Source: Candidatus Micrarchaeia archaeon (GTDB taxonomy: Archaea > Micrarchaeota > Micrarchaeia > Micrarchaeales > Micrarchaeaceae). From it: 64,000 bases of DNA. The stretch covers positions 925 to 64,924 of the forward strand of contig JBMFSF010000001.1 of NCBI GenBank assembly GCA_049967695.1. The letters are read 5' to 3'. The notes below the pieces were generated by a model. The model was not told where the DNA came from and did no database searches. It saw only the letters and a program-made list of their open reading frames with translations. Both the position numbers and the translations under genes were made by a program. Each line of letters opens with the position of its first letter. The first letter of the stretch is position 1. This document shows, piece after piece, positions 1 through 64,000 of the stretch.

Positions 1-183
1 TGGCTTAAGAACTCTAGATGATCTATATTGCATCTCCTTTCCTTCTTTCTCTTGGCAGATTTTATCATTACAAAGTTTCTATCTATTACTTTGGTGATGA
101 TTGCTCTGCTTCCTGCATCTCTGCCATATTTTTTAATGCATACTCTTCCTTCTTCAGCTAGCATTTTATCACTTTTTAAATTT

Positions 184-720
184 TTAAATATCAATCCTGC
201 TTTTAACTAATGCCTCTATAACCTTAGCAGATTCTTTTATGCTTACTTTTTCAGTATTTATCTCTATGTCAAAAATTGAATGATCCATTACGTCTATTTT
301 GTATACATCCATAAAAGCCGCCTTTGCTATCCTGTCTTTTTCCTCGACAATCTTCATAGCTTTTTCCTTGCTTATTCCTAGTGTACTGGCCCTCCTTTCC
401 GCCCTGGCTTCCAAGCTTGCATTGAGCCATACTCTTACGGTCGGGTTGCTAATTATCCATGGCGAAAGCCATGTAGAAATAACGCAATCGCTTTTGTTAG
501 ACATCTCCTCTATTTCCCTGTCAAAATCGTTCGCATATTTTGCATCTGCAGTCTCTGCTACCTTGCTTGTGTGTTCAAGGTATTCTTTGTCTTGCACAAA
601 TTTTTTATAGGTAGAAGTAGACGCTTTTGTTATATGCGCTATATGCATAGAATGCGCTATCTCTTCTCCTATTGCAGTTTTCCCGCTTCCGCTAAGTCCA
701 CTTAGGCATATCTTGATCAT
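184..720 (-). CDS. cmk: cytidylate kinase, archaeal type
   Basis: 178-aa ORF with N-terminal P-loop GLSGSGKT. Size and position directly downstream of eL34 and the DUF106 gene match the conserved archaeal cluster tail (secY-adk-DUF106-cmk/L34e). Confidence 0.8.
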   Translation of the reverse strand: MIKICLSGLSGSGKTAIGEEIAHSMHIAHITKASTSTYKKFVQDKEYLEHTSKVAETADAKYANDFDREIEEMSNKSDCVISTWLSPWIISNPTVRVWLNASLEARAERRASTLGISKEKAMKIVEEKDRIAKAAFMDVYKIDVMDHSIFDIEINTEKVSIKESAKVIEALVKSRIDI

Positions 721-735
721 GCCAATCCTACGCTA

Positions 736-1068
736 TCAGTGTGCAACAAGCTGAAGTACATAATTTTTGTATTTTGTGCTTATATCATCAAGCTTTATGT
801 AGCCTTCTTCCACTCTGCTGCCGAGCTTTACGACCTCCGCAGTGCAGTCAGCGCAGAGCACACCTCCGAAAAGCCTGCTGTTTGTCCTTCTGGACTTTCC
901 TCCTTTGGCCTCTGTCCTTATTCCGTTAAGCTCTGCTCCGCATATTGCGCAATGCGGCATGCCTGTCTTATGCTTTTCATAGTGTACTACATTTCTACCT
1001 TTTGGGGTAACTCTTTTGAGCTTTCTAAAGCTATGAGATCTGTGCATTGGTTTAGGCAAAACAAACAC
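736..1068 (-). CDS. rpl34e: 50S ribosomal protein eL34 (L34e)
   Basis: LPKPMHRSHSFRKLKRVTPKGRNVVHYEKHK plus a zinc-ribbon-like CAICGAEL...CADC, the typical eL34 N-terminus and Cys pairs. The start is GTG at 1068; an alternative ATG lies at 1047. Confidence 0.85.
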   Translation of the reverse strand: MFVLPKPMHRSHSFRKLKRVTPKGRNVVHYEKHKTGMPHCAICGAELNGIRTEAKGGKSRRTNSRLFGGVLCADCTAEVVKLGSRVEEGYIKLDDISTKYKNYVLQLVAH

Positions 1069-1192
1069 CTTTTTATCCTACTAACATTTTAATGCTTAAT
1101 ATGAAAACATTGTATAGTATTCCTAGATATTTTAATCGATAAAAGCTAAAAGTCTATGCTATATATAAAATTTGAATCAAAGAAATAAAAAG

Positions 1193-1693
1193 CTATTGCC
1201 CTGGTTCGGAAGCAGGCTTTTTGTAAGCATCAGGGAATTCCTGCTTCATTTTCCTCCTATCATAAACCATTATTATGCCTTGTGCAATCATCCCTATTAC
1301 AAGTATCAATATGAAAAAGAAGGATTGGTATACTGCAAAATTGGTTGTCTTTGTTGCAAAAGGCTTTATTACAGTAGGCAGCGCCAAATAAGCTATTGCA
1401 AGATACAAAGGCAATATGACAAGCATGGGCTTTAGCTGAGCTTTCATTGTTTCGCTCATGATAGGGAACATCTCCCTCTGCTTTGCGAGCAGCTCCTCGT
1501 TTGATGCCTTGGCTTTTGCCATCTCCTTTAGCTCTTTCGCAAGCATGCTGGATTTCATCTGAAGCTCTCTTAGTCTTTTAGTGTTTACAAGCTTGCGCTG
1601 TAATAGTATGGTAATTCCTATATAAGCCAGTGCAAAAGCAACCAGCACCAGCACTCCATCGAGTGGCAATCCTAATATTGTCATGATCATCAT
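1193..1693 (-). CDS. DUF106 / EMC3-TMCO1-like membrane protein (archaeal YidC/Oxa1-like insertase candidate)
   Basis: 166 aa. An N-terminal TM is followed by a charged coiled segment (KRLRELQMKSSMLAKELKEMAKAK) and two more TMs. Topology and conserved neighbourhood with cmk/eL34 fit the DUF106 family. Confidence 0.6.
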   Translation of the reverse strand: MMIMTILGLPLDGVLVLVAFALAYIGITILLQRKLVNTKRLRELQMKSSMLAKELKEMAKAKASNEELLAKQREMFPIMSETMKAQLKPMLVILPLYLAIAYLALPTVIKPFATKTTNFAVYQSFFFILILVIGMIAQGIIMVYDRRKMKQEFPDAYKKPASEPGQ

Positions 1694-2311
1694 TTATTAT
1701 CTTTATATATCTTTAAATATTTAAGCTATTGCATGCTTTATCCCTTTTATTATCCCTTTTAGGTACTAATTATGTGGCTTCCTATGGCGCATCCTATTAG
1801 ATAAGCCTTGTTTATGCAGCACAGATTTTAAAATCTCATATATAAGATGCTAAAATAGCAACCAGAACAAAAAGCCAAATTAAAATAAAAATGTATTAAA
1901 ATTATATCCTACTTGAAACGATGTTACCTGGCAGGATGCCTACTGCGGAGGTCTTGTTATTGCTTATGCTGATTAGGGATAATTGGACGTGCATTTGTGC
2001 TGATGGAACAAAATATATAGGTATCTTGTAAGTATTTGATACGCATACAGTGAAATTTATATGTTGCGAAGGAGATATTTGTAAATTTATTGCTTCCCAG
2101 GAGATCATGTCGCAAGGGCAGATTTCTTAAATACTTCTATGAATATAAATAGATACAAATAGAATGTCGGAAACAAATTGCGTAATGTACGTCAGCTTTA
2201 CATATGCCTTTTGCATGTAATAAAACGAGACAAGGAATAGAAACATAAGCATACAACGTAGATTTTAATTTATAGTTTGTTGCTATATTTATAATTTTAA
2301 CATTTGATTTT

Positions 2312-2337
2312 AATGATAATATTAAATGATAATATTA
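2312..2337. repeat. perfect tandem duplication of the 13-mer AATGATAATATTA upstream of the dsrE-like gene
   Basis: Read directly: aatgataatatta at 2312-2324 and again at 2325-2337, 35-60 nt upstream of the ATG at 2372. Confidence 0.7.
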
Positions 2338-2371
2338 AAAAATTTTATTAAAAATATAACGCAGTGGTAAT

Positions 2372-2773
2372 ATGGACAAGCTTTCAATAATAATGTACTC
2401 GGGCACTCTAGAAAAATTTATACCTTTGGGTGTGCTTTCCCAGGCAGCAGCAGCCCTGAACTTCCAAGTAAATATCTTCGTGGCTGGCTTCGGGCTGTTG
2501 GGATTTTTAAAACAGGAGCAGGCACTTCCTTTTGCTAAAGAGTTTGAAGGATTTGCCCCACAGCTTATTGCAGGCATGGCAAAAAACAATGTCCCAAGCT
2601 GGAAGGCTATGCTTCATGATGCAAAGGCACACGGCGCAAAGATTTATGTATGTTCTATGACTGCTTCTGCAATGAACCTGAAAAAGGAGGACTTCGATCC
2701 GCTTGTAGATGATGTGGTTGGTGCAGCCTCCTTTATTCTTGCGGCCGAAGATGGCGAGGTTATATTTATCTGA
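2372..2773 (+). CDS. DsrE/DsrF-like sulfur-relay family protein (COG2210-type)
   Basis: 133 aa. The pattern (LSIIMYSGTLEKF..., conserved Cys in IYVCSMTASAM) resembles DsrE-like proteins. Its stop overlaps the start of a TusA-like gene (TGATG). Confidence 0.6.
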   Translation: MDKLSIIMYSGTLEKFIPLGVLSQAAAALNFQVNIFVAGFGLLGFLKQEQALPFAKEFEGFAPQLIAGMAKNNVPSWKAMLHDAKAHGAKIYVCSMTASAMNLKKEDFDPLVDDVVGAASFILAAEDGEVIFI

Positions 2774-3018
2774 TGGGTGCTAATATGGCAGAAAACACGA
2801 TAGTCGATGCAAGGGGTGCAGCATGTCCTGGGCCTATTGTATCTCTTTCATCAGCGTACAGGAATTCCAAAGTCGGAGATGTGATTGAGCTTTGGGCTAC
2901 AGATCCTGGAGTTAAAAGCGACGTAACTGCCTGGGCAGCAAAAACAGGCAACCAGATTGTCTCAATATCAGAAGATGCAGATAAGATAATAATTGTGATA
3001 AAAATAGTCAAAAGGTAG
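2773..3018 (+). CDS. tusA: TusA/SirA-like sulfurtransferase
   Basis: 81 aa carrying the family signature DARGAACPGPIV (CPxP active-site Cys) and the typical ~75-80 aa size. An alternative ATG lies at 2785. Confidence 0.8.
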   Translation: MGANMAENTIVDARGAACPGPIVSLSSAYRNSKVGDVIELWATDPGVKSDVTAWAAKTGNQIVSISEDADKIIIVIKIVKR

Positions 3019-3023
3019 CTTTA

Positions 3024-4313
3024 ATGGCAAAGAAGAAACTGTTTATTGTAGGTGGCGGAGCAGGCGCAACAATCCTTGCAAACCATGTCTCTATGAAGGA
3101 TTTTGATATTACTGTTATTTCAAATTCAGAAATGCATGTTTTTCAACCAGCATTCCTCTATATAGCGTTTAAGGGCGCAAGCCAAAACGTTGCTAGGCCA
3201 GAGAGGGAGCTGCTTAAAAAAGGCATATCTCTTATAATAAACGAGGTAAAGAAGATAGATCTGGAAGCAAGGAAAATATACACTAATTCCGAAGTTTATT
3301 CTTATGACTATATAGCAATTGCTACAGGCACTTCTTCTGATGTTTCATTTATTCAGGGGCTGAAAGAGGTAAATGCAGAATTCGGTGATTATCATACCAG
3401 CGCAACACAGGCAGCCAAGCTATGGTCAAAAATAAACAACTTTTTTGGAGGCACGATTGCAATAGGGCAGGCCTCTCCGGTAATAAAATGCCCTCCTTCT
3501 CCATTGGAAGGCGCTTTTTTGATCGAGGAGCTGCTCGCAAAAAAACATCTGAAGTCCAAATCAAGGATTGTGTTCTTTACGCCGTATCCTAGGGCATATT
3601 CTGCTGAGCCAGTAGATGAGCAGGTTGCTCCACTGCTGAAGGAAAGGGGCATAGAGGTAATGACTTTTTTTGATATAGACAGAATAGACATTCAAAATAA
3701 AATCATCTACTCAATAGAGGGGGACAGTATAAAGTATGACCTTCCGATAATAATTCCAGGGTTTGTTGGTACGCCGATAGAATTTGTTCAATCTGGGGTA
3801 AAAGACTCCTCAAATTTCATAATCGTAGACAAAAACACAATGAAGATAAGGCCTTATGATAACGCCTTTGCAATAGGCGATTGCACAAATCTACCTACTT
3901 CTAAAGCTGGCGTTGGGGCAGAACTAGAAGCAAAGACTGTTGCCAAAATACTTAATGGAGAGGCAGCAGAATTCAACGGAAGGACAAACTGCCCATTCGA
4001 TGTGGGCTACAATAAAGCCACTTTCGTGATAAGCTCTTATACCGAGCCTGCATTGCAATACCCGATAACAAGGATGAACCATTTCATGAAGATGATGATG
4101 GAAAGAATATACTGGCACACCCTAAGCGGTAGGTTTGATTTTATCTTTGATTCCTTCTTCAAGCGTACAGACCCTTCAAAACTCAAGCAAAAGTACGGAA
4201 TGAAAAAGAAGGGGGAGCTCGCACCAGGATTGCAAGGCAATCCAAACGCGGCTAAAGTGCAGACACAGCCCTCCCAGCAAAGTCAGGACGACACCCAAGC
4301 AGATCAGAAATAA
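3024..4313 (+). CDS. sulfide:quinone oxidoreductase-like FAD-dependent pyridine nucleotide-disulfide oxidoreductase
   Basis: N-terminal Rossmann motif LFIVGGGAGATILA. Cys-containing segments VIKCPPSPLEG and GRTNCPFDVG, plus AFAIGDCTNLPTSKAG, are typical of SQR/NDH-2-type flavoproteins. A Q/K/P-rich low-complexity C-terminal tail follows. Confidence 0.6.
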   Translation: MAKKKLFIVGGGAGATILANHVSMKDFDITVISNSEMHVFQPAFLYIAFKGASQNVARPERELLKKGISLIINEVKKIDLEARKIYTNSEVYSYDYIAIATGTSSDVSFIQGLKEVNAEFGDYHTSATQAAKLWSKINNFFGGTIAIGQASPVIKCPPSPLEGAFLIEELLAKKHLKSKSRIVFFTPYPRAYSAEPVDEQVAPLLKERGIEVMTFFDIDRIDIQNKIIYSIEGDSIKYDLPIIIPGFVGTPIEFVQSGVKDSSNFIIVDKNTMKIRPYDNAFAIGDCTNLPTSKAGVGAELEAKTVAKILNGEAAEFNGRTNCPFDVGYNKATFVISSYTEPALQYPITRMNHFMKMMMERIYWHTLSGRFDFIFDSFFKRTDPSKLKQKYGMKKKGELAPGLQGNPNAAKVQTQPSQQSQDDTQADQK

Positions 4314-4328
4314 GCTTTATTTTATTTT

Positions 4329-5222
4329 TTATTCAAATTTGGCGAGGAATTCCCATTTGTCATTAATTTCCTTTTCTATTTCTTCAACATCTTCATCGCT
4401 TATTCCTGAGAATCTTCCCTGCAAGCTTAGATATTTCCTTATTGGTTGCCTTGCCTCTGGCTTTGCAAACTGCTTGCTTATTTGCGATATGAAAAGCTTC
4501 TTGTTTTCGTATTCGTAAAGTATCCAGATTCCTGTTTCAACAGCCAGTTTGCCGACTTCTACGGTTTTGCTTGCGTCCATCCTCCATCCTGGCGGGCATG
4601 GCGAATACAGTTGTATAAACTTGGTCCCTTTATGGCTCTGTGCCTTTTTCAGCTTTTCTATAAAGTCTGTAGGGTAAGAAACACTGGCTGTTGCCATATA
4701 CTCAAGCTGGTGCATCATCATTATCAGAGAGACATCTTTCTTGAACTCTCTTTTGCCCTCGGGTGTTGTGGTGGTCCACGCTCCGTGGGGCGTAGAGGAG
4801 GAGCGCTGTATGCCTGTATTCATATAAGCTTCATTGTCATACATTACATATATTATATTCTCCCCCCTTTCCGCAGCGCCGCTCAGTGACTGGAGCCCTA
4901 TGTCTGCAGTTCCTCCGTCTCCGGCCCATGCCACTACTGTTCCTTTCTTTCCAAGCTTTTCAAATGCTTCTGCTATGCCGCTTGCCGCAGCACCTGCACC
5001 AGCCATTGCTATATTAAGCAATGGAAAAGATGCAGAGCTTTTTGGCCAGCCACCTTGTACAACACTGGCGCAGCTTGCAGGTATTACTACTACAGGATCA
5101 TCTATGGCTTTTGCCATGAGCCTCATGCCTAGCGAAAGCCCGCATCCTGGGCACGATGAATTCCCAGGTATCCATTTTTCCTCGGTTTTTATATCCTTTA
5201 ATATCATTTTACTCACCTTCAA
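4329..5222 (-). CDS. porB: pyruvate:ferredoxin oxidoreductase, beta subunit (TPP-binding)
   Basis: CPGCG near the N-terminus, TPP motif AWAGDGGTADIG...NEAYMNTG, and last position in a porGDAB-ordered operon. Confidence 0.9.
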   Translation of the reverse strand: MKVSKMILKDIKTEEKWIPGNSSCPGCGLSLGMRLMAKAIDDPVVVIPASCASVVQGGWPKSSASFPLLNIAMAGAGAAASGIAEAFEKLGKKGTVVAWAGDGGTADIGLQSLSGAAERGENIIYVMYDNEAYMNTGIQRSSSTPHGAWTTTTPEGKREFKKDVSLIMMMHQLEYMATASVSYPTDFIEKLKKAQSHKGTKFIQLYSPCPPGWRMDASKTVEVGKLAVETGIWILYEYENKKLFISQISKQFAKPEARQPIRKYLSLQGRFSGISDEDVEEIEKEINDKWEFLAKFE

Positions 5223-6376
5223 GATCTAAGATTTACCCATTCATCCCCTACCTGCCTCTTCATTGTAGATTTTACTATTTTTGAATAATCTGCAGGAGTT
5301 ATGTCTCTTCCCCCAAGCCCAGCTATATAGCTTTTGATGAAAGGTTTGTAGCCGGAATCGTATACGAAAGACTTTATTTCATGTGCAAGGATGTTGCCTA
5401 TGCCAACGGAAAGCGCTCTTTCCACTATAGAGACATTTTTCACGTTTTTCATCATTTCCACAATCTCCTCATTTGGAAATGGTCTCATTACTCTTATCCT
5501 TAGTTCTCCTGCTTTTATACCTTCACTTCTCAGGCTGTCTACTGCCGCCTTCGCATCGCCGCTTGAAGCACCCATCGTTATTATTAGATTGTCTGCATCG
5601 TCGCATTTGTAGCAGTCTATAAGCCCGTAGCTTCTTCCGGATATTTTGGAATAGCCATCTGCGATCTCTTTTATGACCTTTTTTGCTTTCTGCATTGCCT
5701 GGAAGATTTTGTACCTGTGCTCCATCCACTCGTTCTGGTCTATGACATTTCCTACAGTCAATGGGCTGTCAATATCAAGAGCGTATGCGGGCATTCTCTT
5801 TCCCAAGAATTTTTGCACGTCATCTTTGCTTGGCTTGCTTACCGGCATGCTTGTGTGGGTAAGTATAAAGCCGTCAAGCCCAACCATTACTGGTAGCGAT
5901 AGCCTGCTGTCTTCTCCTATTTTGAAAGCTTGTATTGTGGTATCGAGCGCCTCCTGGTTGTCTTCCACCATTATCTGGATCCAGCCGCTGCTCTGCTGTA
6001 TCATGAAATCTGTGTGCTCGTTCAATATGCTCCAAGGAGCCGCCATTGCTCTTGTTGCTACTGCCATTACCATGGGCAGCCTTGCATGTGCAGCCCAGTA
6101 TACAGTTTCCGCCATATACATTAAGCCGTGGCTGGAGGTCGCAGTAAAAACCCTTGCGCCTGCAGCACTTGCGCCTATGCATGCACTCATCGCACTGTGT
6201 TCTGAATCTACTTTTATAAATTTGCTTTGCATTTCTTTTGCTGCAATGTAGGTTGAGAGGTCTTCCACAATCTCTGTTTGCGGGGTTATTGGAAATGCCG
6301 CGATTATGTCAGGATCTGCGAGTTTTACGCCCGTGGCCACGCTTCTGCTTCCGCTCATAACTTCTACATCTGCCAT
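5219..6376 (-). CDS. porA: pyruvate:ferredoxin oxidoreductase, alpha subunit
   Basis: 385 aa. AAFPITPQTEIVE and SEHSAMSACIGASAAGARVFTATSSHGL are characteristic of 2-oxoacid:ferredoxin oxidoreductase alpha subunits. A 4-nt overlap links it to porB. Confidence 0.9.
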   Translation of the reverse strand: MADVEVMSGSRSVATGVKLADPDIIAAFPITPQTEIVEDLSTYIAAKEMQSKFIKVDSEHSAMSACIGASAAGARVFTATSSHGLMYMAETVYWAAHARLPMVMAVATRAMAAPWSILNEHTDFMIQQSSGWIQIMVEDNQEALDTTIQAFKIGEDSRLSLPVMVGLDGFILTHTSMPVSKPSKDDVQKFLGKRMPAYALDIDSPLTVGNVIDQNEWMEHRYKIFQAMQKAKKVIKEIADGYSKISGRSYGLIDCYKCDDADNLIITMGASSGDAKAAVDSLRSEGIKAGELRIRVMRPFPNEEIVEMMKNVKNVSIVERALSVGIGNILAHEIKSFVYDSGYKPFIKSYIAGLGGRDITPADYSKIVKSTMKRQVGDEWVNLRS

Positions 6377-6377
6377 T

Positions 6378-6686
6378 TTACTCCTCCTTTTTCATATCTA
6401 TTGCCTTTACCGGGCACTCGTTTGCGCATATGCCACATCCCTTGCAGTAGTCGTAGTTTACCTCTACGCTGTTGTCCGCATGCCTTATTATAGTTGCCTC
6501 AGGGCACGCAGTCCAGCATATCAGGCATTTTATGCACTTATCATTGTTTACTACAGGCCTTTCAAGCCTCCATTCATTGGTTTTGCCCCCAGCTCCGAAA
6601 TCCGCCTTTGAAACTGGATACTCTTCTTTTATCTTGCTTATGTCATTGGTAGGCAGAACATATACCCCAATCTCTTTCATGCCCAT
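6378..6686 (-). CDS. porD: pyruvate:ferredoxin oxidoreductase, delta subunit (2x[4Fe-4S] ferredoxin)
   Basis: Two CxxCxxCxxxCP motifs: CIKCLICWTACPE and CKGCGICANECP. Size is 102 aa, and the gene lies between porG and porA. Confidence 0.9.
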   Translation of the reverse strand: MGMKEIGVYVLPTNDISKIKEEYPVSKADFGAGGKTNEWRLERPVVNNDKCIKCLICWTACPEATIIRHADNSVEVNYDYCKGCGICANECPVKAIDMKKEE

Positions 6687-6690
6687 TTGA

Positions 6691-7266
6691 TCATCTCAAA
6701 ACATTACAGTTTTCATATCCCTTCTCTGCTGCTGCTATGTTTTTATCAGCAAGCGGCTTGGGCCAATAATCTGCTATAGCTTTTTTTGCCGAATCTATGC
6801 TTATAACGTTAGACGCTTTGGCAAGCGCGCCAAGCATTGCCGTGTTAATTACCGGCCAGCCAGCTACAACAAGATTTAGCTCTTGTGCTATTGATATTGC
6901 GTCTACGTAAGCGAATTTTGCATCTGGCATTGCTTTTACATATTCTTCTATATCCGATTTGTCGCTGGCATTGAAAAGGATTGTCCCGTTCTTTTTTATC
7001 ATGTTTATGCTTATCTCTTCTTTTGCAAGCTTCAATAGCTCCTTATCCAGGACCATTATAATGTCCGCATTATAAATCTGGCTGTGCAGAGTTATTGGTT
7101 TGTCATCTATCCTTGCAAAAGATCTAACTGGTGCGCCTCTTCTTTCACCACCAAAAAAAGGAAATGCCTGTGAATATTTTCCTTCAAAATAACCTGCTCT
7201 GGCAATCAATTCAGAAGCGATGACAGCACCATGCCCTCCTCTTCCATAAAGTAGTATTTCCTGCAT
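6691..7266 (-). CDS. porG: pyruvate:ferredoxin oxidoreductase, gamma subunit
   Basis: 191 aa. GRGGHGAVIASELIA...FGGERRGAP is typical of the gamma subunit. It is the first gene of the operon. Confidence 0.9.
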   Translation of the reverse strand: MQEILLYGRGGHGAVIASELIARAGYFEGKYSQAFPFFGGERRGAPVRSFARIDDKPITLHSQIYNADIIMVLDKELLKLAKEEISINMIKKNGTILFNASDKSDIEEYVKAMPDAKFAYVDAISIAQELNLVVAGWPVINTAMLGALAKASNVISIDSAKKAIADYWPKPLADKNIAAAEKGYENCNVLR

Positions 7267-7407
7267 TTACCCACTTTATATTATTTTGTTTTAACTAATA
7301 AAAACCTGCCTATTTTTATCTTATCCTATTTAAATTTACGATAGAAATCCGTTTAAGCGCTTTTCACAAAATATATTAATCTTAATTGCGTAAAATGTAA
7401 TGAGAAC

Positions 7408-9564
7408 ATGTTCAATATAATGCTGGCAGCGTTGCATTTCATAATACTCAGCTTTGGGGCAATATACAGCCTAATACCTATTATTCTTATACTTCTTTTG
7501 ATAATAGCTGCCGCAGGCCTTGGCAGAGGTCTTGGCATTTTTGATCTGCTGGGTGTGGGCACGCTTCTGGGGTTGACTAAAGGTGCAGCAAAAGGAGGCA
7601 CAGGTAGGGGATTGACAAGAAGGTACGGTCTTTATGGGGATAGTAGCAATTATTCAAGGTTCAAATCTACTACTGCTTATGTAGGGCCTTGGTATAAGTC
7701 TGTTTCTAAAACCGCAAGCAGCACGCAGGCAGCAAAAAAGAACTTAGAAACAGTTGGCAAGCAGGTAGTGCCAGATTCTAATAAAGGTAAAGGGTTTTTT
7801 TTAACTCCTTCGGGCCGTAGGATTGGAGATATAAATCTGGCTGTTTTAGCTGCAGATCCACGTATAAAAAAGCTGCAATCTGGAATTGATCGTTTGAAGC
7901 AAAAGCAAACCAAGTCTCAGAACTTTTTCCTTAGTCATTTGTATTTTGGGGGCGATTCAAAGAACGCGCAATTTACGCTAAAAGGGCTTCAAGCATCAAG
8001 AAACGGCGTCGGTGCAAAAAATATTTATGATATAAGGAATGCCAAGATAGCAAAACTCGAAGAATCCCTTGAAAAGAGGAAAAACCTGCTTCTTGGAAAG
8101 CAGGCTTTAAAAGCATCCTTGCTTAAAAATGGCAGGCTTGATATGAAATCAAGGATGATCCTAGGGCTTTCTGGTATAATACCTGCGTATTTCTTCGTAA
8201 GAGACTTTAAACCCAACAATGACATAAGCAATCTGGCAGGAATGAATGGTTCAGTTTTCAAGCAGAGATTAAGCACTTTGGGTGCTGATAAAATAATAAA
8301 AAAAGCAAGCCAGCAGAATTTGCAAGACCTTATAAATGCAAGCCACACTAATCCAACTGCAAAAGCTAATCTAGACCTCCTTATTGGTTCAGCCACATTG
8401 GTGGGTTTTTCAAAGCTAGCTTCTATTATGCCATCAAAAGATCTGGCAGAATTCATAGACAAGTCCAATATAAATGCTTATTCAACCTCTTTAAAAAGAT
8501 ATTGGCTCGATAAAAATAAAGATAATCCACAAATTAAAAAAATAATCTCTCAGCTTAATTTGAATACAAATAATATCAAAAATTTTAATGATGCTCAAAT
8601 AAATGAGGTATTTGACCGCTTCTCAAAAAGCCCTATGATGGTAACTGGTAGCAATGCTGTTGCAATGAAAGAAGCAAATTCCATACAAGCTAAAACAAAC
8701 AAAATGCAGCTTTTGTACATGCACAGCAGAAATGAGCTCAGCAAAAGAGCTTTGAAATCAGGCTACGTAACGCCTCAGCAAGCAGATGAAGCAAGATCTA
8801 TATTGGAACAGCATGGCATAATTAACAAAGATTATATAATGGTTGGCGCAGCAGTTGCTGCTTCTGGGCAAGGGGCATTTATTAATAAAAAGCGCATAAC
8901 AGAGTCCTATTTGCGCCAGCTTGGCAAAGATAATTTTAGTAATGTAAGTGCAAACAATCACGCTATCCGACCTCCAACAGATTCTGCAGCCCTGCCTTTT
9001 GATACAAATGTCACTAGAGATACCAGCGACTGGCAAACATTTTTCAAACAGTACAGTGGTGCAGGGGCATGGAAGCCAAAAATAACAATCGGCAGCAAGA
9101 GTGTGATAGATTCTAGCCCGTCTACGTGGGAACGCCCAAACCCTTTTTTGGATCCCTACTGGCATAATTCTGGATCTACTCAACCAGTAATTATAAAACC
9201 CCCCGCTACCAATCCAACTAAAAATAACAATAGTGGTGATACAGCAGGAATAGGGAAGGATGAGGAAAGGGAGGCGTATGAAAAAAAGAGAGAAGAAGTA
9301 AGAAACGCACATCTGAAAAGTAGGCTTGATATACAGAATGAGTTATCAAAGCAGCAGTATGAAATGGAAACAGGCTTAACTAATTCTGCACCTCAACAAA
9401 ATGCAGTTATAGATCACACGTCTGCGCTTTACAACCAGCCAGAGCATAAGCCCAAAAGGCAGGATATACAGCCTCCGCCACAAACAGGGCATGAAAGCAC
9501 CGAAACACAGAACCCTTCTAAAGCACCTAAAACGCAGCAGCCATCGAAAAGGAAAAAGAAATAA
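7408..9564 (+). CDS. large orphan protein: N-terminal TM region, K/N/Q-rich body, proline/glutamine-rich basic tail
   Basis: 718-aa uninterrupted ORF; only shadow ORFs lie on the other strand. Hydrophobic N-terminus (LHFIILSFGAIYSLIPIILILLLIIAAAG). No recognisable catalytic motif. Confidence 0.5.
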   Translation: MFNIMLAALHFIILSFGAIYSLIPIILILLLIIAAAGLGRGLGIFDLLGVGTLLGLTKGAAKGGTGRGLTRRYGLYGDSSNYSRFKSTTAYVGPWYKSVSKTASSTQAAKKNLETVGKQVVPDSNKGKGFFLTPSGRRIGDINLAVLAADPRIKKLQSGIDRLKQKQTKSQNFFLSHLYFGGDSKNAQFTLKGLQASRNGVGAKNIYDIRNAKIAKLEESLEKRKNLLLGKQALKASLLKNGRLDMKSRMILGLSGIIPAYFFVRDFKPNNDISNLAGMNGSVFKQRLSTLGADKIIKKASQQNLQDLINASHTNPTAKANLDLLIGSATLVGFSKLASIMPSKDLAEFIDKSNINAYSTSLKRYWLDKNKDNPQIKKIISQLNLNTNNIKNFNDAQINEVFDRFSKSPMMVTGSNAVAMKEANSIQAKTNKMQLLYMHSRNELSKRALKSGYVTPQQADEARSILEQHGIINKDYIMVGAAVAASGQGAFINKKRITESYLRQLGKDNFSNVSANNHAIRPPTDSAALPFDTNVTRDTSDWQTFFKQYSGAGAWKPKITIGSKSVIDSSPSTWERPNPFLDPYWHNSGSTQPVIIKPPATNPTKNNNSGDTAGIGKDEEREAYEKKREEVRNAHLKSRLDIQNELSKQQYEMETGLTNSAPQQNAVIDHTSALYNQPEHKPKRQDIQPPPQTGHESTETQNPSKAPKTQQPSKRKKK

Positions 9565-9728
9565 AAGAAATAATAGGAAATATATGTAACAAACTACGCC
9601 CAAATATGGCCGCAATTGCATTAATATTAATATCTGGCTAACTAAATAATATATTAATTAATTTAGTAAAAAATATAATCTAGAACTTGCTTAATACCAG
9701 CTTCAATATAAAAGATGATAGTGTTAGG

Positions 9729-10436
9729 ATGGACGAAGATATAACTGGAATGATTCTTGCCGGAGGCTTTGGCAAGAGGCTAAGGCCTATAACAGATCAT
9801 ATCCCAAAGCCTTTGGTAGAAATAAAAGAGAACTATTGCATAATGGATAAGCAGCTTGAAGATTTCAGCAAAGCAGGAATAAAAAAAGTCATACTTCTTA
9901 CCGGTTATCTCCACAATAAAATCGAAGAAAGGTATGAAAACGAATGGAATGGTATAGAGATAAAATATTCTGTAGAAGTAGAACCTCTCGGTACGTGGGG
10001 CGCAATTAGAAAAGCATTAATAGAAAAGCATGTATCAGAAAGCGTTATAATAAGAAATGGAGATGTTGTTGCAGAAATTGATATAAACGATATAATAAGA
10101 AAAAGCAACCACCCCGTCACAATACTTGGAGCACCGATGCGTAGCCCATATGGTATATTGGATATAAATGGGGATAACAAGATAAGCGGCTTTAAGGAAA
10201 AGCCTATTCTCCCGTATTATATAAACGGGGGCTTATATTATGTGAAAAATGTTTCTGATATTTTTGAAGTAGGCAAAGAATTGCCAAACCCTTCAAGCAT
10301 AGAAAACCAGATATTCCCATTAATGGCTAATGAGGGAAAGCTTGGTATATACAAGATGCCCGAAAACGCTTTGTGGAAATCTATCGATACACAGAAAGAC
10401 CTGGAAGAGATATGGGATTTTTATAATAAAAAATAA
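9729..10436 (+). CDS. sugar-phosphate nucleotidyltransferase (glucose-1-P thymidylyl/uridylyl- or mannose-1-P guanylyl-transferase family)
   Basis: N-terminal signature GMILAGGFGKRLRPITDHIPKPLV. The ATG at 9729 is preferred over the TTG at 9687 used by the ORF track. Confidence 0.8.
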   Translation: MDEDITGMILAGGFGKRLRPITDHIPKPLVEIKENYCIMDKQLEDFSKAGIKKVILLTGYLHNKIEERYENEWNGIEIKYSVEVEPLGTWGAIRKALIEKHVSESVIIRNGDVVAEIDINDIIRKSNHPVTILGAPMRSPYGILDINGDNKISGFKEKPILPYYINGGLYYVKNVSDIFEVGKELPNPSSIENQIFPLMANEGKLGIYKMPENALWKSIDTQKDLEEIWDFYNKK

Positions 10437-10448
10437 CAAGTGTTTTGT

Positions 10449-10877
10449 ATGCACAAAGACCAATCTAAAAGCCCTAAAAACGCAAATTTAAGCTTTTATT
10501 CATATTTTGTCTACGCCATCTTTGTAGTTGTGGCATTTATCATAGTTTTTCTTGCATTTGCATATATTCATTCTGCCTACGAACCTAGCAACATCTCTTA
10601 TGTAAAATTATTAAGAATAAACGGTAGCACAGCTGTTGCATGTCCTATGTTGCCAGCGACCCCTAACAAAACCGAAGTAATGTCTGTAATATATAAAGCA
10701 GAAGAAAATCCAAATGCGTGCATTATTGCCGAACTAAATTCGTTTAATTCTAATAACTACCTTTCAAAATTCAATATAACTTACAAAGAAATGAACGGAA
10801 CTTATCTCATCAAGCTTTCAAATTCAACAATAATACTGGTTTACGGAGCAAATTCTTCAAGCTCTACTTATTCTTGA
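10449..10877 (+). CDS. small membrane-anchored extracellular protein with N-glycosylation sequons
   Basis: One N-terminal TM (FYSYFVYAIFVVVAFIIVFLAFAY) followed by several NxS/T sequons (NISY, NGST, NKTE, NITY, NGTY, NSTI, NSSS). Confidence 0.45.
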   Translation: MHKDQSKSPKNANLSFYSYFVYAIFVVVAFIIVFLAFAYIHSAYEPSNISYVKLLRINGSTAVACPMLPATPNKTEVMSVIYKAEENPNACIIAELNSFNSNNYLSKFNITYKEMNGTYLIKLSNSTIILVYGANSSSSTYS

Positions 10878-11013
10878 TATACACTTGCTATGCTCATAAA
10901 TATATGATAGCATTTATTTTTCTTGTTTTGCTTGATTAATTTCATTAAGTTGTACAGGGTATTAGCAATCTTCTCCTATATGGCTATGGCATGCTAGTTT
11001 TGCAGCTGTCAAA

Positions 11014-12171
11014 TTACAGCTTGAAATCTCTTCCCATGAAAAGAATGATTATGCCAGCAGATATCGATATGATTGCTGCATATGAATAAGAGTAAAAAGG
11101 GCTTATCATATAAAGCAGCCCCATGACAAGATTGCCTACGAACAAACCCAGACTTCTAGAAGCAGTTAACGCCCCCATTTTTCTTGACTGGCTCACTTTC
11201 GGGTTTACCAGAGATATTATTGTAGGCTCAAATGTTTCGACAACACCCAACGAAGCGCCAAGGGTTGCAACATCTATGTAATATACCCATACCGGCAGGC
11301 TTAACATGTAGGAAACCCCAAGCAGAAAAGTGCCAACACCTGAAAGCACATAGCCAAAAATTCCCAGCTTCTTGACAACGTTCTTTGCCCTTTTGCCTAT
11401 GAAGTATCCTATTAATGCGGAAACTGCAAGATAAAGCATGTAAGAGCCTATTCCTGTTATCTTTGTAGAAGCTTGTGCTATTGTAAGTATAGGAAAGCCC
11501 AGGCTATAATAGCTAAAGCCATAGAGTGCAGTTGCAATTATGACTCCTTTGTATGTGGTAGAATACTTAATTTTTATGTTTTTGGCAGCTTTTTTTATGT
11601 TTTTGGTGCCTACCTTGACAAGCGCAAGGCAGAGTGAAGATATAAGCAATGGTATTATAGTTATTATAAAAATCGTTCTGAGCGGAACATGAAGTGCCAC
11701 AAGTATTATAAGATATGTAGTCGCAACTATGCCTCCGCCTATATCTAAAGCATGCATAAATCCGAATGCCTTTCCCCTATTTTTCTTTGAAGAAGCTTCA
11801 GTAAGCATTGCCCTTCTTGCTGGAGATCTGAAGTTCCTAAACCACCATCCTATTGAAAATATGGATACTGCCTCGGCAGAGTTTGACGCCAATCCTGTAA
11901 ATGAGAGAAGAGGTATTAATAGATTGCCAAAAAGTGCAACCCTCTTTCTTCCATATCTATCTGCAGCTATGCCTCCAAAATAACCCATCAATGACCCTAT
12001 TCCATAAGATAATGCAGTAGCGATTCCGAATACATAGACTGGTGCATGCAAAACAAGGACAAGGAATATCGGGAAGCCTGCTATCAGGGCCTGGTATCCT
12101 GCATCAGCGAAGAATGCAGACAGAGATAATAAGACAACATCTTTTCCTAGTGCATCTGTTCTGCTGCTCAT
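11014..12171 (-). CDS. MFS transporter
   Basis: 385 aa with about 10-12 hydrophobic segments and MFS motif A-like GGIAADRYGRKRV between TM2 and TM3. Confidence 0.75.
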   Translation of the reverse strand: MSSRTDALGKDVVLLSLSAFFADAGYQALIAGFPIFLVLVLHAPVYVFGIATALSYGIGSLMGYFGGIAADRYGRKRVALFGNLLIPLLSFTGLASNSAEAVSIFSIGWWFRNFRSPARRAMLTEASSKKNRGKAFGFMHALDIGGGIVATTYLIILVALHVPLRTIFIITIIPLLISSLCLALVKVGTKNIKKAAKNIKIKYSTTYKGVIIATALYGFSYYSLGFPILTIAQASTKITGIGSYMLYLAVSALIGYFIGKRAKNVVKKLGIFGYVLSGVGTFLLGVSYMLSLPVWVYYIDVATLGASLGVVETFEPTIISLVNPKVSQSRKMGALTASRSLGLFVGNLVMGLLYMISPFYSYSYAAIISISAGIIILFMGRDFKL

Positions 12172-12213
12172 GCGAAAGCCGTCCTCAAATTAAAAACAAA
12201 AAAAAACAATTAA

Positions 12214-13785
12214 TTATACTGCAACCACGTTGGCAGTTGCAACTGCCCCTCTGTTGCCGCTTACTCTTACACTGTAAGTTTGGTTAACCAAAGGCACTAT
12301 TGTTATACCATGTTCGAATCTCTGTATAACTGTTCCAGCGCTGCTTGAGTTATTTGCGTTTTGCAATGGAATTATATGCTTTTCATTTCCGTACTGGATT
12401 GTCCCGTTGAACCAGAGTGTGACTGAAGAATTAGGTTTCAACATATACCCTGTGTCATTCTCCAGCTCCTCCATGTCAAAAGGCAAGTACATGCTTCCAT
12501 TTCCTGAGACTAGAAAGTTTAGTGTATTGTGGTTCCTGTTGTAGAAATTTTTTACATTTGCAAATATTCTCCAAACTTTGCCGCTGTCTCTTTCGCTGTA
12601 ATTTATGCTTGGCAATACATCTCTTGCAAACTTGCTGTTCATGAAATCAGCTATTGAAGTTTCGTAGGAGCCGTTTTCTGATGTTATGTTTAATTCATTT
12701 AAAATTGTACGGTTTTCTGTTGAATTAGTCAAGCTGCCGAACCTGAAATCACTTCCGTTAAAGATTATTCTGCTGTTTCCTTTAATACCTGCATTCCCTG
12801 TAATATTTTGAGATATCTGTTTCAGAGAGCTGTTTAAAACAGTATTAGCTCCAACAGTTATAATGTTAGTAGATATGTATCCGTTGGTTTTTATGCCAAG
12901 GCTAATGCTCTGCTGTATCGCATCTGGCATTATTGGAAACTTCATTTCCATGTAGCCATAAAGCAGTACATGCTTCAACCTTACATTTTTGTTTCCATTG
13001 TTTTTTATGCTCACTGCCAAATATGTCCTATTGCCAGAAACTTGTAATTCAACTCCAGAGATGGATATGTTAGCCATTTCCATTTTTAATGCTTTTTTGA
13101 CATTTACCGAAAGTTTTGTAACTGCTCCTAGGTGCATTACACTATTGTTGAATTCACTTCTTTCAAAGCCAGCAACTGCGACTGACGGCACCATTGTATA
13201 ATAAGTATTGTTTCCAGAAGTGTATATCTGCAATACTGTTGGGTGCATATCTAAAACTATTATCGTGTTATTCTTGCTTATGTTGCTTGCATTTATTTCA
13301 AGCACATTGCTAGGCAAGGTCAATTCATATGTGTTATTGTCTATTGTTATATTTGCACTTTTTAAATTGATTATTATTGCTTTAATTTTGAAGTTTTTTG
13401 ATATGTTTGCTACGCCAACTGTTTCAGCCATAGATGTGAGATTCATAAGGTTTATTGTGCCATTATTTAATATATCCTCTCCCAAAGTTGAATTAGTGCT
13501 GCTTATATTGCTGTCTGTGCCAGTTACAGTAATATAATTATACTTAACTATAAGTTTTTGCGTGCCGTTAGGAACTAGTGGCGGATCTGTAATCTGTACT
13601 ACCAACTGAGTAAAATTCGAACGGTTGAATATTGGTGTGCTATTAGAGGCACCAGTTTTGACTGTAGTAGTAATTCCTCCGTTTGTGCTCTGTAATGGCT
13701 TTGACGGTTTTAGTATTAATATAGCTAGCCCTACAACAACCAGTATTATAATCAACCCTGCTATAGCAGTTATTTTACTATTCAT
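12214..13785 (-). CDS. membrane-anchored extracellular glycoprotein candidate (possibly a DUF4382-like N-terminal domain)
   Basis: 523 aa. N-terminal TM anchor (AIAGLIIILVVVGLAILIL) followed by a very high density of NxS/T sequons. The segment VVQITDPPLVPNGTQKLIVKYNYITV resembles the DUF4382 start; this is a weak, from-memory match. Confidence 0.55.
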   Translation of the reverse strand: MNSKITAIAGLIIILVVVGLAILILKPSKPLQSTNGGITTTVKTGASNSTPIFNRSNFTQLVVQITDPPLVPNGTQKLIVKYNYITVTGTDSNISSTNSTLGEDILNNGTINLMNLTSMAETVGVANISKNFKIKAIIINLKSANITIDNNTYELTLPSNVLEINASNISKNNTIIVLDMHPTVLQIYTSGNNTYYTMVPSVAVAGFERSEFNNSVMHLGAVTKLSVNVKKALKMEMANISISGVELQVSGNRTYLAVSIKNNGNKNVRLKHVLLYGYMEMKFPIMPDAIQQSISLGIKTNGYISTNIITVGANTVLNSSLKQISQNITGNAGIKGNSRIIFNGSDFRFGSLTNSTENRTILNELNITSENGSYETSIADFMNSKFARDVLPSINYSERDSGKVWRIFANVKNFYNRNHNTLNFLVSGNGSMYLPFDMEELENDTGYMLKPNSSVTLWFNGTIQYGNEKHIIPLQNANNSSSAGTVIQRFEHGITIVPLVNQTYSVRVSGNRGAVATANVVAV

Positions 13786-13954
13786 ATCATTACCTCTAAT
13801 ATATTCTTTATATTGTATTGTTATTTAAACCATTGTTATTTAAACTTAATCTATTACTATTTTATTATAAAATTTAAATTTATAAAATTACTGATTACTG
13901 CAGCCCTTTTTAATTGAGAATTAAAATACGAAAATATATGCAAAACCTGCTGTG

Positions 13955-14329
13955 CTATTTAGAATCCCCAATGCATTTTATGGCTTCAACTTTTTCTATC
14001 CTACTTTCTATTGTGCCATCTTCTCCATATACAAAGAATATCGCTTTAACATCATATATTTCAGGAAAATTGTTTGGTATAGTATAAAATTTTATTTTCT
14101 TTTCTTTTGTCTCTTCTGGCTTCAATATTCCGATCCTTGCTATGCCCTTGCTCACCGCACCATCAGGGGATAAGCTTAAAGGAGATTTTGTAATTATCGC
14201 GCATTCGCACCAGTAAAGGCTGTTTGCATTATTCTTTATAGATAGCTTTAGTATGCCCTCGTTCCTAGAATATGCCTTCAGTTCCTTTGGCTCAAAATCA
14301 ATATCTATCTTTATATTCGAGGGGTCCAT
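13955..14329 (-). CDS. hypothetical protein (predicted beta-rich, cytoplasmic)
   Basis: 124-aa ORF with no signal sequence and no recognised motif. Lies downstream of a divergent AT-rich promoter region. Confidence 0.4.
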   Translation of the reverse strand: MDPSNIKIDIDFEPKELKAYSRNEGILKLSIKNNANSLYWCECAIITKSPLSLSPDGAVSKGIARIGILKPEETKEKKIKFYTIPNNFPEIYDVKAIFFVYGEDGTIESRIEKVEAIKCIGDSK

Positions 14330-14465
14330 AAAGATCCACTATATTTTTGTTCCTTTAATATTTATATTCATATAAGCAGCTGCTAAAGCAATATACTCTA
14401 TATTTATAATGCAACTGCATTTTAACACGCGAAATTGCTTCCAGTGGCTATTTCGTTATATCTTT

Positions 14466-14492
14466 TTATATTTTTATTATATTTTTATTATA
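14466..14492. repeat. 2.5 tandem copies of the 11-mer TTATATTTTTA in a divergent intergenic region
   Basis: Read directly: ttatattttta at 14466-14476 and 14477-14487, then ttata at 14488-14492. The sequence is TATA-box-like in composition. Confidence 0.6.
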
Positions 14493-14544
14493 GTAGGCAT
14501 ATCTTTTAATATGTTTAAAAAAAAATAATAATAGTGTATAGGCT

Positions 14545-15012
14545 ATGTTGAAAGAAGCTGAATTGGTCGAGAAGACAATAGTGCTTAGAAACCTAAGAGT
14601 TACGAAGGAGGTTACAGAGACCCGCAGGTCCTTGGTCAGGTGGCTTGCCCTTTCATTGGGGATAATAAATCCGGGAGAATCCAGATCTTGGTCTATACCT
14701 GTATTTGACGCTCTATTATATTTCCAATTTGAGCTTGCAAAAGATCCAACAATTGCTGAAATATCTGAATATATAGGGAAAAGATGGTCTCCAATAAATG
14801 AAAAGACCCTCAGGTACCATCTTCTTCAGCTTAAAAAAGCCTCTTTTGTACAGAATTCAAAAGGCAAATTCTTTTTCACTCTTCCGCCAAACGGCGAGAA
14901 ATATGATATACGCTCATGGATGGAAAATTATTTCAATTCCGAGATAAATCCTGTTAAAGAAAAGATAATAGAAACTGCAAAGTCAATTTCTAATAAAACT
15001 GTGATCCCTTGA
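14545..15012 (+). CDS. hypothetical protein, winged-helix-like (putative DNA-binding)
   Basis: 155 aa. The segment PTIAEISEYIGKRWSPINEKTLRYHLLQLKKASFVQNSKGKFFF looks like an HTH followed by a wing. Its stop overlaps the start of the downstream surface-protein gene. Confidence 0.45.
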   Translation: MLKEAELVEKTIVLRNLRVTKEVTETRRSLVRWLALSLGIINPGESRSWSIPVFDALLYFQFELAKDPTIAEISEYIGKRWSPINEKTLRYHLLQLKKASFVQNSKGKFFFTLPPNGEKYDIRSWMENYFNSEINPVKEKIIETAKSISNKTVIP

Positions 15013-16634
15013 ACAACAAAATTTTTTTTGCTGCATTAGCAGCAATATTGATAGCCCTATCAATAGTTTTGATTTTATACTTGTCAATGCCAAAAGCCTC
15101 CAAAGCAATAAGCATTGGCGTGTCTGTACGTTTTTTGAACAATACAAAGCCCTTATATCCATATTCTCTATCAAAGATGCAAATATACATTAAAAATAAC
15201 GGTGAAAACCCGATACTCAATCTGCCAATGATAATATACTTTAACCATGTGCCTTACTCGTTTTTTGTTTCTATTCCTGGAGATGGCTATGTAGTAAAAA
15301 ATTTCACCTACATGTATAATTCTTCAGGCACATATACATTTTCGATAAAGCCAGATCCTGCAATGCTTCTCCCTATAGCAAACAGAAGCAGTTTTAATAA
15401 AACATATATTGTGAATGTTTTAAGCAATTCAACCCTTGCCCCTTACGATTCGCTGCCACAGTCCAATGCCTCAAATTCCTCATATTTTTCAATATCTCCA
15501 AAAAGCCTCATATATCTAGGGATTACTGGCGCTTATGGCATATCTAATGAAAGGACAGCAGGAATTTCATACGCGCTAATTCCTATAATAAACTACACTA
15601 AATATGTAGGAATTGCATACAATGCTTACAAGAACGGTACTGAAGAATATGCGGTGTGGCTACAAGGCACCCTGAATCCTGCATCGTTAGAAGGGCTGCT
15701 TCTACAGGAGAATAGGAACTTTAGCGTTGAATCTGCTGGCAACGCATCGCTCCTGCTTACAAATAAAAGCTCTTTCTGCATTTTTTACAGCGGTGGCTGG
15801 ACAAAACTTGTTATTCTAAACAAGCCAATAAACGCTTCGTCATGCAGACAAATTTCTACTTTCTCTGCCAATACTAATTTCTCGTCAGGTTTAAATTTTA
15901 CTTACAAGCAAAAATTCCTGAATTTTGTTTATCTGAACTCAACACCTATGGGCCAGCTGCTATGGCATTCTTCATCAGGCGTATATCGTGCTGCAAATAT
16001 ATTTGGAAATTCTGCAGGAGTATTCCTTTCAGTAATTGTTTTCGGTCAGAATTTTTCTAAGCCTGCAAATCTCTCATGCAATGGCAGCTATTACCTCCAG
16101 GGAGCCACTAGCATATGTTCTAAGCAAGTCAATATCTCCCTTCCAAATAAATTTATAATGCTGAATCAAACAGAGGTAACCAACCATTCGATATTGACGC
16201 TATATTCATTGGTAAATAGCTCTTTATATGACAGTGCAGCATATTCTGGGATAAAGCTTATAAGCTATCTCAATCTTACGGGCCTGCATTGGAATATTTC
16301 AGAGTTCAATCCTTGCAATTTCAGCAACAAGAACCTCTCATGCAAGCTAGAGTTTTTCAATCCTTCTTCATCAATAGCAAGCCTGCTGATAGGAAACAGT
16401 TTCTCTAAATCCATAAAATTGGATGGCCTGTCTTGTGGAATACCTGGCCTTGGCCGTGTTGCAAACGAGAGCATAGAAATTCCTTCAGGATCTTCTTCAT
16501 TGGTAAATGTGAGTTGCCGTAATCTCCCCATACCTAGCACATACTCCTACATTGTAAATGCAAGCTACAGTATCAATAACAAGACATATTATACAAACGG
16601 CACCCTTAAGATAAATAGCAATTATTTCAAGTAG
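15009..16634 (+). CDS. membrane-anchored extracellular glycoprotein candidate
   Basis: 541 aa. N-terminal TM (FFAALAAILIALSIVLILYL) followed by dozens of NxS/T sequons by eye. TTG start overlaps the stop of the upstream gene. Confidence 0.55.
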   Translation: MNNKIFFAALAAILIALSIVLILYLSMPKASKAISIGVSVRFLNNTKPLYPYSLSKMQIYIKNNGENPILNLPMIIYFNHVPYSFFVSIPGDGYVVKNFTYMYNSSGTYTFSIKPDPAMLLPIANRSSFNKTYIVNVLSNSTLAPYDSLPQSNASNSSYFSISPKSLIYLGITGAYGISNERTAGISYALIPIINYTKYVGIAYNAYKNGTEEYAVWLQGTLNPASLEGLLLQENRNFSVESAGNASLLLTNKSSFCIFYSGGWTKLVILNKPINASSCRQISTFSANTNFSSGLNFTYKQKFLNFVYLNSTPMGQLLWHSSSGVYRAANIFGNSAGVFLSVIVFGQNFSKPANLSCNGSYYLQGATSICSKQVNISLPNKFIMLNQTEVTNHSILTLYSLVNSSLYDSAAYSGIKLISYLNLTGLHWNISEFNPCNFSNKNLSCKLEFFNPSSSIASLLIGNSFSKSIKLDGLSCGIPGLGRVANESIEIPSGSSSLVNVSCRNLPIPSTYSYIVNASYSINNKTYYTNGTLKINSNYFK

Positions 16635-16902
16635 TCTTAACTATGAAGTCTAAGGCAGTTTTTCCCTTTGGGAAAGCTCTTTTTCCGCCGGCTTCAACAG
16701 GCATTCCCATAAGGTCTGCTATTCTCTCTATTTCAGAAAGCTCTACAAGCCTTGGACTATAAAGCTCGTTATAATAGCTGTTTTCGATTTCGACTTTTTT
16801 TACCGAAAAGCTTAGCTGCTGAAGCATGCCTGCTCTTTTTACCCTTATTTTTACAAAGCCTCTTTTTATTATCTCGTCTTTGGAATACTCCAAAACAAGC
16901 AC
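16627..16902 (-). CDS. hypothetical 91-aa protein, probably co-transcribed with the single-repeat TBP gene
   Basis: Complete ORF starting 8 nt after the TBP-repeat gene stop on the same strand. No recognised motif. Confidence 0.4.
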   Translation of the reverse strand: MLVLEYSKDEIIKRGFVKIRVKRAGMLQQLSFSVKKVEIENSYYNELYSPRLVELSEIERIADLMGMPVEAGGKRAFPKGKTALDFIVKTT

Positions 16903-16910
16903 CTGACGGC

Positions 16911-17267
16911 TTATGCTTCGCTTATTTCTGGTGCCTTCTTTTCAGGTTTTTCATTTATTACATATTTTGAAACTACTTCTGCAACTTTTTTCAGTACTTT
17001 CTCTATGTCTGCTTTGCTTTTTGCCCCAGTGCATATCATCTTTCCATTTTTGAAAAGTATAATTGCAGCTTTTGGATCTGATACCCTATAAATAGCTCCG
17101 GGAAACTGTTCTGGCTCGTAATCTACGTCCTTCACATGTTTTGCAAGCTCATGAAGGTCTATGGTAGCATGTAAATCTCCATGTGCGACCATGTTCTGTA
17201 TCTCTATTTTTGGCTTTATTACACTGCCTGCCTCGTTTTTAACACTATTGGACATTTGCTCACTCAT
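16911..17267 (-). CDS. TATA-box-binding protein, single repeat only (half-TBP)
   Basis: 118 aa with one complete TBP repeat: IEIQNMVAHGDLHATIDL...YEPEQFPGAIYRVSDPKAAIILFKNGKMICTGAKSKADIEKV. Canonical TBPs carry two such repeats in about 180 aa. Confidence 0.8.
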   Translation of the reverse strand: MSEQMSNSVKNEAGSVIKPKIEIQNMVAHGDLHATIDLHELAKHVKDVDYEPEQFPGAIYRVSDPKAAIILFKNGKMICTGAKSKADIEKVLKKVAEVVSKYVINEKPEKKAPEISEA

Positions 17268-17457
17268 TATATTAGTTTTAAGAATAAAGAATTCTTAAAT
17301 ATTTCTATGCTAAAAATACTCTATGGTTTTTGAATAGCAAATCCCTTTTATAGGTTTTATAAATTTTGTATTGAATAAGATACTGCACAATGCTTGCAAA
17401 AAGCAGCAGACGTGCGCCTGCCAATGCTTATGAATAGAATCTATATTTCGGCTTTGC

Positions 17458-18606
17458 GTGCATAAAAACCATTTAAAACAATATGTTAAACTGAATATAG
17501 AAAAGGTGCTGGAAACGCGCACTGATTTGGAAGGAGTCATAATAGTGGGCGGAGGCCCTGCGGGTCTGATAGTTGCCAGAGAACTTGCAGGCATGGGCTT
17601 AGAAGTTGATGTTTATACCTCCGAGCAAGAGATAGGGGAAAGGGCAGCCTACGCTTCAGGAATACTCTCCGCAAAGGCAGTTTCAAATCTTGGCTTAGAT
17701 GTTTCAGCTTCTATAAAAAACAGCTTCAATGCAGCATCCTTTCATTTCTCTAATACTGATTTCACAGTAAAATCCGAATCTGCAAAAGCTTTTCTTCTTG
17801 ACAGGAAAAATCTTTCAAAGCAGCTTGCTTCTGCTGCTATGAAATCTGGCGCAAGAATATTTACAAATAGGAGAATGTCAAAAGAATTGCTTGTTGAGCT
17901 GTCTGCTAATCATATAATCGTGGGTGCTGATGGTGCAGTATCTACTGTAGCTAGCACTTTTGGTTTCCCTCCAATAGAAAGGTACGTGCTTACTTACAAG
18001 GCAGAATACAAGCTTAAAGAACCTCTACAGGATAAAAGCAAGGTGGAAATATTTTTTAGTAGGCATGCAAAAGGCTTTTTTGGATGGCTTGCTCCCCATT
18101 CATATAATAAAATAGAGGTAGGAATAGGAATAGATAGTGTTTTTAGGACCAGCAGCAAGTCTGCTTTTTCTAATTTAATTTCTGGTTTAGGCATTGACGG
18201 AGAGGTTTGTAGCGAATATGCCAGCCTTATTCCTCTGTCTTTCAGGCGCAAGACAGCAAAAGGCAATGTCCTTTTGGTAGGGGATGCAGCAGGGCAGACT
18301 AAAGCCTCTACTGGAGGAGGCATTGCTTTCAATACTGTAGCAGCAAGGCTTGCAGCAAGTTCAATTTACGAATTCCTGTCTGGTAAGAAAGACACAATAG
18401 AGTATGAGAAAAAATGGAAGCGCGCACTTCTTACAGATATGCGTATCCATTCTTTCATAAACAGGGCTTATTCTTCTCCGTCTTTTGAATTTATGGTGAA
18501 GCTTCTGAAAATAGCAGGCATGGAAAAAGCGCTGAGCAACTATGGCAATATGGATAGTCCCTCTGATACAATCAAGCGCATAATACTTAGGAGGAAGATG
18601 CAGTAG
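17458..18606 (+). CDS. geranylgeranyl reductase family FAD-dependent oxidoreductase
   Basis: FAD-binding VIIVGGGPAGLIVARELAGMGLEV, later VGADGAVSTVA and LLVGDAAGQTKASTGGGI, typical of the archaeal GGR family. GTG start in the ORF track; the exact start is uncertain. Confidence 0.75.
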   Translation: MHKNHLKQYVKLNIEKVLETRTDLEGVIIVGGGPAGLIVARELAGMGLEVDVYTSEQEIGERAAYASGILSAKAVSNLGLDVSASIKNSFNAASFHFSNTDFTVKSESAKAFLLDRKNLSKQLASAAMKSGARIFTNRRMSKELLVELSANHIIVGADGAVSTVASTFGFPPIERYVLTYKAEYKLKEPLQDKSKVEIFFSRHAKGFFGWLAPHSYNKIEVGIGIDSVFRTSSKSAFSNLISGLGIDGEVCSEYASLIPLSFRRKTAKGNVLLVGDAAGQTKASTGGGIAFNTVAARLAASSIYEFLSGKKDTIEYEKKWKRALLTDMRIHSFINRAYSSPSFEFMVKLLKIAGMEKALSNYGNMDSPSDTIKRIILRRKMQ

Positions 18607-18723
18607 GCCAAATTCCCTGTCCCTAGATTGTAAGACAACCTTTTTCGATTTCTTAAAACTACATAAAAGCCTATCTATAAATAAAGGTATAAAAATGTAA
18701 AATAACAAATATCAATGATATAA

Positions 18724-19761
18724 ATGGAAATAAGCTCTCCTGCAGTAGCGGGATATTATTATCATATATACAAAATAATATATCCATTCTTCGGAAGCAG
18801 CACCTCCCCATATATAGCACTCCTCCTCTCTCTTGTGGTTTTTGCTATACTTGTTTCTATAATACTGATAGGTTTCGCAGTTGTGGCTGGCTGGCTTGAA
18901 AGAAAAATAATGGCAAGGATACAAGCAAGGCACGGACCAACTTATTTGGGAAAGTTTGGGATACTCCAAAACCTTGCAGATGTCGTGAAGCTCCTTTCTA
19001 AAGAGGACATAAAATTCGATTACGCTGATCCTATCTATCCGTTTGTACTCCCTTTCATATTCGCTATATTCGTTATAGGTATAGTTATTATTCCTTTTAC
19101 TCCAAGCTTTGTTGGAATGTATTCCAGCTTGGCATTGCTTCTGGTTTTTGTAGTCCTTTCATTTTCTCCATTGCTCATATTCGTGGCGGCATGGGCAAGC
19201 GGCAACAAGTTTTCTTCTATAAGCGCCCAAAGATCTATAGGTGTTATGGCAAGCTATGAAATCCCTTTAATGCTTGTAATAGTTTCTGTAGGGCTGCTTG
19301 CAAACAGCTACAATTTTTCAAGTATAGTAAACTCGCAAGTTAGCATGTGGTTTGTGGCGTTGATGCCTATAGGCTTTTTTGTGTTTTTTGTAACTATGCT
19401 TGCAGAGCTTGAAAGGCCACCCTTTGATGTCAAAGAAGCAGACAATGAACTGGTAGCAGGCTGGCTTACAGATCTGAGCCCAAAATATTATGCGCTTGCT
19501 CTTATGCTCGATTATACAAGGCTGCTTTTTGGATCAATGCTTATAGCAATATTGTTCTTTGGAGGGTGGCTTGGCCCGAATTTCCTTCCGCCATATGCAT
19601 GGATGCTGGCAAAGGTATTCATAATAGTTGTTGTAATTATAGGGATAAGGGCAATGCTGAACAGGATGAGGATAGAGCGCATACTCCATCTGGGGTGGAA
19701 TGTAATGCTTCCCCTTGCAGTTATAAATCTGCTTGCAACATTTATATTTTTTATAAGATAA
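18724..19761 (+). CDS. nuoH: NADH:quinone oxidoreductase (complex I-like) subunit H
   Basis: 345 aa, polytopic. GWLERKIMARIQARHGPTYLGKFGILQNLADVVKLLSKED and ELERPPFDVKEADNELVAGW are hallmark NuoH/ND1 motifs. Confidence 0.9.
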   Translation: MEISSPAVAGYYYHIYKIIYPFFGSSTSPYIALLLSLVVFAILVSIILIGFAVVAGWLERKIMARIQARHGPTYLGKFGILQNLADVVKLLSKEDIKFDYADPIYPFVLPFIFAIFVIGIVIIPFTPSFVGMYSSLALLLVFVVLSFSPLLIFVAAWASGNKFSSISAQRSIGVMASYEIPLMLVIVSVGLLANSYNFSSIVNSQVSMWFVALMPIGFFVFFVTMLAELERPPFDVKEADNELVAGWLTDLSPKYYALALMLDYTRLLFGSMLIAILFFGGWLGPNFLPPYAWMLAKVFIIVVVIIGIRAMLNRMRIERILHLGWNVMLPLAVINLLATFIFFIR

Positions 19762-19819
19762 TGATAATGGATATTGTTGATATGGTTTAGGGTTGGAATA
19801 AAGGAAAAAGGTAAAAGCA

Positions 19820-20182
19820 ATGATAATAAAACCGTTGTTGGCGGGTGTTTCTCAATTGGTAAAGAAACCTATAACTGTAGAATACCCGGACGAGAAGGAG
19901 GAAAAACCTGACAATTATAGAGGCGTGCACAAGCTCGACATGCAAACTTGCATAAGTTGCGGCGCCTGTGCCAGGATTTGCCCTAACAATACTATAGATA
20001 TGGTTGATACAGAAACAGACAAAGGCATTAAGAAGATGCCTCAGATAGGGCTTGACAGGTGCCTTTTTTGCGGGCTTTGTGAAGAAGTCTGCCCTACTAA
20101 GTGCCTTGTGCTTACAAAAAGCACGGAATATGAAGCATATGACAGGAGGGTGTTGATAAAACGCCCCGAGGATCTTGAGTAA
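19820..20182 (+). CDS. nuoI: complex I subunit I (2x[4Fe-4S])
   Basis: CISCGACARICP and CLFCGLCEEVCP motifs. Position between nuoH and nuoJ. Confidence 0.85.
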   Translation: MIIKPLLAGVSQLVKKPITVEYPDEKEEKPDNYRGVHKLDMQTCISCGACARICPNNTIDMVDTETDKGIKKMPQIGLDRCLFCGLCEEVCPTKCLVLTKSTEYEAYDRRVLIKRPEDLE

Positions 20183-20198
20183 TTGGTAATTGGGTGCT

Positions 20199-20654
20199 AT
20201 GATGCTGATATTGCTGCTGGCGGCGCTTTTGGAGCTTGTTTTCGTACTTTACATATTCCAGCTCAAGAAAATGCTCTATGCAATACTTGCTCTGGTGCTT
20301 GTTTTTATAGCAAATGCAGCAATATTTGCCTTGGTTGGCATGGTATTTGTTGCTATTCTGCAACTGTTTGTGATAGTTGGGGGCATAGCAACATACCTGC
20401 TTGTGGGACTCTCTCCTTCGATGCCGATGGCAGTAAGCATATCAAAGCCCAAATTCGCACTTTCAGCAATCGTGCTTATGCTTGCATTTAGCTTTGCAAT
20501 TTCCAAGATGGGTTTTGCAAGCAGCAAAGCTACAAGCATAAACATCTATGCCATATTCGGAAACATATCTTTTCTTTACTTGCTTGTGCTGGCACTTTTT
20601 GCAATCTGCATAGCAGCAATAGTGGTAATTAAAAAAATTGGTGTTAAAAAATGA
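20199..20654 (+). CDS. nuoJ: complex I subunit J
   Basis: Small polytopic membrane protein in the canonical slot between nuoI and nuoK. The ATG at 20199 is preferred over the TTG at 20190. ATGA overlap with nuoK. Confidence 0.7.
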   Translation: MMLILLLAALLELVFVLYIFQLKKMLYAILALVLVFIANAAIFALVGMVFVAILQLFVIVGGIATYLLVGLSPSMPMAVSISKPKFALSAIVLMLAFSFAISKMGFASSKATSINIYAIFGNISFLYLLVLALFAICIAAIVVIKKIGVKK

Positions 20655-20950
20655 GCATCATGATAGTTGCAATTCTTTCATTTTTCATGCTCAGCTTCGG
20701 CATTGCAGGGGTAGTGTCATCAAAAAATATGATAATGATTATAATATCAGCAGAGCTTATACTGGTGGCTGCAAGCCTTGCGGTTGTTTCATTCGCTTTC
20801 GAGTCATTGTTTCTATCGGTAATGGAATTTTTGCTTACCATATGGTCTGTTATGGCGATGGAAATAATCGCGCTTGTAGCAGCATATAGATACATGCACA
20901 GAGAGGAGATAAGCTTCGATATAGATAAGCTTTCAAGTTTGAAAGGTTAG
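20651..20950 (+). CDS. nuoK: complex I subunit K
   Basis: 99 aa, three TMs, with the conserved membrane Glu context (IISAELILVAASLA). Canonical position in the operon. Confidence 0.8.
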   Translation: MSIMIVAILSFFMLSFGIAGVVSSKNMIMIIISAELILVAASLAVVSFAFESLFLSVMEFLLTIWSVMAMEIIALVAAYRYMHREEISFDIDKLSSLKG

Positions 20951-20956
20951 TTAAAA

Positions 20957-22753
20957 ATGCTAGCTATACTTGTAATAGTTCCGATGCTTTTGGCAGGCTT
21001 TGCGGCATTGGTAATGAGGCACAAGAGGTATATAAAATATACTGCTGTAGCGGCCAGCATATTCTCTTTGGCTATAGCTGTTGCGCTTATTTTCAATTCC
21101 TCAAAAGTGCAAGCACTAGGCTGGTTTTCAGTAGCTGGCGTATCTTTCGACCTGGTTACTTATACATATAGCATAAACCTGCTTCTCCTGCTTCTCGTAT
21201 GTTTTATAGCTCCATTTATATTCCTCTATTCTTTTGGCTTTATGTACAAGAGGAACGAGCAGGCTCGCTATTATTTTGAGATGAGCATGTTTTCTGCTTC
21301 TATGATGCTGTTTGCCATCTCCGGCAATTTTATAACTCTGTTCATAAGCTGGGAGATGCTTGGGCTTTTCAGCTATCTTTTGATAGGTTTTTGGACAGAT
21401 GAAGAAGAGGCAGTAAAATCTGCAAGGAAAGCGCTTACAATAATATCAATAGGAGACGTCAGCATGCTGATGGCTATAATTCTTATATGGAAAAGCTATG
21501 GCAGCTTTTCATTTTCTGCAATCCTTGCCGCACCTTTCCATTATGAGATCATGCTTGCATTGGGCTTGATGCTTGTTGCAGCATTTACTAAAGCCGCACA
21601 GTTTCCATTTCACGAATGGCTACCTGCAGCAATGGCTGGTCCAACTCCTGTTTCTGCATTCCTCCATTCCTCTACCATGGTCAAGGCAGGGGTATTTCTG
21701 CTCATTATTTTGTATCCTCTTTTTGCGGCTGCACATATGCTGTGGGTAATACTTGCCATAGGGCTGGCTAGTGTTTTCATAAGCATATCAAACGCCCTTG
21801 CGGAAAGCCACATAAAGAAGATTCTCGCTTATTCAACTATAGAAGATTTGGGCCTTATGCTTGTCGCAATAGGACTGCATGCGCTTTATGCTGCAATATT
21901 GCTGTTTTTCGTCCAGACCTTCTACAAGGCGCTTATATTTATGGTGGCAGGATCAGCCATGCGCGCAAATGATAATAGAGAAGACATATACAGGATATAT
22001 GCAATATACAAAAACAAGCTCCTATATGCAAGCGCTATAATAGGCGTAGCTGCAATAGCAGGAATATTTCCGCTTGCTGGTTTCTTCGGCAAATTTGCAA
22101 TAGATAGCGCCAGTACATGGGTCTTTCCTATACTGCTTGCTGCAGACCTTGGCACGTCTATATACATATTCCGCTGGCTTTTTGTAATATCCTCCAAGCC
22201 AAGATCCGTTCAGGATGAAATTCCGCTCAATATTTCATATGGGCTGCTTCCGAAGTCCATGCTATATGCAGGATTTGCGCTCGCCATAGCTTCTGCTGTC
22301 GCTGGTGCAATGTATTTTTATCTCCCCAAGATTATAACCCTTAGCTCATACGCAGGTTTACTTGCTTCTGGTTTGCATCTGCCTTTGGAAATAAATCTTG
22401 TAGAAGCGGAGCTTGCTACTGTCATAATAGCATTTGGCATATTTGTATCTTATAATATTTTCAAAGCTAGGATCTGGAGCATAGAAAAGTACAAGAAAAG
22501 CAGGCCATTATATCTTTTATTTTATTCCTCCGTGCCATTCAACATATTCTATAAATATTTTGCAATTGTATTTGACAAGGCCTCACTTGCATTGCTCGAT
22601 TTCGATCGGGCCTTGTTCTCTTCCGCTTCGAACTTTGCAAAGGGATTCATGTCTTTGGGAATGCTGCTGAGAAATTCGGTAAACGGCAAGATCTGGGCGT
22701 ACACAATGGCGCTTGCTTTAGGGATTGCCATACTTATATTTATATTCTTGTGA
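20957..22753 (+). CDS. nuoL: complex I subunit L (Mrp antiporter-like)
   Basis: 598 aa. ISWEMLGLFSYLLIGFW, KAAQFPFHEWLPAAMAGPTPVSAFLHSSTMVKAGVFL and a long C-terminal extension are typical of NuoL/ND5. Confidence 0.9.
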   Translation: MLAILVIVPMLLAGFAALVMRHKRYIKYTAVAASIFSLAIAVALIFNSSKVQALGWFSVAGVSFDLVTYTYSINLLLLLLVCFIAPFIFLYSFGFMYKRNEQARYYFEMSMFSASMMLFAISGNFITLFISWEMLGLFSYLLIGFWTDEEEAVKSARKALTIISIGDVSMLMAIILIWKSYGSFSFSAILAAPFHYEIMLALGLMLVAAFTKAAQFPFHEWLPAAMAGPTPVSAFLHSSTMVKAGVFLLIILYPLFAAAHMLWVILAIGLASVFISISNALAESHIKKILAYSTIEDLGLMLVAIGLHALYAAILLFFVQTFYKALIFMVAGSAMRANDNREDIYRIYAIYKNKLLYASAIIGVAAIAGIFPLAGFFGKFAIDSASTWVFPILLAADLGTSIYIFRWLFVISSKPRSVQDEIPLNISYGLLPKSMLYAGFALAIASAVAGAMYFYLPKIITLSSYAGLLASGLHLPLEINLVEAELATVIIAFGIFVSYNIFKARIWSIEKYKKSRPLYLLFYSSVPFNIFYKYFAIVFDKASLALLDFDRALFSSASNFAKGFMSLGMLLRNSVNGKIWAYTMALALGIAILIFIFL

Positions 22754-22757
22754 TTTA

Positions 22758-24122
22758 ATGTTGCTGCTAACATTTACATTGCTGATTCCGATAATCGCTC
22801 TGGCATTGGTTATTGCGCTTGAAAAAAGGTTTGCAAGGCAAATCACAATAGCTGCTACACTGGCCGAGTTGCTTCTTTCCATATTCCTAATTTACGAGAT
22901 GCATTTCTCTGGATTGTCATTCTCATATTCGTACCTTTACGGTAGCATAACAATACCTTTCTCGCTTTCATTGGTGCCAATATCCGCAATTCTGCTTTTT
23001 ATGTCTGTGGCTGTAATACTTTCAGTTGCTATATCAAGCAGCAACTCTTCTAAAGCGGTATACTCTCTTCTCCTGCTTCTGCAAGCTTCCGCAGCAGGGC
23101 TTTTCGAATCCTCTAACTTATTCTTCTTTTTCATATTTTGGGATGTTGGCGTAATCTCTGCATTTTTTATGATCTACCTTTTCGGCTCGCCACAGAGAGA
23201 ACAGGCAGCAATAAAATTTATAATATACGAAGCAGCAGCAAGCATAATGCTGCTTTTTGCCATAATCCTAATATATTATTCTACAGGGACTGCCGGGATC
23301 AAAAGCCTTTCACTTTATCACTCAAATTACTCCTTTGCAATATTTTTCTTGATGCTTTTCGCGTTTATGATAAACATGGGGATATTTCCATTCCACTTCT
23401 GGCTTCCAGATGCATATGGAGAAGCGTCTACCGAAGGCTCTATGGCAATCTCTGCAATAGTCTCTAAATTCGGCGCACTCGGCTCTTTCTATCTCTTGGC
23501 AATGTTTTCCAACTATAGCCATTACATAGCTGCAATTGCAATCTTCTCTGCTTTCTATGCCTCTTTCATGATGATAAGAGAGCGAGACATAAAAAGGATA
23601 GTTGCTTACGCAAGCATGCTTGACATGTCTCTTATACTGTTTGCGCTTACTCCAGGTAACGCCTTATCAAATGCTGGTGCCGCGTATTCAATGCTCTCCC
23701 ACGGGCTTGCAATTTCCCTTCTCTTCCTTGCGGCTGGCTCTATAGAATATGTTTCAGGCACTAGAAACATAAGGCTAATGGAGGGTATTGCAAAGCTTTC
23801 AAAATCCACTGCATACATATTTATAGCAGCCGTGCTACTGCTGTTTGGCCTTCCACTTGGCTCCGGCTTCATAGCAGATTTGCTCATATTTATGGGAGCG
23901 GTGCAGTCTTTTGGGGCTTATGGGCTTCTGCTGCTCCTGCCAATACTTATAGCAGAGGCATTTTTTTATTACGTAATAGCAAGAAGCATGTTTGTCGCGC
24001 ATGAAGAGCCGAAGCCTGTGAATTATCTTGATGCAGGCACTAAGCATGCATACGCTTTACTGCTTTCGTTAATACTGCTGTTTGGGCTTATGCCTTTCAT
24101 ATTCCTTAGTATTTTCAAGTGA
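22758..24122 (+). CDS. nuoM: complex I subunit M
   Basis: Antiporter-like motifs FIFWDVGVISAFFMI and FPFHFWLPDAYGEASTEGSMAISAIVSKFG. The ATG at 22758, just after the nuoL stop, is preferred to the upstream overlapping start in the ORF track. Confidence 0.85.
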   Translation: MLLLTFTLLIPIIALALVIALEKRFARQITIAATLAELLLSIFLIYEMHFSGLSFSYSYLYGSITIPFSLSLVPISAILLFMSVAVILSVAISSSNSSKAVYSLLLLLQASAAGLFESSNLFFFFIFWDVGVISAFFMIYLFGSPQREQAAIKFIIYEAAASIMLLFAIILIYYSTGTAGIKSLSLYHSNYSFAIFFLMLFAFMINMGIFPFHFWLPDAYGEASTEGSMAISAIVSKFGALGSFYLLAMFSNYSHYIAAIAIFSAFYASFMMIRERDIKRIVAYASMLDMSLILFALTPGNALSNAGAAYSMLSHGLAISLLFLAAGSIEYVSGTRNIRLMEGIAKLSKSTAYIFIAAVLLLFGLPLGSGFIADLLIFMGAVQSFGAYGLLLLLPILIAEAFFYYVIARSMFVAHEEPKPVNYLDAGTKHAYALLLSLILLFGLMPFIFLSIFK

Positions 24123-24127
24123 TAAAA

Positions 24128-25516
24128 ATGATTGCCATTTATGTGTATGCTGCATTGCTGGCGCTGCTCGCAGGAAGTTCATTCATATTCATAAAAAAAG
24201 AAAGCAAGAAGCAGGGCTTTGCAGTATCTGTTGCAATAATGCTCGCGCTTGAAGCGATTTCAGTATATTCATTTTCACTACTTAAAATGGGGCAAGCACA
24301 AAATTCTCTTGCCTTTGGCTTCCTTGTGCTATCGCCTTTTTCCTCTTTCATGCTTTCAGTTTTCATGTTTGTTGCAGTGCTTGTTATGCTTTTAGCCTAC
24401 AGGTACTCTTCAAACTATCCTGTTTTTTTATTCCTTTTTTCTATCAGCATTGTCGGAATGTCAATTGTTATAATGTCTTATTCCTTTATATCAATAATTA
24501 TAGGAATGGAGCTGCTTTCCCTGCCCACAATGCTTCTTATTCTTAGTTCAGGCAGGCAGCATGCAGAGTCATCAATAAAATTCTTTATTATGAGCTCCAT
24601 AGCAATAGGGTTGCTGGCTTTCAGCATAGCTTTGATTCTTCCTTACGATGGCAGTCTTACAGTAGGGGTCATGCCTTACAGTTTCAATTACCAGATCGGG
24701 CTTGCAATGCTGCTTTTTGCTGTCGCTTTGGGAATAGAAGCTTCAATATTTCCATTTAACCTCTGGATACCTGACGTATATCAGGGTTCCCCGGACTATA
24801 TTACTCCTATGCTTGCTTCGATAAACAAGAAGATAGCGTTCGTGGTGCTTCTCGAGGTTTTCTTTATTAGCATGTTTACTTTTTCCAAGGAGTTTTCACC
24901 GCTATGGGCGCTTCTTTCAATACTTACAATGTTCTTTGGTAATTTGGTCGCTCTGGTACAGGACAATGTAAAAAGGATGCTTGCATATTCATCAATTTCA
25001 CAGGCAGGGTATATAGCAATAGGAATTGCAGCGGCAACCTCTGCCGGTTTTACTGCCTCGGTTTTCCAGATAATAGCCCACATGTTTATGATACTGGTAG
25101 CGTTTACTTCCGTATTGATATTGAGCAAGCATGGAATAAACAATGTAAAAGAATATTCGGGACTTGCCTCCAAAAACCAGTTCATTGCCTTCTCCCTTAC
25201 CATATCATTTTTGTCAATGATAGGCGTGCCTCCGCTAATGGGCTTCTTCGGCAAGTTCCTTCTCTTTTCAAGCGCAATCTCATCCAATCTGTTTTATCTA
25301 GCATTCTTTGGCATAATAAACAGCATTATCTCTATATATTATTACTTCAGGGTAATAATGGCAATGTACTCTCCAAGCTTGCAGAAATACAAGCACATAT
25401 ACGTAAGCAAGGAAGCTTCAATAGTGCTCTCTGTTTCGACCTCTATCATAATACTCCTTGGCATATTCCCTCAGATCATCCTATACCCGATAGAGTTTAT
25501 AGCAAATAATCTTTGA
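24128..25516 (+). CDS. nuoN: complex I subunit N
   Basis: Antiporter-like motif FPFNLWIPDVYQGSPDYITPMLASINKK and RMLAYSSISQAGYI. Last gene of the run. A GTG at 24119 is an alternative start. Confidence 0.85.
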   Translation: MIAIYVYAALLALLAGSSFIFIKKESKKQGFAVSVAIMLALEAISVYSFSLLKMGQAQNSLAFGFLVLSPFSSFMLSVFMFVAVLVMLLAYRYSSNYPVFLFLFSISIVGMSIVIMSYSFISIIIGMELLSLPTMLLILSSGRQHAESSIKFFIMSSIAIGLLAFSIALILPYDGSLTVGVMPYSFNYQIGLAMLLFAVALGIEASIFPFNLWIPDVYQGSPDYITPMLASINKKIAFVVLLEVFFISMFTFSKEFSPLWALLSILTMFFGNLVALVQDNVKRMLAYSSISQAGYIAIGIAAATSAGFTASVFQIIAHMFMILVAFTSVLILSKHGINNVKEYSGLASKNQFIAFSLTISFLSMIGVPPLMGFFGKFLLFSSAISSNLFYLAFFGIINSIISIYYYFRVIMAMYSPSLQKYKHIYVSKEASIVLSVSTSIIILLGIFPQIILYPIEFIANNL

Positions 25517-25658
25517 TGCATTTATTAATTTTATATATTCTCTTTTGCTGCAATTAAAATAATATCTATTTAATTGCTGCTAATCCAATAAAAGCATAAA
25601 CAGATCTTCTTATGCTCCACTACTAATTATTTTTATATTTATACAAGAAAATAATAAT

Positions 25659-26954
25659 ATGGACCTAGGAGAAAGCATTAGGAAAGCAGTAGCAAAGCTT
25701 ACTAATACTACCATAATAGACGCACAAGCCATAAAGGACTTCAACAGGGATTTGCAGAAGGCTCTTATAAGCGCAGATGTAGACGTAGCGCTTGTTCTCA
25801 ATCTTACAAAGAATATAGAAGATAAAGCCTTGCATAGCAAGCCTCCGCCAGGTTTGAGCTCTAAAGATTATATTACAAATATTGTATATGACAGCCTTGT
25901 AGAGATAATGGGGAATACGTACATACCGGAAATCAAGCCAAAGAAAATACTGCTTATGGGGCTGTATGGTTCAGGAAAAACAACCACAGCAGTAAAGCTT
26001 GCAAAATTTTATCAGGATAGAGGGCTTGGCGCAGCAGTTGTTTGCTGCGATGTTTCAAGGCCTGCAGCATACGAACAGCTTGAAACTCTTGCAAAGCAGG
26101 CAGGAGTCTCATTTTTCGGAATAAAAGAATCAAAGGATCCTGTTGAGATAATTAAAAAGTCTGCATCTTATTTGAAGGACAAGGATGTGGTAATATGCGA
26201 TACAAGTGGTAGAAGCGCTTTGGACCAACAGCTCATAGCCGAGCTCAAAAATGTTTCTTCTGCATTCAGGCCCGATGAAAGCATGCTTGTAATAAGCGCT
26301 GATATCGGCAGAGTTGTCGGAAAGCAGGCCGAAGAATTCGACAATGCAGTGAAAATTACTGGCATTATAATAACAAAAATGGACGGCTCTTCAAAAGGGG
26401 GCGGAGCCTTGACTGCAGCTGCAGCTGCAAAAGCCTCAGTAAAATTCATAGGGAACGGGGAAAAAATCGACGATATTGAACCATATAATTCAAAGAAATT
26501 TGTAGAAAGGCTCCTTGGCTTGCCTGATATAGATGCATTGCTTAATAGAGTAAAGTTAGCAATCTCCGAAGCCGCAGTAAAACCGGAAGATTTGGAGCAG
26601 CAGGAGCTGAACTTCGAAACTTTTTATACCCAGCTAAAAGCACTAAACAAAATGGGTCCTTTGAAAAATGTACTTGGAATGCTTGGCGCTTATGATGTGC
26701 CAAAAGAGATTGTTAGCTCCAGTGAGGAAAAGCTTAACAAATACAAAGTAATAATATCTTCAATGACAATGGAGGAGCGCAAAGACGAAAAGCTGCTTCA
26801 CAACAGCAGCAGGATCAAAAGAATCGCGCTGGGCAGTGGAGTTGCAGAAACAGATGTGCACCAACTCATATCTGACTTTAACAAGATGAAAAAAATCTAT
26901 TCAACATTTGCAAACGACAGAAGCTTAAAGAAAAAGTTCAGCAAATTTTTCTAA
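25659..26954 (+). CDS. srp54: signal recognition particle protein SRP54
   Basis: NG domain motifs GLYGSGKTTT, DTSGR and TKMDGSSKGGGAL, followed by a Met-containing M domain (LKNVLGMLG, MTMEERK). Confidence 0.95.
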   Translation: MDLGESIRKAVAKLTNTTIIDAQAIKDFNRDLQKALISADVDVALVLNLTKNIEDKALHSKPPPGLSSKDYITNIVYDSLVEIMGNTYIPEIKPKKILLMGLYGSGKTTTAVKLAKFYQDRGLGAAVVCCDVSRPAAYEQLETLAKQAGVSFFGIKESKDPVEIIKKSASYLKDKDVVICDTSGRSALDQQLIAELKNVSSAFRPDESMLVISADIGRVVGKQAEEFDNAVKITGIIITKMDGSSKGGGALTAAAAAKASVKFIGNGEKIDDIEPYNSKKFVERLLGLPDIDALLNRVKLAISEAAVKPEDLEQQELNFETFYTQLKALNKMGPLKNVLGMLGAYDVPKEIVSSSEEKLNKYKVIISSMTMEERKDEKLLHNSSRIKRIALGSGVAETDVHQLISDFNKMKKIYSTFANDRSLKKKFSKFF

Positions 26955-27201
26955 AATAAAAAACAAAACAATCAAAAAAATAAAAAGACGCAGAAAATCA
27001 AAAGAAAATAATAAGTAAAAATCACTTAATTACTTCTTTTTCTTTCCTGCTGATGTCTTCTTTTTTGCTTTAGCCATTTTATTCACTTATATATTCTTAA
27101 TTGTAGTAAAATAATTTAAAGTATCTATTAATGATTATTTACTTATATATAAGATTGTATAAAATATATGCAATAAGCATAAAGAAATACGACGTGAAAA
27201 C

Positions 27202-28314
27202 ATGCCCTCCAACAAAGCTGCTGAAATAGAGTCAAAGCTTGCAGAACTTGAGGAAGAGAAGCATAAAATAACAAAAAACAAGGCAACTGAAAAAGGGCTA
27301 AAGCACCTAGTAAGAAGAATAATAAAAATAAAAGCAGAACTCGAAGAGGCAAAGAAAAAAAAGGAAGGCAGCGGTTTCTTCATAAAGAAGAGCGGAGACA
27401 GGACAGTCGCATTTTTGGGTTTTCCTAACGCAGGCAAATCCTCATTAATAAATGCGCTTGCCGATACTAATTCAAAAGTTGCGCCATACCAGTTTACCAC
27501 ACTTTCAATAGTGCCTGGCACGCTTACATATAACAACGTTCATATACAAATATTGGATCTTCCTGGGATAATAGAAAATGCCCACTCTGGCGTTGGCGAG
27601 GGAAAAAACGTGCTTACCGCTGTAAGAAATTCCGATCTGATAATATTTGTGCTTGATATTAATGATGTTGAAAAAATCGATGTCCTAATAAAAGAGCTAA
27701 ACCTTTTTGATATTTATATTAACAAAAATCTCCCAGATATTAAAATCGAAAAATCATTTAGCGGAGGAATTAAAATATTATACAACAATTCCTCCATGAA
27801 GGACGAAGAAATAAAATTGATCCTTAAAAATTTTGGAATATATAACGCAACTGTCTCTATAAATTCTGATATATCCCCTGAAGAATTTTTGGGCTTAATA
27901 TCAAAAAGATCAAGATACATAAAAGCAATAATAGCTTTGAACAAAATAGATACCAAAGAGAATTACAATGAAATCGCAAAGGCGCTATCAGAAAAATATA
28001 AAATGGAGGTTGTCCCAATCAGCGCGACCATGCTTTACAATCTGGACTCTCTAAAAGAAACGATATATAAAAACTTGGATGCGATTGTAATATATCTAAA
28101 GGCAAGGCTTGACAATGATCCACCAATGCCAATGGTGTTGAAAAAAGGGGATTCTGTGCAAGACGCAATAATAAAACTGCATACGGATCTGGCGGACAAG
28201 ATAAAGTATGCTTATGTTACTGGGCCAAGCACAAAATTTCCAAACCAAAGGGTAGGGCTTGATCATGTTCTAATGGATGGTGATGTTGTAACTTTCATAA
28301 GAAAACTGGGATAA
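27202..28314 (+). CDS. DRG/Obg-family GTPase with C-terminal TGS domain
   Basis: G1 GFPNAGKSSLINAL, G3 DLPGIIE, G4 LNKID. The C-terminal TGS-like end reads KGDSVQDAIIKLHTDL...GDVVTF. Confidence 0.85.
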   Translation: MPSNKAAEIESKLAELEEEKHKITKNKATEKGLKHLVRRIIKIKAELEEAKKKKEGSGFFIKKSGDRTVAFLGFPNAGKSSLINALADTNSKVAPYQFTTLSIVPGTLTYNNVHIQILDLPGIIENAHSGVGEGKNVLTAVRNSDLIIFVLDINDVEKIDVLIKELNLFDIYINKNLPDIKIEKSFSGGIKILYNNSSMKDEEIKLILKNFGIYNATVSINSDISPEEFLGLISKRSRYIKAIIALNKIDTKENYNEIAKALSEKYKMEVVPISATMLYNLDSLKETIYKNLDAIVIYLKARLDNDPPMPMVLKKGDSVQDAIIKLHTDLADKIKYAYVTGPSTKFPNQRVGLDHVLMDGDVVTFIRKLG

Positions 28315-28323
28315 GGTGTTATT

Positions 28324-28767
28324 GTGGAACTGAAATATTGGGAATACGAAGATGCACCAATTAAAGAAAAAATGAAAAATCCAACTATAAAAGATATTGC
28401 GAGGGTATTTTTCGACAATGATACAGAAGCGTATAGGTTTGCTGCTATCCTATTGCAGATTAAAAAAATGAAAGAAATCAAGCTTAAAGATGTGCCAAAG
28501 GACATACCTCTTGCTACTGCAAAAAGGTATTTGGAATTTGCAATAAAATTTGGTATGGTCAAGCACGAAAATGGCGTATATGTCCTTACTGACAGGTTTT
28601 CACAGCCTCTTAAAAATTTTGCTGCATACATAAAAGCGTGGTCTACTTCTGAGAATGAAGAAGATCTTTCAATAGAATTTCCGAATGCCAAAAAGGAGAA
28701 GCAAAAAAAGCGTGGAGGCAGGTTTTCGCCGGCTTACACAACCAGCCAAGAAAGTGATCAGAAGTAG
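28324..28767 (+). CDS. hypothetical protein, possible winged-helix domain with a basic tail
   Basis: 147-aa ORF with a GTG start, 9 nt after the DRG stop. LATAKRYLEFAIKFGMVKHENGVYVLTD is wHTH-like. Weak call. Confidence 0.4.
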   Translation: MELKYWEYEDAPIKEKMKNPTIKDIARVFFDNDTEAYRFAAILLQIKKMKEIKLKDVPKDIPLATAKRYLEFAIKFGMVKHENGVYVLTDRFSQPLKNFAAYIKAWSTSENEEDLSIEFPNAKKEKQKKRGGRFSPAYTTSQESDQK

Positions 28768-28785
28768 TAAGTTGCAAAATGAAAG

Positions 28786-28873
28786 CGGGCCCGGCGGGAT
28801 TTTCATGTTCATTTTGAACCCGCGACCATTAGCTTAGAAGGCTACCGCTCTGTCCAAGCTGAGCTACGGGCCC
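28786..28873 (-). tRNA. tRNA-Arg(TCT) with a 13-nt insertion (putative intron) in the T-loop
   Basis: Minus strand reads GGGCCCG TA GCTC AGCTTGGACA GAGC G GTAGC CTTCTAA GCTAA TGGTC GCGGG TTCAAAATGAACATGAAAAT CCCGC CGGGCCC G. The cloverleaf is perfect apart from one 27:43 mismatch and a 20-nt T-loop. Removing 13 nt gives the canonical TTCAAAT. CCA is not encoded. Confidence 0.8.
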
Positions 28874-28907
28874 GTTGCAATTAATTTTATCAAACTAATA
28901 TAAATAC

Positions 28908-29720
28908 CTAATTTAATAAAAAGAACCTCTTGGTATTTTTTGTAAGGATTCTTGCGGTTTCTGTATAATCCATCTCTTTTTCCCTTGCAATTATCTTTAC
29001 TGCTTCTTTCAAATCAGTAAGCTTTTTTGCTGCAGCTGGTGCATCCGTTTCAGCCATTATCATTTCGATATCTACCATTTTTATTATTTCGTTTCTCCTT
29101 TTGGATTCTAAAGGAGGTATTGAAACCATGCAATCAATACTTTTCAAAGCCTTTATGTCTTCCATATTTCCTTCGAAAAAATGAATGTGCGCTTTTTCAA
29201 TTTTTTCCTCATCTATTATCTTTATCACGCTTTTTATCGCATCGCGCGAATGTACAGATACTGGTTTGCCAAGCTCTTTTGCAAGCCTTAACATTTCTCT
29301 GAACGCCTCTTCCTGCTTTGCCATCTGTGCCTGTGTTCTGTTTTTGTAGTCTAAACCTATCTCTCCAATGCTTTTTATCCTGCTTGCATTTTCCCTTATA
29401 AGATCCAGGTTAAATTCAAGCTCGTTCTTTGTCATATTTTCAGCATTATCTGGATCTATGCCTATTGCAGGAAAAACATTGATTCCATCGGATATCTCCA
29501 AGGTTTTGGTATTAGATTTGGTACTGCCTCCATTGCTTATGAAAGTTTTTATCCCTAATTTAATCGCTTCATCTATCTCTGCCCTACTGACCATATCCAA
29601 GTGGCAATGTGCATCTGCAAGCTCCGTAATCTCTATTTCTTTTCTGTTGGATAATATTCTCAGCACTTCTGGCTTGCTGCTGTATTTTTCCTTATGCGTG
29701 CTGACAATTTTCGAAGGCAT
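28908..29720 (-). CDS. tatD: TatD-family metal-dependent hydrolase/DNase
   Basis: DAHCHLD, IGEIGLDY, SVHSRDA, HFFEG and AETDAP motifs. The ATG at 29720 is preferred because the longer ORF-track start would overlap the upstream gene. Confidence 0.85.
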   Translation of the reverse strand: MPSKIVSTHKEKYSSKPEVLRILSNRKEIEITELADAHCHLDMVSRAEIDEAIKLGIKTFISNGGSTKSNTKTLEISDGINVFPAIGIDPDNAENMTKNELEFNLDLIRENASRIKSIGEIGLDYKNRTQAQMAKQEEAFREMLRLAKELGKPVSVHSRDAIKSVIKIIDEEKIEKAHIHFFEGNMEDIKALKSIDCMVSIPPLESKRRNEIIKMVDIEMIMAETDAPAAAKKLTDLKEAVKIIAREKEMDYTETARILTKNTKRFFLLN

Positions 29721-29730
29721 GCTCCCGTGC

Positions 29731-30096
29731 CTAATGAGGATTAGTAAACGGCACCAACTTATTGCTTTTGTATTCCTCAATTATTTGATCAAGATCCTTG
29801 CTTTCCGGTTTCATTATTTTTATGCCTGCATCTTTTAAATAGTTGTATGCCATCTCTCCGATATTTGTAACAACCATAATATCTGGATCTTCCTTTATGA
29901 TCTTGTCTATAACATACTTGCCGTGGCCAGAGTGCTCTTCTTCGTTGCTATACTCATTCTCGATAAATCTTTTCTTTGGCTCAGATTTTTCATATATATC
30001 TATAATTGCAAATTCAGGAGCCTTCCCAAAATGAGGATAAACTACATATTTGTTTGGCTTTTCCAAATATATGACTGGAACTATAATCCTTGTCAT
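29731..30096 (-). CDS. NifB/NifX-like (dinitrogenase FeMo-cofactor-binding domain family) small protein
   Basis: 121 aa. HFGKAPEFAIIDI ... HGKYVIDKII...DIMVVTNIGEMAYNYLKDAGIKI matches the pattern of the PF02579-type family (recognised from memory). Confidence 0.7.
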   Translation of the reverse strand: MTRIIVPVIYLEKPNKYVVYPHFGKAPEFAIIDIYEKSEPKKRFIENEYSNEEEHSGHGKYVIDKIIKEDPDIMVVTNIGEMAYNYLKDAGIKIMKPESKDLDQIIEEYKSNKLVPFTNPH

Positions 30097-30211
30097 TTGA
30101 ATACCTATTTCTAATTCTCTATTTAAAAATTTAATCTTTTCGCTCCTTTTGTGCAGTAAAAAGCCAAAAAAAATATCAACAAATATAAATCTTAAATTAA
30201 AATAGGTATCT

Positions 30212-31360
30212 ATGATAACTATGGACGGAGTAGATTCTACAATACCTATTAAAAAACAAAATCAAAATCTTTCCACTATAATACTTGCCATTACTGTAAT
30301 AATAATGGTGGCACTATTATATGAAATATACGCCGTAAGCAGCTTGTCTTCTCAGGTAAAAGCCCTTAATTCTGAAGTAATAAATGCCAACAAGACTTCA
30401 AGCCTATATATGCGAGCGATATTTAGTCTGCTAGCTAATAAAACTTTGGCTCCTCTGCCAAGCTACAATATAAGCAGCAGCCTTATAACACCCAACATAA
30501 GCCTTGCAGGATTTCCTGTAATAACTCAGAATCAGCCTTTTGGCCATAGGCTTACTAATATCAACCAGCCATTTAATTCATCAGAACTTTCAATAATCAA
30601 CAATGCTCCAGATAGCTATTTCGAGAAGGCAGGGGAGATGCTTCTAAATGGCACTCTTAAAAATCCGGTTGGTTCAATGCCATTGAATGGTACATTGTTT
30701 ATTGTTAATGGTAAGCCTACAGTAATATACTTCGGGTCAATAACCTGCACGTATTGCTCGGAAAATAAATGGTCAATGGCGCTTGCGCTTTCAAGGTTTG
30801 GAAACTTTTCTGAATTGTTTAAGGGATATAGCTCTTTTGGCGATGCAGACCTACCAACATTGTATTTTGCACCATCGCATTATTCAGAATCCGCGGAGGA
30901 TCTTGGAAACTTTTACAATAGCAAGTATATAAACTTTATATCAATAGAAGATACCAATAACATAACAAGTGGTTTTAACCTGAATCCATTGCAGCTCGTA
31001 CAGCAAAGGATAAACGCCACAGGCAATCTTGCATACAAGGATGCGTTTAGCTTGCTTATGGCTTCGAATGACTTTTCTGGAACACCATTTACCTTGTGGG
31101 GTAAATACTTTGTCAATGGTGCAGATGCTGTAGCGTTTGGCAACTCTACTCCAACTAATAGAACCATACCTCTAGAATACATGACACATGCAGATGTACT
31201 CAACCAGATTGCTGCAGGGTCCAGCCAGTTCTCTATGACAGAATATGCAGGTGCGGACTTTTATATCGCTTTGCTTTGTAAATCTATAAACAATACTGCC
31301 CCTGCATGTACGGGCATTCCTGTAATAAGCAAGCTGGAATCAGCAATTAAATTATCATGA
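30212..31360 (+). CDS. DUF929-like membrane-anchored extracellular thioredoxin-fold protein (CxxC)
   Basis: N-terminal TM (LSTIILAITVIIMVALLY). The segment PTVIYFGSITCTYCSENKWSMALALSRFGNFSEL...LPTLYF matches the DUF929 signature as I recall it. Many NxS/T sequons. Confidence 0.6.
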   Translation: MITMDGVDSTIPIKKQNQNLSTIILAITVIIMVALLYEIYAVSSLSSQVKALNSEVINANKTSSLYMRAIFSLLANKTLAPLPSYNISSSLITPNISLAGFPVITQNQPFGHRLTNINQPFNSSELSIINNAPDSYFEKAGEMLLNGTLKNPVGSMPLNGTLFIVNGKPTVIYFGSITCTYCSENKWSMALALSRFGNFSELFKGYSSFGDADLPTLYFAPSHYSESAEDLGNFYNSKYINFISIEDTNNITSGFNLNPLQLVQQRINATGNLAYKDAFSLLMASNDFSGTPFTLWGKYFVNGADAVAFGNSTPTNRTIPLEYMTHADVLNQIAAGSSQFSMTEYAGADFYIALLCKSINNTAPACTGIPVISKLESAIKLS

Positions 31361-31881
31361 ATTTCAAATTTCCCCGGTTGCGATACCGGGCTTACGCTTT
31401 TTATAAAATATTTTCTAAGCCTGCATACATAATAGCATTTATATTATCTTCTATAGCATACTACTATCTATACCATTTTATCGTGTTCTCTTCTTCGAGC
31501 TTTTTTTATATTTCTACACTGCCCTATTACCTGATATATCTTGTTGTGATATCTTCTGCTTTGCTCTTATCGATAAGCGTGTATGCTATAAAGCTACATA
31601 TGAAATCCGGCATTGTAAATACAGCAGCAAGCGGCGTTGTGCCTGTAATAGCAGGAGTGGTATCTGGCTGCGGCTGTGAAATGCCTCTTCTTGCATCAAT
31701 TCTTTATTTTATAGGGCTTGGCACTTTTGCAGTTTCGAATGTAATGCTTTTTGTATCAAAGTACAATTCCATTATTTTGTATTTCCTTGTATTTATTAAT
31801 CTTGCAGTAATATATTATCAATTGGGCAAGATTCCTAACGTGCTGGTACCGAGTTTCAAGCTTGACAGGGTGAATAAATGA
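31357..31881 (+). CDS. polytopic membrane protein with an intramembrane GCGC motif
   Basis: 174 aa, about 4-5 TMs, with VVSGCGCEMPLLASILYF inside a hydrophobic segment. ATGA overlaps with both neighbours indicate translational coupling. Confidence 0.5.
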   Translation: MNFKFPRLRYRAYAFYKIFSKPAYIIAFILSSIAYYYLYHFIVFSSSSFFYISTLPYYLIYLVVISSALLLSISVYAIKLHMKSGIVNTAASGVVPVIAGVVSGCGCEMPLLASILYFIGLGTFAVSNVMLFVSKYNSIILYFLVFINLAVIYYQLGKIPNVLVPSFKLDRVNK

Positions 31882-33020
31882 AGCCCAAAAGCGATTCTGT
31901 TAAGAAGAAGAGTTTAAATAAAACCTCTTACCGCAGAATCAATAAGCCTACAGCTTTCAAAAAAGGCCAGGCTGAAATCGAAGCAGCGGAAATTCCTTCA
32001 GAAGAGGATATCTTTAAGTATTTTGGGAATTATGCTTCTGATTTTGATATGGAAACTGGCGATGCATACTTTGGCACGCTTCTCTCTGGCATACAAAAAT
32101 CAGGTACAGAACTGAATATAATGCCTGAGTCATTGTTACTAATAAATATGCTTTCCAATATAACTAAATCCATAAGGGAGGTAACTTATAAAAAAGGGAT
32201 TTCTATAGGAAGGCTGCTGAGCAGGATCATATCCAACGGTAAAAAATATATGGTTATAGAAGAAGCGCTTCTAGACCTTTCTCTTTTTTTCGAAAAATGC
32301 GGTTACAAAGCGGTAAGCTTTGCCGTACGCCCCTCTCATATCTGGCTTACTTTCCATTATCCTAAGGGGTACGCAGACCTAAAAAACGCTTCCTCTATAC
32401 ATACATTTGAGGCAGGTATTATCTCAGGCTTTTTGACCACCGCAATGCATAATCTTGTAGAAATGCAAGAAGAGGAATGCATTTATACTGGAAGCCCTCA
32501 GTGCGCTTTCGTCTATTCTTTAGACAGATCTGGAAAAAGGCAGGAATCAATTCAAAAACCTGTTGCTATAGAAGACATATCAAAATTCATAGTAGAAAGA
32601 GTAAAGAATAACGAATGCCAACAAACCTCATATTATATGAGCCCTCTTTATTTCAACATATCTGCGCTTTCTTTGTTTGAAGAGAGCTATTTTGAAAGCA
32701 TAAAAGAAATAGTAAAATACCTTGGCAGCAATATTGCATTGCTAATAGGATTTGATAAGGAAGGACTCGCCCAACCCGACAAGCAGCAAAAATTGAAATT
32801 ATTGTTCAAAATGCTCAATTTGGGAAACGTAACAATTAAAAGCATTTCAAAACTAAATATTAAGATAAGCCTTAATCCTCTTTCATCTATCAGGCAGATT
32901 GCTGAGATTTCAGCATCTTTTGCCTTGGGGATTTTCGAAAACTTGGATAAAAGCATTTATGCTTATATAAAACTGCAGGATGACGGGAGCTATGAAATAT
33001 CTATAGCAACCAAAAAATGA
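31878..33020 (+). CDS. V4R-domain-like protein with a basic N-terminal extension
   Basis: HTFEAGIISGFLTTAMHNLVEMQEEECIYTGSPQCAFVYSL resembles the C-terminal V4R (4-vinyl reductase) signature G..aG.l...v.v.E..C...G...C.F. A second, Cys-less, similar half lies at the C-terminus. Confidence 0.45.
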   Translation: MKPKSDSVKKKSLNKTSYRRINKPTAFKKGQAEIEAAEIPSEEDIFKYFGNYASDFDMETGDAYFGTLLSGIQKSGTELNIMPESLLLINMLSNITKSIREVTYKKGISIGRLLSRIISNGKKYMVIEEALLDLSLFFEKCGYKAVSFAVRPSHIWLTFHYPKGYADLKNASSIHTFEAGIISGFLTTAMHNLVEMQEEECIYTGSPQCAFVYSLDRSGKRQESIQKPVAIEDISKFIVERVKNNECQQTSYYMSPLYFNISALSLFEESYFESIKEIVKYLGSNIALLIGFDKEGLAQPDKQQKLKLLFKMLNLGNVTIKSISKLNIKISLNPLSSIRQIAEISASFALGIFENLDKSIYAYIKLQDDGSYEISIATKK

Positions 33021-33033
33021 AAATGGTGCTTTA

Positions 33034-34503
33034 ATGGCATTGGAATTTATGGATTCGATATCGAAGTACATACCATCGATTAAAGGTCCGAAAAGTCCTC
33101 TCTCATTAAGAGAGAAGTTTGTTTGGACAGGCATAGTTCTTTCAATATATTTTGTGCTGTACAATACTTATGCAATAGGTGTCAGCCAACAGGCAGTTTC
33201 ACAGCCTACGCTGCAGCTTATAAGCATAATTTTTGCAGCAAAGATCGGCAGCATAATAACCATAGGAATAGGCCCTATAGTGCTAGCAAGCATTGTCCTG
33301 CAGCTTGTTGTTGGTTCTGGAATAGTGAACATGGATCTTAATGATATGCAACAGAAGGCAAGGTTCCAAAGCCTCCAAAAACTTGCTGCAATAATCATAG
33401 GCGTAATAGAAGCCATCGTATACGTGAATTCAGGTTTTGTTCCGGTAGCTAGTGCCTCTTACGAAGGCATTGTAATATTGCAGCTGAGCCTTGGAGCGAT
33501 ATTCATAGTGTTTCTTGACGAAATAATGACCAAATACGGCATAAGCTCAGGAATAAACCTGTTTATAGCAGCAGGAGTATCATATGCAATTGTTGGTGGA
33601 ACTATAAGCATACTTCTTCCAGAAGCTGCGGCAGCGATATCTGCAGGAGGCGCCAGTGCCCTAGTAAATGCAATAGAAGCATTTGGGCCTCTATTTTTTG
33701 CAATCATAATATTCATTGTAAGCATATATTTCTTCGAGATGCAGGTTGAGCTTCCTCTTGCATTCGAGCAGTTCCGTGGCGTTGGGGGCCGGCTTCCAAT
33801 ACCTTTTCTGTACGTAAACGTTCTTCCAGTGATACTGGCAGAATCATTGACAATGAGCCTTACTTTTTGGTTTAAATTCCTTGCTGGAGTACATGGCAAC
33901 CTTGCAAATCTCGCCAAATTTTTTGCACTATACCAGATAATTCCTAGCTCTACCGGTGCATCAACTTCCGAATTGACTGGTGGCTTGCTGTATCTGATAT
34001 CTCCACAGTTCCCGATGCCTTATAGTTCCACATATGGTGGAGTTGGAGGTTATGGCCCTTACTTTACATATCTTGCGACTCATACCTCGCAGCTGTTCCT
34101 TCCTTGGGGCGGAGTAATTGCAGTCCCAGAATGGATCCATATAATAATTTATACGCTAGTGCTGGTTGTCCTTTGTGTTATATTCGGAAAGTTCTGGATA
34201 GAAATGACAGGGCAGAGTCCAAAGAAAATGGCCGAGCAGCTTGGCGGTATAGGCTGGCAGATACCAGGGTTTAGAAGAGATCCTAGAATTGTGGAAAACG
34301 TGCTTAACAAATATATACCGCAGCTCACAGTCCTTGGCAGCATATTTGTGGGATTGCTTGCAGCTTTGGCAACACTTTCCGGCGCAATAGGTTCAGGAAT
34401 AGGAATACTACTTACAGTGGGAATAGTGTACATGCTTTACCAGCAGCTCAAGCAGGAGCAGCTCTATGAGACATACCCATTCCTGCAAAAGATAGCAAGT
34501 TAG
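33034..34503 (+). CDS. secY: preprotein translocase subunit SecY
   Basis: 489 aa, 10 TMs. The N-terminus PSIKGPKSPLSLREKFVWTGIVLSIYFVL and the later GISSGINLFIAAGV, PKKMAEQLGGIGWQIPGFRRD are typical archaeal SecY/Sec61alpha motifs. Confidence 0.95.
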   Translation: MALEFMDSISKYIPSIKGPKSPLSLREKFVWTGIVLSIYFVLYNTYAIGVSQQAVSQPTLQLISIIFAAKIGSIITIGIGPIVLASIVLQLVVGSGIVNMDLNDMQQKARFQSLQKLAAIIIGVIEAIVYVNSGFVPVASASYEGIVILQLSLGAIFIVFLDEIMTKYGISSGINLFIAAGVSYAIVGGTISILLPEAAAAISAGGASALVNAIEAFGPLFFAIIIFIVSIYFFEMQVELPLAFEQFRGVGGRLPIPFLYVNVLPVILAESLTMSLTFWFKFLAGVHGNLANLAKFFALYQIIPSSTGASTSELTGGLLYLISPQFPMPYSSTYGGVGGYGPYFTYLATHTSQLFLPWGGVIAVPEWIHIIIYTLVLVVLCVIFGKFWIEMTGQSPKKMAEQLGGIGWQIPGFRRDPRIVENVLNKYIPQLTVLGSIFVGLLAALATLSGAIGSGIGILLTVGIVYMLYQQLKQEQLYETYPFLQKIAS

Positions 34504-34753
34504 CTCTTATTTTCTTTTTATTTTGGCTCTTTTTAGAAAATAATTTAATAAAATAAGTAGGTAAGGTTTGCCAGCAATATCCCTTATTCATATAAAAAAT
34601 CTATTTAGTTAACCCCTCAGCTTGCAATTGCTGCACTCTCAGCTTAATACTGCAAAATAAGTCAAGCAAGCGCTTGCCTTTGCCCTTTCCGATTAAAATA
34701 TCAAGCGAATATTTATATTTTATGTCTCACATATATTTAATGTGGTGGAATAT

Positions 34754-35392
34754 ATGGCTAAAACAAATAAAAATAATAAAAATGTTAAAAGCCAGGTTAA
34801 AGCCAAAGCGCCTGCTTCTTCACACAGTACTCAAATTGCGCATTCACATTACCATAAGTATTATATCGCCTTGGCAATTACTGTCATTGTTGCTTTTCTT
34901 ATTGCCTATTTCACATTGTCTCTATTGCACCTTGCCAGTTCCTATTCCTTAATTTCTAATGATTACTCGCATGCAGTATCTGCAATGTCTAATCCTCTTA
35001 TATTAAATCCTCCAATCATATTTTATACCAATACTACACACAATGTTTCTGCACTGCAAATTGGAGTGCCAGCCAATCAGACCTTCTGCCCTGAAAATTC
35101 AACTATTGTAGAAAGGGTAGGCAAGATGCTTTACATACCTTATTATACCAATCTATCTATAAGGGAAAATTTCACATATGCTGAAGTTTTAAACACCTCT
35201 CAAAATCTCAGTATAATTGGCGCATATGTATCAAAGCCTTTTGTATTGAAGAGCTATAAGATAGTAAGCTTGACGTCTGAGAAATGCGCAGGCTATTCTA
35301 ATGCATTGAAAGAAGTAGTATTCAACCTGCAGGGACCCTCGTATAATTATACCGGAAGACTTATAATAATAGCATATGTAACAAACCAATAA
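34754..35392 (+). CDS. membrane-anchored extracellular protein with N-glycosylation sequons
   Basis: K-rich N-terminus, one TM (YYIALAITVIVAFLIAYFTLSLL), then multiple NxS/T sequons. The ATG at 34754 is preferred to the upstream GTG. Confidence 0.45.
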   Translation: MAKTNKNNKNVKSQVKAKAPASSHSTQIAHSHYHKYYIALAITVIVAFLIAYFTLSLLHLASSYSLISNDYSHAVSAMSNPLILNPPIIFYTNTTHNVSALQIGVPANQTFCPENSTIVERVGKMLYIPYYTNLSIRENFTYAEVLNTSQNLSIIGAYVSKPFVLKSYKIVSLTSEKCAGYSNALKEVVFNLQGPSYNYTGRLIIIAYVTNQ

Positions 35393-35525
35393 TGTTTTGT
35401 TTTCTTTTTTTCGAAAATATTAGAAAATTAGCAAAAGCAGTGCGCTTTTCGTATATTGCAATAGAGGGTTAGAAATTCCAAGCACGTATTTAAATCATAA
35501 AAATAGATTAAAAAAGGAAATAAGC

Positions 35526-35542
35526 GCAGGCAAAAAGCCTGC
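35526..35542 (-). terminator. hairpin GCAGGC-AAAAA-GCCTGC followed on the minus strand by a T6 run
   Basis: Perfect 6-bp stem with a 5-nt loop, read directly. On the minus strand it is followed by CCTTTTTT. Lies downstream of the DUF763 gene and a 36-codon mini-ORF. Confidence 0.35.
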
Positions 35543-35821
35543 TTCAAGAAGCAAGCCTTTTCAAAGTTCGCCTACTCTTCTCTTCTGCAATCTTCTCAAG
35601 CGTTTTCTTCTCTTCTTTTTCCATTTCCAGCGCATTCTGTTTTTCTTTTTCCATTTTCTAGGTATGCTTCCCAATGAATCGCCTAATATCTGCTTATAGC
35701 TGATTTGAAATAAAAGTATAATTTTATTTTTTGGCAAAATATTTAAACCTGTAACTTAGCAAGTGATAAAATTCTCAAGGCTACAGTTTCTGAATACTCT
35801 GAAACTTATAATGCCTGTTAA

Positions 35822-36934
35822 TTATGTTGATTTTTTGGTGCTCATGCTGCTGCTTTCCTGCTTGTAGTTTTCCGAGAAACTCATGCTAAGCCTTTTCAAG
35901 GATTTGTACTTCTCAGTGCTTTCAGCATTGGAGTTTTCTATTATCTCTTTCAGGGAAGAGATTATGCTGTCATAGTGTGCCTTATTTATCTTGTATGGTA
36001 TGCCGTCCTTGCCACCAAGGTTATAAGAATAAAATACTGGATCCCTTTTGTATATTTCCTCGTTGTAAAGCAGGGAGGATATGAACGCTATGGATTTCAA
36101 AGTCTTGCCACCAAGCCCTTTTATTTCGAGAAGCTCTTGGTAACTTTCCGGCTGCATATCGTTTGCGTACTTTAGGAGAGCTCTTGCTCTTTCTGATAAG
36201 TCTATACTTTTTATTATTTCATGCCTGCTTGGCATTTCCTTGCTTTGCCTGAAAGATAGAAGCGAGCCCAGATCCTCGTTCACAAGTAGTAGACTCTTTT
36301 CTTTTATTGCCCGGTTCATCTGAAAGGTAAGGTCATAAACGTTTTCCTGTATGCTTGATACAACCCCATTATTAATTTCAGTAGTCAGGTCTGAAGGGTT
36401 TGCTCTGCTTCCGTCCACCTGGAACCTTATCGCTTTTGCGGATTTAAGCTCCATAGCTTGTTGCACTATACACCAGTCTTTGTCTTTAGAAAATACAAAC
36501 GTATGCTGATATATTGATATTCCATCATAAATTATGCTTCCATCCACTTTTGCAATTATCCTACTGTAATCAGAAAACTCTTTTGCCATGCTTCCTATGC
36601 CTATTACATCGGCCCCCCTTTCTATCTCTTCCGGCGTCCTAATCCCTTCTTTGCCCTTGCCTCCTGCGACAACTATGCCCAGGTTGCTTTCATCAAGAGC
36701 TTCTTTGAGCGCTGCCATTGTTACAGTTGTGGTGCCGCTGCTGTGCCAATCATATCCAAGGGCGCAAGCCAGTGCCTGGAACCAATCTGGGTCAGAGATT
36801 TTTTCTATGACCCATTTTGTTCCATACTCGTTTACTGCTATCTCCAATATGCATCTTGCAAGCTTTACCATTCTTGCAAAAAGCCATTTTGGCGCCTTGC
36901 CCCCATGCAGTGGCATCAAAGTAAGACTTTGCAT
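35822..36934 (-). CDS. DUF763 domain protein
   Basis: The N-terminus MPLHGGKAPKWLFARMVKLA...ISDPDWFQALACALGYDWHSSGTTTVTMAALKEAL matches the DUF763 signature as I recall it. Confidence 0.75.
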   Translation of the reverse strand: MQSLTLMPLHGGKAPKWLFARMVKLARCILEIAVNEYGTKWVIEKISDPDWFQALACALGYDWHSSGTTTVTMAALKEALDESNLGIVVAGGKGKEGIRTPEEIERGADVIGIGSMAKEFSDYSRIIAKVDGSIIYDGISIYQHTFVFSKDKDWCIVQQAMELKSAKAIRFQVDGSRANPSDLTTEINNGVVSSIQENVYDLTFQMNRAIKEKSLLLVNEDLGSLLSFRQSKEMPSRHEIIKSIDLSERARALLKYANDMQPESYQELLEIKGLGGKTLKSIAFISSLLYNEEIYKRDPVFYSYNLGGKDGIPYKINKAHYDSIISSLKEIIENSNAESTEKYKSLKRLSMSFSENYKQESSSMSTKKST

Positions 36935-37185
36935 TAGATAACCTTTTCAGCAAAAATTATATATCTTATTATTCTAATATATGCTGTATATTTATCAATA
37001 ATTTATGCGCATATTTGTCACATATGCTTTTAGGCGCATTTTACGGCAATGCTATAAATTTGCAAATAAATTATAATAACTAGTACTTTACAGTTATGCT
37101 TTTGATTTTGGCTTTTAGAACCAATGCATTATAAAAGAAAAGTATTATAAAAGATAAATTAAAATTCTAATAAACTGGTGAAAAT

Positions 37186-37881
37186 ATGATATATCCAAAT
37201 GCACAAGCTTATGATAGAGGTACAATGTTTAGCCCGGATGGCCAACTTTTCCAAGTAGAATATGCTAAAGCTGCAGTAAAAAAGGGAGCTACTGCTTTGG
37301 GTATGGTTGCTACAGATGGCGTTGTCATTATAGCAGACAAGAACCTGGAGCCTCTTGTAGTTCCAAAAGCATTCCAAAAAATCTACAAGATAGATTCCCT
37401 TATAGGTGCTACATACAGCGGAATAGTTTCTGATGGCTTGCATATTATAGGAAGCATGAGGAACAAGACACAGACCCACCGCATGCTTTATAATGAAACG
37501 GAGTCTGTTGAGACTCTTGCAAGAGAGATGTCAGATGAGATGCAAATTGCAACACAGTACGGCGGCGTAAGGCCTTATGCTGTTTCAATACTAATCGGTG
37601 GCATAAATACAGAGCCAATGCTCTTTGAGATAGATCCTGCAGCTACACCTGTAGGATATAAGGCAGATGCAATAGGCGCAGGCAAGAAAATAGTGACAGA
37701 TCTGCTCATCAAGGAATATAAGGACAGCTATAGTGTGGCTGATGCGCTGCCACTTGGAATAGACATGATAAAGAAAGTCCATGAAGGGAAAATGACAGCA
37801 GAGAGCGTAGAAGCCTCTGTGATAACAAAGAGCAAGGGCTTTTCAATGCTTTCTGTGGAAGAGATTGAAAAATACATTTGA
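37186..37881 (+). CDS. psmA: proteasome alpha subunit
   Basis: AYDRGTMFSPDGQLFQVEYA at the N-terminus, 231 aa. First gene of the conserved proteasome-exosome superoperon. A GGTGA Shine-Dalgarno-like motif lies upstream. Confidence 0.95.
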   Translation: MIYPNAQAYDRGTMFSPDGQLFQVEYAKAAVKKGATALGMVATDGVVIIADKNLEPLVVPKAFQKIYKIDSLIGATYSGIVSDGLHIIGSMRNKTQTHRMLYNETESVETLAREMSDEMQIATQYGGVRPYAVSILIGGINTEPMLFEIDPAATPVGYKADAIGAGKKIVTDLLIKEYKDSYSVADALPLGIDMIKKVHEGKMTAESVEASVITKSKGFSMLSVEEIEKYI

Positions 37882-37908
37882 TACTCTTTTCTGTTATGCT
37901 GTGATACA

Positions 37909-38601
37909 ATGGAAAAGATAATTACCGTTACATATACTCATGGTAAGGAAAATTTCGAAATACTGGTAAATGCAGACCTTGCATATGATTATATAAAAGG
38001 CAAGCAGATACCTCCTTTGACTATTTTAGAGGAGGAGTCTGTATTCAAAAGCGTAAAGACCGGGGAGTTGCAGAGCTCCAACAATCTAAAAGAAGCTTTT
38101 GGTACTACAGATCTTGCAAAGATTGTAGATATAATGCTCAAGAAGGGGCATGTTCCTCTTACTGCCGAAGTGAGGGACAAAATGCTCGAAGACAAGAAAA
38201 GGCAGATTATCGAGATAATATCTAAAAATTCTATAGATCCAAAGACAAATGCACCGAACCCCCCGCTCAGGATAGAAAATGCAATGAAGCAAGCAAAAGT
38301 CAATATAGATGTTTTTAAAGATGCAAATGAGCAGGTAGAAGATATTGTCAAAAAAATAAACATGATAATACCTATAAAGTTTGCTACCGTGTCTATAGAA
38401 ACAATTGTACCGCCAGGAATGAGCAATCGTTGCTATGGCATATTCAAGCACTATGGCATGAAATCGGAAAATGTTATGCCGGATGGTTCTTTAAAGGTTG
38501 TTGTGGAGCTGCCTGCTGGAATGCGTGATGAATTCATAGATAAGATTAGCAGCGCTACGCAAGGCGCTGCAATAATCAAGATATTGCAGGACAAGCAATA
38601 A
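37909..38601 (+). CDS. sdo1: ribosome maturation protein SDO1 (SBDS family)
   Basis: 230 aa. [16 protein letters not shown]...[30 protein letters not shown] is the FYSH-domain pattern. Conserved position after psmA. Confidence 0.9.
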
Positions 38602-38617
38602 TGCAAAAGGTAAATAT

Positions 38618-39226
38618 ATGCGAAAGATAGTTTTTCCAGGAACTGAGATAGATAGGAGCATAAATACAGAATATTCATATACGGAATTCAATAAGAAATA
38701 CATTTCTGTATTGAGCATGTATGATTCTGAGACAAATACCATAATACCCTTGGAAGGTTTTTGGCATCCAAATCTTGGGGAGAAGGTTGTAGGGGTTGTT
38801 GTAGATTACGACAGATCAAAGATATATGTTGAGCTTTCTAGCTTTGTGCAGGGAGTAATAGAACTGCCAAAGCATTTCGACAATCCTATAAAAATAGACA
38901 AAGGAGAGTTGGTTGAGGCTACGGTATCTGCTATACAAAGCAAAGTTGAAGTCTCACTTTTGTTTAACAAAATACTTGATAGTGATGGTATTGTAATAAG
39001 AATGCCTGTCGTAAAAATGCCAAGGGTAATAGGCAAAAACAATACAATGATAAGCCAGATTATTGAATATACAAAATCCAATATCATTGTTGGGATGAAT
39101 GGCGTGATATGGCTGAAAGGCGGAAATGCGGATCTTGCGCTTAAGGCCTTTGAAGAGATAAATAAAAATGCTCATATTCATGGATTGACAAACAAGATAA
39201 AAGAGATGTTAACATCTAGCAAGTAA
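38618..39226 (+). CDS. rrp4: exosome complex RNA-binding subunit Rrp4 (S1 + KH)
   Basis: VFPGTEI N-terminal domain, S1-like GEKVVGVVVDYDRSKIYVEL, and KH-like MPRVIGKNNTMISQIIEYTKSNIIVGMNGVIWLKG. Position upstream of rrp41. Confidence 0.8.
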   Translation: MRKIVFPGTEIDRSINTEYSYTEFNKKYISVLSMYDSETNTIIPLEGFWHPNLGEKVVGVVVDYDRSKIYVELSSFVQGVIELPKHFDNPIKIDKGELVEATVSAIQSKVEVSLLFNKILDSDGIVIRMPVVKMPRVIGKNNTMISQIIEYTKSNIIVGMNGVIWLKGGNADLALKAFEEINKNAHIHGLTNKIKEMLTSSK

Positions 39227-39239
39227 GAAGGTGATTTAA

Positions 39240-39959
39240 TTGTCAGGAAAAGATAAACCAGAGTTGATAATAAACGGTAAGAGAACGGATGGTCGCGATT
39301 TTAACGAACTTAGAAATATAAAGATAAAAGCGGGAGTTTTGAGTAATGCGGATGGCTCTGCTTATTTGGAATGGGGCAATAACAAAGTACTTGTTGCTGT
39401 TTTTGGTCCAAAAGAGGCTTTTCCAAAGCATTTATCTGACGACACAAAAGCTGTGATAAAGTGCAATTATGCCATGGCTCCTTTCTCCTCATTGTCTGAG
39501 CACAACAGAAGCGGCCCAAACAGGAGAGCAGTTGAAATATCAAAAGTAACTAGGGAAGTGTTCGAAAATGTTGTAATGCTTAACAAATTTCCCGGTGCCG
39601 AAATAGATATATTTATAGAAATACTTCAATCTGACGGCGGAACTCGTGCAGCAGGCATAACTGCAGCAGCTGTTGCCCTTGCAAATGCCGGTATACCAAT
39701 GAAGGATTTGGTGTATGCTGTAAGCGCTGGAAGAATAGGTGACAAGATAACTCTTGACTTCAACATGATAGAAGACAACTTTTCCGATAGTGACATGCCT
39801 GTAGCAGTTTCACCCAGAAACAAGGAAATCCTGTTGTTGCAGATGGACGGAGGGCTGACAAAAGAGCAGTTTAACCAATGCATAAGCTATATAATGGATG
39901 CAGGCAAAACGATAAGCGCAAAGCAGCAGGAGGCTCTTGCCGAGTTATATAAGCAGTAA
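39240..39959 (+). CDS. rrp41: exosome complex exonuclease Rrp41 (RNase PH family)
   Basis: RTDGRDFNELRNIKIKAGVLSNADGSAYLEWGNNKVLVAVFGP and LQSDGGTRAAGITAAAVALANAGIPM are RNase PH motifs. TTG start. Confidence 0.9.
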   Translation: MSGKDKPELIINGKRTDGRDFNELRNIKIKAGVLSNADGSAYLEWGNNKVLVAVFGPKEAFPKHLSDDTKAVIKCNYAMAPFSSLSEHNRSGPNRRAVEISKVTREVFENVVMLNKFPGAEIDIFIEILQSDGGTRAAGITAAAVALANAGIPMKDLVYAVSAGRIGDKITLDFNMIEDNFSDSDMPVAVSPRNKEILLLQMDGGLTKEQFNQCISYIMDAGKTISAKQQEALAELYKQ

Positions 39960-39973
39960 AAATAAGTGGTAAA

Positions 39974-40765
39974 ATGGAAGCATTTGATATTGTTTATGTA
40001 AAGAAAATAAAAGACCTTGTAAGCAAAGGCAAAAGGGATGACGGCCGCTCCTTCACAGATTTTAGGAGCATTAAGATAGAAAAGGAGGTAATACCTAACG
40101 CTGAAGGCTCAGCAGAGGTATTTTTAGGTTCTACTAGGGTTATTGCTGGAATAAAGCTGGAATTGGAGACGCCTATGGAAGACACTCCGGAAGAAGGCAA
40201 TATGGTAGTTTCTGCCGATTTGCTTCCTCTTGCGTCTTCATCATTCGAGCTTGGCCCCCCAAACGCAGACGCGATAGAACTTTCAAGAGTAGTGGATCGT
40301 GCAATTAGATCAGCGAATGTTGTCGATTCTTCTAGCCTTTTCATAGCCGAAGACAAGGTCTGGACAATATACATAGATATAAACATACTTGATGCGGATG
40401 GTAACCTGTTTGATGCAAGCCTTCTTGCTGCAATGGCAGCTCTCCAAAACACCAAAATACCAAAATACGAAAATGGCAAAATAATAAGGGAAGAGCGCAT
40501 CCATAAATTGAAGCTTGACAACATTGTAACTTCTACAACTTTTGCAAAGATAAATGGAGAGCTTGTGCTTGACCCAACTTCAAAGGAGGAATTGGCTTCA
40601 GACGCAAGGATAACAATAGCAACGGATGGTACTCAGATAAGGTCAATGCAAAAAGGGATGAGCGGGAGTTTTTCCTTAGAAGAGATAAATAAAGCAATAG
40701 ACATCTCTTTTTCAAAGCATGCGGAACTGGAGAAAGCGCTTCGTAATGCCGGGGCACATATTTAA
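39974..40765 (+). CDS. rrp42: exosome complex subunit Rrp42 (RNase PH-like, non-catalytic)
   Basis: RDDGRSFTDFRSIKIEKEVIPNAEGSAEVFLGSTRVIAGIK and DGNLFDASLLAAMAALQNTKIP. Position after rrp41. Confidence 0.9.
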   Translation: MEAFDIVYVKKIKDLVSKGKRDDGRSFTDFRSIKIEKEVIPNAEGSAEVFLGSTRVIAGIKLELETPMEDTPEEGNMVVSADLLPLASSSFELGPPNADAIELSRVVDRAIRSANVVDSSSLFIAEDKVWTIYIDINILDADGNLFDASLLAAMAALQNTKIPKYENGKIIREERIHKLKLDNIVTSTTFAKINGELVLDPTSKEELASDARITIATDGTQIRSMQKGMSGSFSLEEINKAIDISFSKHAELEKALRNAGAHI

Positions 40766-40810
40766 ATATGTAAAAAATAAATAAGATTGTTTTGATATAA
40801 AGTGATAGAT

Positions 40811-41086
40811 ATGGCAAATGCTTCTATAAGATACGGCGCAACCAATAGGAAAAGGTTTAATGTAATCAAGAATCAAAAAACTGCGAAGTATAAATGTGAA
40901 GTCTGCGGCAAGCTCTCTGTAGAAAGGGTTAGCACTAGCGTATGGCAATGCAAGCATTGCGGCGCAACCTATGCAGGTGGTGCATATACAATGACAACCT
41001 CAGCAGGCCAGCTGGCTAAGCAATTGATAGAAGGTCTGCAGAAGCACACTTCTGTCGCAAACCAGGCAGAGAGCCAAAGTGACTGA
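40811..41086 (+). CDS. rpl37ae: 50S ribosomal protein eL43 (L37Ae)
   Basis: RYGATNRKRF... plus the zinc ribbon CEVCGKLSVERVSTSVWQCKHCGATYAGGAY. The ATG at 40811 is preferred to the GTG at 40802. Confidence 0.9.
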   Translation: MANASIRYGATNRKRFNVIKNQKTAKYKCEVCGKLSVERVSTSVWQCKHCGATYAGGAYTMTTSAGQLAKQLIEGLQKHTSVANQAESQSD

Positions 41087-41088
41087 CT

Positions 41089-41601
41089 ATGAAAATCACA
41101 TATTCGCCGATAAAGGAGATAGTGATACATGATATAGCAAAAGTGGATTTTCGCGAGCTTATACAAAGCCGCATTACTCCCCAAGGAAATCTTCCTCTTT
41201 ACTGGTGTAATGGCATAATTTTCGGATTCGCCTCTATGCCATTCAATGATCAGCTTGTTGCAGACTACTTGAATGGAATATTGCATTGGATGGAGGTTCA
41301 GTATACCTATATGGAGAACTTTTCTCCGGAACTAAGCATAGATGATACACAGTATACAAAGGTAATGGTAATAAATACGAGCAATAACGCGCTGCACAAG
41401 GAGTTTATAGAATGGCTGAAGAAAATAGAACAAGGCAATATATCTTATACTGATGTGCCTTCATCAAACTCAGCTATGTCATCGATGTTGGAAAACATCT
41501 CATTGGCAAAGAAGCAACAACAGACGCAAGCAGCAAGCCGTAAGGCCTCCAAGAAAGAGGCAAAGAAGAAAAGCCTGAAAGATAAACTATTTAAAAGGTG
41601 A
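41089..41601 (+). CDS. hypothetical protein with a Lys-rich C-terminal tail, inserted between rpl37ae and rpoP
   Basis: 170-aa ORF starting 2 nt after the eL43 stop and ending 6 nt before rpoP. The tail reads ASRKASKKEAKKKSLKDKLFKR. No recognised family. Confidence 0.5.
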   Translation: MKITYSPIKEIVIHDIAKVDFRELIQSRITPQGNLPLYWCNGIIFGFASMPFNDQLVADYLNGILHWMEVQYTYMENFSPELSIDDTQYTKVMVINTSNNALHKEFIEWLKKIEQGNISYTDVPSSNSAMSSMLENISLAKKQQQTQAASRKASKKEAKKKSLKDKLFKR

Positions 41602-41607
41602 ATAATA

Positions 41608-41739
41608 ATGGCATATACTTGTGTAAAATGTGGCAAGGTTATAAATAAAATAGGCAATTTTGTAAGGTGCCCGTATTGTGGTGGCAAGATACTGGTAAAG
41701 TCAAGACCGCAGATACCCAGGGAAATAAAGACAGATTAA
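41608..41739 (+). CDS. rpoP: DNA-directed RNA polymerase subunit Rpo12 (RpoP)
   Basis: 43-codon ORF not in the supplied track: MAYTCVKCGKVINKIGNFVRCPYCGGKILVKSRPQIPREIKTD. CxxC...CPYCGG-ILxKxRP is the RpoP/RPABC4 zinc-ribbon signature. Conserved position after rpl37ae. Confidence 0.85.
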   Translation: MAYTCVKCGKVINKIGNFVRCPYCGGKILVKSRPQIPREIKTD

Positions 41740-41759
41740 ACTATACACTTTTGACGCTT

Positions 41760-43022
41760 TCAAAGTTTTATTTCTATGCTCTGCCCGAGTTTTGGCGCAT
41801 ATGTTTCGAATCCTTCATCTGCCAAATTTGACGCCAAGCTAACTGCATTGTTGCTGTCTCCATGCAGGCATATTATGATGTTAGGTGAGGATTCTCTTGC
41901 ATATCTGTAGAGATCGCTCATTCCTGCATGTGCTGAAAAATCGTAATACGATACTGGCTGCTTTATTTTTATGACTTTTTTGTCAACTACCATTTTATGC
42001 TGTTCAAGCAGCAGCCTTCCGTTAGTGTTTGGGGCCTGGAAGCCAGTAAGCATTATTTCGGAATTGCTGCTCATCTTTTGTACATAGTTCAGCACGGGCC
42101 CACCTTCAAGCATGCCTGCGGTTGTTAGTATTATGGAAGGCCCCTTTATAGCGTCAATCCTATCTTTTTTGCTTGCTACTCTTGTGGCCCTCCCGAACGC
42201 ATCAGAAAGAAGCCTGCTGTTGCTTATCAGGCTTGGATAGCTAAGAACTATGGCAGTAGCCGCCTGTGCCATTCCATCTAGATAGCAATAATCTATTAAG
42301 CTATTCTTATAAAGCATGCTCAGGATTTCTTGGCTCCTTCCTACGGCAAACGATGGGAGAAGGACTGTGCCATTGTTGTCAAGCACAGTTTTTATGCTTT
42401 CTATGAACTCCTTGACAAGCTCCTCCCTGTTCGGATGCTCTTTTAGCGCGTATGTTGATTCCATTACGAGTATGTCTCCTTTTATTATTTCTGCCCCTTT
42501 GTGAAGATACTGTTTTTCTAGCTTGAAATCCCCTGTATAAACAAGCTTTTGGCCATGCCAAGACCTCTTTTCAAGAAGGGTAACTGCGCTTCCGGAGATG
42601 TGCCCTGCGTCAAAAAGCTCTATTTCGTAATCTCTTATGCGAGTTTTCTGCTTGTATTGAACCTCTACAAAGTTCCTTGAAAAAGACCTTAAGTCCTCCT
42701 TTGCAAATCCTGCCTGCCTATGCTCTTTTTTGGCTATGCCTAAGGAATCTTCCAAAAGCAGTTCCGATAGCTTCATTGTGCTTGATGTTCCTATTATCGG
42801 AATATTTCTATGCTTCAGCAGCGCAGGAACAAAGCCTGAATGGTCCATATGCGCATGGCTTATTACTACGCCGTCTACGCTCGGTATCTCTATTGGAAAT
42901 CCAGGCTTCTTCCTGTCTATTTTTATTCCGTAGTCAAGCAAAAGTTTCGTCTTATCGTCGTCATAAACCATTATTGCTGATCTTCCTACTTCTCTTGCTC
43001 CTCCTAAAAATTTTATTTGCAT
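41760..43022 (-). CDS. beta-CASP family metallo-beta-lactamase ribonuclease (aCPSF2/RNase J-like size class)
   Basis: HAHMDHSG (HxHxDH), FDAGHISGSA, MESTYA (beta-CASP motif A) and CLHGD (motif C). 420 aa with no N-terminal KH domains. Confidence 0.85.
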   Translation of the reverse strand: MQIKFLGGAREVGRSAIMVYDDDKTKLLLDYGIKIDRKKPGFPIEIPSVDGVVISHAHMDHSGFVPALLKHRNIPIIGTSSTMKLSELLLEDSLGIAKKEHRQAGFAKEDLRSFSRNFVEVQYKQKTRIRDYEIELFDAGHISGSAVTLLEKRSWHGQKLVYTGDFKLEKQYLHKGAEIIKGDILVMESTYALKEHPNREELVKEFIESIKTVLDNNGTVLLPSFAVGRSQEILSMLYKNSLIDYCYLDGMAQAATAIVLSYPSLISNSRLLSDAFGRATRVASKKDRIDAIKGPSIILTTAGMLEGGPVLNYVQKMSSNSEIMLTGFQAPNTNGRLLLEQHKMVVDKKVIKIKQPVSYYDFSAHAGMSDLYRYARESSPNIIICLHGDSNNAVSLASNLADEGFETYAPKLGQSIEIKL

Positions 43023-43135
43023 TTGTTTACCTTGGTTTTAGAGATTGTTAAATATGCAAAAGCCTCTTGCGAATTTTGTCAAAACAATAAAATAATTTTT
43101 ATGTAAAGAATAAATATATTCACATTTAATAGAAT

Positions 43136-43804
43136 ATGATAGTTATGGTAGACGAACCTAATTTTGAAGATCTAGAAACAATATCTAGGATTACCCCAGA
43201 AACTAGCGTAGAAAAATTCAGCAGCATAATAAACGCTTCCTTTTTTGATGCCGCAAATACTCTAGGCACTTTGAAGCAGAAAGGGCTTATATCTTTTACA
43301 GAAATACTTGGCGGCGAAAACAAAATAGATCTCACAGACAGGGCAAAGGCTCTGATCGCAAATGCAGAAAGCAGATCTTCAGATCCTTTGGACAATTTGG
43401 ACAATGTGGTACTTGCGCAGATATACTCCGGAAAAAAGCATTTTTCGGAGCTGAGCGAAGCGATAAATCTGCAGGCAGGCGATCTTGCAGTACATCTTTT
43501 CAAGCTTTCCAGGCAAGGCTATATTAACGGCGAATTTCGGGGAGGAAAGCTCAATTTAAGCCTGACAGAAAAGGGCTTTATGACCATATCTCCTCCAAAC
43601 GCTGCAGAGAGCGTAATTGCAGGCAAAAAGCAGGCAGATATGGCAATGGCAAAAGCAGAGGATCAAAAGGTAATAGCAGACCTGAATTCATATCCACACA
43701 AAAAATCTGTTTTAAAATCAAAAACAGCAATCTTGGTTGCCTCTACTATTGCGATCATTTTGATATTAGTGCTTATATTTGTGGCATACGCGTATAAGCT
43801 ATGA
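43136..43804 (+). CDS. tail-anchored hypothetical protein (two wHTH-like halves plus a C-terminal TM)
   Basis: 222 aa with a C-terminal TM (AILVASTIAIILILVLIFVAYAY). The repeated pattern ...LGTLKQKGLISF... / ...LFKLSRQGYINGEF... suggests wHTH modules (weak). ATGA overlap with acdB. Confidence 0.45.
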   Translation: MIVMVDEPNFEDLETISRITPETSVEKFSSIINASFFDAANTLGTLKQKGLISFTEILGGENKIDLTDRAKALIANAESRSSDPLDNLDNVVLAQIYSGKKHFSELSEAINLQAGDLAVHLFKLSRQGYINGEFRGGKLNLSLTEKGFMTISPPNAAESVIAGKKQADMAMAKAEDQKVIADLNSYPHKKSVLKSKTAILVASTIAIILILVLIFVAYAYKL

Positions 43805-44448
43805 CGTTAATAAAAGGTGTAATAATGGTTTCTAAGCAATTGGATTATATGAGCGCAAAAAGCCTTTTGGAATCTTACAATATAGCAAGTGTGAGAAGTG
43901 CATATGTAAACAGCCCTGACGAGGCTGAAAAATTCGGGCAAGGCAAGCCTATAGTTTTAAAAGCAATACCTGAACAGCCTGTCCATAAAGCAAAAAGCAA
44001 TCTTATAATGCTCAACCTTAAAACTCCCGAATCTATAAGGAAGGCGTATATTGCGCTTGAGAAGAATGCTCAAAATTACAAGCCTTACAAAATACTTGCA
44101 CAGGAGATGATAAAAGGCACCGAGATAATAGTAGGTGGCAGAAAGGATTCCCAGTTTGGTAAGCTCATACTTGTAGGGCTTGGTGGCATATACGTTGAGG
44201 TATTCAAGGATTTTGCGGTAAGGATCTGTCCAATTACTTCGAAAGATGCGGATTCCATGATAAACCAGCTTAAGTCCAAGAGCATAATATGCCAAGATGC
44301 AGCCCAAGCAAAAATGCTTAGGGAACTGCTCTTGAAAGTTTCAAAAATGCTCATGGAAAACAATATCTCTGAGCTTGACCTTAATCCTGTAATAATCAGC
44401 GGAAGGAGCTATCATGCTGTGGATTTGAGGATAATTGTTGATGAATAA
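43801..44448 (+). CDS. acdB: acetyl-CoA synthetase (ADP-forming), beta subunit (ATP-grasp)
   Basis: 215 aa. EAEKFGQGKPIVLKA...HKAKSNLIMLNL and GTEIIVGGRKDSQFGKLILVGLGGIYVEVFKD are ATP-grasp_5-like. Immediately followed by the alpha subunit gene. Confidence 0.8.
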   Translation: MTLIKGVIMVSKQLDYMSAKSLLESYNIASVRSAYVNSPDEAEKFGQGKPIVLKAIPEQPVHKAKSNLIMLNLKTPESIRKAYIALEKNAQNYKPYKILAQEMIKGTEIIVGGRKDSQFGKLILVGLGGIYVEVFKDFAVRICPITSKDADSMINQLKSKSIICQDAAQAKMLRELLLKVSKMLMENNISELDLNPVIISGRSYHAVDLRIIVDE

Positions 44449-45855
44449 ATGGTGTTTCATATGGCAACGAAAAAAACCCCCAATTTTAAGGATTTGAGAT
44501 ATATAATAAACCCTAAAAGCGTAGCAATAATCGGCGCTTCTGACATACCAGATAAGATAGGGCATATAATACTTGAGAATTACATAGATGCAGGATATGG
44601 TGGTGCGCTTTATCCTGTCAATACAAAAGGAAGCCCTACGATAATGGGCTTGAAAGCTTATAAAAGCGTTTTAGACATCCACAAAAGTATAGACCTTGCA
44701 GTAATTGCGATACCTGCGCCTTATGTGCCTGAGGTTTTGGAAGAATGCGGCAAGGCCCACGTAAAGAGCACGATAGTAGTCAGCAGCGGCTTTGCCGAAG
44801 TAGGCAATACAGATTTGGAAAATCAGATAAAAGAGATATCTGAAAAGTACAACATGCCAATGCTTGGCCCTAATTGCCTTGGGGTAGTAAACTTGAAAGC
44901 AAGGACAAATACTATGTTCCTGCCATCGTTCAAGCTAGACATACCAAAAATAGGCGGGGTCAGCTTCGTATCTCAAAGCGGTGCGATTGGCAGCACGCTT
45001 CTTGATCTTATAGCCCATGAGGGCTTCGGGCTCTCCAAATTCATATCCTACGGAAATGCAACAGACATAGACGAGATTGACATACTAAATTATCTTATGC
45101 ATGACAAGGATACAAAGGTAATAGTGCTTTACATAGAAGGGGTAAAACGCGGTCCAGAAATAATAGAGCTTGGCAAAAAGATTACAAAAATCAAGCCAGT
45201 TATAGTTATAAAAGGAGGAATGACAGATGCTGGCGTGCAGGCTGCGCACTCTCATACCGCTTCGTTGACAAGCAGCTTCGAAGCCTACTCTGCGGCATTC
45301 AAGCAGGCAGGGTTCATAGTGGCTGAGGATATACAGGATCTGCTGGATCTTTCGAAAATATTCCAAATGAAGAAAAAAGTTGCAGGAGATAGAGTAGCAA
45401 TAATAACTGACGGAGGCGGTGCAGGGGTCCTCACTACAGATGCAATTTCAAATGCAGGACTTAAAATAGCTGAGTTGAGCGAAGATTCCAAGAAGCAACT
45501 GAGGGAAGCCATGCCTCCAATAGTAAACATAAGGTTGCCTTTGGATATAGGTGGAGATGCTGATGATTCTAGGTACTCAAAGGCTTTGGAAGTGCTTACC
45601 AAAGACAGCAACGTGGATGTCATATTAGTAATAGTCCTTTTCCAGACTCCTGGAGCAGACTCCAGGGTTGCAGCAACCGTTGTGCATTATGGCGTCGTTT
45701 CGGAAAAGCCCATTATTGCGATAAGCATAGGTGGAAATTACACCCTAGTGCATAAGACAATAATGGAGAGCTCCGGCATACCTGTATATGATTCTCCAAG
45801 GGCAGCGGCAAAGGCCATAAGTGCATTTGTGAAGTACTCTACTTTTAAGGTGTAA
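44449..45855 (+). CDS. acdA: acetyl-CoA synthetase (ADP-forming), alpha subunit (CoA-binding/ligase-CoA domains)
   Basis: INPKSVAIIGASD, GPNCLGV, SQSGAIG, and the phosphohistidine region AAHSHTASLTSS. 468 aa. Confidence 0.85.
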   Translation: MVFHMATKKTPNFKDLRYIINPKSVAIIGASDIPDKIGHIILENYIDAGYGGALYPVNTKGSPTIMGLKAYKSVLDIHKSIDLAVIAIPAPYVPEVLEECGKAHVKSTIVVSSGFAEVGNTDLENQIKEISEKYNMPMLGPNCLGVVNLKARTNTMFLPSFKLDIPKIGGVSFVSQSGAIGSTLLDLIAHEGFGLSKFISYGNATDIDEIDILNYLMHDKDTKVIVLYIEGVKRGPEIIELGKKITKIKPVIVIKGGMTDAGVQAAHSHTASLTSSFEAYSAAFKQAGFIVAEDIQDLLDLSKIFQMKKKVAGDRVAIITDGGGAGVLTTDAISNAGLKIAELSEDSKKQLREAMPPIVNIRLPLDIGGDADDSRYSKALEVLTKDSNVDVILVIVLFQTPGADSRVAATVVHYGVVSEKPIIAISIGGNYTLVHKTIMESSGIPVYDSPRAAAKAISAFVKYSTFKV

Positions 45856-45857
45856 AA

Positions 45858-47180
45858 ATGATAAAAATAGGGAGCAAGGCGAAAAAGATAATCGAAAGAG
45901 ACAAGAAAATTTTTCTTACTACTACAAGAGTTCCCTACTCTTTTGTATCAGATCATGCGGAAGGTGAATACGCTTATGATATAGAAGGCAACAAGTTTAT
46001 AGATTTTTCCAGCTATGTTGCAGTATACTCTTTCGGCCTTAATGAAACAAAAGAAATAAGGTCTGCTGTAAAAACCCAGATAGACAAGCTCATGCATTCG
46101 GCTTTTACTGACTACTACTCCGCCTTGCCTGTGGAATTTGGTGAGCAGCTTTTGACAATGTTTCCTAAAGGCTTTGGAAAACTTTTCCTTTCTAATTCTG
46201 GCACTGAAGCCAATGAAGCAGCAGCAAAATTTGCCCGCATATTTACAGGAAAGAACTATATAATGTCATTTTACAACTCTTTCCATGGAAGATCTCTTGG
46301 CTCCCTAGCTTTTACATCACATTCAACAGTGCAAAGAGAGCATTTTGGGCCTTTCCCATATGCGATGCATGTCCCATATCCATATTGCTATAGATGCCCT
46401 TTCCATATGGAATACCCGAGTTGCGGCTTTGCCTGCATAGATTATATAAAAGAATATCCTCTGCAGCGTGAAACCTCTTCTAAAGAGATTGCTGGATTCA
46501 TAGCAGAGCCCATACAAGGGGAAGGCGGATACATAGTGCCTCCAAAAGACTATTTTAAGAAATTGAAGAAACTGCTGGATAGCGAAGGCATACTGCTTAT
46601 AGATGATGAAATTCAGGCAGGATATATGCGCGCCGGCTCTTTTCTTGCGCTTGATAAGTTCGGCGTTACTGCAGATATATACACAATGGCGAAAGCAGCA
46701 GGCGGAGGGCTTCCTCTAGGTATTACAGTTGTGAGCAATGCTATTGGCGATATTCCTCCAGGATCCCATGCTACAACATTTGGGGGCAATCTCGCAAGCG
46801 TGGCTGCAGCGTATGCCTTATTAAAGCATTTGAAGTCAAACATGAAAAAGGTAGAAAGCGATATAGAGAAAAAGTCCTCTTTCATAATGAAAAGGCTAAA
46901 AGAGATGCAGGAAAATTACGAGCTTCTTGGAGATGTAAGAGGGATGGGCATGATGATAGGCATAGAGCTTGTAAAAAGTAAGAAGACCAAGGAGCCTGCC
47001 CCAGAAGAGGTAAAGGCTGTGCTTGTCGAGGCTTTCAACAACGGGCTTCTGCTGCTTCCTGCGGGAGATTCATCCATAAGAATTATTCCTCCGATTATTA
47101 TAAGCATGGAAAATCTTGCAAAAGGCCTTGATATACTAGAAGCAGCCATAAAGAGAGTAAATTCCACACTTAAAAAATGA
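45858..47180 (+). CDS. class III pyridoxal-phosphate aminotransferase (4-aminobutyrate/acetylornithine aminotransferase family)
   Basis: SNSGTEANEAAAKFAR, LLIDDEIQAGYMRAGSF and TMAKAAGGGLP (PLP-Lys context). 440 aa. Confidence 0.85.
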   Translation: MIKIGSKAKKIIERDKKIFLTTTRVPYSFVSDHAEGEYAYDIEGNKFIDFSSYVAVYSFGLNETKEIRSAVKTQIDKLMHSAFTDYYSALPVEFGEQLLTMFPKGFGKLFLSNSGTEANEAAAKFARIFTGKNYIMSFYNSFHGRSLGSLAFTSHSTVQREHFGPFPYAMHVPYPYCYRCPFHMEYPSCGFACIDYIKEYPLQRETSSKEIAGFIAEPIQGEGGYIVPPKDYFKKLKKLLDSEGILLIDDEIQAGYMRAGSFLALDKFGVTADIYTMAKAAGGGLPLGITVVSNAIGDIPPGSHATTFGGNLASVAAAYALLKHLKSNMKKVESDIEKKSSFIMKRLKEMQENYELLGDVRGMGMMIGIELVKSKKTKEPAPEEVKAVLVEAFNNGLLLLPAGDSSIRIIPPIIISMENLAKGLDILEAAIKRVNSTLKK

Positions 47181-47308
47181 AAGAATAAATAAAAGGGCTT
47201 TTCAAGCAAAAATTATTATTTTTGCTATCAAAATAGCTTATATCGTGATGAAAAAAAGGTCTGAGCCGCAAGCAGTGAAGAAGATCTTGAGTTCTGACAG
47301 GAGGTAAA

Positions 47309-47509
47309 ATGCTATCAAAAACCTACATTAAAAAATTTGTTTGGGAATCTTTTCATGTGAAAATAAGCGATCAGGCTGCAGGCGCGTTGGTTGATTTATT
47401 AAACAAAAAAGCTTCCTCTATAGCAAAATATGCAGTAAAAAGCGCAAAAAAAGACAAACGCACCACCATACTCGAAAAGGATATCAAGAAGTATTCATCA
47501 ATCGATTAG
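47309..47509 (+). CDS. small histone-fold-like protein (DUF1931-like)
   Basis: 66 aa. KISDQAAGALVDLLNKKASSIAKYAVKSAKKDKRTTILEKDIKKY follows the histone-fold helix-strand-helix pattern. A strong GGAGGT motif lies 5 nt upstream of the ATG. Confidence 0.55.
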   Translation: MLSKTYIKKFVWESFHVKISDQAAGALVDLLNKKASSIAKYAVKSAKKDKRTTILEKDIKKYSSID

Positions 47510-47546
47510 CATGTTTGCAAGTTTATGTTAAACAAAAGCTGTTGCG

Positions 47547-48077
47547 ATGTCAGATTTTAATATATCTTTTTCCGAATCGAAAGTGCAGATATCTGGAATT
47601 CAGCCATCTAGCGCTTCCACATTGAGGCTGCTTTTTGAGGTTTTCAATGGCAGCGTCCTGATTACCAAATTCAACTCCATAGGAGGGATAGTAGATCGCA
47701 AGCTTTTACCAAAAGAGGTAAGTCTCAGCGATGCAATAAACCACTCATTTTCAGAATATGGGATAACTCATGTAACCGAAATCCCTTATGAAGAGATAAA
47801 GCTTTTGAAGCGATGCCCTTCCTGCAATTCCGATTCGTTGGAGCTCTTTTATGACAATTCTGTGCCTGTGCTTCCGGTATACATATGCAAGCATTGCGGT
47901 GCAAAAAGCTATTATATGACAAATGAATATCTTCTCAATCTTATAAACGAGCACAGGGAGCTTTTTGACGAAGATACACTTTCCAAATTCGAGCAGGACA
48001 AGCCTCTTTTTATGAATGAGCTAAAGGAATACATAGCACGATTTTTTGCTGCAAAGAAAATTTTAAGAATACAGTAA
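47547..48077 (+). CDS. hypothetical protein with a CxxC...CxxC zinc ribbon
   Basis: 176 aa with CPSCNSDS...CKHCGAKS. No other recognisable motif. Confidence 0.45.
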   Translation: MSDFNISFSESKVQISGIQPSSASTLRLLFEVFNGSVLITKFNSIGGIVDRKLLPKEVSLSDAINHSFSEYGITHVTEIPYEEIKLLKRCPSCNSDSLELFYDNSVPVLPVYICKHCGAKSYYMTNEYLLNLINEHRELFDEDTLSKFEQDKPLFMNELKEYIARFFAAKKILRIQ

Positions 48078-48866
48078 TCATCCTTTGTCTTTTTTATCTT
48101 CATCTTTATTATCTATGCCGTTCTTGCTTTTCCTAAGCAATTTTGTACTCCATATGGCACTTTCCGTTGTACCTATGCTGCTCAAGGTCCATATGGTTAG
48201 TGCAGCAGCCTGGCTTACAAACGCTTCTACACTTGTCGGGTGCAAGCGCATGATGCTTTCTAGCTCTATGGCAGCAAGGGCTGCAGGGATAATATTTATT
48301 GCGCCACTTTTTATTCCATTAAATATTATGCTTTTTCTGTATGCCTTCTCTCTTATGAGCAGAATCTGATCGCGCGCGTTCTCATATAGCTCTTTATAAT
48401 AATTTTCAACGCTTTTCCTTATCTCTCTTGGCACTATCGCATCTTTAACGCTCCTCTCTACTACTATTGGCATTATTCCTTCTTCAAGCTCTTCTTTTTT
48501 CATATGCATATCCTTTGCCACTTCTTTTATAAGGGCATTGTTCTGGAATCTCCAATTTATGTAACCTTTTTTGATTATTTTAATATAGTTGGGGTTGTTT
48601 TCACTTCTTCTTATTATATCTTCTGCTATGCCCTCTATAATTCTTATGTCCAACTCCTTATCGCCAGTTATTGATTGCTCAACTTGTTTGAGGTCCTCAA
48701 CTATCTGCTCAGCAATCTGGTGTGCAGTGTACTCTTTTGGCAGGTTTTTTCTTGTATTCTCCCATCCTTTCAAAATCTCTTGTTTGTAATCAGATATAAT
48801 CTTTTCCAGGTCAGCATCCGAATATTCAAGCTTTTTATTTTCTTGCTTTTCCACTTTATGCACCAT
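48078..48866 (-). CDS. hypothetical protein (helical, hydrophobic C-terminal region)
   Basis: 262-aa ORF with a charged helical N-terminal two-thirds and hydrophobic segments near the C-terminus (GAINIIPAALAAIEL, AAALTIWTLSSIG). No recognised family. Confidence 0.4.
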   Translation of the reverse strand: MVHKVEKQENKKLEYSDADLEKIISDYKQEILKGWENTRKNLPKEYTAHQIAEQIVEDLKQVEQSITGDKELDIRIIEGIAEDIIRRSENNPNYIKIIKKGYINWRFQNNALIKEVAKDMHMKKEELEEGIMPIVVERSVKDAIVPREIRKSVENYYKELYENARDQILLIREKAYRKSIIFNGIKSGAINIIPAALAAIELESIMRLHPTSVEAFVSQAAALTIWTLSSIGTTESAIWSTKLLRKSKNGIDNKDEDKKDKG

Positions 48867-49074
48867 TTAGCATCTGCTTAATTTGATCAACCTTAAGTAA
48901 TAATGAAGATTAAACGCACATTATATATTAATTTTTTCATGCATCGTAAGAAGAATTTAAAGAATTTATAAAGAAATATATAAAGAAGTAGAATAGGTAA
49001 GCTCTTTGCACAGATAAGCTTTTAGAGGCTCCAATTTGATTCTGTGCAGGCTTTTGCCGCTGCCAATTTGCTGA

Positions 49075-50067
49075 TTATTGCTGCCTGCCTTCTATCAATA
49101 TGTCAATCGCATGTGTTAATGCTTCATTAGAAGTCGGGTACTTGAGCTTTACTCCAAAGTTTTTCATAAGCGCATTGCTAAGCCAGGTGTCTGCTAGATC
49201 CCCTGGCCAGCCCTGCTCGGTTCCTGTATACACTATTTGTGCATTGAGGTTCATTTTTCTTATGACCTCTTTTGCAATAAATTCCACTTCTGTCTGGCCA
49301 TCCGTTGCAAGGTTTATTGTTATGCCCTTTTTCTCTTTTTCGTATATGAAAAGCATTGCATTGATGCAGTCATCAACATCCATGTATGATTTTTTCTGCT
49401 TGCCATTGCCCAGGACTTCCAGCTTGCTTTTGTCTTTTTTGAGCTTGTTTATAAAATCTACTATAACCCCATGGGTTTGGTTATTTCCAACGATATTGGC
49501 AAATCTAAATATATATCCTCTGATTCCGAAAAGGCTTTCGTAGCTGCTTATCAATCCTTCACCCGCAAGTTTCGCCGCACCGTATAAAGAGATAGGCTTC
49601 AAGGGTCCGTAGCTCTCAGGCGTGGGCTTGATGCTTGCTTTGCCATACACAACGCTTGACGATGCAAATAATATAGAATTTGGGGTGCTCTGCCTCATTG
49701 CATCCAAAACATTATAAGTCGCAAGAGTTCCCTCTTTGAGGTCCAATGAGGTATCCTGCAAGCCCTTCCTTATATCTGCGTTTGCTGAGAGGTGTATTAC
49801 AATCTCCGGTTCTGCCTCCTTCATCGCAGCTTCAAGCTTTTCCTTGTTCAGCAGGTCTCCTTTTACAAATTTCAAATTTTTAAGCTTGCCAATCTTATTC
49901 ACAAAATTTATGGACGGCAAGGAGAGATTATCATATACTGTTACCTCGGAATTCCTGCTCAAAAGCTCCTCTGCCATGTTGCCTCCTATAAATCCTGCCC
50001 CTCCCGTAATGAACACTCTAGAACCTTCAAAAATTCCCATAAAACCACTTTGATGGCTCTCTGCCAA
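49075..50067 (-). CDS. NAD-dependent epimerase/dehydratase (UDP-glucose 4-epimerase-like SDR)
   Basis: VFITGGAGFIGGNMAEELL Rossmann motif and catalytic YGAAK (YxxxK). 330 aa. Confidence 0.85.
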   Translation of the reverse strand: MAESHQSGFMGIFEGSRVFITGGAGFIGGNMAEELLSRNSEVTVYDNLSLPSINFVNKIGKLKNLKFVKGDLLNKEKLEAAMKEAEPEIVIHLSANADIRKGLQDTSLDLKEGTLATYNVLDAMRQSTPNSILFASSSVVYGKASIKPTPESYGPLKPISLYGAAKLAGEGLISSYESLFGIRGYIFRFANIVGNNQTHGVIVDFINKLKKDKSKLEVLGNGKQKKSYMDVDDCINAMLFIYEKEKKGITINLATDGQTEVEFIAKEVIRKMNLNAQIVYTGTEQGWPGDLADTWLSNALMKNFGVKLKYPTSNEALTHAIDILIEGRQQ

Positions 50068-50214
50068 GCATTTAAGATATAAGATTTCTAATTATTAAAT
50101 GCTTTGTGTGTCATCTGCTCTTTGTAAATGAGGAAATGGAGTATAGCTATTTGTATATTTGAAGAAAAAGCTTAAATATAATAAAGCTTACTTTTATAGC
50201 TGTGGAATGAGAAT

Positions 50215-50607
50215 ATGAACGCAGCAAAAGCCAAAGAGAAAACGAACGAGAGTAATGCTGCTGTGCAGCTTATGCAAGCTGTCGAAGTATACTTAAGGCA
50301 GCTGCCTTCAAAGGTGCAGGAAGATTTGTACCCTGTAATGGGCTTTGTTAATACAGATTTTGACCGATTCCCCCGCGTTCTTATAGTTAGCAAAAGGCTT
50401 AAGCAGCATGACAATTCAGTATACCAGGATCCAAGAAAGTATGCTGTTGTTTCTGTTTCATTGAATAATGAAAACAGCGTAAGCGTTTCACTTTTGAATT
50501 TAGATAAGCTGCCTGAATGGGAAAGGCAGCAAATAAGCCAGCTTGCCAAAGCGCTTGATAATTATTTTAGCAAGCATAAGCAGCTAGCATTAATGCTAAG
50601 GCAATGA
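50215..50607 (+). CDS. hypothetical protein
   Basis: 130-aa ORF with no recognisable motif. The opposite-strand ORF 50172-50549 is Cys/Ser-rich and looks like a shadow. Confidence 0.35.
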   Translation: MNAAKAKEKTNESNAAVQLMQAVEVYLRQLPSKVQEDLYPVMGFVNTDFDRFPRVLIVSKRLKQHDNSVYQDPRKYAVVSVSLNNENSVSVSLLNLDKLPEWERQQISQLAKALDNYFSKHKQLALMLRQ

Positions 50608-50642
50608 ATTTCTTATATTCTTTTTTGTTAAGAAAATAGTAT

Positions 50643-50880
50643 AGTGGCGTGCCGTAGCCTCCTTTCTGTTTTAGATGGCATCAAACCTAAGCGGCATAAC
50701 GCCTTGCACGCTCATTGTATGCGCATCGGCCGTTTCATCCTCACCTACGCGCTCGTCGTGTCATAGCATATGCGCAGCAGAGGTGTCGTTTCTGATCCGA
50801 ATTAGGCCTTAAGCCATGCATACTCTGCGTGAGGAGAGCTTCCTCCGCACGAAGCGGTGTGCCATCCGCACGCCACTACT
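50643..50880 (-). ncRNA. rnpB: RNase P RNA, compact form (~235 nt)
   Basis: A GC-rich island in AT-rich DNA. The ends pair (AGTGGCGTGC at 50643-50652 with GCACGCCACT at 50868-50877), giving P1. The minus strand carries a CR-I-like GGAGGAAGCUCUCC (50833-50846) and a CR-V-like ACAGAAAGGAGGCUAC (50654-50669). These can form P4 (AGC-U-CUCC with GGAGGCU) with a single bulged U, as in known RNase P RNAs. Confidence 0.65.
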
Positions 50881-50884
50881 TGCA

Positions 50885-51082
50885 TTATTTTATAGCAAGC
50901 TTGACATCAGAACGGATAACTGTTTTCCTTTTTGCGTGCTTTGCCAGCAACACAGATTTTTTTGCTATTCCATAAATCTGGTTATCCATATAATCCTGTA
51001 GAAGTGATATCGCATCCTTGCTTACTCTTCCGCAACCTGCATCCTTTAGTGCTTTCCTTACCGAAGAGCTTGAAATATACAT
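50885..51082 (-). CDS. archaeal histone (HMf-type histone fold)
   Basis: 65 aa. RVSKDAISLLQDYMDNQIYGIAKKSVLLAKHAKRKTVIRSDVKLAIK carries the AKHAKRKTV...DVKLA signature of archaeal histones. Confidence 0.85.
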   Translation of the reverse strand: MYISSSSVRKALKDAGCGRVSKDAISLLQDYMDNQIYGIAKKSVLLAKHAKRKTVIRSDVKLAIK

Positions 51083-51216
51083 AATAACTATTCTTATTTA
51101 ATCTTTTAATATCTTTTGATGGCTTTGGCACAAATTTTTCAGCCAATTTCTATTTGCTACCATCAAAATATAGAAAGTGTATTATTTTTTTGCGCAACAT
51201 TAATTTTGGTGATTTG

Positions 51217-52455
51217 ATGGAAGTGCCTTCCAGCCCTGAGAATACTAATAAAATAATGAGCATAATAAACGAGCATCAGCAGATATCTTATAACGAGCTC
51301 GTTGAGTTTGCTTCTTCTAGCGGAATAGACGAAGCAACCCTTAAGAATATTTTGAAAGATCTTGAAAACATGAAAAATGTCGCATCAAGAAATATAGGCG
51401 GCATGCTCATATACTATCCTTTGGTGCAAGAGCCGCATCTTCAAAAAATACTAATAGTAGAGGACGATCCAAACATAAACAGGCTCATGGCCCTTTCGGT
51501 TAGCAAGGCTTTTGACATAAAGCAGATAACGCAAATTTATGATGGGGGCGAGGCACTTCCAAAAATTCGCGAAATAAAGCCTGATCTTATAATACTGGAT
51601 TTGATGCTTCCAAACAAAAGCGGGCTTGATATCTGCCAGACTGTTAAAAGCGATCCAGAGATAAAAAATGCAATAGTGATAATAGTAAGCGCAGTAGACC
51701 CTACAACAAACAGGCTTAAAAGCCTTCAGTATGGCGCAGACTATTACATTAAAAAGCCTTTTGATCCTATGGAGCTCAGAAGCCTTGTCACAATATTCCT
51801 GAAGAAAAAAGGCAAAAGGTTTGATCCCTTGATAGACCTCCCTGATGAGGAGCGTATATCTAAAGAGGTAGAAAAGGCAATCAACTCAGGAGAGCAATAT
51901 ACGATAGGAATGGTAAAAATAGAAAACCTTGGAAGCTATGCTCGCAGGTTTGGGGAGAAGTACGCATTTACTATATTGAGGCTTGTTTCGCAGCTTCTCC
52001 AGGACATAATCAATACCAGTGAGAAAAATACATTTATAGGATTCTTGAACAATGAGTCCTTTGTAATAGGGGGCCAGACAACCAGCGTGGAAGATGCCAT
52101 AACAAGACTCCGCAAGGAATTTAATGATGTACTTCCGTTTATACTTCAGGATGTAGGCTACAAGCAGCTGGACCTAGACATAGATAGCCTCTTTGAAACC
52201 AAAGAGATACCAAAGCTTGGCATTACTTATAGCCAGATAGAGAAAAATGAGATCAAGGAGCGCCGCGACGAGATACTTAAAACCAAGAAATCCTCTGAAA
52301 AGGACATAGGCTCATATACATACGATGAACTGCAAAAGCTTTTCGACAGCAATGATTTTGATATAAAAATAACTAGAGGGGCAAATGGAGTGGAGCTTCA
52401 TGTTGCGAAATCCCAAGAAGAAAAAAAATATGATTCTGACAATATGAACATATAA
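51217..52455 (+). CDS. response regulator: N-terminal wHTH-like domain, CheY-like receiver, degenerate GGDEF-like domain
   Basis: The receiver reads KILIVEDDPNINRLM...KPDLIILDLMLPNKSG...IIVSA...YIKKPF. The C-terminal half aligns to the GGDEF fold: DPLIDLPDEE..., IGMVKIENLGSYARRFGEKYAFTILRLV..., and FIGFLNNESFVIGG in place of RxGGDEFxxx. The ATG at 51217 is preferred to the TTG at 51154. Confidence 0.8.
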   Translation: MEVPSSPENTNKIMSIINEHQQISYNELVEFASSSGIDEATLKNILKDLENMKNVASRNIGGMLIYYPLVQEPHLQKILIVEDDPNINRLMALSVSKAFDIKQITQIYDGGEALPKIREIKPDLIILDLMLPNKSGLDICQTVKSDPEIKNAIVIIVSAVDPTTNRLKSLQYGADYYIKKPFDPMELRSLVTIFLKKKGKRFDPLIDLPDEERISKEVEKAINSGEQYTIGMVKIENLGSYARRFGEKYAFTILRLVSQLLQDIINTSEKNTFIGFLNNESFVIGGQTTSVEDAITRLRKEFNDVLPFILQDVGYKQLDLDIDSLFETKEIPKLGITYSQIEKNEIKERRDEILKTKKSSEKDIGSYTYDELQKLFDSNDFDIKITRGANGVELHVAKSQEEKKYDSDNMNI

Positions 52456-52469
52456 GACGGACGGAGCAA

Positions 52470-53015
52470 ATGCACCAAAAAAAAGAAATCAAATGCCAAT
52501 CATCAATAGATATGATTATGGCATATTCTTTCATAATCCTATTTATCAGTATCGTGATATACATATTTATGTCAGTGACTTCGAATAGCAGTTTTGTGTC
52601 TCCTTCGGGCTGCATCCTTTCTTCCCCTTTCTACTGCATAAAATACAAACTAAATACGAGTGGAAATCTCTCCATTCTGATTACGCAGACAAGCGGCTCT
52701 GCAATTAAAATAAACGGGATTGCCTGCTCATCGCAGATGAATTATACTGGCATCAATCCTGCATATGGTAATATTTATGTTTTGAACTCTTCTAGTGCAG
52801 GCTCAGCATATTATCCTAAAAATGTACTGCTTCCAAGCACGCTTTTGGATGGGGGCTATAAAAATTATTCATTATACTGTTATTCAAACTTCGGGCGTGC
52901 GTCTGGGTCCTTGGGCAGCATATTTAATGGTTATCTATGGATTAATTACTCTTATGGAGGGATTCCTGGAAATATTATACAGAATGTCGGATCTATAAGC
53001 GCCAAATACACATGA
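52470..53015 (+). CDS. class III signal peptide (archaeal type IV pilin-like) protein
   Basis: The N-terminus MHQKKEIKCQSSIDMIMAYSFIILFISIVIYIF has a short basic leader, the K-x-Q-S-x-I-D/E motif and a hydrophobic helix. The extracellular part has sequons. Paralog of the 61676-62164 product. Confidence 0.6.
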   Translation: MHQKKEIKCQSSIDMIMAYSFIILFISIVIYIFMSVTSNSSFVSPSGCILSSPFYCIKYKLNTSGNLSILITQTSGSAIKINGIACSSQMNYTGINPAYGNIYVLNSSSAGSAYYPKNVLLPSTLLDGGYKNYSLYCYSNFGRASGSLGSIFNGYLWINYSYGGIPGNIIQNVGSISAKYT

Positions 53016-53039
53016 TATTAATATGAAAACGGTGTAAAG

Positions 53040-53597
53040 ATGATATTATGCATTACTGGCATGCCAAACAGCGGCAAATCTACTGCAGCATCTATCCTTT
53101 CAAAGAAAGGTTTTAAAATAGTGGAGATGCGCAGCTTTATAGAAAAAGAGATGAAAAAGGAGCATATAAAAGTAGATCCTTTAAGCATAAGGGATTTCTC
53201 TACCAAAATAAGAGAGAGAATGGGGCAGGATGCTGTGGCCCAGCTCGCTATCAAACATATAAAAGCGATGAAAGGCAATATAATAATATCTGGTATAAGG
53301 AGCGTTTACGAGATAAATTATTTCAAATCCAAGATAAAAAACGATTTTTATGTTATTGCAATAACTGCGCCTGCCAGAATAAGATACAAGCGCGCGATAG
53401 CTGTAGAAAAGCCTGATGCCACAAAGACCTATAGCGAATTCATTAAGAGAGACAAGATAGAAAAAAGCTGGGGCCTTGCTGATGCCATAGATAATGCTGA
53501 TTTCATCATCAGCAATACCTCTACTCAAAAGGCGTTGGAATCCAGCCTAAGCAAGGTGCTTGACATAATAAATTCCACCCATGCAAATGCAAAGTAG
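53040..53597 (+). CDS. P-loop nucleotide kinase-like protein (UPF0200/dephospho-CoA-kinase-like fold)
   Basis: MILCITGMPNSGKST Walker A at the extreme N-terminus, 185 aa, and GIRSVYEINYF. The pattern resembles the archaeal UPF0200 family (from memory). Confidence 0.6.
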   Translation: MILCITGMPNSGKSTAASILSKKGFKIVEMRSFIEKEMKKEHIKVDPLSIRDFSTKIRERMGQDAVAQLAIKHIKAMKGNIIISGIRSVYEINYFKSKIKNDFYVIAITAPARIRYKRAIAVEKPDATKTYSEFIKRDKIEKSWGLADAIDNADFIISNTSTQKALESSLSKVLDIINSTHANAK

Positions 53598-53712
53598 AAT
53601 GCAAAAAATAAGCATAAAAGTAAGTCCTTTACTTAAAAGATTTGAGCAAACATGTCAATATTTAAAACAAATAGATAAAAATATTAAATATCAATTATTA
53701 AGCGGTAATAAA

Positions 53713-54525
53713 ATGAGAGCCATAACTGCGATATTTTTGTTTTTCGCATTTGCAATTGGTACTTCTACTGCTGCTTATGTTAATCTTGTGAATCCGTTAA
53801 ATGCCACTCTTTATACAAACCAGACTATATATATTGGTGAGGTTGCACCAGGCCAGTCGTTTTCTGTTGGTATCTTATCTAATACTACAAATTCCACAGG
53901 TTCGATGATCTTGTACGGGTGGAACAAGCTTGTAGCATTGGATTTGCCACCGAACTGGACTGCTTCTAGCACATCTTTTAATACGAGATATTTGCAAGTC
54001 CTTATAAAACCTTCTTCAAATTCAGAAATTGGAAAATACAGGCTTAAATTCGAGGCCATAAATGTAGGCAACTATACTCATTTGGGTGTTCTGCCTTTTT
54101 ATGCTACAATATCAATAAATCCTAGCGTCTTTTCAATTTCTGCTTATCCATCAAAGATAATCTCAACTCCTGGAGTGCCAGCAAATGTTACAATAGCAAT
54201 AAACAATAGCGGCGTATCAGACTGCCCTTTTATAATATCTTCTGCAGGGCTAATAAATTTTAACAATACAGAATCCATAATAGCTGTGCACCACCGCACG
54301 GTTCACGCTAACTACCCTGTAAGAGAGGGACAGGCAGGCTCATACAATTTCAGGCTTATGATAAATTCCACCCAAAGCTCTCTTGTAAATAAGACATTGA
54401 ATATAACTTTTATAGTCAAGCCTACAATGGGCTCGGAGTTTGCGTCTACAGGCCAGGGTATAGCTATTTTTCCAATTACCTATGCCCCAATATATGCAAT
54501 AGAGTACCTTTTGAGCAAGATATAA
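53713..54525 (+). CDS. secreted/anchored protein with repeated beta-sandwich-like (CARDB/adhesin-like) segments
   Basis: Sec-type signal peptide MRAITAIFLFFAFAIGTSTAAYV, many sequons, and a hydrophobic C-terminus (GIAIFPITYAPIYAIEYLL). The ATG at 53713 is preferred because the longer ORF-track start overlaps the kinase gene. Confidence 0.5.
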   Translation: MRAITAIFLFFAFAIGTSTAAYVNLVNPLNATLYTNQTIYIGEVAPGQSFSVGILSNTTNSTGSMILYGWNKLVALDLPPNWTASSTSFNTRYLQVLIKPSSNSEIGKYRLKFEAINVGNYTHLGVLPFYATISINPSVFSISAYPSKIISTPGVPANVTIAINNSGVSDCPFIISSAGLINFNNTESIIAVHHRTVHANYPVREGQAGSYNFRLMINSTQSSLVNKTLNITFIVKPTMGSEFASTGQGIAIFPITYAPIYAIEYLLSKI

Positions 54526-54670
54526 AAAGTGCAGATGCACTCTCAATGCATAAGCATAACACTATATAAATTTTTAGAATAAATGTATGAGCAATATTTT
54601 GTTGGGTTGAATTATTTTAGCTGTTGCAATTGCCTGATTTATAGAATATGAGTAATAGCAATAATGCCAA

Positions 54671-54742
54671 GCCCGAATAGCTCAGTGGTAGAGCGACTGG
54701 CTGTTAACCAGTAGGTCGCAGGTTCAATCCCTGCTTCGGGCG
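54671..54742 (+). tRNA. tRNA-Asn(GTT)
   Basis: GCCCGAA TA GCTC AGTGGTA GAGC G ACTGG CTGTTAA CCAGT AGGTC GCAGG TTCAATC CCTGC TTCGGGC G. Perfect cloverleaf, 72 nt, no insertion, followed by a T-run. Confidence 0.95.
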
Positions 54743-54750
54743 CTTTTTTA

Positions 54751-56994
54751 TTATTGTGGTGCAGTAGCTTCATCATTCTGTTTTTTTCTCTGCTTGGTGT
54801 CGGATCCATTTATTGGAAGTATGAAAAAGAATTTGCTTCCTTTTCCAAGCTCTGATTCTACTCCTATCTTGCCTTTATGAAGCAGAATTATCTTTTTAGC
54901 TATCGAAAGTCCGAGCCCAGTGCCAGATTTTGGAGGCGAGGTAAGGTCTTTTCTTGTGGTAGCTTGGTAGAACTCCCTAAACAGCTTCTTCTTGTCCTCT
55001 GGGCTTATTCCAACGCCTGTATCTATTACATCGCATTCTATGTACTTTTTCGTTTTCCTGAATGTATGTACAGTTATCCCTCCCTTATCTGTGAATTTGA
55101 TTGCGTTGCTTATCAAGTTTACAAGAACTTGTATTATCCTGTTCTGGTCTGCCATAATCTTAGGGACATTGTAATCTACTGTCCATTTGAAGAAAAGCCC
55201 TTTTGCTATAGCGTTTCCTTTTATTGCCTTAATGCTTGAAGTATCCTCAAGCTCCCTGAAGTCTATTTCGTTTATTTCAAGCTTTATCTTGTTAGCATCA
55301 AGTTTGGAAGCGTCTAGTACCTGCTGTATTATAAGCATCAGCCTGTTTGACTCGTCTATTATTGTTTTGATATATCCTTTTTGTTCATCGTTTAGCTCTC
55401 CAAACTCGCCGTTAATCAGAAATTTTGCATAACCTATTATGCTAGTGAGCGGGGATTTTAATTCGTGGGATATATTGTATATGAACTGCGACTTTAGATC
55501 GCTTATGCTTCTCAATCTGTTGCTTATGTTTGTCTGCCTTTTAAGCTCCAGTTCCATATCGTTAAGCCTGCGCTTTGTCTCCAATTCCTTTATCAAAAAC
55601 ATGTAATATGTTTGCGAGTTTACTTTTTCTATCTCTCTTATCGAGTAGATTGCAGAAAGCTTTGATTGGTCCTTTTTTATAAGGACTACGTAGCTGTTGT
55701 CTATCTTGTTGCCATTTTTAATATAGCCGAAATCCCTGTCCAATATATTAATATCTTCATAAATAGTCTTTATCTCTTTTCCAATAAGCTCGTCCTTAGG
55801 ATAGCCAAGTATATTTTCAACGGACATATTGCAGTATTTGATAAATCCAAGCTCGTCTACTATAAATATCGGATCAGAAGAGACATTTGCAAGGTCATAA
55901 AAATTGTTTACCAGCTTGCTCGTATTTACTGCCATGTCATTATTCTTCAATAACAGCAATATCTTCCCATAGCCTCTGCTCGCATATATATGCAGGTATC
56001 TTTTCTTGCCATTGGCGTTAATATAATACTCTCCTATGTCTTTTGTCCCATTTTCATAATCCAGGCTCTGGCTGAATTTCTGTCCTATACTTTCTTCCAT
56101 TAAATTTTCCAGTTTTCCTTCAGCAAGAAATTCGCTAGGTTGCCCAAGCACTTTGTCTACATTCGCGCTTGCGTATTCTATTTTGTGCGTTTTTTCATTT
56201 AGTATGAGGAGGCTTTCATCGCTTTCGGATTCAAACAGCGACAAAAGCCCATTTTTAAGTTTCGAATCTGTTGCTTTGTTAAAGAACAATATCTCAAGGT
56301 TCTCATTTATGTCATTGGCAGATATGTAGTATATGTTGTTTCCAATTGCTTTCTCCAAGCCGGACTTGAGAGCAGATTGTATCTCCTCTGCTTGCACATT
56401 TATCTCAGATATGCTTGCCCCTTCTTTAAGCACCTCAAACTCCCTTAATGTTGCTTCGTTTGTTTTCACAACTGTGCCGTTCTTGTTGGCAAGTATTGTA
56501 GGAATTCCGGAATCGAAAGCCGCAGAGAAATAGCTTGCCAATCTTGCACTCTTTTCGGTTTCTATCTTGTAGACTATAACATAGCCTGCGAAATACGAGG
56601 CTATCAAAGCCAGATTTACAATCTGGGTATTGAATTTGCTTTCGTATTTTGAAAGCATTTCGAATATTGCAACCACTCTTCCATTTGCTATAATAGGAAT
56701 TCCAACATAGCTCTTGTACCCTGAATTGAACGCTTCTATAAGCTCTGAAAATGTGGAGTAGCTGCTCAGCTGGTTATCTATATACGGCGTTTTTGTGTTT
56801 GTTATATATTCGTAAAGCTTGCTTTCTCCTTTTTCGTTTATGCTTACTATATCTGCTTTCTCAACCCCAAACACGTTGAGGGCAGTTTCCTTGAACTTCA
56901 ATATGAAATCGTCCTTGCTCATGCTGCTGTTTGCTAACGGGATTATATCATCAAACAGCTTGCCGATGAGAAGGTTGATTTCGGTCATGAGCAT
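54751..56994 (-). CDS. soluble sensor histidine kinase (GAF + multiple PAS-like domains + HisKA + HATPase_c)
   Basis: H-box ISHELKSPLTSIIGYAKFL, N-box LVNLISNAIKFT, G1 VIDTGVGI, G2 SGTGLGLSIAKKIILLHKG. A roughly 480-aa N-terminal sensory region has no TM segments. Confidence 0.9.
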   Translation of the reverse strand: MLMTEINLLIGKLFDDIIPLANSSMSKDDFILKFKETALNVFGVEKADIVSINEKGESKLYEYITNTKTPYIDNQLSSYSTFSELIEAFNSGYKSYVGIPIIANGRVVAIFEMLSKYESKFNTQIVNLALIASYFAGYVIVYKIETEKSARLASYFSAAFDSGIPTILANKNGTVVKTNEATLREFEVLKEGASISEINVQAEEIQSALKSGLEKAIGNNIYYISANDINENLEILFFNKATDSKLKNGLLSLFESESDESLLILNEKTHKIEYASANVDKVLGQPSEFLAEGKLENLMEESIGQKFSQSLDYENGTKDIGEYYINANGKKRYLHIYASRGYGKILLLLKNNDMAVNTSKLVNNFYDLANVSSDPIFIVDELGFIKYCNMSVENILGYPKDELIGKEIKTIYEDINILDRDFGYIKNGNKIDNSYVVLIKKDQSKLSAIYSIREIEKVNSQTYYMFLIKELETKRRLNDMELELKRQTNISNRLRSISDLKSQFIYNISHELKSPLTSIIGYAKFLINGEFGELNDEQKGYIKTIIDESNRLMLIIQQVLDASKLDANKIKLEINEIDFRELEDTSSIKAIKGNAIAKGLFFKWTVDYNVPKIMADQNRIIQVLVNLISNAIKFTDKGGITVHTFRKTKKYIECDVIDTGVGISPEDKKKLFREFYQATTRKDLTSPPKSGTGLGLSIAKKIILLHKGKIGVESELGKGSKFFFILPINGSDTKQRKKQNDEATAPQ

Positions 56995-57500
56995 CTTGCC
57001 ACTTACTTCATTTTTCTTTTATCTATTTATTCTTTCTTGTGCTTATAATACCACAACAAATTCCGAAAGCATCTGTGCATTTTTGCATTGCGTTTTTGCA
57101 TTTTATAAGATGTTTTAATATTTTTGAATATGGCATTTCCTCTTGCTCCTTTGGCTATGTTTAATAACGAATCCTCTTTAGCATGTAAAGCTCGCTTTCA
57201 TAGGGCGTATGCTGATGATAACTATAACTAATATATAATAATATGCTTTATATATTACTAGAAAAGGAATAGGCATATATAAGGAATCATTGCCCATTTT
57301 GCAGCTTACAAAATCAAATATAAAAGAAAATTGCTTGAAGAAAACTGTTCAAAAAATGGAGCTGTGCTTTAGCAAGAAAGCAAGCCCTAAACATAAACTA
57401 AAAATCTTTGATGCTTTGTCCAACATGCAATAAAGCATAATGCTGCTTGCAAGAGGGTAATGCTACAAGAATCATTAACATATAGTAGAAGGTTGCTTTG

Positions 57501-58160
57501 ATGGAGTTTGAAAAGATTTTTGAAGGCGTATATAAGATAGGAGGCAAGCTCGCCACCAAAAATCTTGTTCCTGGTTCTAAGGTGTATGGGGAAGAGCTTG
57601 TGGAATATGGTGGCGTAGAGTACCGTTTGTGGAATCCTTATAGAAGCAAGCTTTCTGCAGCCATAATAAACAACATGAAAAGTTTTAATATAAAAGAAAA
57701 CGACAGAGTTTTATATCTTGGTGGTGCAACTGGCACAACTTCTAGCCACATAAGCGATATAATTGGCTTGGGGGGGGCACTTTTTGCTGTAGAAATCTCT
57801 GAAAGAAACATGCGCCAGCTTATAGAAGTGTGCTCTATGAGAAAAAACATGGTCCCCCTGCTGGCAGATGCAAGAGACATAAGCACATATGCTTCTATAG
57901 TAAGGAAGTGTGATATATTATACCAAGATGTTTCATCGAAAGAACAAGCTTCTATACTGAATGCAAACTCAGCGCTTCTAAAACAGGGCGGCTACGCCTA
58001 TTTTGCAATAAAATCGCAGAGCATTGATGTGTCAAAGAATCCAGAAACCATCTTCCATGAGACCCTGTCCGAAGTATCGGAAAAATTCAAAATAATAGAA
58101 AAAATAAAAATAGAGCCGTTCGATAAAATGCATTTATTTGTAGTGCTTCAAAAGAGGTAA
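57501..58160 (+). CDS. flpA: fibrillarin (rRNA/tRNA 2'-O-methyltransferase)
   Basis: YRLWNPYRSKLSAAI, VLYLGGATGTTSSHISDI and DARDIS...DILYQDV are hallmark fibrillarin motifs. Confidence 0.95.
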   Translation: MEFEKIFEGVYKIGGKLATKNLVPGSKVYGEELVEYGGVEYRLWNPYRSKLSAAIINNMKSFNIKENDRVLYLGGATGTTSSHISDIIGLGGALFAVEISERNMRQLIEVCSMRKNMVPLLADARDISTYASIVRKCDILYQDVSSKEQASILNANSALLKQGGYAYFAIKSQSIDVSKNPETIFHETLSEVSEKFKIIEKIKIEPFDKMHLFVVLQKR

Positions 58161-58164
58161 TAGA

Positions 58165-58962
58165 TTGAATATTAAAGAGTATAATAATCTTTTTGGAAAG
58201 CTGGTCTCTGCTAATAACAAAGAGGCCCAGTGTCCCTACTGCGGTGCAGAAAATCATGCTTCTTCAGATATAACAATATGCTTCAATTGCGAGCTTCCAT
58301 TTAGCATATCAGAGCCTGCAAAATACCTTATACCTTTTGGCAGTAGCGAGGCAGAAGTAATGGCTGCTTATGAAAAGCTTTTGGAAGACTCAAAAGATCC
58401 GCTATTAGCATATGCCTATGGCGTTTACCTGCTCAATATTTCAAACAAGATAAAGGAAGGCATATCATACGAAAAAAAGGGTTTTATGGAAGACAACTCG
58501 GATATAGAAAATAGCTCTAAGCTGGCTTATGCAAAGGCTAGGCTATTTTTCAGCAAAGCTGCCTACCTTTCCGAATCCTATATAAAAGCCGGAGAAGCCA
58601 GCCCGCAACACATATACGCTATGCTCGTTTCATACCTCAAGCTTGGCAACATGCGTGCAGCAGCCTACGCTTACGAAAAGCTCAAGGGAATGAGCAACGC
58701 CCCCATGCTTGTTGATTATTCCTCTATGCTGATGTCTTCTGCAAATAAGAATGCCAAAGAGCTGGCTAAAAATTCAACGAGCGTTTTAAACAAATTCTTA
58801 ATTTTCAATTCTTTTTATTATCTGGCTTATGCAAGATATATAAGCAAAGACACAAAAACCGCAGAGCATCTGCTTGAAATGCTTTTGAGCATATATAAGG
58901 ATAACGCAACATTGCAGTCTTTGAAGAATGACATACACCTGCTAGAGCTTAGCTGGAAATAA
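58165..58962 (+). CDS. hypothetical protein: N-terminal zinc ribbon plus a helical (TPR-like) body
   Basis: CPYCGAEN...CFNCELPF, followed by about 200 aa of amphipathic helices rich in A/Y/L. TTG start 4 nt after the flpA stop. Confidence 0.45.
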   Translation: MNIKEYNNLFGKLVSANNKEAQCPYCGAENHASSDITICFNCELPFSISEPAKYLIPFGSSEAEVMAAYEKLLEDSKDPLLAYAYGVYLLNISNKIKEGISYEKKGFMEDNSDIENSSKLAYAKARLFFSKAAYLSESYIKAGEASPQHIYAMLVSYLKLGNMRAAAYAYEKLKGMSNAPMLVDYSSMLMSSANKNAKELAKNSTSVLNKFLIFNSFYYLAYARYISKDTKTAEHLLEMLLSIYKDNATLQSLKNDIHLLELSWK

Positions 58963-60664
58963 AGATAAGCTCATTTTTTTCTTTTTGGTGCATGATGCAA
59001 AAGCCAAATCTTTCAAACTGAATTATCTCATTTTCTTTAATTTCTTTCAGGTAAGGTTCTGCATAACCTTCCAGTATTTCTAGGCTGTTCTTGTCAAACT
59101 TGCCCTCTTTGATAGGATTTTTAGGCACCAGTACTTTGCATTTCAAAAAATCCTCAGGCAGCCACTGTACGGCCTTTATTTTTTCATCCGCGCTTTCGAG
59201 CATCCTAGCCTCATATGCCTCTCCATTTTTTTCTATTTCTATGTAGCACAGGTCTTTCAGCTTTAACTTATTGCTTTTTTCAATATCCTCCTTGCTTATG
59301 TAAATATACTGGTTCAGCTTGTAAGATCTGTATCCTAAATCGTTGGTTGGATGCAACGGAATCTTCACCTCTCTGTCCATACCGTTTATATGACATTTTA
59401 CGGGCTCCTTTACAAAAAATAGCCTTTTGCTTGTTGGGTCTATATACTTCTTGTTTTCCGCCATAAGCATAGAAATATCGACCTTGCTCTCTGTTTTGCT
59501 CATCCCAAATTTCAGAACGAAATCCCTTATGGCTTCTGGCAATATTCCTCTGTTCCTTAATGCAGCTATTGTAACAAGCCTTGGATCATCGTATCCTTCA
59601 AGCAGGCCTTCTTTTATCAGCTGGTTTATCTCTCTTTTATGAGTTATATTATCTTTTATTACAAGCCTTGAATCGCTGTGCATCCTGGGTTTCCTAAGGC
59701 CTGCTGCATCCAACACCTTATAATAGAGCTCGTCTCTTAATTCGTACTCCTTGCTTCTTATTGGGTCGGTTATGCCATGTATGGAATCATTGACCGGCGT
59801 ATTGAGGTCGTAAGTGGGCCACACTATGTACTTGGTCCCCTGCCTGTAATGCCTACTCTTTTTTACCCTCATCAATGTAGGATCCCTCATAACCGTGTTT
59901 GGTGATTGCATATCTCCTTTAAATCTTAAAACCGCCTCTCCCTCATTAAACTTGCCTGAAAGCATGCCTTCAAATTCCTTGAGATTTTCTTCTATTGTCT
60001 GTGTTCTATGCTCGCATTCTTTGCCTGCAAGCCTCATTTCTTTCATCTTTTCCCTGCTGCATTTGCATACATAAGCATTTCCTGTTTTTATCAGCTTCCT
60101 TGCCACTTCGTATATAAATTCTATGTTATCGCTAGCGTAATATTCTCCGTCAAATTTTACTCCAAGCCATTCGCAGTCTCTTTTAATCATATCTACATAT
60201 TTTTCAGAATCCTTTTCCGGATTTGTATCATCAAAATATAGGAAGATCTTCCCGTTGTAAATCTTTGCAAACTCGTTTGCCAAATTCAGCGTTTTCGCAT
60301 GACCTATATGCATGAACCCGTTGGGTGCAGGAGCGAACCTGGTGGCAAAGTTGCCATATTCTGCCCCTTCCAATACCATTCTTGGCTTAGAAGTTTCGTC
60401 AACCTTTTTCTTGTACTCCTCTTCGAAAAGAGGCTTGTATTTTGCATATGCGCTTTCCAAATCCTCTTTGGCCATGGAGTTAACTTCTTCAACAACCTCT
60501 TTTATGCTTTTAGATAGCCAAGTCATCTCATTTTTGGATTCCGGAAACTTCGAAAGAATCTTCCCAAGCACCGAATCATATCTGGCCTTTCCATACTCAT
60601 ATGCGTTTTTAATAGTATAAATTCGTATGCTTTCCAATACCTCTTTCATGATTTTTTCTTCCAT
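58949..60664 (-). CDS. gltX: glutamyl-tRNA synthetase, archaeal/eukaryal type
   Basis: RFAPAPNGFMHIGHAKT (HIGH), FDDTNPEK, VWPTYDLNTPVNDSIHGITDPIRSKEY and the KMSKS-like FGMSKT. 571 aa. Confidence 0.9.
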   Translation of the reverse strand: MEEKIMKEVLESIRIYTIKNAYEYGKARYDSVLGKILSKFPESKNEMTWLSKSIKEVVEEVNSMAKEDLESAYAKYKPLFEEEYKKKVDETSKPRMVLEGAEYGNFATRFAPAPNGFMHIGHAKTLNLANEFAKIYNGKIFLYFDDTNPEKDSEKYVDMIKRDCEWLGVKFDGEYYASDNIEFIYEVARKLIKTGNAYVCKCSREKMKEMRLAGKECEHRTQTIEENLKEFEGMLSGKFNEGEAVLRFKGDMQSPNTVMRDPTLMRVKKSRHYRQGTKYIVWPTYDLNTPVNDSIHGITDPIRSKEYELRDELYYKVLDAAGLRKPRMHSDSRLVIKDNITHKREINQLIKEGLLEGYDDPRLVTIAALRNRGILPEAIRDFVLKFGMSKTESKVDISMLMAENKKYIDPTSKRLFFVKEPVKCHINGMDREVKIPLHPTNDLGYRSYKLNQYIYISKEDIEKSNKLKLKDLCYIEIEKNGEAYEARMLESADEKIKAVQWLPEDFLKCKVLVPKNPIKEGKFDKNSLEILEGYAEPYLKEIKENEIIQFERFGFCIMHQKEKNELIFISS

Positions 60665-60674
60665 TATACCATCG

Positions 60675-61289
60675 CTACTTTGTGATCTGGTTTACGCTAC
60701 TGTTCAATTGTGATACATATATCTGGTTGTTTACTACGCTTCCGTTTTTACTTATCATAGCCGCAAACCACACTTCTACTTTGCTTCCTACTGGCATTAT
60801 ATTCATTGATATAGATGTAACATTATTTTTTATAAAAATAGGATAAATATTGCCGTATACACTTGCGTTTATTATATCTGGCAGGCTTATTGTAAGATTG
60901 CCTATCATGCTTGCGTTTTTATCTATGCCTTGCGCAAGAGCTTCTACAGATTCTATATTGCTGCTATTGCGGGTATATACTTTTATCGTGTTATTGCTTA
61001 TGTTTTCTATTTTGTAATTGGAGGAATTCAGCTTTTCTTCAATCTTTTTTATAGATAATGTATTTGCGCTTATTGTTATGCTGTTGCCATACCCTACAAC
61101 TGTGGCATTTACAATTGCTACTGCTCTGTAGCTTGACTGCGGTATGGTGGTTGTTGTAGATGATGGCGGGGAGCCGCTTCCTCCAACCATATAAGAAGAT
61201 ATAAACATCAAGAAAACAAAAATTGCTCCCAAAAAGTACAGCAACTTTTTCTTTTTGTCATCCATAATATTTCCTTTTATTTTATGCAA
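60675..61289 (-). CDS. membrane-anchored extracellular protein with N-glycosylation sequons
   Basis: The N-terminal TM is LLYFLGAIFVFLMFISSYMV. Sequons include NATV, NSSN, NISN, NSSN, NASM, NLTI, NASV, NVTS, NGSV and NSSV. Confidence 0.45.
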   Translation of the reverse strand: MHKIKGNIMDDKKKKLLYFLGAIFVFLMFISSYMVGGSGSPPSSTTTTIPQSSYRAVAIVNATVVGYGNSITISANTLSIKKIEEKLNSSNYKIENISNNTIKVYTRNSSNIESVEALAQGIDKNASMIGNLTISLPDIINASVYGNIYPIFIKNNVTSISMNIMPVGSKVEVWFAAMISKNGSVVNNQIYVSQLNSSVNQITK

Positions 61290-61424
61290 TACAAAGTATA
61301 TTTGCTTTTTGCTTTATTAAATTTTTGTATTTTTACATCAAATCTGACCTATATACCTTTTATGTAAACCTTTCCTATTAGAAAAATATATAAGGTATAA
61401 GAAAAAATATATGTTGCATAAAAC

Positions 61425-61536
61425 GCCAGGGTGGCGGAATCTGGTAACGCGTACGCCCGGAAAAAAATTCTCGTAAGCGTATGGCTTCTCGAAGCCTTTT
61501 GGGTTCAAAAGAAATCTGAAAATCCCAACCCTGGCG
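61425..61536 (+). tRNA. class II (long variable arm) tRNA, most likely tRNA-Ser(GGA), with two 13-nt insertions (anticodon loop 37/38 and T-loop 59/60)
   Basis: GCCAGGG TG GCG GAATCTGGTAA CGC G TACGC [CCGGAAAAAAATTCTCGTAA] GCGTA T-GGCTT-CTCG-AAGCC-TT TTGGG [TTCAAAAGAAATCTGAAAAT] CCCAA CCCTGGC G. The acceptor, anticodon and T stems are perfect. The 3-bp D stem, long variable hairpin and G73 fit Ser. Both loops are 20 nt instead of 7. Confidence 0.7.
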
Positions 61537-61675
61537 CATTTTATGTTATTTTTGTTCTACCTTTTACGGGCTCTTTGTATGAGGAAGATTTAGCAATGCA
61601 AGCAAGAATAAAGCTTTATATGTGCGATAAAAACCTTAAAGAAGAAAAGTGCATTCTTTTTAATTTAGAAAAGAG

Positions 61676-62164
61676 TTATGGGAGGGATAGAGCGCCCGGC
61701 ACATTTACCTTTGCTACAAGGCTTCCACTTACTGTTTTGTGCATTTTATTTTGTGTATAATTTACGGCAAGGTATCCATTGAAAACTGAGCCAACACTTC
61801 CTTTATACCCTTTATTGCCAGCATAGCAGTTTACTTTTACTGCGGTCGATTGGCCAGGCAGCAAGGTAATATGTGGGGTTATAGCATTCATTGTAGGTGT
61901 TGCATTGATGCCGCAGCCTATCGCAGTTATATTCATAACAGTTTCAGTGTTCTGCTGTAGATTTACTATAAGCGTTCCACTTTCATTGAATCTTATATTG
62001 CTGCATGAGAAAGAGCTTGCAGGCAATGCGCAAACACTATGCATGTAAACAACACTATTAAAGCCCCCAAGCTCATAAATCGCAGCTAAGACAACCGCAA
62101 TTAACAATATGGCCCAGCTGTATGTTACCAAATATTCTATTGCGCTTTGCAATCTGCTTTGCAT
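61676..62164 (-). CDS. class III signal peptide (archaeal type IV pilin-like) protein
   Basis: The N-terminus MQSRLQSAIEYLVTYSWAILLIAVVLAAIY carries the QxSxEY-type prepilin motif and a hydrophobic helix. It shares the C-terminal motif GSVFNGYLAVNY with the 52470-53015 product (GSIFNGYLWINY). Confidence 0.65.
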   Translation of the reverse strand: MQSRLQSAIEYLVTYSWAILLIAVVLAAIYELGGFNSVVYMHSVCALPASSFSCSNIRFNESGTLIVNLQQNTETVMNITAIGCGINATPTMNAITPHITLLPGQSTAVKVNCYAGNKGYKGSVGSVFNGYLAVNYTQNKMHKTVSGSLVAKVNVPGALSLP

Positions 62165-62175
62165 GCAAACACTAT

Positions 62176-63105
62176 CTATGATATATTTCCACTATCTATG
62201 GAAGCTATTATGCCATCTATTATGCCGTTTACACCTATGCCTCCGGTAGATCTTACTGCTATCCTGTGGCTTAGGACAGGCCTTGCCAAGAATTTTATAT
62301 CATCTATTGTTGCTTCATTCCTTTGGTGTATAAGCGCCCTTGCTTTTGCGCACTGCATAAAGCTTATCTCTGCCCTTGGGCTTCCTCCCATTACTACGTG
62401 TATGTCTTCTCTTGAAGCATCTACAACCTTTGTGATATAATCAAGTACTTCGTCGCTTATTGCAATCTTTTTTGCATCTGCCTGCAATGCCAATATATCG
62501 TCTATTCCAAGAACTTTTTTTACTTCTATTGTTTCTTCTCTGTCTTTTATCCTTAACATCTCTTTTTCTTCTTCTTGTGAAGGATATGTCACATTTATTT
62601 TCATTAGGAACCTGTCTGCAAGCACTTTCGGTAGTGCCACTGTCCCCTCTATGTTAAGGGGGTTTTGCGTTGCAAAAGCAGTAAACGGCTTTGGCAGAGG
62701 GAAAGTTTGATCTCCTATCGTCACCTGTTTTTCTTCCAGGGCTTCAAGCAGTGCAGACATTACCTTTGGCTGCATCCTATTTAGCTCATCTATAAGAAAC
62801 AAGTTTGTAAATATTGCCCCTTTTTTGATTTTTAAGCGGCCGCTTTGATCCTGGTAGACATAGCCTGCGATATCTGCTATTGAGAGGTCCGGAGTGCCTT
62901 GTACCCTGCCAAATCCTGCGTCTATGATCTGTGCCAGTGTTTTTGTCATTGTTGTTTTTGCGACTCCAGGAACTCCTTCAAGCATAACATTTCCTTGCGC
63001 AATAACCGAAATAAACATTAGCTCTATCACATCTTCTTTTCCTGCAATATGCTTTTTCATTTCCGTCAATACTTGTTCATATAGCTGGTTTAATGGCATT
63101 TGCAT
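62176..63105 (-). CDS. MoxR-like AAA+ ATPase
   Basis: Walker A LEGVPGVAKTTM, Walker B FLIDELNRMQPKV and ATQNPLNIEGTVALPKVLADRF are typical of MoxR/RavA-class ATPases. 309 aa. Confidence 0.9.
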   Translation of the reverse strand: MQMPLNQLYEQVLTEMKKHIAGKEDVIELMFISVIAQGNVMLEGVPGVAKTTMTKTLAQIIDAGFGRVQGTPDLSIADIAGYVYQDQSGRLKIKKGAIFTNLFLIDELNRMQPKVMSALLEALEEKQVTIGDQTFPLPKPFTAFATQNPLNIEGTVALPKVLADRFLMKINVTYPSQEEEKEMLRIKDREETIEVKKVLGIDDILALQADAKKIAISDEVLDYITKVVDASREDIHVVMGGSPRAEISFMQCAKARALIHQRNEATIDDIKFLARPVLSHRIAVRSTGGIGVNGIIDGIIASIDSGNIS

Positions 63106-63166
63106 AACCTTTATAAAATATAATTACATATATATTACTGGTAAAAATTATAAAGGTAGTGAGTAA

Positions 63167-63502
63167 GTGATTGGAAAAGAAATTGCAGAGCCAGAGGTAG
63201 TTCCATTGTATAAAGTGCTTGAAATACTTAACAAAATAGAAAAAAACCGAGAGCTTACTTATGAGCAAAAGGTTTCAAAAGAATATGCTGAATTGTTTAA
63301 GGTAGATGCTAGTAGAATGGAAAAGATAAGGCCAGAACTTGAAAAGCTGGGCATAAGCGAAGTATCAATATCTATTCTGCTTAGTTTTGCTCCAGAGAAT
63401 CCCGAAACAATAAGGCAGATTCTTTCATCTGAAAACAAGAACTTTAATGAAGAAGATATCAATAAAATATCCAAATTATTAAGTGGCAAGGAGAGCAAAT
63501 AA
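63167..63502 (+). CDS. rpoF: DNA-directed RNA polymerase subunit Rpo4 (RpoF)
   Basis: 111 aa. VPLYKVLEILNKIEKNRELTYEQKVSKEYAELF...ELEKLGISEVSISILLSFAPENPETIRQIL follows the Rpo4/RpoF pattern. GTG start. Followed by its usual DUF655 neighbour. Confidence 0.8.
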   Translation: MIGKEIAEPEVVPLYKVLEILNKIEKNRELTYEQKVSKEYAELFKVDASRMEKIRPELEKLGISEVSISILLSFAPENPETIRQILSSENKNFNEEDINKISKLLSGKESK

Positions 63503-63531
63503 AGTAATAAGTATAAGGGGAAGGTGGGTTC

Positions 63532-64000
63532 GTGGAAAGATCTGATAAGAAGGAAGAATACGCAAAGGTACTAGATTTTATGCTTACCGGCAAGCCTTTC
63601 TCAAACAAAGCAGAACCCCTATCCCAAGTTGTTGGCGAGCTTTGGTTTACACTTTTAGAAGTCATACCAAAAGATAACGTAACTTTAACTTTAAACGAAC
63701 GGGTTTATATAGGCATGGCTGAAAGGGACAAGATTGCAATGATAAAGGCAAGGATTCCGTATGAAAAGCTTACCCAAACTGCAAAGAACGAGCTGCCCAT
63801 AGCAGTGGAAGATATCATACGCTCAAACGAGCAGAGGTTTGTTGAATTCTTTAACAAGGCAGCCCCGCTTAACATAAGAGAGCATTCTTTGGCGCTGCTT
63901 CCTGGCATAGGCAAAAAGTATCTACAGCTTATACTTCAAGCGAGAAAGGAAAAGCCCTTTGAAAGTTTTGTAGATATCTCTGCTAGAATACCCTCTTTGC
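63532..64000 (+). CDS. DUF655-family putative RNA-binding protein (partial; runs off the window end)
   Basis: Hand translation from the GTG at 63532: VERSDKKEEYAKVLDFMLTGKP...VVGELWFTLLEV...RIPYEKLTQTAKNELPIAVEDIIRSNEQRFVEFFNKAAPLNIREHSLALLPGIGKKYLQLILQAR. This matches the DUF655 signature and the conserved rpoF-DUF655 gene pair. Not in the ORF track because no stop falls within the window. Confidence 0.8.
   Translation, partial: MERSDKKEEYAKVLDFMLTGKPFSNKAEPLSQVVGELWFTLLEVIPKDNVTLTLNERVYIGMAERDKIAMIKARIPYEKLTQTAKNELPIAVEDIIRSNEQRFVEFFNKAAPLNIREHSLALLPGIGKKYLQLILQARKEKPFESFVDISARIPSL

What the first reader, a model, noticed from the sequence alone, without database searches (positions are those of the whole stretch)
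16911..17267. Stand-alone single-repeat TATA-binding protein (half-TBP)
The 118-aa product contains exactly one TBP repeat with all hallmark segments: IQNMVAHGDL, YEPEQFPGAIYRV, PKAAIILFKNGKMICTGAKS. Canonical archaeal and eukaryotic TBPs are about 180 aa with two tandem repeats that together form the DNA-binding saddle.

I found no second repeat in any frame nearby:
- Upstream lies a roughly 190-nt spacer followed by a divergently oriented reductase gene.
- Downstream, 8 nt away, lies an unrelated-looking 91-aa ORF (16627-16902).

From my memory of Pyrococcus TBP (YEPEQFPGVIYRV..PK..LLFSSGKIVCSGAKS), the repeat resembles the C-terminal repeat of canonical TBPs. A homodimer of this protein would recreate a symmetric saddle. 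That is the postulated ancestral state before gene duplication and fusion. The tightly linked 91-aa ORF could alternatively be a divergent partner.
Basis: partly seen in the sequence, partly recalled or inferred. Interest (0 to 1): 0.7.

Follow-up and report, generated by a model that had tools for sequence, protein, structure and literature searches.

The report
One-repeat TATA-binding protein of Micrarchaeota
This tiny archaeon, and at least 80 related species, encode the transcription start factor TBP as half a protein (one repeat, not two), so it probably pairs with itself to clamp DNA, as has been proposed for the ancestor of all TBPs.

Summary
ORF 16911-17267 (-) encodes 118 aa with exactly one full-length TBP repeat (PF00352, E 1.8e-28). 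No second repeat exists in any frame of the 64-kb window.

It is not a truncation or a frameshift. Single-repeat orthologues of 87-168 aa, 50-67% identical, occur once each in 80 species-level Micrarchaeota genomes. They form one clade (95% bootstrap) under strong purifying selection (dN/dS about 0.09), often beside the same reductase gene. All DNA-contact residues and the TFB-binding stirrup YEPEQFPG are kept.

The best explanation is a homodimeric, symmetric TBP. This is inferred, not shown. I could not show that it is the only TBP in the genome.

The "surviving ancestor" reading is not supported. The clade sits among two-repeat TBPs and leans towards C-terminal repeats.

The nearest two-repeat relatives have repeats that are 77-92% identical, and similar at synonymous sites too. 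That points to recent duplication, gene conversion or collapse of repeats.

The 91-aa neighbour is an unrelated small family and not a conserved partner.

I found no description of this family in the held literature. NCBI annotation calls these proteins "hypothetical".

The parts
16911..17267 (-). Coding sequence of the single-repeat TBP (118 aa from the first ATG). NCBI's gene call starts at the second ATG, 17255, giving 114 aa (MGC8567716.1 / MGC8729780.1, 'hypothetical protein ACP5RP_00115').
   Evidence: ORF list and sequence. Exact match to P0001. PF00352 match at E 1.8e-28.
16956..17216 (-). The single TBP repeat, residues 18-104. It carries the DNA-contact residues N25, V27, F55, F72, I78 and T80, and the stirrup Y50-G57 (YEPEQFPG).
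   Evidence: Pfam match 20-102 over profile positions 1-85 of 85. Alignments to both repeats of P. woesei and M. jannaschii TBP. N25, V27, Y50-G57, F72, I78 and T80 are invariant in the alignment of 43 single-repeat proteins. The roles of these residues come from established knowledge of TBP-DNA and TBP-TFB crystal structures.
16911..16955 (-). Short lysine/glutamate-rich C-terminal tail (residues 105-118) plus the stop codon. Length and sequence vary among orthologues.
   Evidence: Alignment A2. Tail lengths in 80 loci.
17217..17267 (-). Variable N-terminal tail (residues 1-17). It is not conserved in the family.
   Evidence: Alignment A2. N-terminal extensions have a median of about 18 residues.
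17268..17457 (.). A 190-nt AT-rich divergent intergenic region shared with the reductase gene. It must hold the promoters of both genes. A TATA-like ATATTTAAG lies about 29-37 nt upstream of the ATG.
   Evidence: Sequence. The promoter assignment is inference only; the motif search was inconclusive.
17458..18606 (+). Geranylgeranyl-reductase-family FAD protein. It is the conserved neighbour that marks the locus as orthologous across Micrarchaeota.
   Evidence: Pfam and NCBIfam matches. The same neighbour appears in loci L002-L005, L009-L010 and L061. A homologue lies within about 700 nt in 47 of 80 loci, and in 35 of them it is divergent as here.

Best explanation
The gene encodes a functional TATA-binding protein reduced to one of the two usual repeats.

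Shown:
- The one-repeat architecture is real.
- It is conserved as one copy per genome across a large Micrarchaeota clade.
- It is under strong purifying selection.
- It keeps every residue class that ordinary TBP repeats use to bind and kink DNA and to dock TFB.

Inferred:
- Two copies pair through their central beta-strands into a symmetric ten-stranded saddle. Each copy supplies one pair of intercalating phenylalanines and one YEPEQFPG stirrup.
- The dimer acts as the general promoter-recognition factor.
- Because such a dimer is symmetric, promoter direction would be set by TFB reading the BRE, as is already known for archaeal promoters.
- In evolutionary terms it is most likely a secondary reduction. 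A TBP whose two repeats were kept nearly identical could collapse to one repeat by recombination between them.
For: 1. One full PF00352 repeat and no second repeat in the window.

2. The best 80 hits in species-representative genomes come from 80 different Micrarchaeota assemblies, including contigs or chromosomes of 0.93-1.21 Mb. Each locus has exactly one repeat within +/-4 kb in all six frames. ORFs are mostly 87-168 aa.

3. Orthology is supported by conserved linkage to the reductase gene and nuo operon.

4. Selection is strong. Median dN/dS is 0.09 over 371 pairs. Across all pairs, non-synonymous difference is 0.12 against 0.76 synonymous. 31 positions are invariant in 43 sequences, including N25, V27, YEPEQFPG, F72, I78 and T80.

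5. The single-repeat clade has 95.5% bootstrap support.

6. No assembly shows two half-TBP genes among the 80 loci or among the named proteins. This favours a homodimer over a heterodimer.

7. The closest two-repeat TBPs have repeats 77-92% identical in protein and 76-86% in DNA. Their same-amino-acid codon identity is 0.62-0.72 against 0.27 for a saturated control. So near-perfect symmetry is tolerated in this lineage, and repeats are being duplicated or homogenised.

8. An artificial tandem of two copies of the window protein, with an alignment of natural two-repeat TBPs, folds with pLDDT 90.2 and pTM 0.78. It superposes on whole archaeal TBPs at TM 0.85-0.91 and rmsd about 2 A.

9. In a conspecific contig, the RpoF-DUF655 neighbourhood that holds the two-repeat gene in relatives has no TBP.
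Against: - Dimerisation was not tested directly, because no multimer predictor was available.
- The confident tandem model leans on an alignment of real two-repeat TBPs. The same kind of tandem with an alignment of single-repeat proteins only was low-confidence (pLDDT 54.8, pTM 0.39), so the structural support is weak.
- Whole genomes could not be scanned. A conventional two-repeat TBP elsewhere in the genome is not excluded. Only about 75 kb of this species was seen (the window plus loci L091 and L092).
- Deep branches of the repeat tree are unresolved. The single-repeat clade grouped with group A, the two-repeat proteins P0002-P0005, in only 40% of bootstraps. The direction of change, loss or gain of a repeat, is therefore argued from parsimony and not shown.
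Confidence: 0.65

Rival explanations
1. Accessory paralogue. The genomes also carry a normal two-repeat TBP elsewhere. The half-size protein would be an extra factor, for example a regulator or a competitor for TATA or TFB, like the single TBP-domain proteins known in Halobacteria and Thermococcales.
For: - Single TBP-domain proteins that coexist with full TBPs are documented (PMC3597702).
- I could not scan whole genomes.
- Some MAGs labelled Micrarchaeota do encode two-repeat TBPs (P0010).
Against: - The Thermococcales proteins are very diverged from TBP, and the halobacterial ones are near-copies of a resident full TBP.
- Here the protein is a high-scoring TBP repeat. All functional residues are invariant and dN/dS is 0.09.
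- Its nearest two-repeat relative is only about 57% identical and comes from other contigs.
- No two-repeat hit shares a contig length with any half-TBP contig, including the 0.94-Mb one. This is weak evidence, because the searches were capped.
- The locus that holds the two-repeat gene in relatives has no TBP in this species.
Confidence: 0.2
2. Heterodimer. The half-TBP pairs with a second, divergent TBP-fold protein encoded separately, either the 91-aa neighbour or an unlinked gene.
For: - The 91-aa ORF is only 8 nt downstream on the same strand.
- Split genes are common in DPANN archaea (general knowledge).
Against: - The 91-aa protein has no Pfam, NCBIfam or PDB match and no profile similarity to TBP.
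- It belongs to its own small family.
- It is not next to the half-TBP in loci L002-L005 and L009-L010.
- In locus L085 it lies upstream on the other strand, paired with the 541-aa ORF homologue.
- No genome shows a second half-TBP gene among the 80 loci.
Confidence: 0.07
3. Artefact or pseudogene. A two-repeat gene was cut by an assembly frameshift, a contig error or a recent truncation.
For: Most 'single-domain TBPs' in older databases proved to be misannotated full TBPs (PMC3597702).
Against: - No second repeat in any frame of the window or of 80 orthologous loci.
- The identical protein appears in a second MAG and in an independent JGI metagenome contig.
- Purifying selection is strong.
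- The intergenic spacer of 190 nt is shorter than one repeat (about 255 nt).
Confidence: 0.01
4. Relic. The single-repeat gene descends directly from the pre-duplication ancestor of all TBPs and never had a second repeat.
For: - With midpoint rooting, the clade of single-repeat and symmetric two-repeat proteins branches outside both the N and C clusters of conventional TBPs.
- Deep nodes are unresolved.
Against: - The distribution is confined to one clade of one DPANN phylum.
- All other archaea and eukaryotes share the N/C duplication (established knowledge). A relic would therefore require this lineage to branch before the last common ancestor of archaeal TBPs.
- The family is measurably closer to C repeats.
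- Neighbouring lineages show young repeats, so repeat number is demonstrably labile here.
Confidence: 0.05

Closest known systems
Canonical archaeal TBP (two PF00352 repeats, about 180-200 aa; for example P. woesei 1PCZ/1AIS, M. jannaschii 2Z8U, S. acidocaldarius 1MP9)
   Same: - Same domain family: about 40-50% identity to single repeats, E 1e-43 for the whole chains.
- Same DNA-contact residues and the same YEPEQFPG stirrup.
- It probably does the same job.
   Different: - Only one repeat per polypeptide, so the saddle must be built from two chains and would be perfectly symmetric.
- It scores about 100 bits against NCBIfam TBP models whose cut-offs are 181-347 bits, so it is annotated 'hypothetical'.
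Two-repeat TBPs with nearly identical repeats (P0002-P0010, 192-199 aa; P0010 is labelled Micrarchaeota, the others are unlabelled metagenome or MAG proteins)
   Same: - These are the closest relatives: 45-57% identity per repeat.
- They share motifs such as DVDYEPEQFPGAIY and LFKNGK.ICTG.
   Different: - They are fused tandems with 70-92% identity between repeats, against 35-51% in conventional TBPs.
- The two whose loci were fetched, P0004 and P0009, sit beside L21e-RpoF-DUF655 and not beside the reductase gene.
Monopartite TBP-domain proteins of Thermococcales (Brindefalk et al. 2013, PMC3597702)
   Same: They are stand-alone proteins of about 82-136 aa with one TBP-fold domain.
   Different: - They are strongly diverged from TBP. 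They coexist with a normal TBP in the same genome and have no known function.
- The present family is a high-scoring, residue-for-residue TBP repeat.
Halobacterial TbpA-type single-domain TBPs
   Same: One TBP repeat that clusters with real TBP repeats.
   Different: - They are near-copies of full-length TBPs from the same multi-TBP genomes and are non-essential.
- The present family has no close full-length counterpart and is conserved across at least 80 species.

Membership tests
TBP domain family (Pfam PF00352) | Significant full-length match to the TBP repeat profile | tested here: met
   98.7 bits against a cut-off of 22.9, E 1.8e-28, profile positions 1-85 of 85.
Canonical TBP (archaeal/eukaryotic general transcription factor) | Two tandem TBP repeats in one polypeptide, forming a pseudo-symmetric saddle | tested here: not met
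   - One repeat only.
- No second repeat in six frames of the window or of 80 orthologous loci.
- NCBIfam TBP models score about 100 bits against cut-offs of 181-347 bits.
Canonical TBP (archaeal/eukaryotic general transcription factor) | DNA-binding residues: a pair of intercalating Phe per repeat, plus the minor-groove Asn, Val and Thr of strands S1 and S5 | tested here: met
   - F55 (EQFPG), F72 (ILFKNGK), N25, V27, I78 and T80 align with the corresponding residues of P. woesei and M. jannaschii TBP.
- All six are invariant in the 43-sequence family alignment.
- The residue roles come from published TBP-DNA structures, not from a test here.
Canonical TBP (archaeal/eukaryotic general transcription factor) | TFB/TFIIB-binding stirrup (the YEPEQFPG type of the C-terminal repeat) | tested here: met
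   Y50-E-P-E-Q-F-P-G57 is invariant across the family and identical to the C-repeat stirrup of P. woesei TBP.
Canonical TBP (archaeal/eukaryotic general transcription factor) | Formation of a ten-stranded saddle (here it would need homodimerisation) | tested here: inconclusive
   - A fused tandem proxy with an alignment of two-repeat TBPs gave pLDDT 90.2 and TM 0.85-0.91 to solved TBPs.
- A tandem with an alignment of single-repeat proteins only gave pLDDT 54.8.
- No multimer predictor was available.
Canonical TBP (archaeal/eukaryotic general transcription factor) | TATA-box binding and bending, and support of RNAP/TFB initiation | not testable with these tools
   This needs biochemistry.
Canonical TBP (archaeal/eukaryotic general transcription factor) | Being the genome's general TBP, with no other TBP present | not tested
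   - Whole genomes could not be scanned.
- Only the 64-kb window plus about 11 kb of conspecific flanks were seen, with no other repeat.
Thermococcales monopartite TBP-domain proteins (PMC3597702) | Sequence strongly diverged from TBP repeats, forming a cluster separate from TBP | tested here: not met
   The window protein matches TBP repeats at E 1e-17 to 1e-22 per repeat and about 45% identity. The published family shows only marginal similarity.
Halobacterial TbpA-type truncated TBPs (PMC3597702) | Very similar to a full-length TBP of the same species | tested here: inconclusive
   The best two-repeat relative in 5.8 billion proteins is 57% identical and lies on unrelated contigs. The rest of this genome was not visible.

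The most novel reading that the evidence does not exclude
In a whole clade of Micrarchaeota the only TBP is a protein of about 100 aa with one repeat, which works as a perfectly symmetric homodimer. Repeat number in this lineage also changes in both directions: collapse to one repeat, re-duplication to two nearly identical repeats, and perhaps three-repeat intermediates. The changes would come from recombination between repeats. That would make the proposed homodimer-to-fused-dimer step in TBP origin an ongoing, observable process and not a unique ancient event.
Probability: 0.5. Interest if true: 0.85.

Novelty: new variant of a known kind. Interest (0 to 1): 0.72.

Why it matters
TBP is the textbook case of a protein thought to have arisen by duplication and fusion of a gene for a homodimeric DNA binder. 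Until now the homodimeric stage has only been a hypothesis or a design exercise.

A natural, conserved one-repeat TBP would give a direct experimental system for several questions:
- Can a symmetric saddle recognise promoters?
- How is promoter direction set: by TFB and the BRE alone?
- What did fusion and asymmetry add?

It also shows that a core component of the archaeal transcription machinery can be halved in genome-reduced DPANN archaea.

There is a practical consequence too. Annotation pipelines whose TBP cut-offs assume two repeats label these genes "hypothetical". Comparative surveys that rely on such annotation may therefore score these genomes as lacking TBP.

Tried and rejected
1. 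Frameshift or truncation. Rejected by six-frame profile scans of the window and of 80 loci.

2. The 91-aa ORF as a TBP-like partner. Rejected:
- The word-based search found only the protein itself.
- The exhaustive search shows an independent small family.
- There is no similarity to TBP, Pfam or PDB, and linkage is not conserved.
- The 91-aa gene downstream of the two-repeat TBP in locus L008 is unrelated.

3. A long 477-aa "fusion" in locus L061. It is an artefact: an open antisense frame across the reductase gene in a high-GC genome.

4. Testing for a co-resident two-repeat TBP by matching contig lengths in protein searches. This was uninformative. The profile search saturated at 8000 candidates and listed mostly Bathyarchaeia-type TBPs.

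5. Homodimer modelling.
- The accepted tandem with an alignment of single-repeat proteins only was low-confidence and says nothing.

6. Promoter or TATA symmetry.
- An EM motif search on 31 upstream regions gave a weak AAGC-WTAAAT (BRE/TATA-like) motif at scattered positions.
- The motif was not palindromic (correlation 0.11 with its own reverse complement).
- The data are too few to conclude anything.

7. Literature. Seven full-text searches found no description of single-repeat TBPs in Micrarchaeota or DPANN. Only the 2013 survey of Halobacteria and Thermococcales turned up. The library covers open-access papers only.

8. The first bootstrap attempt timed out. It was redone with a custom neighbour-joining routine.

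Full report
**What is in the window**

The minus-strand ORF 16911-17267 encodes 118 aa.
- Pfam finds a single PF00352 (TBP) match covering the whole 85-position profile, residues 20-102: 98.7 bits, E 1.8e-28.
- Against PDB sequences the protein aligns once to each repeat of archaeal TBPs. For P. woesei 1pcz the scores are 66.0 bits (N repeat) and 82.8 bits (C repeat). For M. jannaschii 2z8u they are 70.8 and 78.6 bits.
- The reading frame is closed 9 codons upstream of the ATG.
- A phmmer --max search of every stop-to-stop segment in all six frames of the 64-kb window returns only this ORF; the next hit has E 0.81.
- The 190-nt spacer to the divergent gene is shorter than a repeat.

**Where it comes from**

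The identical protein is NCBI MGC8567716.1 / MGC8729780.1, [quoted passage not shown], on a 118-kb contig. It also occurs on an independent JGI metagenome contig.

The rest of the window is ordinary archaeal housekeeping:
- the nuo operon, SRP54, SecY and proteasome alpha;
- SBDS and the exosome genes, L37ae and fibrillarin;
- GlnRS/GluRS, pyruvate:ferredoxin oxidoreductase and RpoF.

**It is a conserved architecture, not an accident**

- *Protein search.* Of the 120 best hits among 5.8 billion proteins, 89 are single-repeat proteins of 90-149 aa, 50-67% identical to the window protein. Nearly all those with labels are called Micrarchaeota, and a few "Marsarchaeota".
- *Genome scan.* A scan of one genome per GTDB species returned 151 relatives. 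The best 80 come from 80 different assemblies, including contigs or chromosomes of 0.93, 1.05 and 1.21 Mb.
- *Repeat count.* A six-frame hmmsearch --max with a family HMM finds exactly one repeat in each of those 80 loci, match +/-4 kb. ORF lengths are mostly 87-168 aa. The one 477-aa outlier is an open antisense frame, not a fusion.
- *Orthology.* The divergent geranylgeranyl-reductase-family gene, with the nuo operon behind it, recurs in loci L002-L005, L009-L010 and L061. A homologue lies within about 700 nt in 47 of 80 loci.
- *Selection.* It is strongly purifying. Median dN/dS is 0.09 over 371 pairs with unsaturated dS. Across all pairs, non-synonymous difference is 0.12 against 0.76 synonymous.
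- *Monophyly.* The single-repeat sequences form one clade in 191 of 200 neighbour-joining bootstraps.

**Does it look like a working TBP?**

In a 43-sequence alignment 31 positions are invariant. They include:
- N25 and V27 in strand S1;
- the stirrup Y50-E-P-E-Q-F-P-G57, with F55;
- F72 in ILFKNGK;
- I78, C79 and T80.

Aligned to the solved archaeal TBPs, and read with published knowledge of TBP-DNA and TBP-TFB structures, these residues have known roles:
- F55 and F72 are the two intercalating phenylalanines.
- N25, V27, I78 and T80 make the minor-groove contacts.
- Y50-G57 is the TFB-docking stirrup of a C-terminal repeat.

This is unlike the monopartite TBP-domain proteins of Thermococcales, which are barely similar to TBP. 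It is also unlike halobacterial TbpA, which copies a resident full TBP (PMC3597702).

**How it most likely works**

One repeat is half a saddle. The economical reading is a homodimer built by pairing of the two S1 strands. It would have two Phe pairs and two TFB-competent stirrups, and promoter polarity would be left to TFB and the BRE.

Support for this is indirect:
- No assembly shows a second half-TBP gene.
- Near-perfect symmetry is tolerated in the closest two-repeat relatives (see the next section).
- A fused tandem of the window protein, modelled with an alignment of natural two-repeat TBPs, gives pLDDT 90.2 and pTM 0.78. It matches whole TBP structures at TM 0.85-0.91 and rmsd about 2 A.

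I give that model little weight. A tandem with an alignment of single-repeat proteins only was low-confidence (pLDDT 54.8), and AlphaFold was trained on solved structures that include TBPs. Dimerisation is inferred, not shown.

**Is it the only TBP?**

This is not shown.
- I saw no other repeat in the window. There is also none in 9.5 kb beyond its end, read from a 99.7%-identical conspecific contig. About 1.2 kb beyond its start was fetched but not scanned for TBP repeats, and no TBP gene is called there.
- In two of the symmetric two-repeat relatives (P0004 and P0009), the TBP gene sits next to L21e-RpoF-DUF655.
- This species has the MoxR-RpoF-DUF655 block at 62176-64000 and onward, but no L21e or TBP follows it.
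- No two-repeat hit shares a contig length with a half-TBP contig. Those searches were capped, so this is weak evidence.

**Evolution**

The nearest two-repeat TBPs (P0002-P0010) are remarkable in their own right.
- Their N and C repeats are 70-92% identical to each other. In the conventional TBPs of the same hit list the figure is 35-51%.
- For P0004 the repeats are 91% identical in protein and 86% in DNA. For P0009 the figures are 77% and 76%.
- Codons encoding the same amino acid are identical in 72% (P0004) and 62% (P0009) of cases, against 27% for a saturated control.
- In the tree, both repeats of P0002-P0005 group together in 99.5% of bootstraps, instead of splitting into N and C clusters as conventional TBPs do.

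Repeats in this lineage are therefore young or are being homogenised. Recombination between such repeats would produce exactly a one-repeat gene.

Other points bear on the direction of change:
- The single-repeat family HMM scores C repeats of conventional TBPs above N repeats in 13 of 17 cases (mean +7 bits, p = 0.02).
- The family is restricted to one DPANN clade.

Together these argue for a secondary reduction and not a surviving pre-duplication ancestor. The deep nodes are unresolved, however. The single-repeat clade grouped with P0002-P0005 in only 40% of bootstraps.

**The 91-aa neighbour**

It is a real gene of a small uncharacterised family, with 51 representatives at E <= 1e-3.
- It has no Pfam, NCBIfam or PDB match and no profile similarity to TBP.
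- It is absent from the downstream position in loci L002-L005 and L009-L010, and among the 80 loci a homologue was found in only one, L085.
- In L085 it lies upstream on the opposite strand, next to a homologue of the 541-aa ORF.

It is not a partner of the half-TBP.

**Novelty**

Seven full-text searches found no report of single-repeat TBPs in Micrarchaeota or DPANN.
- The 2013 survey knew only the halobacterial and Thermococcales cases.
- A DPANN comparative paper simply scores TBP as "conserved in about 88.8% of genomes".
- NCBI's pipeline names most of these proteins "hypothetical", because a single repeat reaches about 100 bits against cut-offs of 181-347 bits.
- IMG labels them TFIID/TBP without comment.

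I therefore class it as a new variant of a known kind. The caveat is that the library holds open-access papers only.

Noticed in passing
P0002-P0010 (loci L006:6001-6591 and L008:6001-6591): These two-repeat TBPs have N and C repeats 70-92% identical in protein. In the two with DNA in hand (P0004, P0009) the repeats are 76-86% identical in DNA and share synonymous codons. Only P0010 is labelled Micrarchaeota. This indicates recent internal duplication or gene conversion. The two whose loci were fetched, P0004 and P0009, sit next to L21e-RpoF-DUF655.
   Followed up: partly
P0122-P0126 (metagenome contigs of 1.2-2.6 kb): Five proteins of 272-289 aa carry three TBP repeats. In at least P0122 and P0123 the middle repeat is a hybrid of the other two, as expected from unequal crossing-over between repeats. 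It could equally be a misassembly. They are not Micrarchaeota-type sequences.
   Followed up: partly
window 16627-16902 (-): The 91-aa ORF belongs to an uncharacterised family of about 85-110 aa proteins. The consensus reads ...RVKR.GM.Q..F.V...L..DR.I...EL.R.A.E.GLPV...NG..FPKGK.A.DF. There are 51 representatives at E <= 1e-3, with no Pfam or PDB match. In locus L085 it is paired with a homologue of the 541-aa ORF.
   Followed up: partly
window 15009-16634 (+): A 541-aa ORF with an N-terminal hydrophobic segment and very many N-x-S/T sequons. It has no Pfam match and is probably a glycosylated surface protein. A homologue lies in locus L085.
   Followed up: no
window 62176-64000, and L091:1-12215: The MoxR AAA+ and RpoF(Rpb4)-DUF655 block is arranged as it is beside the two-repeat TBP in locus L006. 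In this species it is followed by Endo_dU, SMC and an M50 peptidase, with no L21e or TBP.
   Followed up: yes
window 28786-28873 (-): An 88-nt tRNA found by Rfam (55.9 bits) but missed by ARAGORN. It may contain an intron or be otherwise atypical.
   Followed up: no
window 51154-52455 (+) and 54751-56994 (-): A response regulator with an N-terminal Penicillinase_R-type winged helix, and a PAS histidine kinase. This is a bacterial-style two-component pair in a small DPANN genome.
   Followed up: no
L078 (DATJMH010000015.1), and L037, L039, L075, L079, L081, L089: A contig filed under 'Candidatus Saccharimonadales bacterium', and several MAGs labelled 'Marsarchaeota', carry the Micrarchaeota-type half-TBP. 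These are probably mis-binned or mislabelled.
   Followed up: no
window, 31 upstream regions (for example 1694-1773, 50135-50214): Upstream regions share a weak AAGC-WTAAAT motif that resembles a BRE plus TATA box. Its positions relative to the start codons are scattered, and the data are too few to judge TATA symmetry.
   Followed up: partly
window 2372-4313 (+): A DsrE-like, TusA and pyridine-nucleotide-disulphide/sulfide-dehydrogenase-like gene trio (sulfur relay or oxidation) lies next to a four-subunit pyruvate:ferredoxin oxidoreductase operon at 4329-7266 (-).
   Followed up: no

Follow-up and report, generated by a model that had tools for sequence, protein, structure and literature searches.

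The described system closest to the locus analysed here is the pre-tRNA-Cys of ARMAN-2, from which the recombinant epsilon2 splicing endonuclease (EndA) of the same organism cuts a 13-nt intron of the hBH class at tRNA position 59/60 in vitro (Fujishima et al. 2011, PMC3239211). A tRNA-Pro with introns at 53/54 and 59/60 was described as well (PMC3239211), and the pre-tRNA-Cys was later reused as a standard BHL substrate (PMC3488258, PMC12397907). Positions 53/54, 56/57 and 59/60 are all catalogued as non-canonical intron positions in the review of Yoshihisa (2014, PMC4090602). Within the ARMAN-2 enzyme, Hirata et al. assigned roles to individual residues, namely an ARMAN-specific loop (G158-H165) with the essential K161, the catalytic triad and the residues of the dimer (PMC3488258).

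Here, a single tRNA gene was analysed in a window of 64,000 nucleotides, the whole stretch of DNA under study, from a genome of Candidatus Micrarchaeota. The evidence leads us with high confidence to a functional, single-copy tRNA-Arg(UCU) gene that carries a 13-nt protein-spliced intron at position 59/60.

The tRNA-Arg(UCU) gene and its genome

The gene is read on the minus strand, a point that a sequence-only reading of the window had left unstated, and it spans window positions 28786-28873, 88 nt including the intron. Its first half reads GGGCCCG UA GCUC AGCUUGGACA GAGC G GUAGC CUUCUAA GCUAA and its second half UGGUC GCGGG UUCAAA[AUGAACAUGAAAA]U CCCGC CGGGCCC G. The elements of the locus are as follows.

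28897..28904, minus strand: TATA-box-like word TTTATATT, 24-31 nt upstream of tRNA position 1, read from sequence
28786..28873, minus strand: tRNA-Arg(UCU) gene, 88 nt with intron; CCA not encoded; discriminator G
28813..28873, minus strand: 5' exon from the bulge-helix-bulge (BHB) parse, 61 nt, tRNA positions 1-59, ending ...GCGGG UUCAAA
28836..28838, minus strand: anticodon UCU, decoding AGA and AGG, from sequence
28800..28812, minus strand: intron, 13 nt, A-UGAACA-UGAA-AA, between tRNA positions 59 and 60
28786..28799, minus strand: 3' exon, 14 nt, made up of U60, T-stem strand CCCGC, acceptor strand CGGGCCC and discriminator G
28774..28785, minus strand: T-rich stretch CTTTCATTTTGC, adjoining the discriminator, read from sequence

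The sequence-only reading had proposed a cloverleaf tRNA-Arg with anticodon TCT and a 13-nt insert in the T-loop, and the Rfam tRNA model bears this out. RF00005 scores 55.9 bits on the gene against a gathering score of 29, with model positions 1-71 all matched, the anticodon in a 7-nt loop and a 14-nt insertion placed in the T-loop; this score lies 15-20 bits below that of intron-less peers. ARAGORN, which had been suggested as a check, did not call the unspliced gene either by default or with introns allowed, and found only a tRNA-Asn in the window. Removal of the 13 nt in silico left a 75-nt tRNA with the T-loop UUCAAAU, exactly the loop that deletion had been expected to restore, and ARAGORN called this form Arg(tct). 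In the predicted spliced form G18 and G19, G53, U54, U55 and C56, A58 and C61 are all present. Judged by the general archaeal promoter consensus, TTTATATT is a putative promoter element, and CTTTCATTTTGC is a probable terminator.

All stems are perfect with the exception of position 27:43, which is a G.A mismatch (window 28845, 28829). The same non-Watson-Crick pair tops the anticodon stem in all 30 relatives' parsed Arg(UCU/CCU) genes, and in this comparison it looks like a lineage-specific structural feature and not a defect.

The source genome (0.89 Mb in 65 contigs, 94.8% complete, approximately 38% G+C) belongs to Candidatus Micrarchaeota, an ultrasmall group within DPANN, in keeping with the earlier suggestion that a T-loop intron carries lineage information. 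A second intact tRNA-Arg(UCU), which would have made the interrupted copy a candidate pseudogene, had been named as a reason to doubt the intron. None was found in the 94.8% complete assembly, and the gene in the window is its sole tRNA gene with a UCU anticodon. A permissive search for further UCU anticodon stem-loops returned 37 matches, and a tRNA body was present only at the gene in the window. Among the arginine codons of long open reading frames AGA accounts for 38.4%, the second most frequent, and AGG for 45.4%, together 84%. Since this is the sole UCU tRNA in a genome with such codon usage, the gene must be functional.

Splice motif and its variation among orthologues

The motif around the intron is composed of the following parts, where an arrow marks a predicted cut.

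28815..28818, minus strand: 5' strand UUCA (U54 U55 C56 A57) of the central helix H, pairing with the intron in the minimum free energy (MFE) fold
28812..28814, minus strand: AA↓A, predicted 5' splice site, cut between 28813/28812, within a loop, or within a bulge that one U:A pair closes
28806..28811, minus strand: inner part UGAACA, with a possible 1-bp U:A closing pair and the 4-nt loop GAAC
28802..28805, minus strand: 3' strand UGAA of the central helix H, the intron word pairing with UUCA in the MFE fold
28799..28801, minus strand: 3-nt bulge AA↓U, unpaired in the MFE fold, with the predicted 3' splice site between 28800/28799; its U becomes U60

Whether the T arm or the entire gene is folded, the MFE structure has a T-stem of 5 bp, a helix of 4 bp between UUCA and UGAA, and the 3-nt bulge AAU, which is placed between UGAA and the T-stem strand CCCGC. 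These are the same parts, from GCGGG to CCCGC, into which the T arm had been drawn from the letters. The whole-gene fold has a z-score of -3.1, and the pairs of the UUCA:UGAA helix have probabilities of 0.61-0.72. In the MFE fold the 5' cut site UUCAAA↓A falls within a 9-nt loop. The inner U:A pair that would close a second bulge is disfavoured by the energy model (-4.6 vs -8.0 kcal/mol) and is possibly a vestige of the inner helix h'. Under the strict hBHBh' definition one U:A pair at most closes the second bulge in this copy, and the same pair covaries among relatives with inserts of equal length. On its predicted structure the insert is best filed as a relaxed bulge-helix-bulge of the hBH/BHL class at 59/60, with only the 3' bulge fully formed. 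Relaxed geometry at 59/60 had also been the claim of the sequence-only reading, and both the MFE fold and a single frame among the orthologues described below agree with it.

The insert contains a second UGAA, which offers a rival pairing for UUCA (-6.6 vs -8.0 kcal/mol, pair probability about 0.13). The resulting ATGAA-C-ATGAA repeat was considered as a mark of an origin by duplication and rejected; it looks coincidental, because the 13-nt inserts of relatives are without it. A weaker competing fold is its sole effect.

Orthologues were sought in 60 relatives of the same family and order, where the gene was recovered in nearly all, and scanning named genomes for the pattern contributed another 80 loci, nearly all from Candidatus Micrarchaeota and including closed genomes such as Candidatus Micrarchaeum A_DKE, with an intron of 32 nt, and strain ARM-1, with one of 13 nt. 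Extraction by a BLAST-anchored parse yielded a comparison set of 82 distinct full-length tRNA-Arg(UCU) orthologues, mostly of Candidatus Micrarchaeota. Relatives' genes agree with the gene in the window through the end of the 5' exon and diverge beyond it. An insert is present at the identical site in 66 of the 82, with lengths of 13-41 nt and unrelated sequences, and all 66 fit the one frame UUCA, AA↓N, inner hairpin, UGNN, AN↓U, with UUCAAAU as the mature loop. The other 16 orthologues are intron-less, and their T-loop is exactly that predicted for the spliced form, UUCAAAU; in one of them (L028) the entire T-arm is identical to the predicted spliced T-arm. The intron-less genes come from some Micrarchaeota and from matches labelled Woesearchaeota, Iainarchaeum, Aenigmatarchaeota and Nanoarchaeum.

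What is constant and what varies among the 66 interrupted orthologues follows the parts of the motif. The central helix has all four pairs in 57 and three of four in 9, with UGAA, UGGA, UGAG, UGGG, UGCA, UGCG or UGAU as the intron word. The 3' bulge is AAU, AUU, ACU or AGU, constantly 3 nt with a final U, and the third base of the trinucleotide at the 5' site may be A, U, C or G. An inner closing pair, of five pair types, is found in 65 of the 66, where about 37% would be expected by chance; the inner stack averages 3.35 bp, which shuffling of the inner part reduces to 0.65 bp, and the inner helices of introns of at least 20 nt average 4.1 bp.

The orthologues with 13-nt inserts, ten distinct variants in a gap-free alignment, permit a more direct comparison. 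All 250 cells (100%) hold standard pairs, compared with 26-47% when the 3' partner was slid by 1-3 columns, and T-stem and acceptor are entirely paired in 10/10 sequences. Within this class the closing pair covaries, being U:A in six, A:U in two, C:G in one and G:C in one. The pattern of the T-loop inserts is far beyond chance. In the anticodon stem the copy in the window has U28:A42 where its relatives in the 13-nt class have C:G, a compensatory change that is, on comparison of the sequences, the signature of a maintained gene.

Two side observations concern this comparison set. In a subclade with the T-stem GUGGG/CCCAC (L022, L016, L032, L040, L052, L069, L098, L105) UGAA is replaced by UGCA or UGCG, which interrupts the central 4-bp helix midway with a U55.C mismatch; such a mismatch is unusual among BHB helices, and this subclade tolerates it and passes it on. 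A Micrarchaeota-type Arg(UCU) gene was also met in metagenome-assembled genomes labelled Methanothrix or Marsarchaeota (L037, L038, L065, L082, L086, L107, L111). These carriers are probably mis-binned or mislabelled contigs and not signs of a wider distribution, because several of their inserts are letter-identical to those of records labelled Micrarchaeota (L082 to L088 of A_DKE, L065 to L009).

Splicing enzymes, predicted processing and alternative readings

A broad-specificity EndA had been predicted for this genome from the intron, and the gene found there fits that expectation. The single EndA gene is an open reading frame of 384 aa (contig C8) with no internal stops, in which Pfam recognises PF02778 and PF01974, the N-terminal and catalytic domains, in two stretches each. 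It aligns as a full-length homologue with the ARMAN-2 enzyme in PDB 4FZ2 (E 1.5e-134, 53.7% identity, residues 2-384 to 3-387), and by this domain layout and alignment it is of the three-unit epsilon2 type. Its specificity loop GTYKASEK keeps K159 (K161 in ARMAN-2), the catalytic triad is kept as Y234/H248/K279 (Y236/H251/K282), the dimer residues as K222 and D354 (K224, D357), and the residues of the L10 pocket are conserved. The enzyme is predicted to form a homodimer, with K222 and D354 at the dimer interface, and to cleave relaxed BHB substrates. K241 of the ARMAN-2 enzyme is Q239 here, a difference that is probably unimportant, because the K241A mutant is active (PMC3488258). An RtcB ligase is also encoded in the source genome (E 1.2e-169), and a full-length EndA of the epsilon2 type is present in 59 of 61 relatives, one per genome.

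In the processing that we propose, the gene would be transcribed as an 88-nt precursor with the 13-nt intron in its T-loop. U54-A57 (UUCA) would pair with UGAA in a helix that stacks on the 5-bp T-stem, with AA↓U left as a bulge of 3 nt on its 3' side, and the homodimeric three-unit epsilon2 EndA would cut both sites and release the 13-mer. RtcB would then ligate A59 to U60 and restore the canonical T-loop UUCAAAU, and CCA would be added after ligation. Both cleavage and ligation on this precursor are predictions from the gene and its genome. With an inner helix of just one pair, the 5' cut would depend on the relaxed specificity of the enzyme, which has been demonstrated for that of ARMAN-2 (PMC3239211).

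The exact position of the cuts is the point at which an alternative survives best. Excision may be real and yet proceed by cuts at 57/58 or 58/59, or with another enzyme cutting the 5' site in the loop. The A-runs that flank the intron (UUCAAA↓A ... AA↓U) let cuts at 57/58, 58/59 and 59/60 give one and the same product, no defined bulge marks the 5' site, which falls within a loop of 9 nt, and the Leu-CAA gene of the same genome appears to parse best as 58/59 with a 5-nt bulge. Against this, all 66 intron-bearing orthologues share a frame in which the 3-nt bulge adjoins the 4-bp helix and the hairpin starts 3 nt after UUCA. The standard BHB rule applied to that frame puts both cuts at 59/60, and the ARMAN-2 precedent was assigned to 59/60 as well (PMC3239211). 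From the BHB rule, and from a 4-3 frame that is invariant among the orthologues, we infer that both cuts fall at 59/60, and we consider the other positions unlikely.

It is less probable still that the 13 nt are retained and that the mature tRNA works with a 20-nt T-loop. The observation that could be raised in its favour comes from assembled metatranscriptome contigs over the orthologue of Candidatus Micrarchaeum A_DKE, in which the spliced joint was not seen; this is a weak negative, because a 3' exon of 14 nt is poorly captured by contigs built from 31-mers. Among public sequencing runs, none matched the window and no RNA run was listed for ARM-1. In one metatranscriptome run (X1) the 5' exon of the same orthologue has a depth 4-7 times that of the intron and flanks, and this excess was set aside as evidence for splicing because the exon is common to many strains and the contigs, up to 135 kb, are of DNA scale. 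If the insert were retained, U54, U55 and C56 would be tied up by pairing, and the contacts between T-loop and D-loop would be disrupted. Retention also agrees poorly with inserts of 13-41 nt that are conserved only where the splice motif demands it, with the 16 orthologues that have identical exons and no insert, and with the dedicated enzymes, EndA and RtcB, kept in the genome.

Finally, a decaying pseudogene or an insert created by assembly, for which one could cite the missing ARAGORN call and the G.A mismatch at 27:43, is hardly credible for the sole tRNA for AGA where AGA and AGG make up 84% of arginine codons, with its other stems perfect, a compensatory U28:A42 facing the relatives' C:G, a G27.A43 common to all 30 relatives' parsed genes, and the same interrupted layout in dozens of independently assembled genomes, closed ones included. 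The spliced 59/60 intron thus remains the preferred reading of the locus.

Other interrupted genes of the genome and comparison with known systems

Many tRNA genes of the source genome have introns, and T-loop inserts of the same kind are found in six others.

Arg-UCG: T-loop insert of 30 nt at the same site, strict hBHBh' with an 8-bp inner helix
Arg-CCU: T-loop insert of 19 nt at the same site, strict hBHBh' with a 4-bp inner helix
Ala-GGC: T-loop insert of 13 nt, motif like that of tRNA-Arg(UCU)
Cys-GCA: T-loop insert of 15 nt, same frame as tRNA-Arg(UCU)
Class-II Ser-type gene, window 61425-61536, plus strand: T-loop insert of 13 nt, same frame
Leu-CAA, contig C47:2245-2341, minus strand: T-loop insert of 12 nt, less regular

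Neither by default nor with introns allowed did ARAGORN find the T-loop-interrupted genes. When it was run on five of them (Arg-UCU, Arg-UCG, Arg-CCU, Cys-GCA and Leu-CAA), none of the unspliced forms was called and all five were called after excision in silico.

Three of these genes have further features. The Ser-type gene (112 nt) was missed both by ARAGORN and by Rfam at E<=1. Its T arm reads UUGGG UUCA AA↓A GAAAUC UGAA AA↓U CCCAA; the anticodon loop contains another insert of 13 nt. Without both inserts it is called tRNA-Ser(GGA) by ARAGORN, with an unusual C33, and when spliced at the T-loop only it is called Thr(cgt) with an intron. The tRNA-Cys(GCA) gene (contig C27:~5931-6015, plus strand), with a 15-nt intron at 59/60, the T arm GAGGG UUCG AC↓A UCCAAUGA CGAA AU↓U CCCUC and the discriminator U, was likewise missed by ARAGORN and Rfam; in this genome it corresponds to the pre-tRNA-Cys of ARMAN-2, the substrate of the published cleavage assays. 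The 12-nt insert of tRNA-Leu(CAA) falls outside the 59/60 frame, and its best parse, at 58/59, pairs GUUC with GAAU and leaves a 3' bulge of 5 nt. If this parse is right, the Leu-CAA intron would be shorter and more relaxed than all 66 Arg(UCU) variants.

Beyond the T-loop, candidate inserts were noted in the D-loop of Leu-UAA, Gln-CUG, Ser-GCU and a Thr-GGU-like gene, the last with a candidate anticodon-loop insert as well, and in the anticodon stem or variable region of Val-UAC and Ala-CGC. The positions of all D-loop, anticodon-stem and variable-region inserts were judged by eye against intron-less paralogues, and the loci are C4:~11983-12091 (plus strand), C33:7953-8062 (minus), C4:42952-43053 (minus), C24:10024-10127 (minus), C5:9477-9564 (plus) and C2:13350-13433 (plus).

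One may speculate that the 59/60 intron of tRNA-Arg(UCU) is ancestral to this order of Micrarchaeota and has repeatedly shrunk to a fixed floor of 13 nt, composed of 1 nt, 1 bp around a 4-nt loop, 4 nt and 2 nt. This tentative idea, to which we lend limited credence, is suggested by the ten distinct 13-nt variants with their covarying closing pair, and by the 13-nt inserts in other tRNAs of the source genome and in the tRNA-Cys of ARMAN-2. If it were true, the epsilon2 endonuclease would have its minimal substrate at 13 nt, and what it recognises even in relaxed BHL introns would be a true BHB motif in miniature, with an inner helix of 1 bp.

For annotation the consequence is practical. Standard finders miss the tRNA-Arg(UCU) gene and a minimum of eight further tRNA genes with introns in this genome, or match them only in part, and because tRNA-Arg(UCU) is among those missed, automated annotation would declare AGA undecodable. 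The 66 distinct intron variants and 16 intron-less alleles at one site furthermore form a clean series of natural mutants for studying the rules by which the epsilon2 endonuclease accepts a substrate.

The locus adds one more well-supported case to the Micrarchaeota with an epsilon2 endonuclease and many non-canonical tRNA introns, the T-loop included; it extends an established picture and does not open a new question. The likeness to Thermoproteales and other Crenarchaeota with strict hBHBh' introns is that protein-spliced introns occur outside 37/38, also in the T-loop, and that many tRNA genes are interrupted. In those organisms, with their (alpha-beta)2 EndA, as in the present genome, introns outside 37/38 co-occur with an EndA of broad-specificity type. 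The enzyme here differs in being a three-unit epsilon2 homodimer, whose ARMAN-specific loop (ASL) is of independent origin from the crenarchaeal CSL (PMC3488258), and the inner helix of the copy in the window, at most 1 bp, differs from that of strict hBHBh' introns. The comparison with ARMAN-2 (Candidatus Micrarchaeum acidiphilum) shows a close likeness. Its EndA (PDB 4FZ2 / 9W2K) and that of the source genome align end to end, with the ASL lysine and the Y/H/K triad conserved, and its pre-tRNA-Cys(GCA) shares with the present gene the intron length of 13 nt, position 59/60, the relaxed motif made up of exon helix, 3-nt bulge, 4-bp helix and loop, the phylum and the endonuclease type. The differences are that the tRNA is Arg-UCU, that the species is another one, and that cleavage is here predicted from sequence. 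Because length, position, motif class, phylum and enzyme type match those of the characterised ARMAN-2 case, the intron is ordinary for its group: the 59/60 intron of tRNA-Arg(UCU) is of a kind already known, and only the tRNA and the species differ from that case.

Follow-up and report, generated by a model that had tools for sequence, protein, structure and literature searches.

Introduction

The canonical tRNA introns of archaea interrupt the anticodon loop at position 37/38 and display a BHB (bulge-helix-bulge) motif of the 3-4-3 hBHBh' type (Marck and Grosjean 2003, as cited in PMC4090602). Transposed tRNA introns have been described in the Thermoproteales (Fujishima et al. 2010, Mol Biol Evol 27:2233, as cited in PMC4090602 and PMC3239211). 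The closest described system is that of ARMAN-2 (Candidatus Micrarchaeum acidiphilum), whose pre-tRNA-Cys(GCA) carries a 13-nt intron of the relaxed hBH/BHL form at position 59/60, in the T-loop (PMC3239211; Hirata et al. 2012, PMC3488258; PMC12397907), and it was by means of EndA, the splicing endonuclease of ARMAN-2, that this 13-nt hBH intron was cut in vitro (Fujishima et al. 2011, PMC3239211).

Here, we analysed a window of 64,000 nt from a Micrarchaeota MAG (contig JBMFSF010000001.1), in which three insertions of 13 nt had been noticed in the loops of two tRNA genes, tRNA-Arg(UCU) and tRNA-Ser(GGA). With high confidence, we identify all three as archaeal tRNA introns of minimal size that belong to the bulge-helix-bulge class and take its relaxed hBH/BHL form. 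The evidence supports the view that their shared shape follows from the substrate rule of the cutting enzyme, and not from a recent copying of the intron of one gene into the other.

Structure of the Interrupted Loops

All three insertions were found where the original prediction had placed them, and the tRNA-Asn(GUU) gene of the same window is indeed free of any insertion (Table 1). Each interrupted loop has 20 nt, and taking out the 13 nt leaves a loop of 7 nt (T-loop TTCAAAT, anticodon loop CCGGAAA) and restores a canonical cloverleaf, with the anticodon GGA in the case of tRNA-Ser, which belongs to class II, has a long variable arm and carries G73. The placement of the splice sites is ambiguous to the base due to the A runs at both junctions, and the boundary of the Arg intron can slide.

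Table 1. Coordinates of the tRNA genes, introns and intron motifs in the window.
Feature	Position	Strand	Length and site	Sequence or remark
tRNA-Arg(UCU) gene	28786..28873	-	88 nt	Rfam RF00005, 55.9 bits, 14-nt T-loop gap
Arg(UCU) T-loop intron	28800..28812	-	13 nt at 59/60	ATGAACATGAAAA
Arg(UCU) T-loop helix	28815-28818 / 28802-28805	-		TTCA/TGAA, 4/4 Watson-Crick
Arg(UCU) 3' bulge	28799-28801	-		AAT
tRNA-Asn(GUU) gene	54671..54743	+		intron-free, comparison gene
tRNA-Ser(GGA) gene	61425..61536	+	112 nt	two introns
Ser(GGA) anticodon-loop intron	61463..61475	+	13 nt at canonical 37/38	AAAAATTCTCGTA
Ser(GGA) anticodon-loop helix	61457-61460 / 61470-61473	+		CCGG/CTCG, 3/4 pairs
Ser(GGA) anticodon-loop 3' bulge	61474-61476	+		TAA
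Ser(GGA) position 33	61458..61458	+		C; T in 27/27 orthologues
Ser(GGA) T-loop intron	61510..61522	+	13 nt at 59/60	AGAAATCTGAAAA
Ser(GGA) T-loop helix	61504-61507 / 61517-61520	+		TTCA/TGAA, 4/4 Watson-Crick
Ser(GGA) T-loop 3' bulge	61521-61523	+		AAT

The three loops had been assigned one common 4-3-6-4-3 geometry, with the parses TTCA-AAA-TGAACA-TGAA-AAT (Arg T-loop), TTCA-AAA-GAAATC-TGAA-AAT (Ser T-loop) and CCGG-AAA-AAAATT-CTCG-TAA (Ser anticodon loop). This geometry stands for the two T-loops, with the refinement that the 6-nt core is built as 1+4+1, closed by a T-A pair in TGAACA and by a G-C pair in GAAATC, while in the anticodon loop it is only nominal: a C-C mismatch and a G-U pair occur in the helix there, the motif is relaxed, and the minimum-energy fold adopts a register other than CCGG/CTCG, thus differing from the textbook motif. 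The minimum-energy fold of the Arg T-arm consists of the T-stem, the 4-bp helix and the 3-nt bulge; the TTCA/TGAA helix is absent from the minimum-energy fold of the Ser(GGA) T-arm. The C at position 33 of Ser(GGA) is abnormal for a mature anticodon loop and could mean that this gene copy is impaired or that the base was miscalled.

Conservation and Length of the Introns

A search with the pattern GTTCAAA-N7-40-TGAAAATC gave 121 matches in 52/61 related genomes, 115 of them outside this genome, against 4 with the reversed control, thus exceeding chance, and the T-loop intron pattern occurs in 138/201 sampled genomes of the phylum. Most of 60 relatives contain a match to the tRNA-Ser(GGA) gene over its full length, and both introns of this gene lie at the same sites in 27/27 orthologues, where the T-loop intron measures 13–22 nt (mode 16) and the 37/38 intron 10–15 nt. 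Its T-loop helix forms 4/4 pairs in all 28 Ser(GGA) genes, this one included, around a core that varies in length and sequence; the T-loop introns carry GC..GC ends in 24/27 orthologues, reduced to a single G-C pair in the present copy, and the helix of the anticodon loop shows the same mismatch at position 33 in 24/28 genes. Similarly, Arg(TCT) carries a 59/60 intron of 13–41 nt in 25/26 orthologues, whose exons are 85–97% identical and whose cores are unrelated. Among orthologues, therefore, the site is conserved and the pairing maintained while the interior of the intron varies. In the Cys gene of this genome, a T-loop TTCG faces an intron strand CGAA, and this compensatory change preserves the helix.

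We also asked whether the three introns all measure 13 nt because the enzyme sets a hard minimum, a kind of quantum, that holds at all sites. At 59/60, 13 nt is indeed the modal length in relatives (14/115 matches), with one match of 12 nt and none below 12 nt by the same pattern, and two further 12-nt cases by a relaxed class-wide pattern. In addition, the first and last bases of the 6-nt core can pair in 17/17 of the 13-nt 59/60 introns (three here plus 14 in relatives; chance pairing 0.375 each), so the real shape of these introns is 4-3-(1+4+1)-4-3 and the 6-nt stretch is not a free loop. Against such a hard minimum, the clade contains shorter introns at other sites, namely introns of 10–12 nt in Ser(GGA) orthologues (37/38) and of 11–12 nt in Leu(CAA) (58/59), besides a 12-nt intron at 37/38 of Ala(CGC) in this very genome, and the combination 13/13 is found in 0/27 Ser(GGA) orthologues, only this genome's copy having it. 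Thirteen nucleotides is not a universal constant across sites; we consider a minimum common to all sites unlikely, and the triple coincidence is partly luck inside a narrow range of lengths.

Relation between the Arg and Ser T-Loop Introns

The original prediction had taken the two T-loop introns as related in sequence, possibly through transposition or gene conversion, and counted five differences between them. There are four, that is, 9/13 bases are identical, and together with the same site and the same length this would favour the introns being recent copies of each other or of a common mobile intron. However, the identity outside the core lies in exon sequence, in the strand that pairs with it, or in the A-rich bulge: the TGAA strand and A-rich bulge bases account for seven of the nine bases in common, and the 6-nt cores TGAACA and GAAATC agree at core positions 3 and 4 only, 2/6 being the chance level for an A/T-rich composition. 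No similarity between the two introns was found beyond the positions forced by the splice motif. Moreover, the Arg intron is closer to its orthologue in the relative G040 (11/13) than to the Ser intron, which itself matches its own G040 orthologue at 10/13; the closing pairs track the lineage, being G..C in 26/28 Ser(GGA) genes and mostly T..A in Arg(TCT); and the T-stems differ (GCGGG vs. TTGGG). Given the 2/6 identity of the free core, the orthologous introns across the order and the lineage-specific closing pairs, recent copying between Arg and Ser is unsupported, and we regard it as very improbable. Neither intron is a recent arrival, since both are present in nearly all relatives.

The exchange of introns between different tRNA genes is nevertheless real in relatives, which speaks for the copying explanation and bears out the notion of spreading introns as a process, not for the pair studied here. 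In G105, the introns of Arg(TCG) and Gly(CCC) are identical at 40/43 positions vs. 31/54 in their 5' exons; in G012, those of Ala(GGC) and Arg(TCG) share 26/30; and in G041, the T-loop introns of Ser(CGA) and Ser(GGA) are identical over 19 nt, the Ser(CGA) intron having taken the place of the Ser(GGA) one. Identical introns also occur in Arg-CCT and Arg-TCT of G026 and, over 43 nt, in Gly-TCC and Gly-CCC of G115.

Genome Census and Splicing Enzymes

The insertions of the window are far from being the only such cases, as the relatives and the census of the genome yield many more. We found 40 tRNA genes, 19 of them interrupted (48%) by a total of 20 introns. Seven genes have T-loop introns, six at 59/60 (Arg-TCT, Ser-GGA and Ala-GGC, 13 nt each; Cys-GCA, 15 nt; Arg-CCT, 19 nt; Arg-TCG, 30 nt) and one at 58/59 (Leu-CAA, 12 nt); nine introns of 12–62 nt lie at 37/38, three in the D-loop and one at position 29/30. 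The census is incomplete, since no gene was found for some six tRNAs that would be expected (His, Ala-UGC, Thr-GGU, Lys-CUU, Pro-GGG and Ser-CGA). ARAGORN missed the Arg(UCU) gene, and the Ser-GGA gene escaped both ARAGORN and the Rfam tRNA model; Arg-CCU, Cys and Ala-GGC likewise went undetected with these tools, and Arg-UCG was truncated. Codon usage places a heavy load on these genes: 38% of Arg codons are AGA and 34% of Ser codons UCU or UCC, and two genes with T-loop introns, Arg(UCU) and Arg(CCU), between them read 84% of Arg codons. The genes for Arg(UCU) and Ser(GGA) are the sole ones found for their anticodons and read heavily used codons, and therefore they must be functional.

The genome encodes a full-length EndA (G000:C8, 384 aa) of the three-unit ε2 type, aligning end to end with the ARMAN-2 EndA (PDB 4FZ2; E 1.5e-134) and retaining the equivalents of Y236, H251, K282, R275, W384 and the loop lysine K161, with the catalytic Tyr/His/Lys among them (residue roles from PMC3488258). 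An RtcB ligase, of the kind that seals 2',3'-cyclic phosphate to 5'-OH ends of RNA, is also encoded (PF01139, E 1.2e-169; G000:C5:37637-38941), and a full-length ε2 EndA is present in 198/201 sampled genomes of the phylum. As judged from its sequence, this endonuclease is predicted to be of the type that can cleave relaxed motifs at sites other than the canonical one. The suggestion that one endonuclease imposes a minimal substrate is supported by the presence of both enzymes, by the pile-up of 59/60 lengths at 13 nt and by the published 13-nt substrate.

Discussion

A 20-nt T-loop would destroy the tertiary core formed by the T-loop and the D-loop. That the insertions are not removed, the genes being pseudogenes or the tRNAs working with 20-nt loops, might be read from the failures of standard tRNA finders and from the odd C33 of Ser(GGA), but it is scarcely credible given that these are sole genes for heavily used codons, that their exons are conserved across the order around an insert free to vary save for its helix strand and bulges, the signature of a spliced intron and not of decay, that a matching EndA is encoded, and that an insert of this kind is cleaved in vitro in the case of ARMAN-2 Cys. 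We infer that the three introns are excised in this organism.

In the most likely course of splicing, the loop would pair its first four bases (UUCA in the T-loop, positions 32–35 in the anticodon loop) with four intron bases, and the resulting 4-bp helix would stack on the 5-bp stem of the arm. This would leave a 3-nt bulge on the 3' side and, on the 5' side, another 3-nt bulge, after which comes a 6-nt mini-hairpin of one closing pair and four bases. The homodimeric three-unit ε2 endonuclease would then cut two bases into each bulge, and RtcB would join the exons, restoring the 7-nt loops. Because the T-arm and the anticodon arm both combine a 5-bp stem with a 7-nt loop, the enzyme meets the same shape wherever an intron follows base six of the loop, be it at 59/60 or at 37/38. 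The resemblance of the T-loop introns comes from the conservation of the exon UUCAAAU, from the need for UGAA to complement it, and from the A-rich make-up of the bulges. The T-loop introns of Arg and Ser are most likely old and vertically inherited within Micrarchaeia, having probably shrunk here to near the short end of their range.

Tentatively, and with less than even confidence, we suggest that the T-loop introns of Micrarchaeia form a slowly mobile population, copied between tRNA genes despite differences in the T-stem (as in G105) and then eroded by deletion down to a site-specific floor, which at 59/60 would be 13 nt, with one closing pair around four bases as the smallest ε2 substrate, and that the three 13-nt introns may be end-points of this process. 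In the literature searched, we found no report of an intron-mobility survey or of a length floor for Micrarchaeota.

For annotation, this means that automatic pipelines applied to Micrarchaeota would falsely report absent decoders for >80% of Arg codons. For the biology of splicing, natural substrates now join the single BHL substrate on which the ε2 endonuclease has been tested, the orthologues providing a graded series of lengths (13–41 nt at 59/60 and 10–15 nt at 37/38), and the sharing of introns between unrelated tRNAs is seen to occur in this phylum as well. The established picture of tRNA genes co-evolving with the splicing endonuclease is unchanged.

Comparison with Known Systems

As far as the canonical 37/38 introns are described in the paper citing them (PMC4090602), the present ones resemble them in the 4-bp helix from loop positions 1–4, the 3-nt bulges and the predicted cuts two bases into each bulge, and the anticodon-loop intron of Ser(GGA) occupies the canonical site itself. 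They differ in that the outer helix h' is reduced here to one pair or none, and in that the Ser helix is mismatched at position 33.

The Thermoproteales cases, as outlined in the papers that cite them, have their counterpart in the near-identical introns of non-orthologous tRNA genes of the relatives G105, G012 and G041. In contrast, the pair in the window is alike at forced positions only, the enzyme is ε2 and not (αβ)2, and the phylum is another one.

The closest likeness is to the ARMAN-2 pre-tRNA-Cys, with which these introns share the phylum, the ε2 enzyme, the 59/60 site, the length of 13 nt and the motif class, the genome having in addition an orthologue of that very Cys(GCA) intron, here of 15 nt. 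As in ARMAN genomes, there may be more than one intron per gene, the interrupted fraction is high (19/40) and a tRNA-Ile(UAU) is present; unlike the ARMAN case, Ser(GGA) combines 37/38 with 59/60 instead of two T-loop sites, and this assembly yielded no Pro(GGG). The hosts also differ, being Arg-UCU, Ser-GGA and Ala-GGC, and the cleavage shown for ARMAN-2 Cys is predicted for the introns here. In summary, this type of intron is already described, and cut in vitro, in Micrarchaeota, and Arg-UCU, Ser-GGA and Ala-GGC are added to its hosts.

Three Probable Minimal Introns in the Window

The three 13-nt insertions of the window, one in the T-loop of tRNA-Arg(UCU) and two in tRNA-Ser(GGA), in its anticodon loop and T-loop, are real structures, and the parses given for them in the original prediction are essentially correct; they held as strings when the sequence was read again, and tRNA-Asn is uninterrupted, as had also been said. 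Once 13 nt are taken out of the anticodon loop and 13 nt out of the T-loop, tRNA-Ser(GGA) is left as a clean Ser cloverleaf. The insertions are best explained as minimal introns with the relaxed hBH splice motif, cut by the three-unit epsilon2 tRNA splicing endonuclease (EndA), and their common geometry would come from the substrate rule of this endonuclease and from the T arm and the anticodon arm being equivalent. All three strings do parse in the shared 4-3-6-4-3 geometry, but the anticodon-loop helix of Ser (CCGG/CTCG) contains one C-C mismatch and one G-U pair, and its minimum-energy fold prefers a different register.

Positions of the tRNA genes, introns, and matches discussed in the text (G000, genome holding the window; other G-numbers, genomes of relatives; C, contig; L, locus)
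Feature	Position	Strand	Remark
tRNA-Arg(TCT)	window 28786-28873	-	Rfam match, part of the T-loop left unaligned
Arg T-loop intron, 13 nt	window 28800-28812	-	boundary slides within flanking A runs
tRNA-Asn	window 54671-54743		uninterrupted; Rfam/ARAGORN
tRNA-Ser(GGA), class II	window 61425-61536	+	read directly; missed by ARAGORN and Rfam
Ser position 33	window 61458	+	C
Ser anticodon-loop intron, 13 nt	window 61463-61475	+	boundary slides within flanking A runs
Ser T-loop intron, 13 nt	window 61510-61522	+	boundary slides within flanking A runs
snR66 family match	window 61570-61676	+	rejected
tRNA-Leu(CAA), 58/59 intron of 12 nt	G000:C47:2245-2341	-	outside the window
T-loop pattern match	G000:C11:14631-14678		discarded
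tRNA-Val(TAC), uninterrupted	G000:C11:16444-16514
tRNA-Val(TAC), interrupted	G000:C5:9477-9564
tRNA-Ile(UAU)	G000:C28:9922-9996
tRNA-Pro(UGG)	G000:C19:45-117
tRNA-Pro(CGG)	G000:C8:21314-21386
L048, Ser(GGA) orthologue	G012:C11:61535-61644
L129, of the Arg-TCG/Gly-CCC pair	G105:C2:165890-166110		59/60 intron
L130, of the Arg-TCG/Gly-CCC pair	G105:C2:316010-316240		59/60 intron

A second way of splicing the anticodon loop of tRNA-Ser(GGA), in which the 5'-proximal 13 nt drop out and CUCGUAA remains, would put a Thr anticodon into a Ser tRNA; it was rejected because all orthologues (the same tRNA gene in relatives) read CTGGA and because a Thr(CGU) gene exists. Position 33, nearly universally U in tRNAs, is C in this tRNA-Ser(GGA) and T in 27/27 orthologues; C33 favors an alternative pre-tRNA hairpin (-6.3 vs. 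-4.6 kcal/mol), and it could be a genuine substitution or a MAG consensus error. Just downstream of the gene, a match to the snR66 C/D-box snoRNA family of Rfam scores 30.9 bits, below the cut-off of 65 (E 0.019), and probably arose by chance, the sequence being A/T-rich, and weak Rfam microRNA-family matches nearby were taken as noise.

Together, Arg(UCU) and Arg(CCU) read 84% of the Arg codons, and both contain a T-loop intron; Ser(GGA) reads 34% of the Ser codons, and the genome census contains no second copy of any of these three genes. This heavy codon load on single genes argues that they must yield working tRNAs, and hence that the inserts must be removed from the Arg(UCU) and Ser(GGA) tRNAs. 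Among public sequencing runs, RNA or DNA, none containing the sequence of the window was found.

tRNA Introns across the Genome

The genome census, assembled from Rfam matches, ARAGORN, our own acceptor/T-arm scans, and T-loop pattern matches, comprises 40 tRNA genes; 20 introns interrupt 19 of these, and therefore the three cases of the window are not isolated. Our own scans were written because the intron mode of ARAGORN covers canonical-site introns only and mislabels several genes; ARAGORN and Rfam searches at the gathering threshold miss Ser-GGA, Arg-CCT, Cys-GCA, Leu-TAA, and Ala-GGC and truncate Arg-TCG. A loose scan for an acceptor stem plus T-arm returned 901 candidates, mostly false, and a stricter one gave a usable list.

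Six introns lie at 59/60, those of Arg-TCT, Ser-GGA, and Ala-GGC (13 nt each, the last on contig C34, whose end cuts the gene), Cys-GCA (15 nt, with a TTCG/CGAA helix showing a compensatory change), Arg-CCT (19 nt), and Arg-TCG (30 nt, a complete hBHBh' motif whose outer helix has 8 bp). Nine lie at 37/38 (12-62 nt), including that of Ala-CGC (12 nt, 4-3-5-4-3 shape), three in D-loops, one at 29/30, and one at 58/59, in Leu-CAA. The last pairs G53-C56 with GAAT in a slipped T-stem register; in its orthologues the strand is mostly GAAC, and the intron measures 11-16 nt in 22 of them. The original prediction had called for such a genome-wide survey and would have been refuted had its cases been the only ones, with lengths and positions otherwise random; the positions are strongly non-random, 16/20 being at 37/38, 59/60, or 58/59, and the lengths range between 12 and 62 nt.

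For His, Ala-UGC, Thr-GGU, Lys-CUU, Pro-GGG, and Ser-CGA, no method, including two extra scans, gave anything credible; these roughly six missing genes are within assembly gaps or too disrupted for the scans used. One T-loop pattern match on contig C11 is without a T-stem and was discarded as chance. tRNA-Val(TAC) is encoded twice, by one gene that resembles the Val family and carries a 17-nt insert at about 29/30, and by another that is uninterrupted, differs from the genome's remaining Val tRNAs, and may be foreign or contamination.

Conservation and Minimal Form of the T-Loop Introns

The pattern GTTCAAA-N7-40-TGAAAATC occurs in 52/61 genomes of the family and order, with 121 matches, 115 of them outside the genome of the window (4 in the reversed control), and its hosts include Arg-TCT, Arg-CCT, Arg-TCG, Ala-GGC, Pro-GGG, Ser-CGA, and Lys-TTT. 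Across the phylum, 198 of 201 sampled genomes encode a full-length epsilon2 EndA, and 138 contain the T-loop intron pattern. Among the 115 matches in relatives, 13 nt is the commonest length (14 cases); when its spacer was shortened, the pattern gave one 12-nt case in relatives and nothing below that, and a relaxed class-wide pattern gave two further 12-nt cases. In 17/17 of the 13-nt introns at 59/60 (14 in relatives and 3 in the genome), the first and last bases of the core, the stretch between the 5' bulge and the intron helix strand, can pair (chance 0.375 each), and therefore the minimal form consists of the helix, the bulges, one closing pair, and four bases; the central stretch had been given its right length of 6 nt, but not its pairable ends. 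In part the common length of 13 nt reflects a floor at 59/60, and in part it is coincidental; the proposal that one endonuclease imposes a strict minimal substrate stands for the geometry and only in part for the length.

Both introns are present in all 27 parsed orthologues of Ser(GGA), with 10-15 nt in the anticodon loop and 13-22 nt (mode 16) in the T-loop, whose helix forms 4/4 pairs in 28/28 genes. Their T-loop cores have GC..GC ends in 24/27 cases, and the copy in the window, with a single G-C pair around AAAT, has shrunk. The shortest among the introns examined is the 10-nt anticodon-loop intron of the orthologue L048, CTGG-AAA-AAT-CTTG-AAA. Among 26 parsed Arg(TCT) orthologues, 25 are interrupted at 59/60 by an intron measuring 13-41 nt and one is intron-less; their exons are 85-97% identical, and their cores are unrelated except for a mostly T..A closure.

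Intron Sharing between tRNA Genes

The two T-loop introns of the window had been held to be sequence-related, with 5 differences. We count four, leaving 9/13 bases identical, and seven of these nine are the TGAA strand, common to both because it has to be complementary to the conserved TTCA of the exon, and the three bulge A's; the free cores match at 2/6 positions, the chance level for A/T-rich sequence, and the claimed relationship is therefore not shown. In both cases the orthologue in the relative G040 is the closer match (11/13 for Arg and 10/13 for Ser), each intron has the closing pair of its own orthologue lineage, and neither is newly arrived, since both are near-universal in the order. 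These comparisons do not support a recent transfer between the Arg and Ser genes, and an intron of 13 nt has no room for a transfer signal anyway.

In five relatives, however, introns are shared between tRNA genes, and therefore spread by transposition or gene conversion, as originally proposed, is real in Micrarchaeia, though invisible for the pair in the window. The Arg-TCG and Gly-CCC introns of G105 are identical at 40/43 positions, with 5' exons identical at only 31/54 and differing T-stems, which suggests that an intron moved from one tRNA gene to an unrelated one. The 43-nt introns of Gly-TCC and Gly-CCC in G115, with a layout similar to that of the G105 pair, are identical; those of Ala-GGC and Arg-TCG in G012 agree at 26/30, and those of Arg-CCT and Arg-TCT in G026 are identical, within an identity that runs from the variable loop through the 3' end. 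In G041, Ser-GGA and Ser-CGA share an identical 19-nt intron, whereas its sister G040 (same genus, g33, separate species) has Ser-GGA exons identical to those of G041 and a different intron of 13 nt (L044 of G041 compared with L038 of G040 and L006 of G041), a pattern suggestive of a gene-conversion tract confined to the T arm. This sharing and the 13-nt mode with its obligatory closing pair are modest by-products.

Splicing Machinery and Published Precedent

The genome around the window (893 kb, 65 contigs) contains only one tRNA-intron endonuclease gene, and its 384-aa product aligns end to end (E 1.5e-134) with PDB 4FZ2, the three-unit epsilon2 EndA of Candidatus Micrarchaeum acidiphilum ARMAN-2, keeping the catalytic Tyr/His/Lys, R275, W384, and the specificity-loop lysine K161 (residue roles from PMC3488258). 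The nearest public homologues are in Micrarchaeota MAGs, and an RtcB ligase is also encoded. Two features reported for ARMAN genomes (PMC3239211) recur here: a tRNA-Ile(UAU) gene, and a very weak D-stem in Pro(UGG) and Pro(CGG). The 13-nt hBH intron at 59/60 is itself an already published type, since Fujishima et al. (PMC3239211) found that the epsilon2 enzyme cleaves the 13-nt ARMAN-2 Cys intron in vitro; this intron, used again as a BHL substrate in later structural papers (PMC3488258), is the type case for the phylum.
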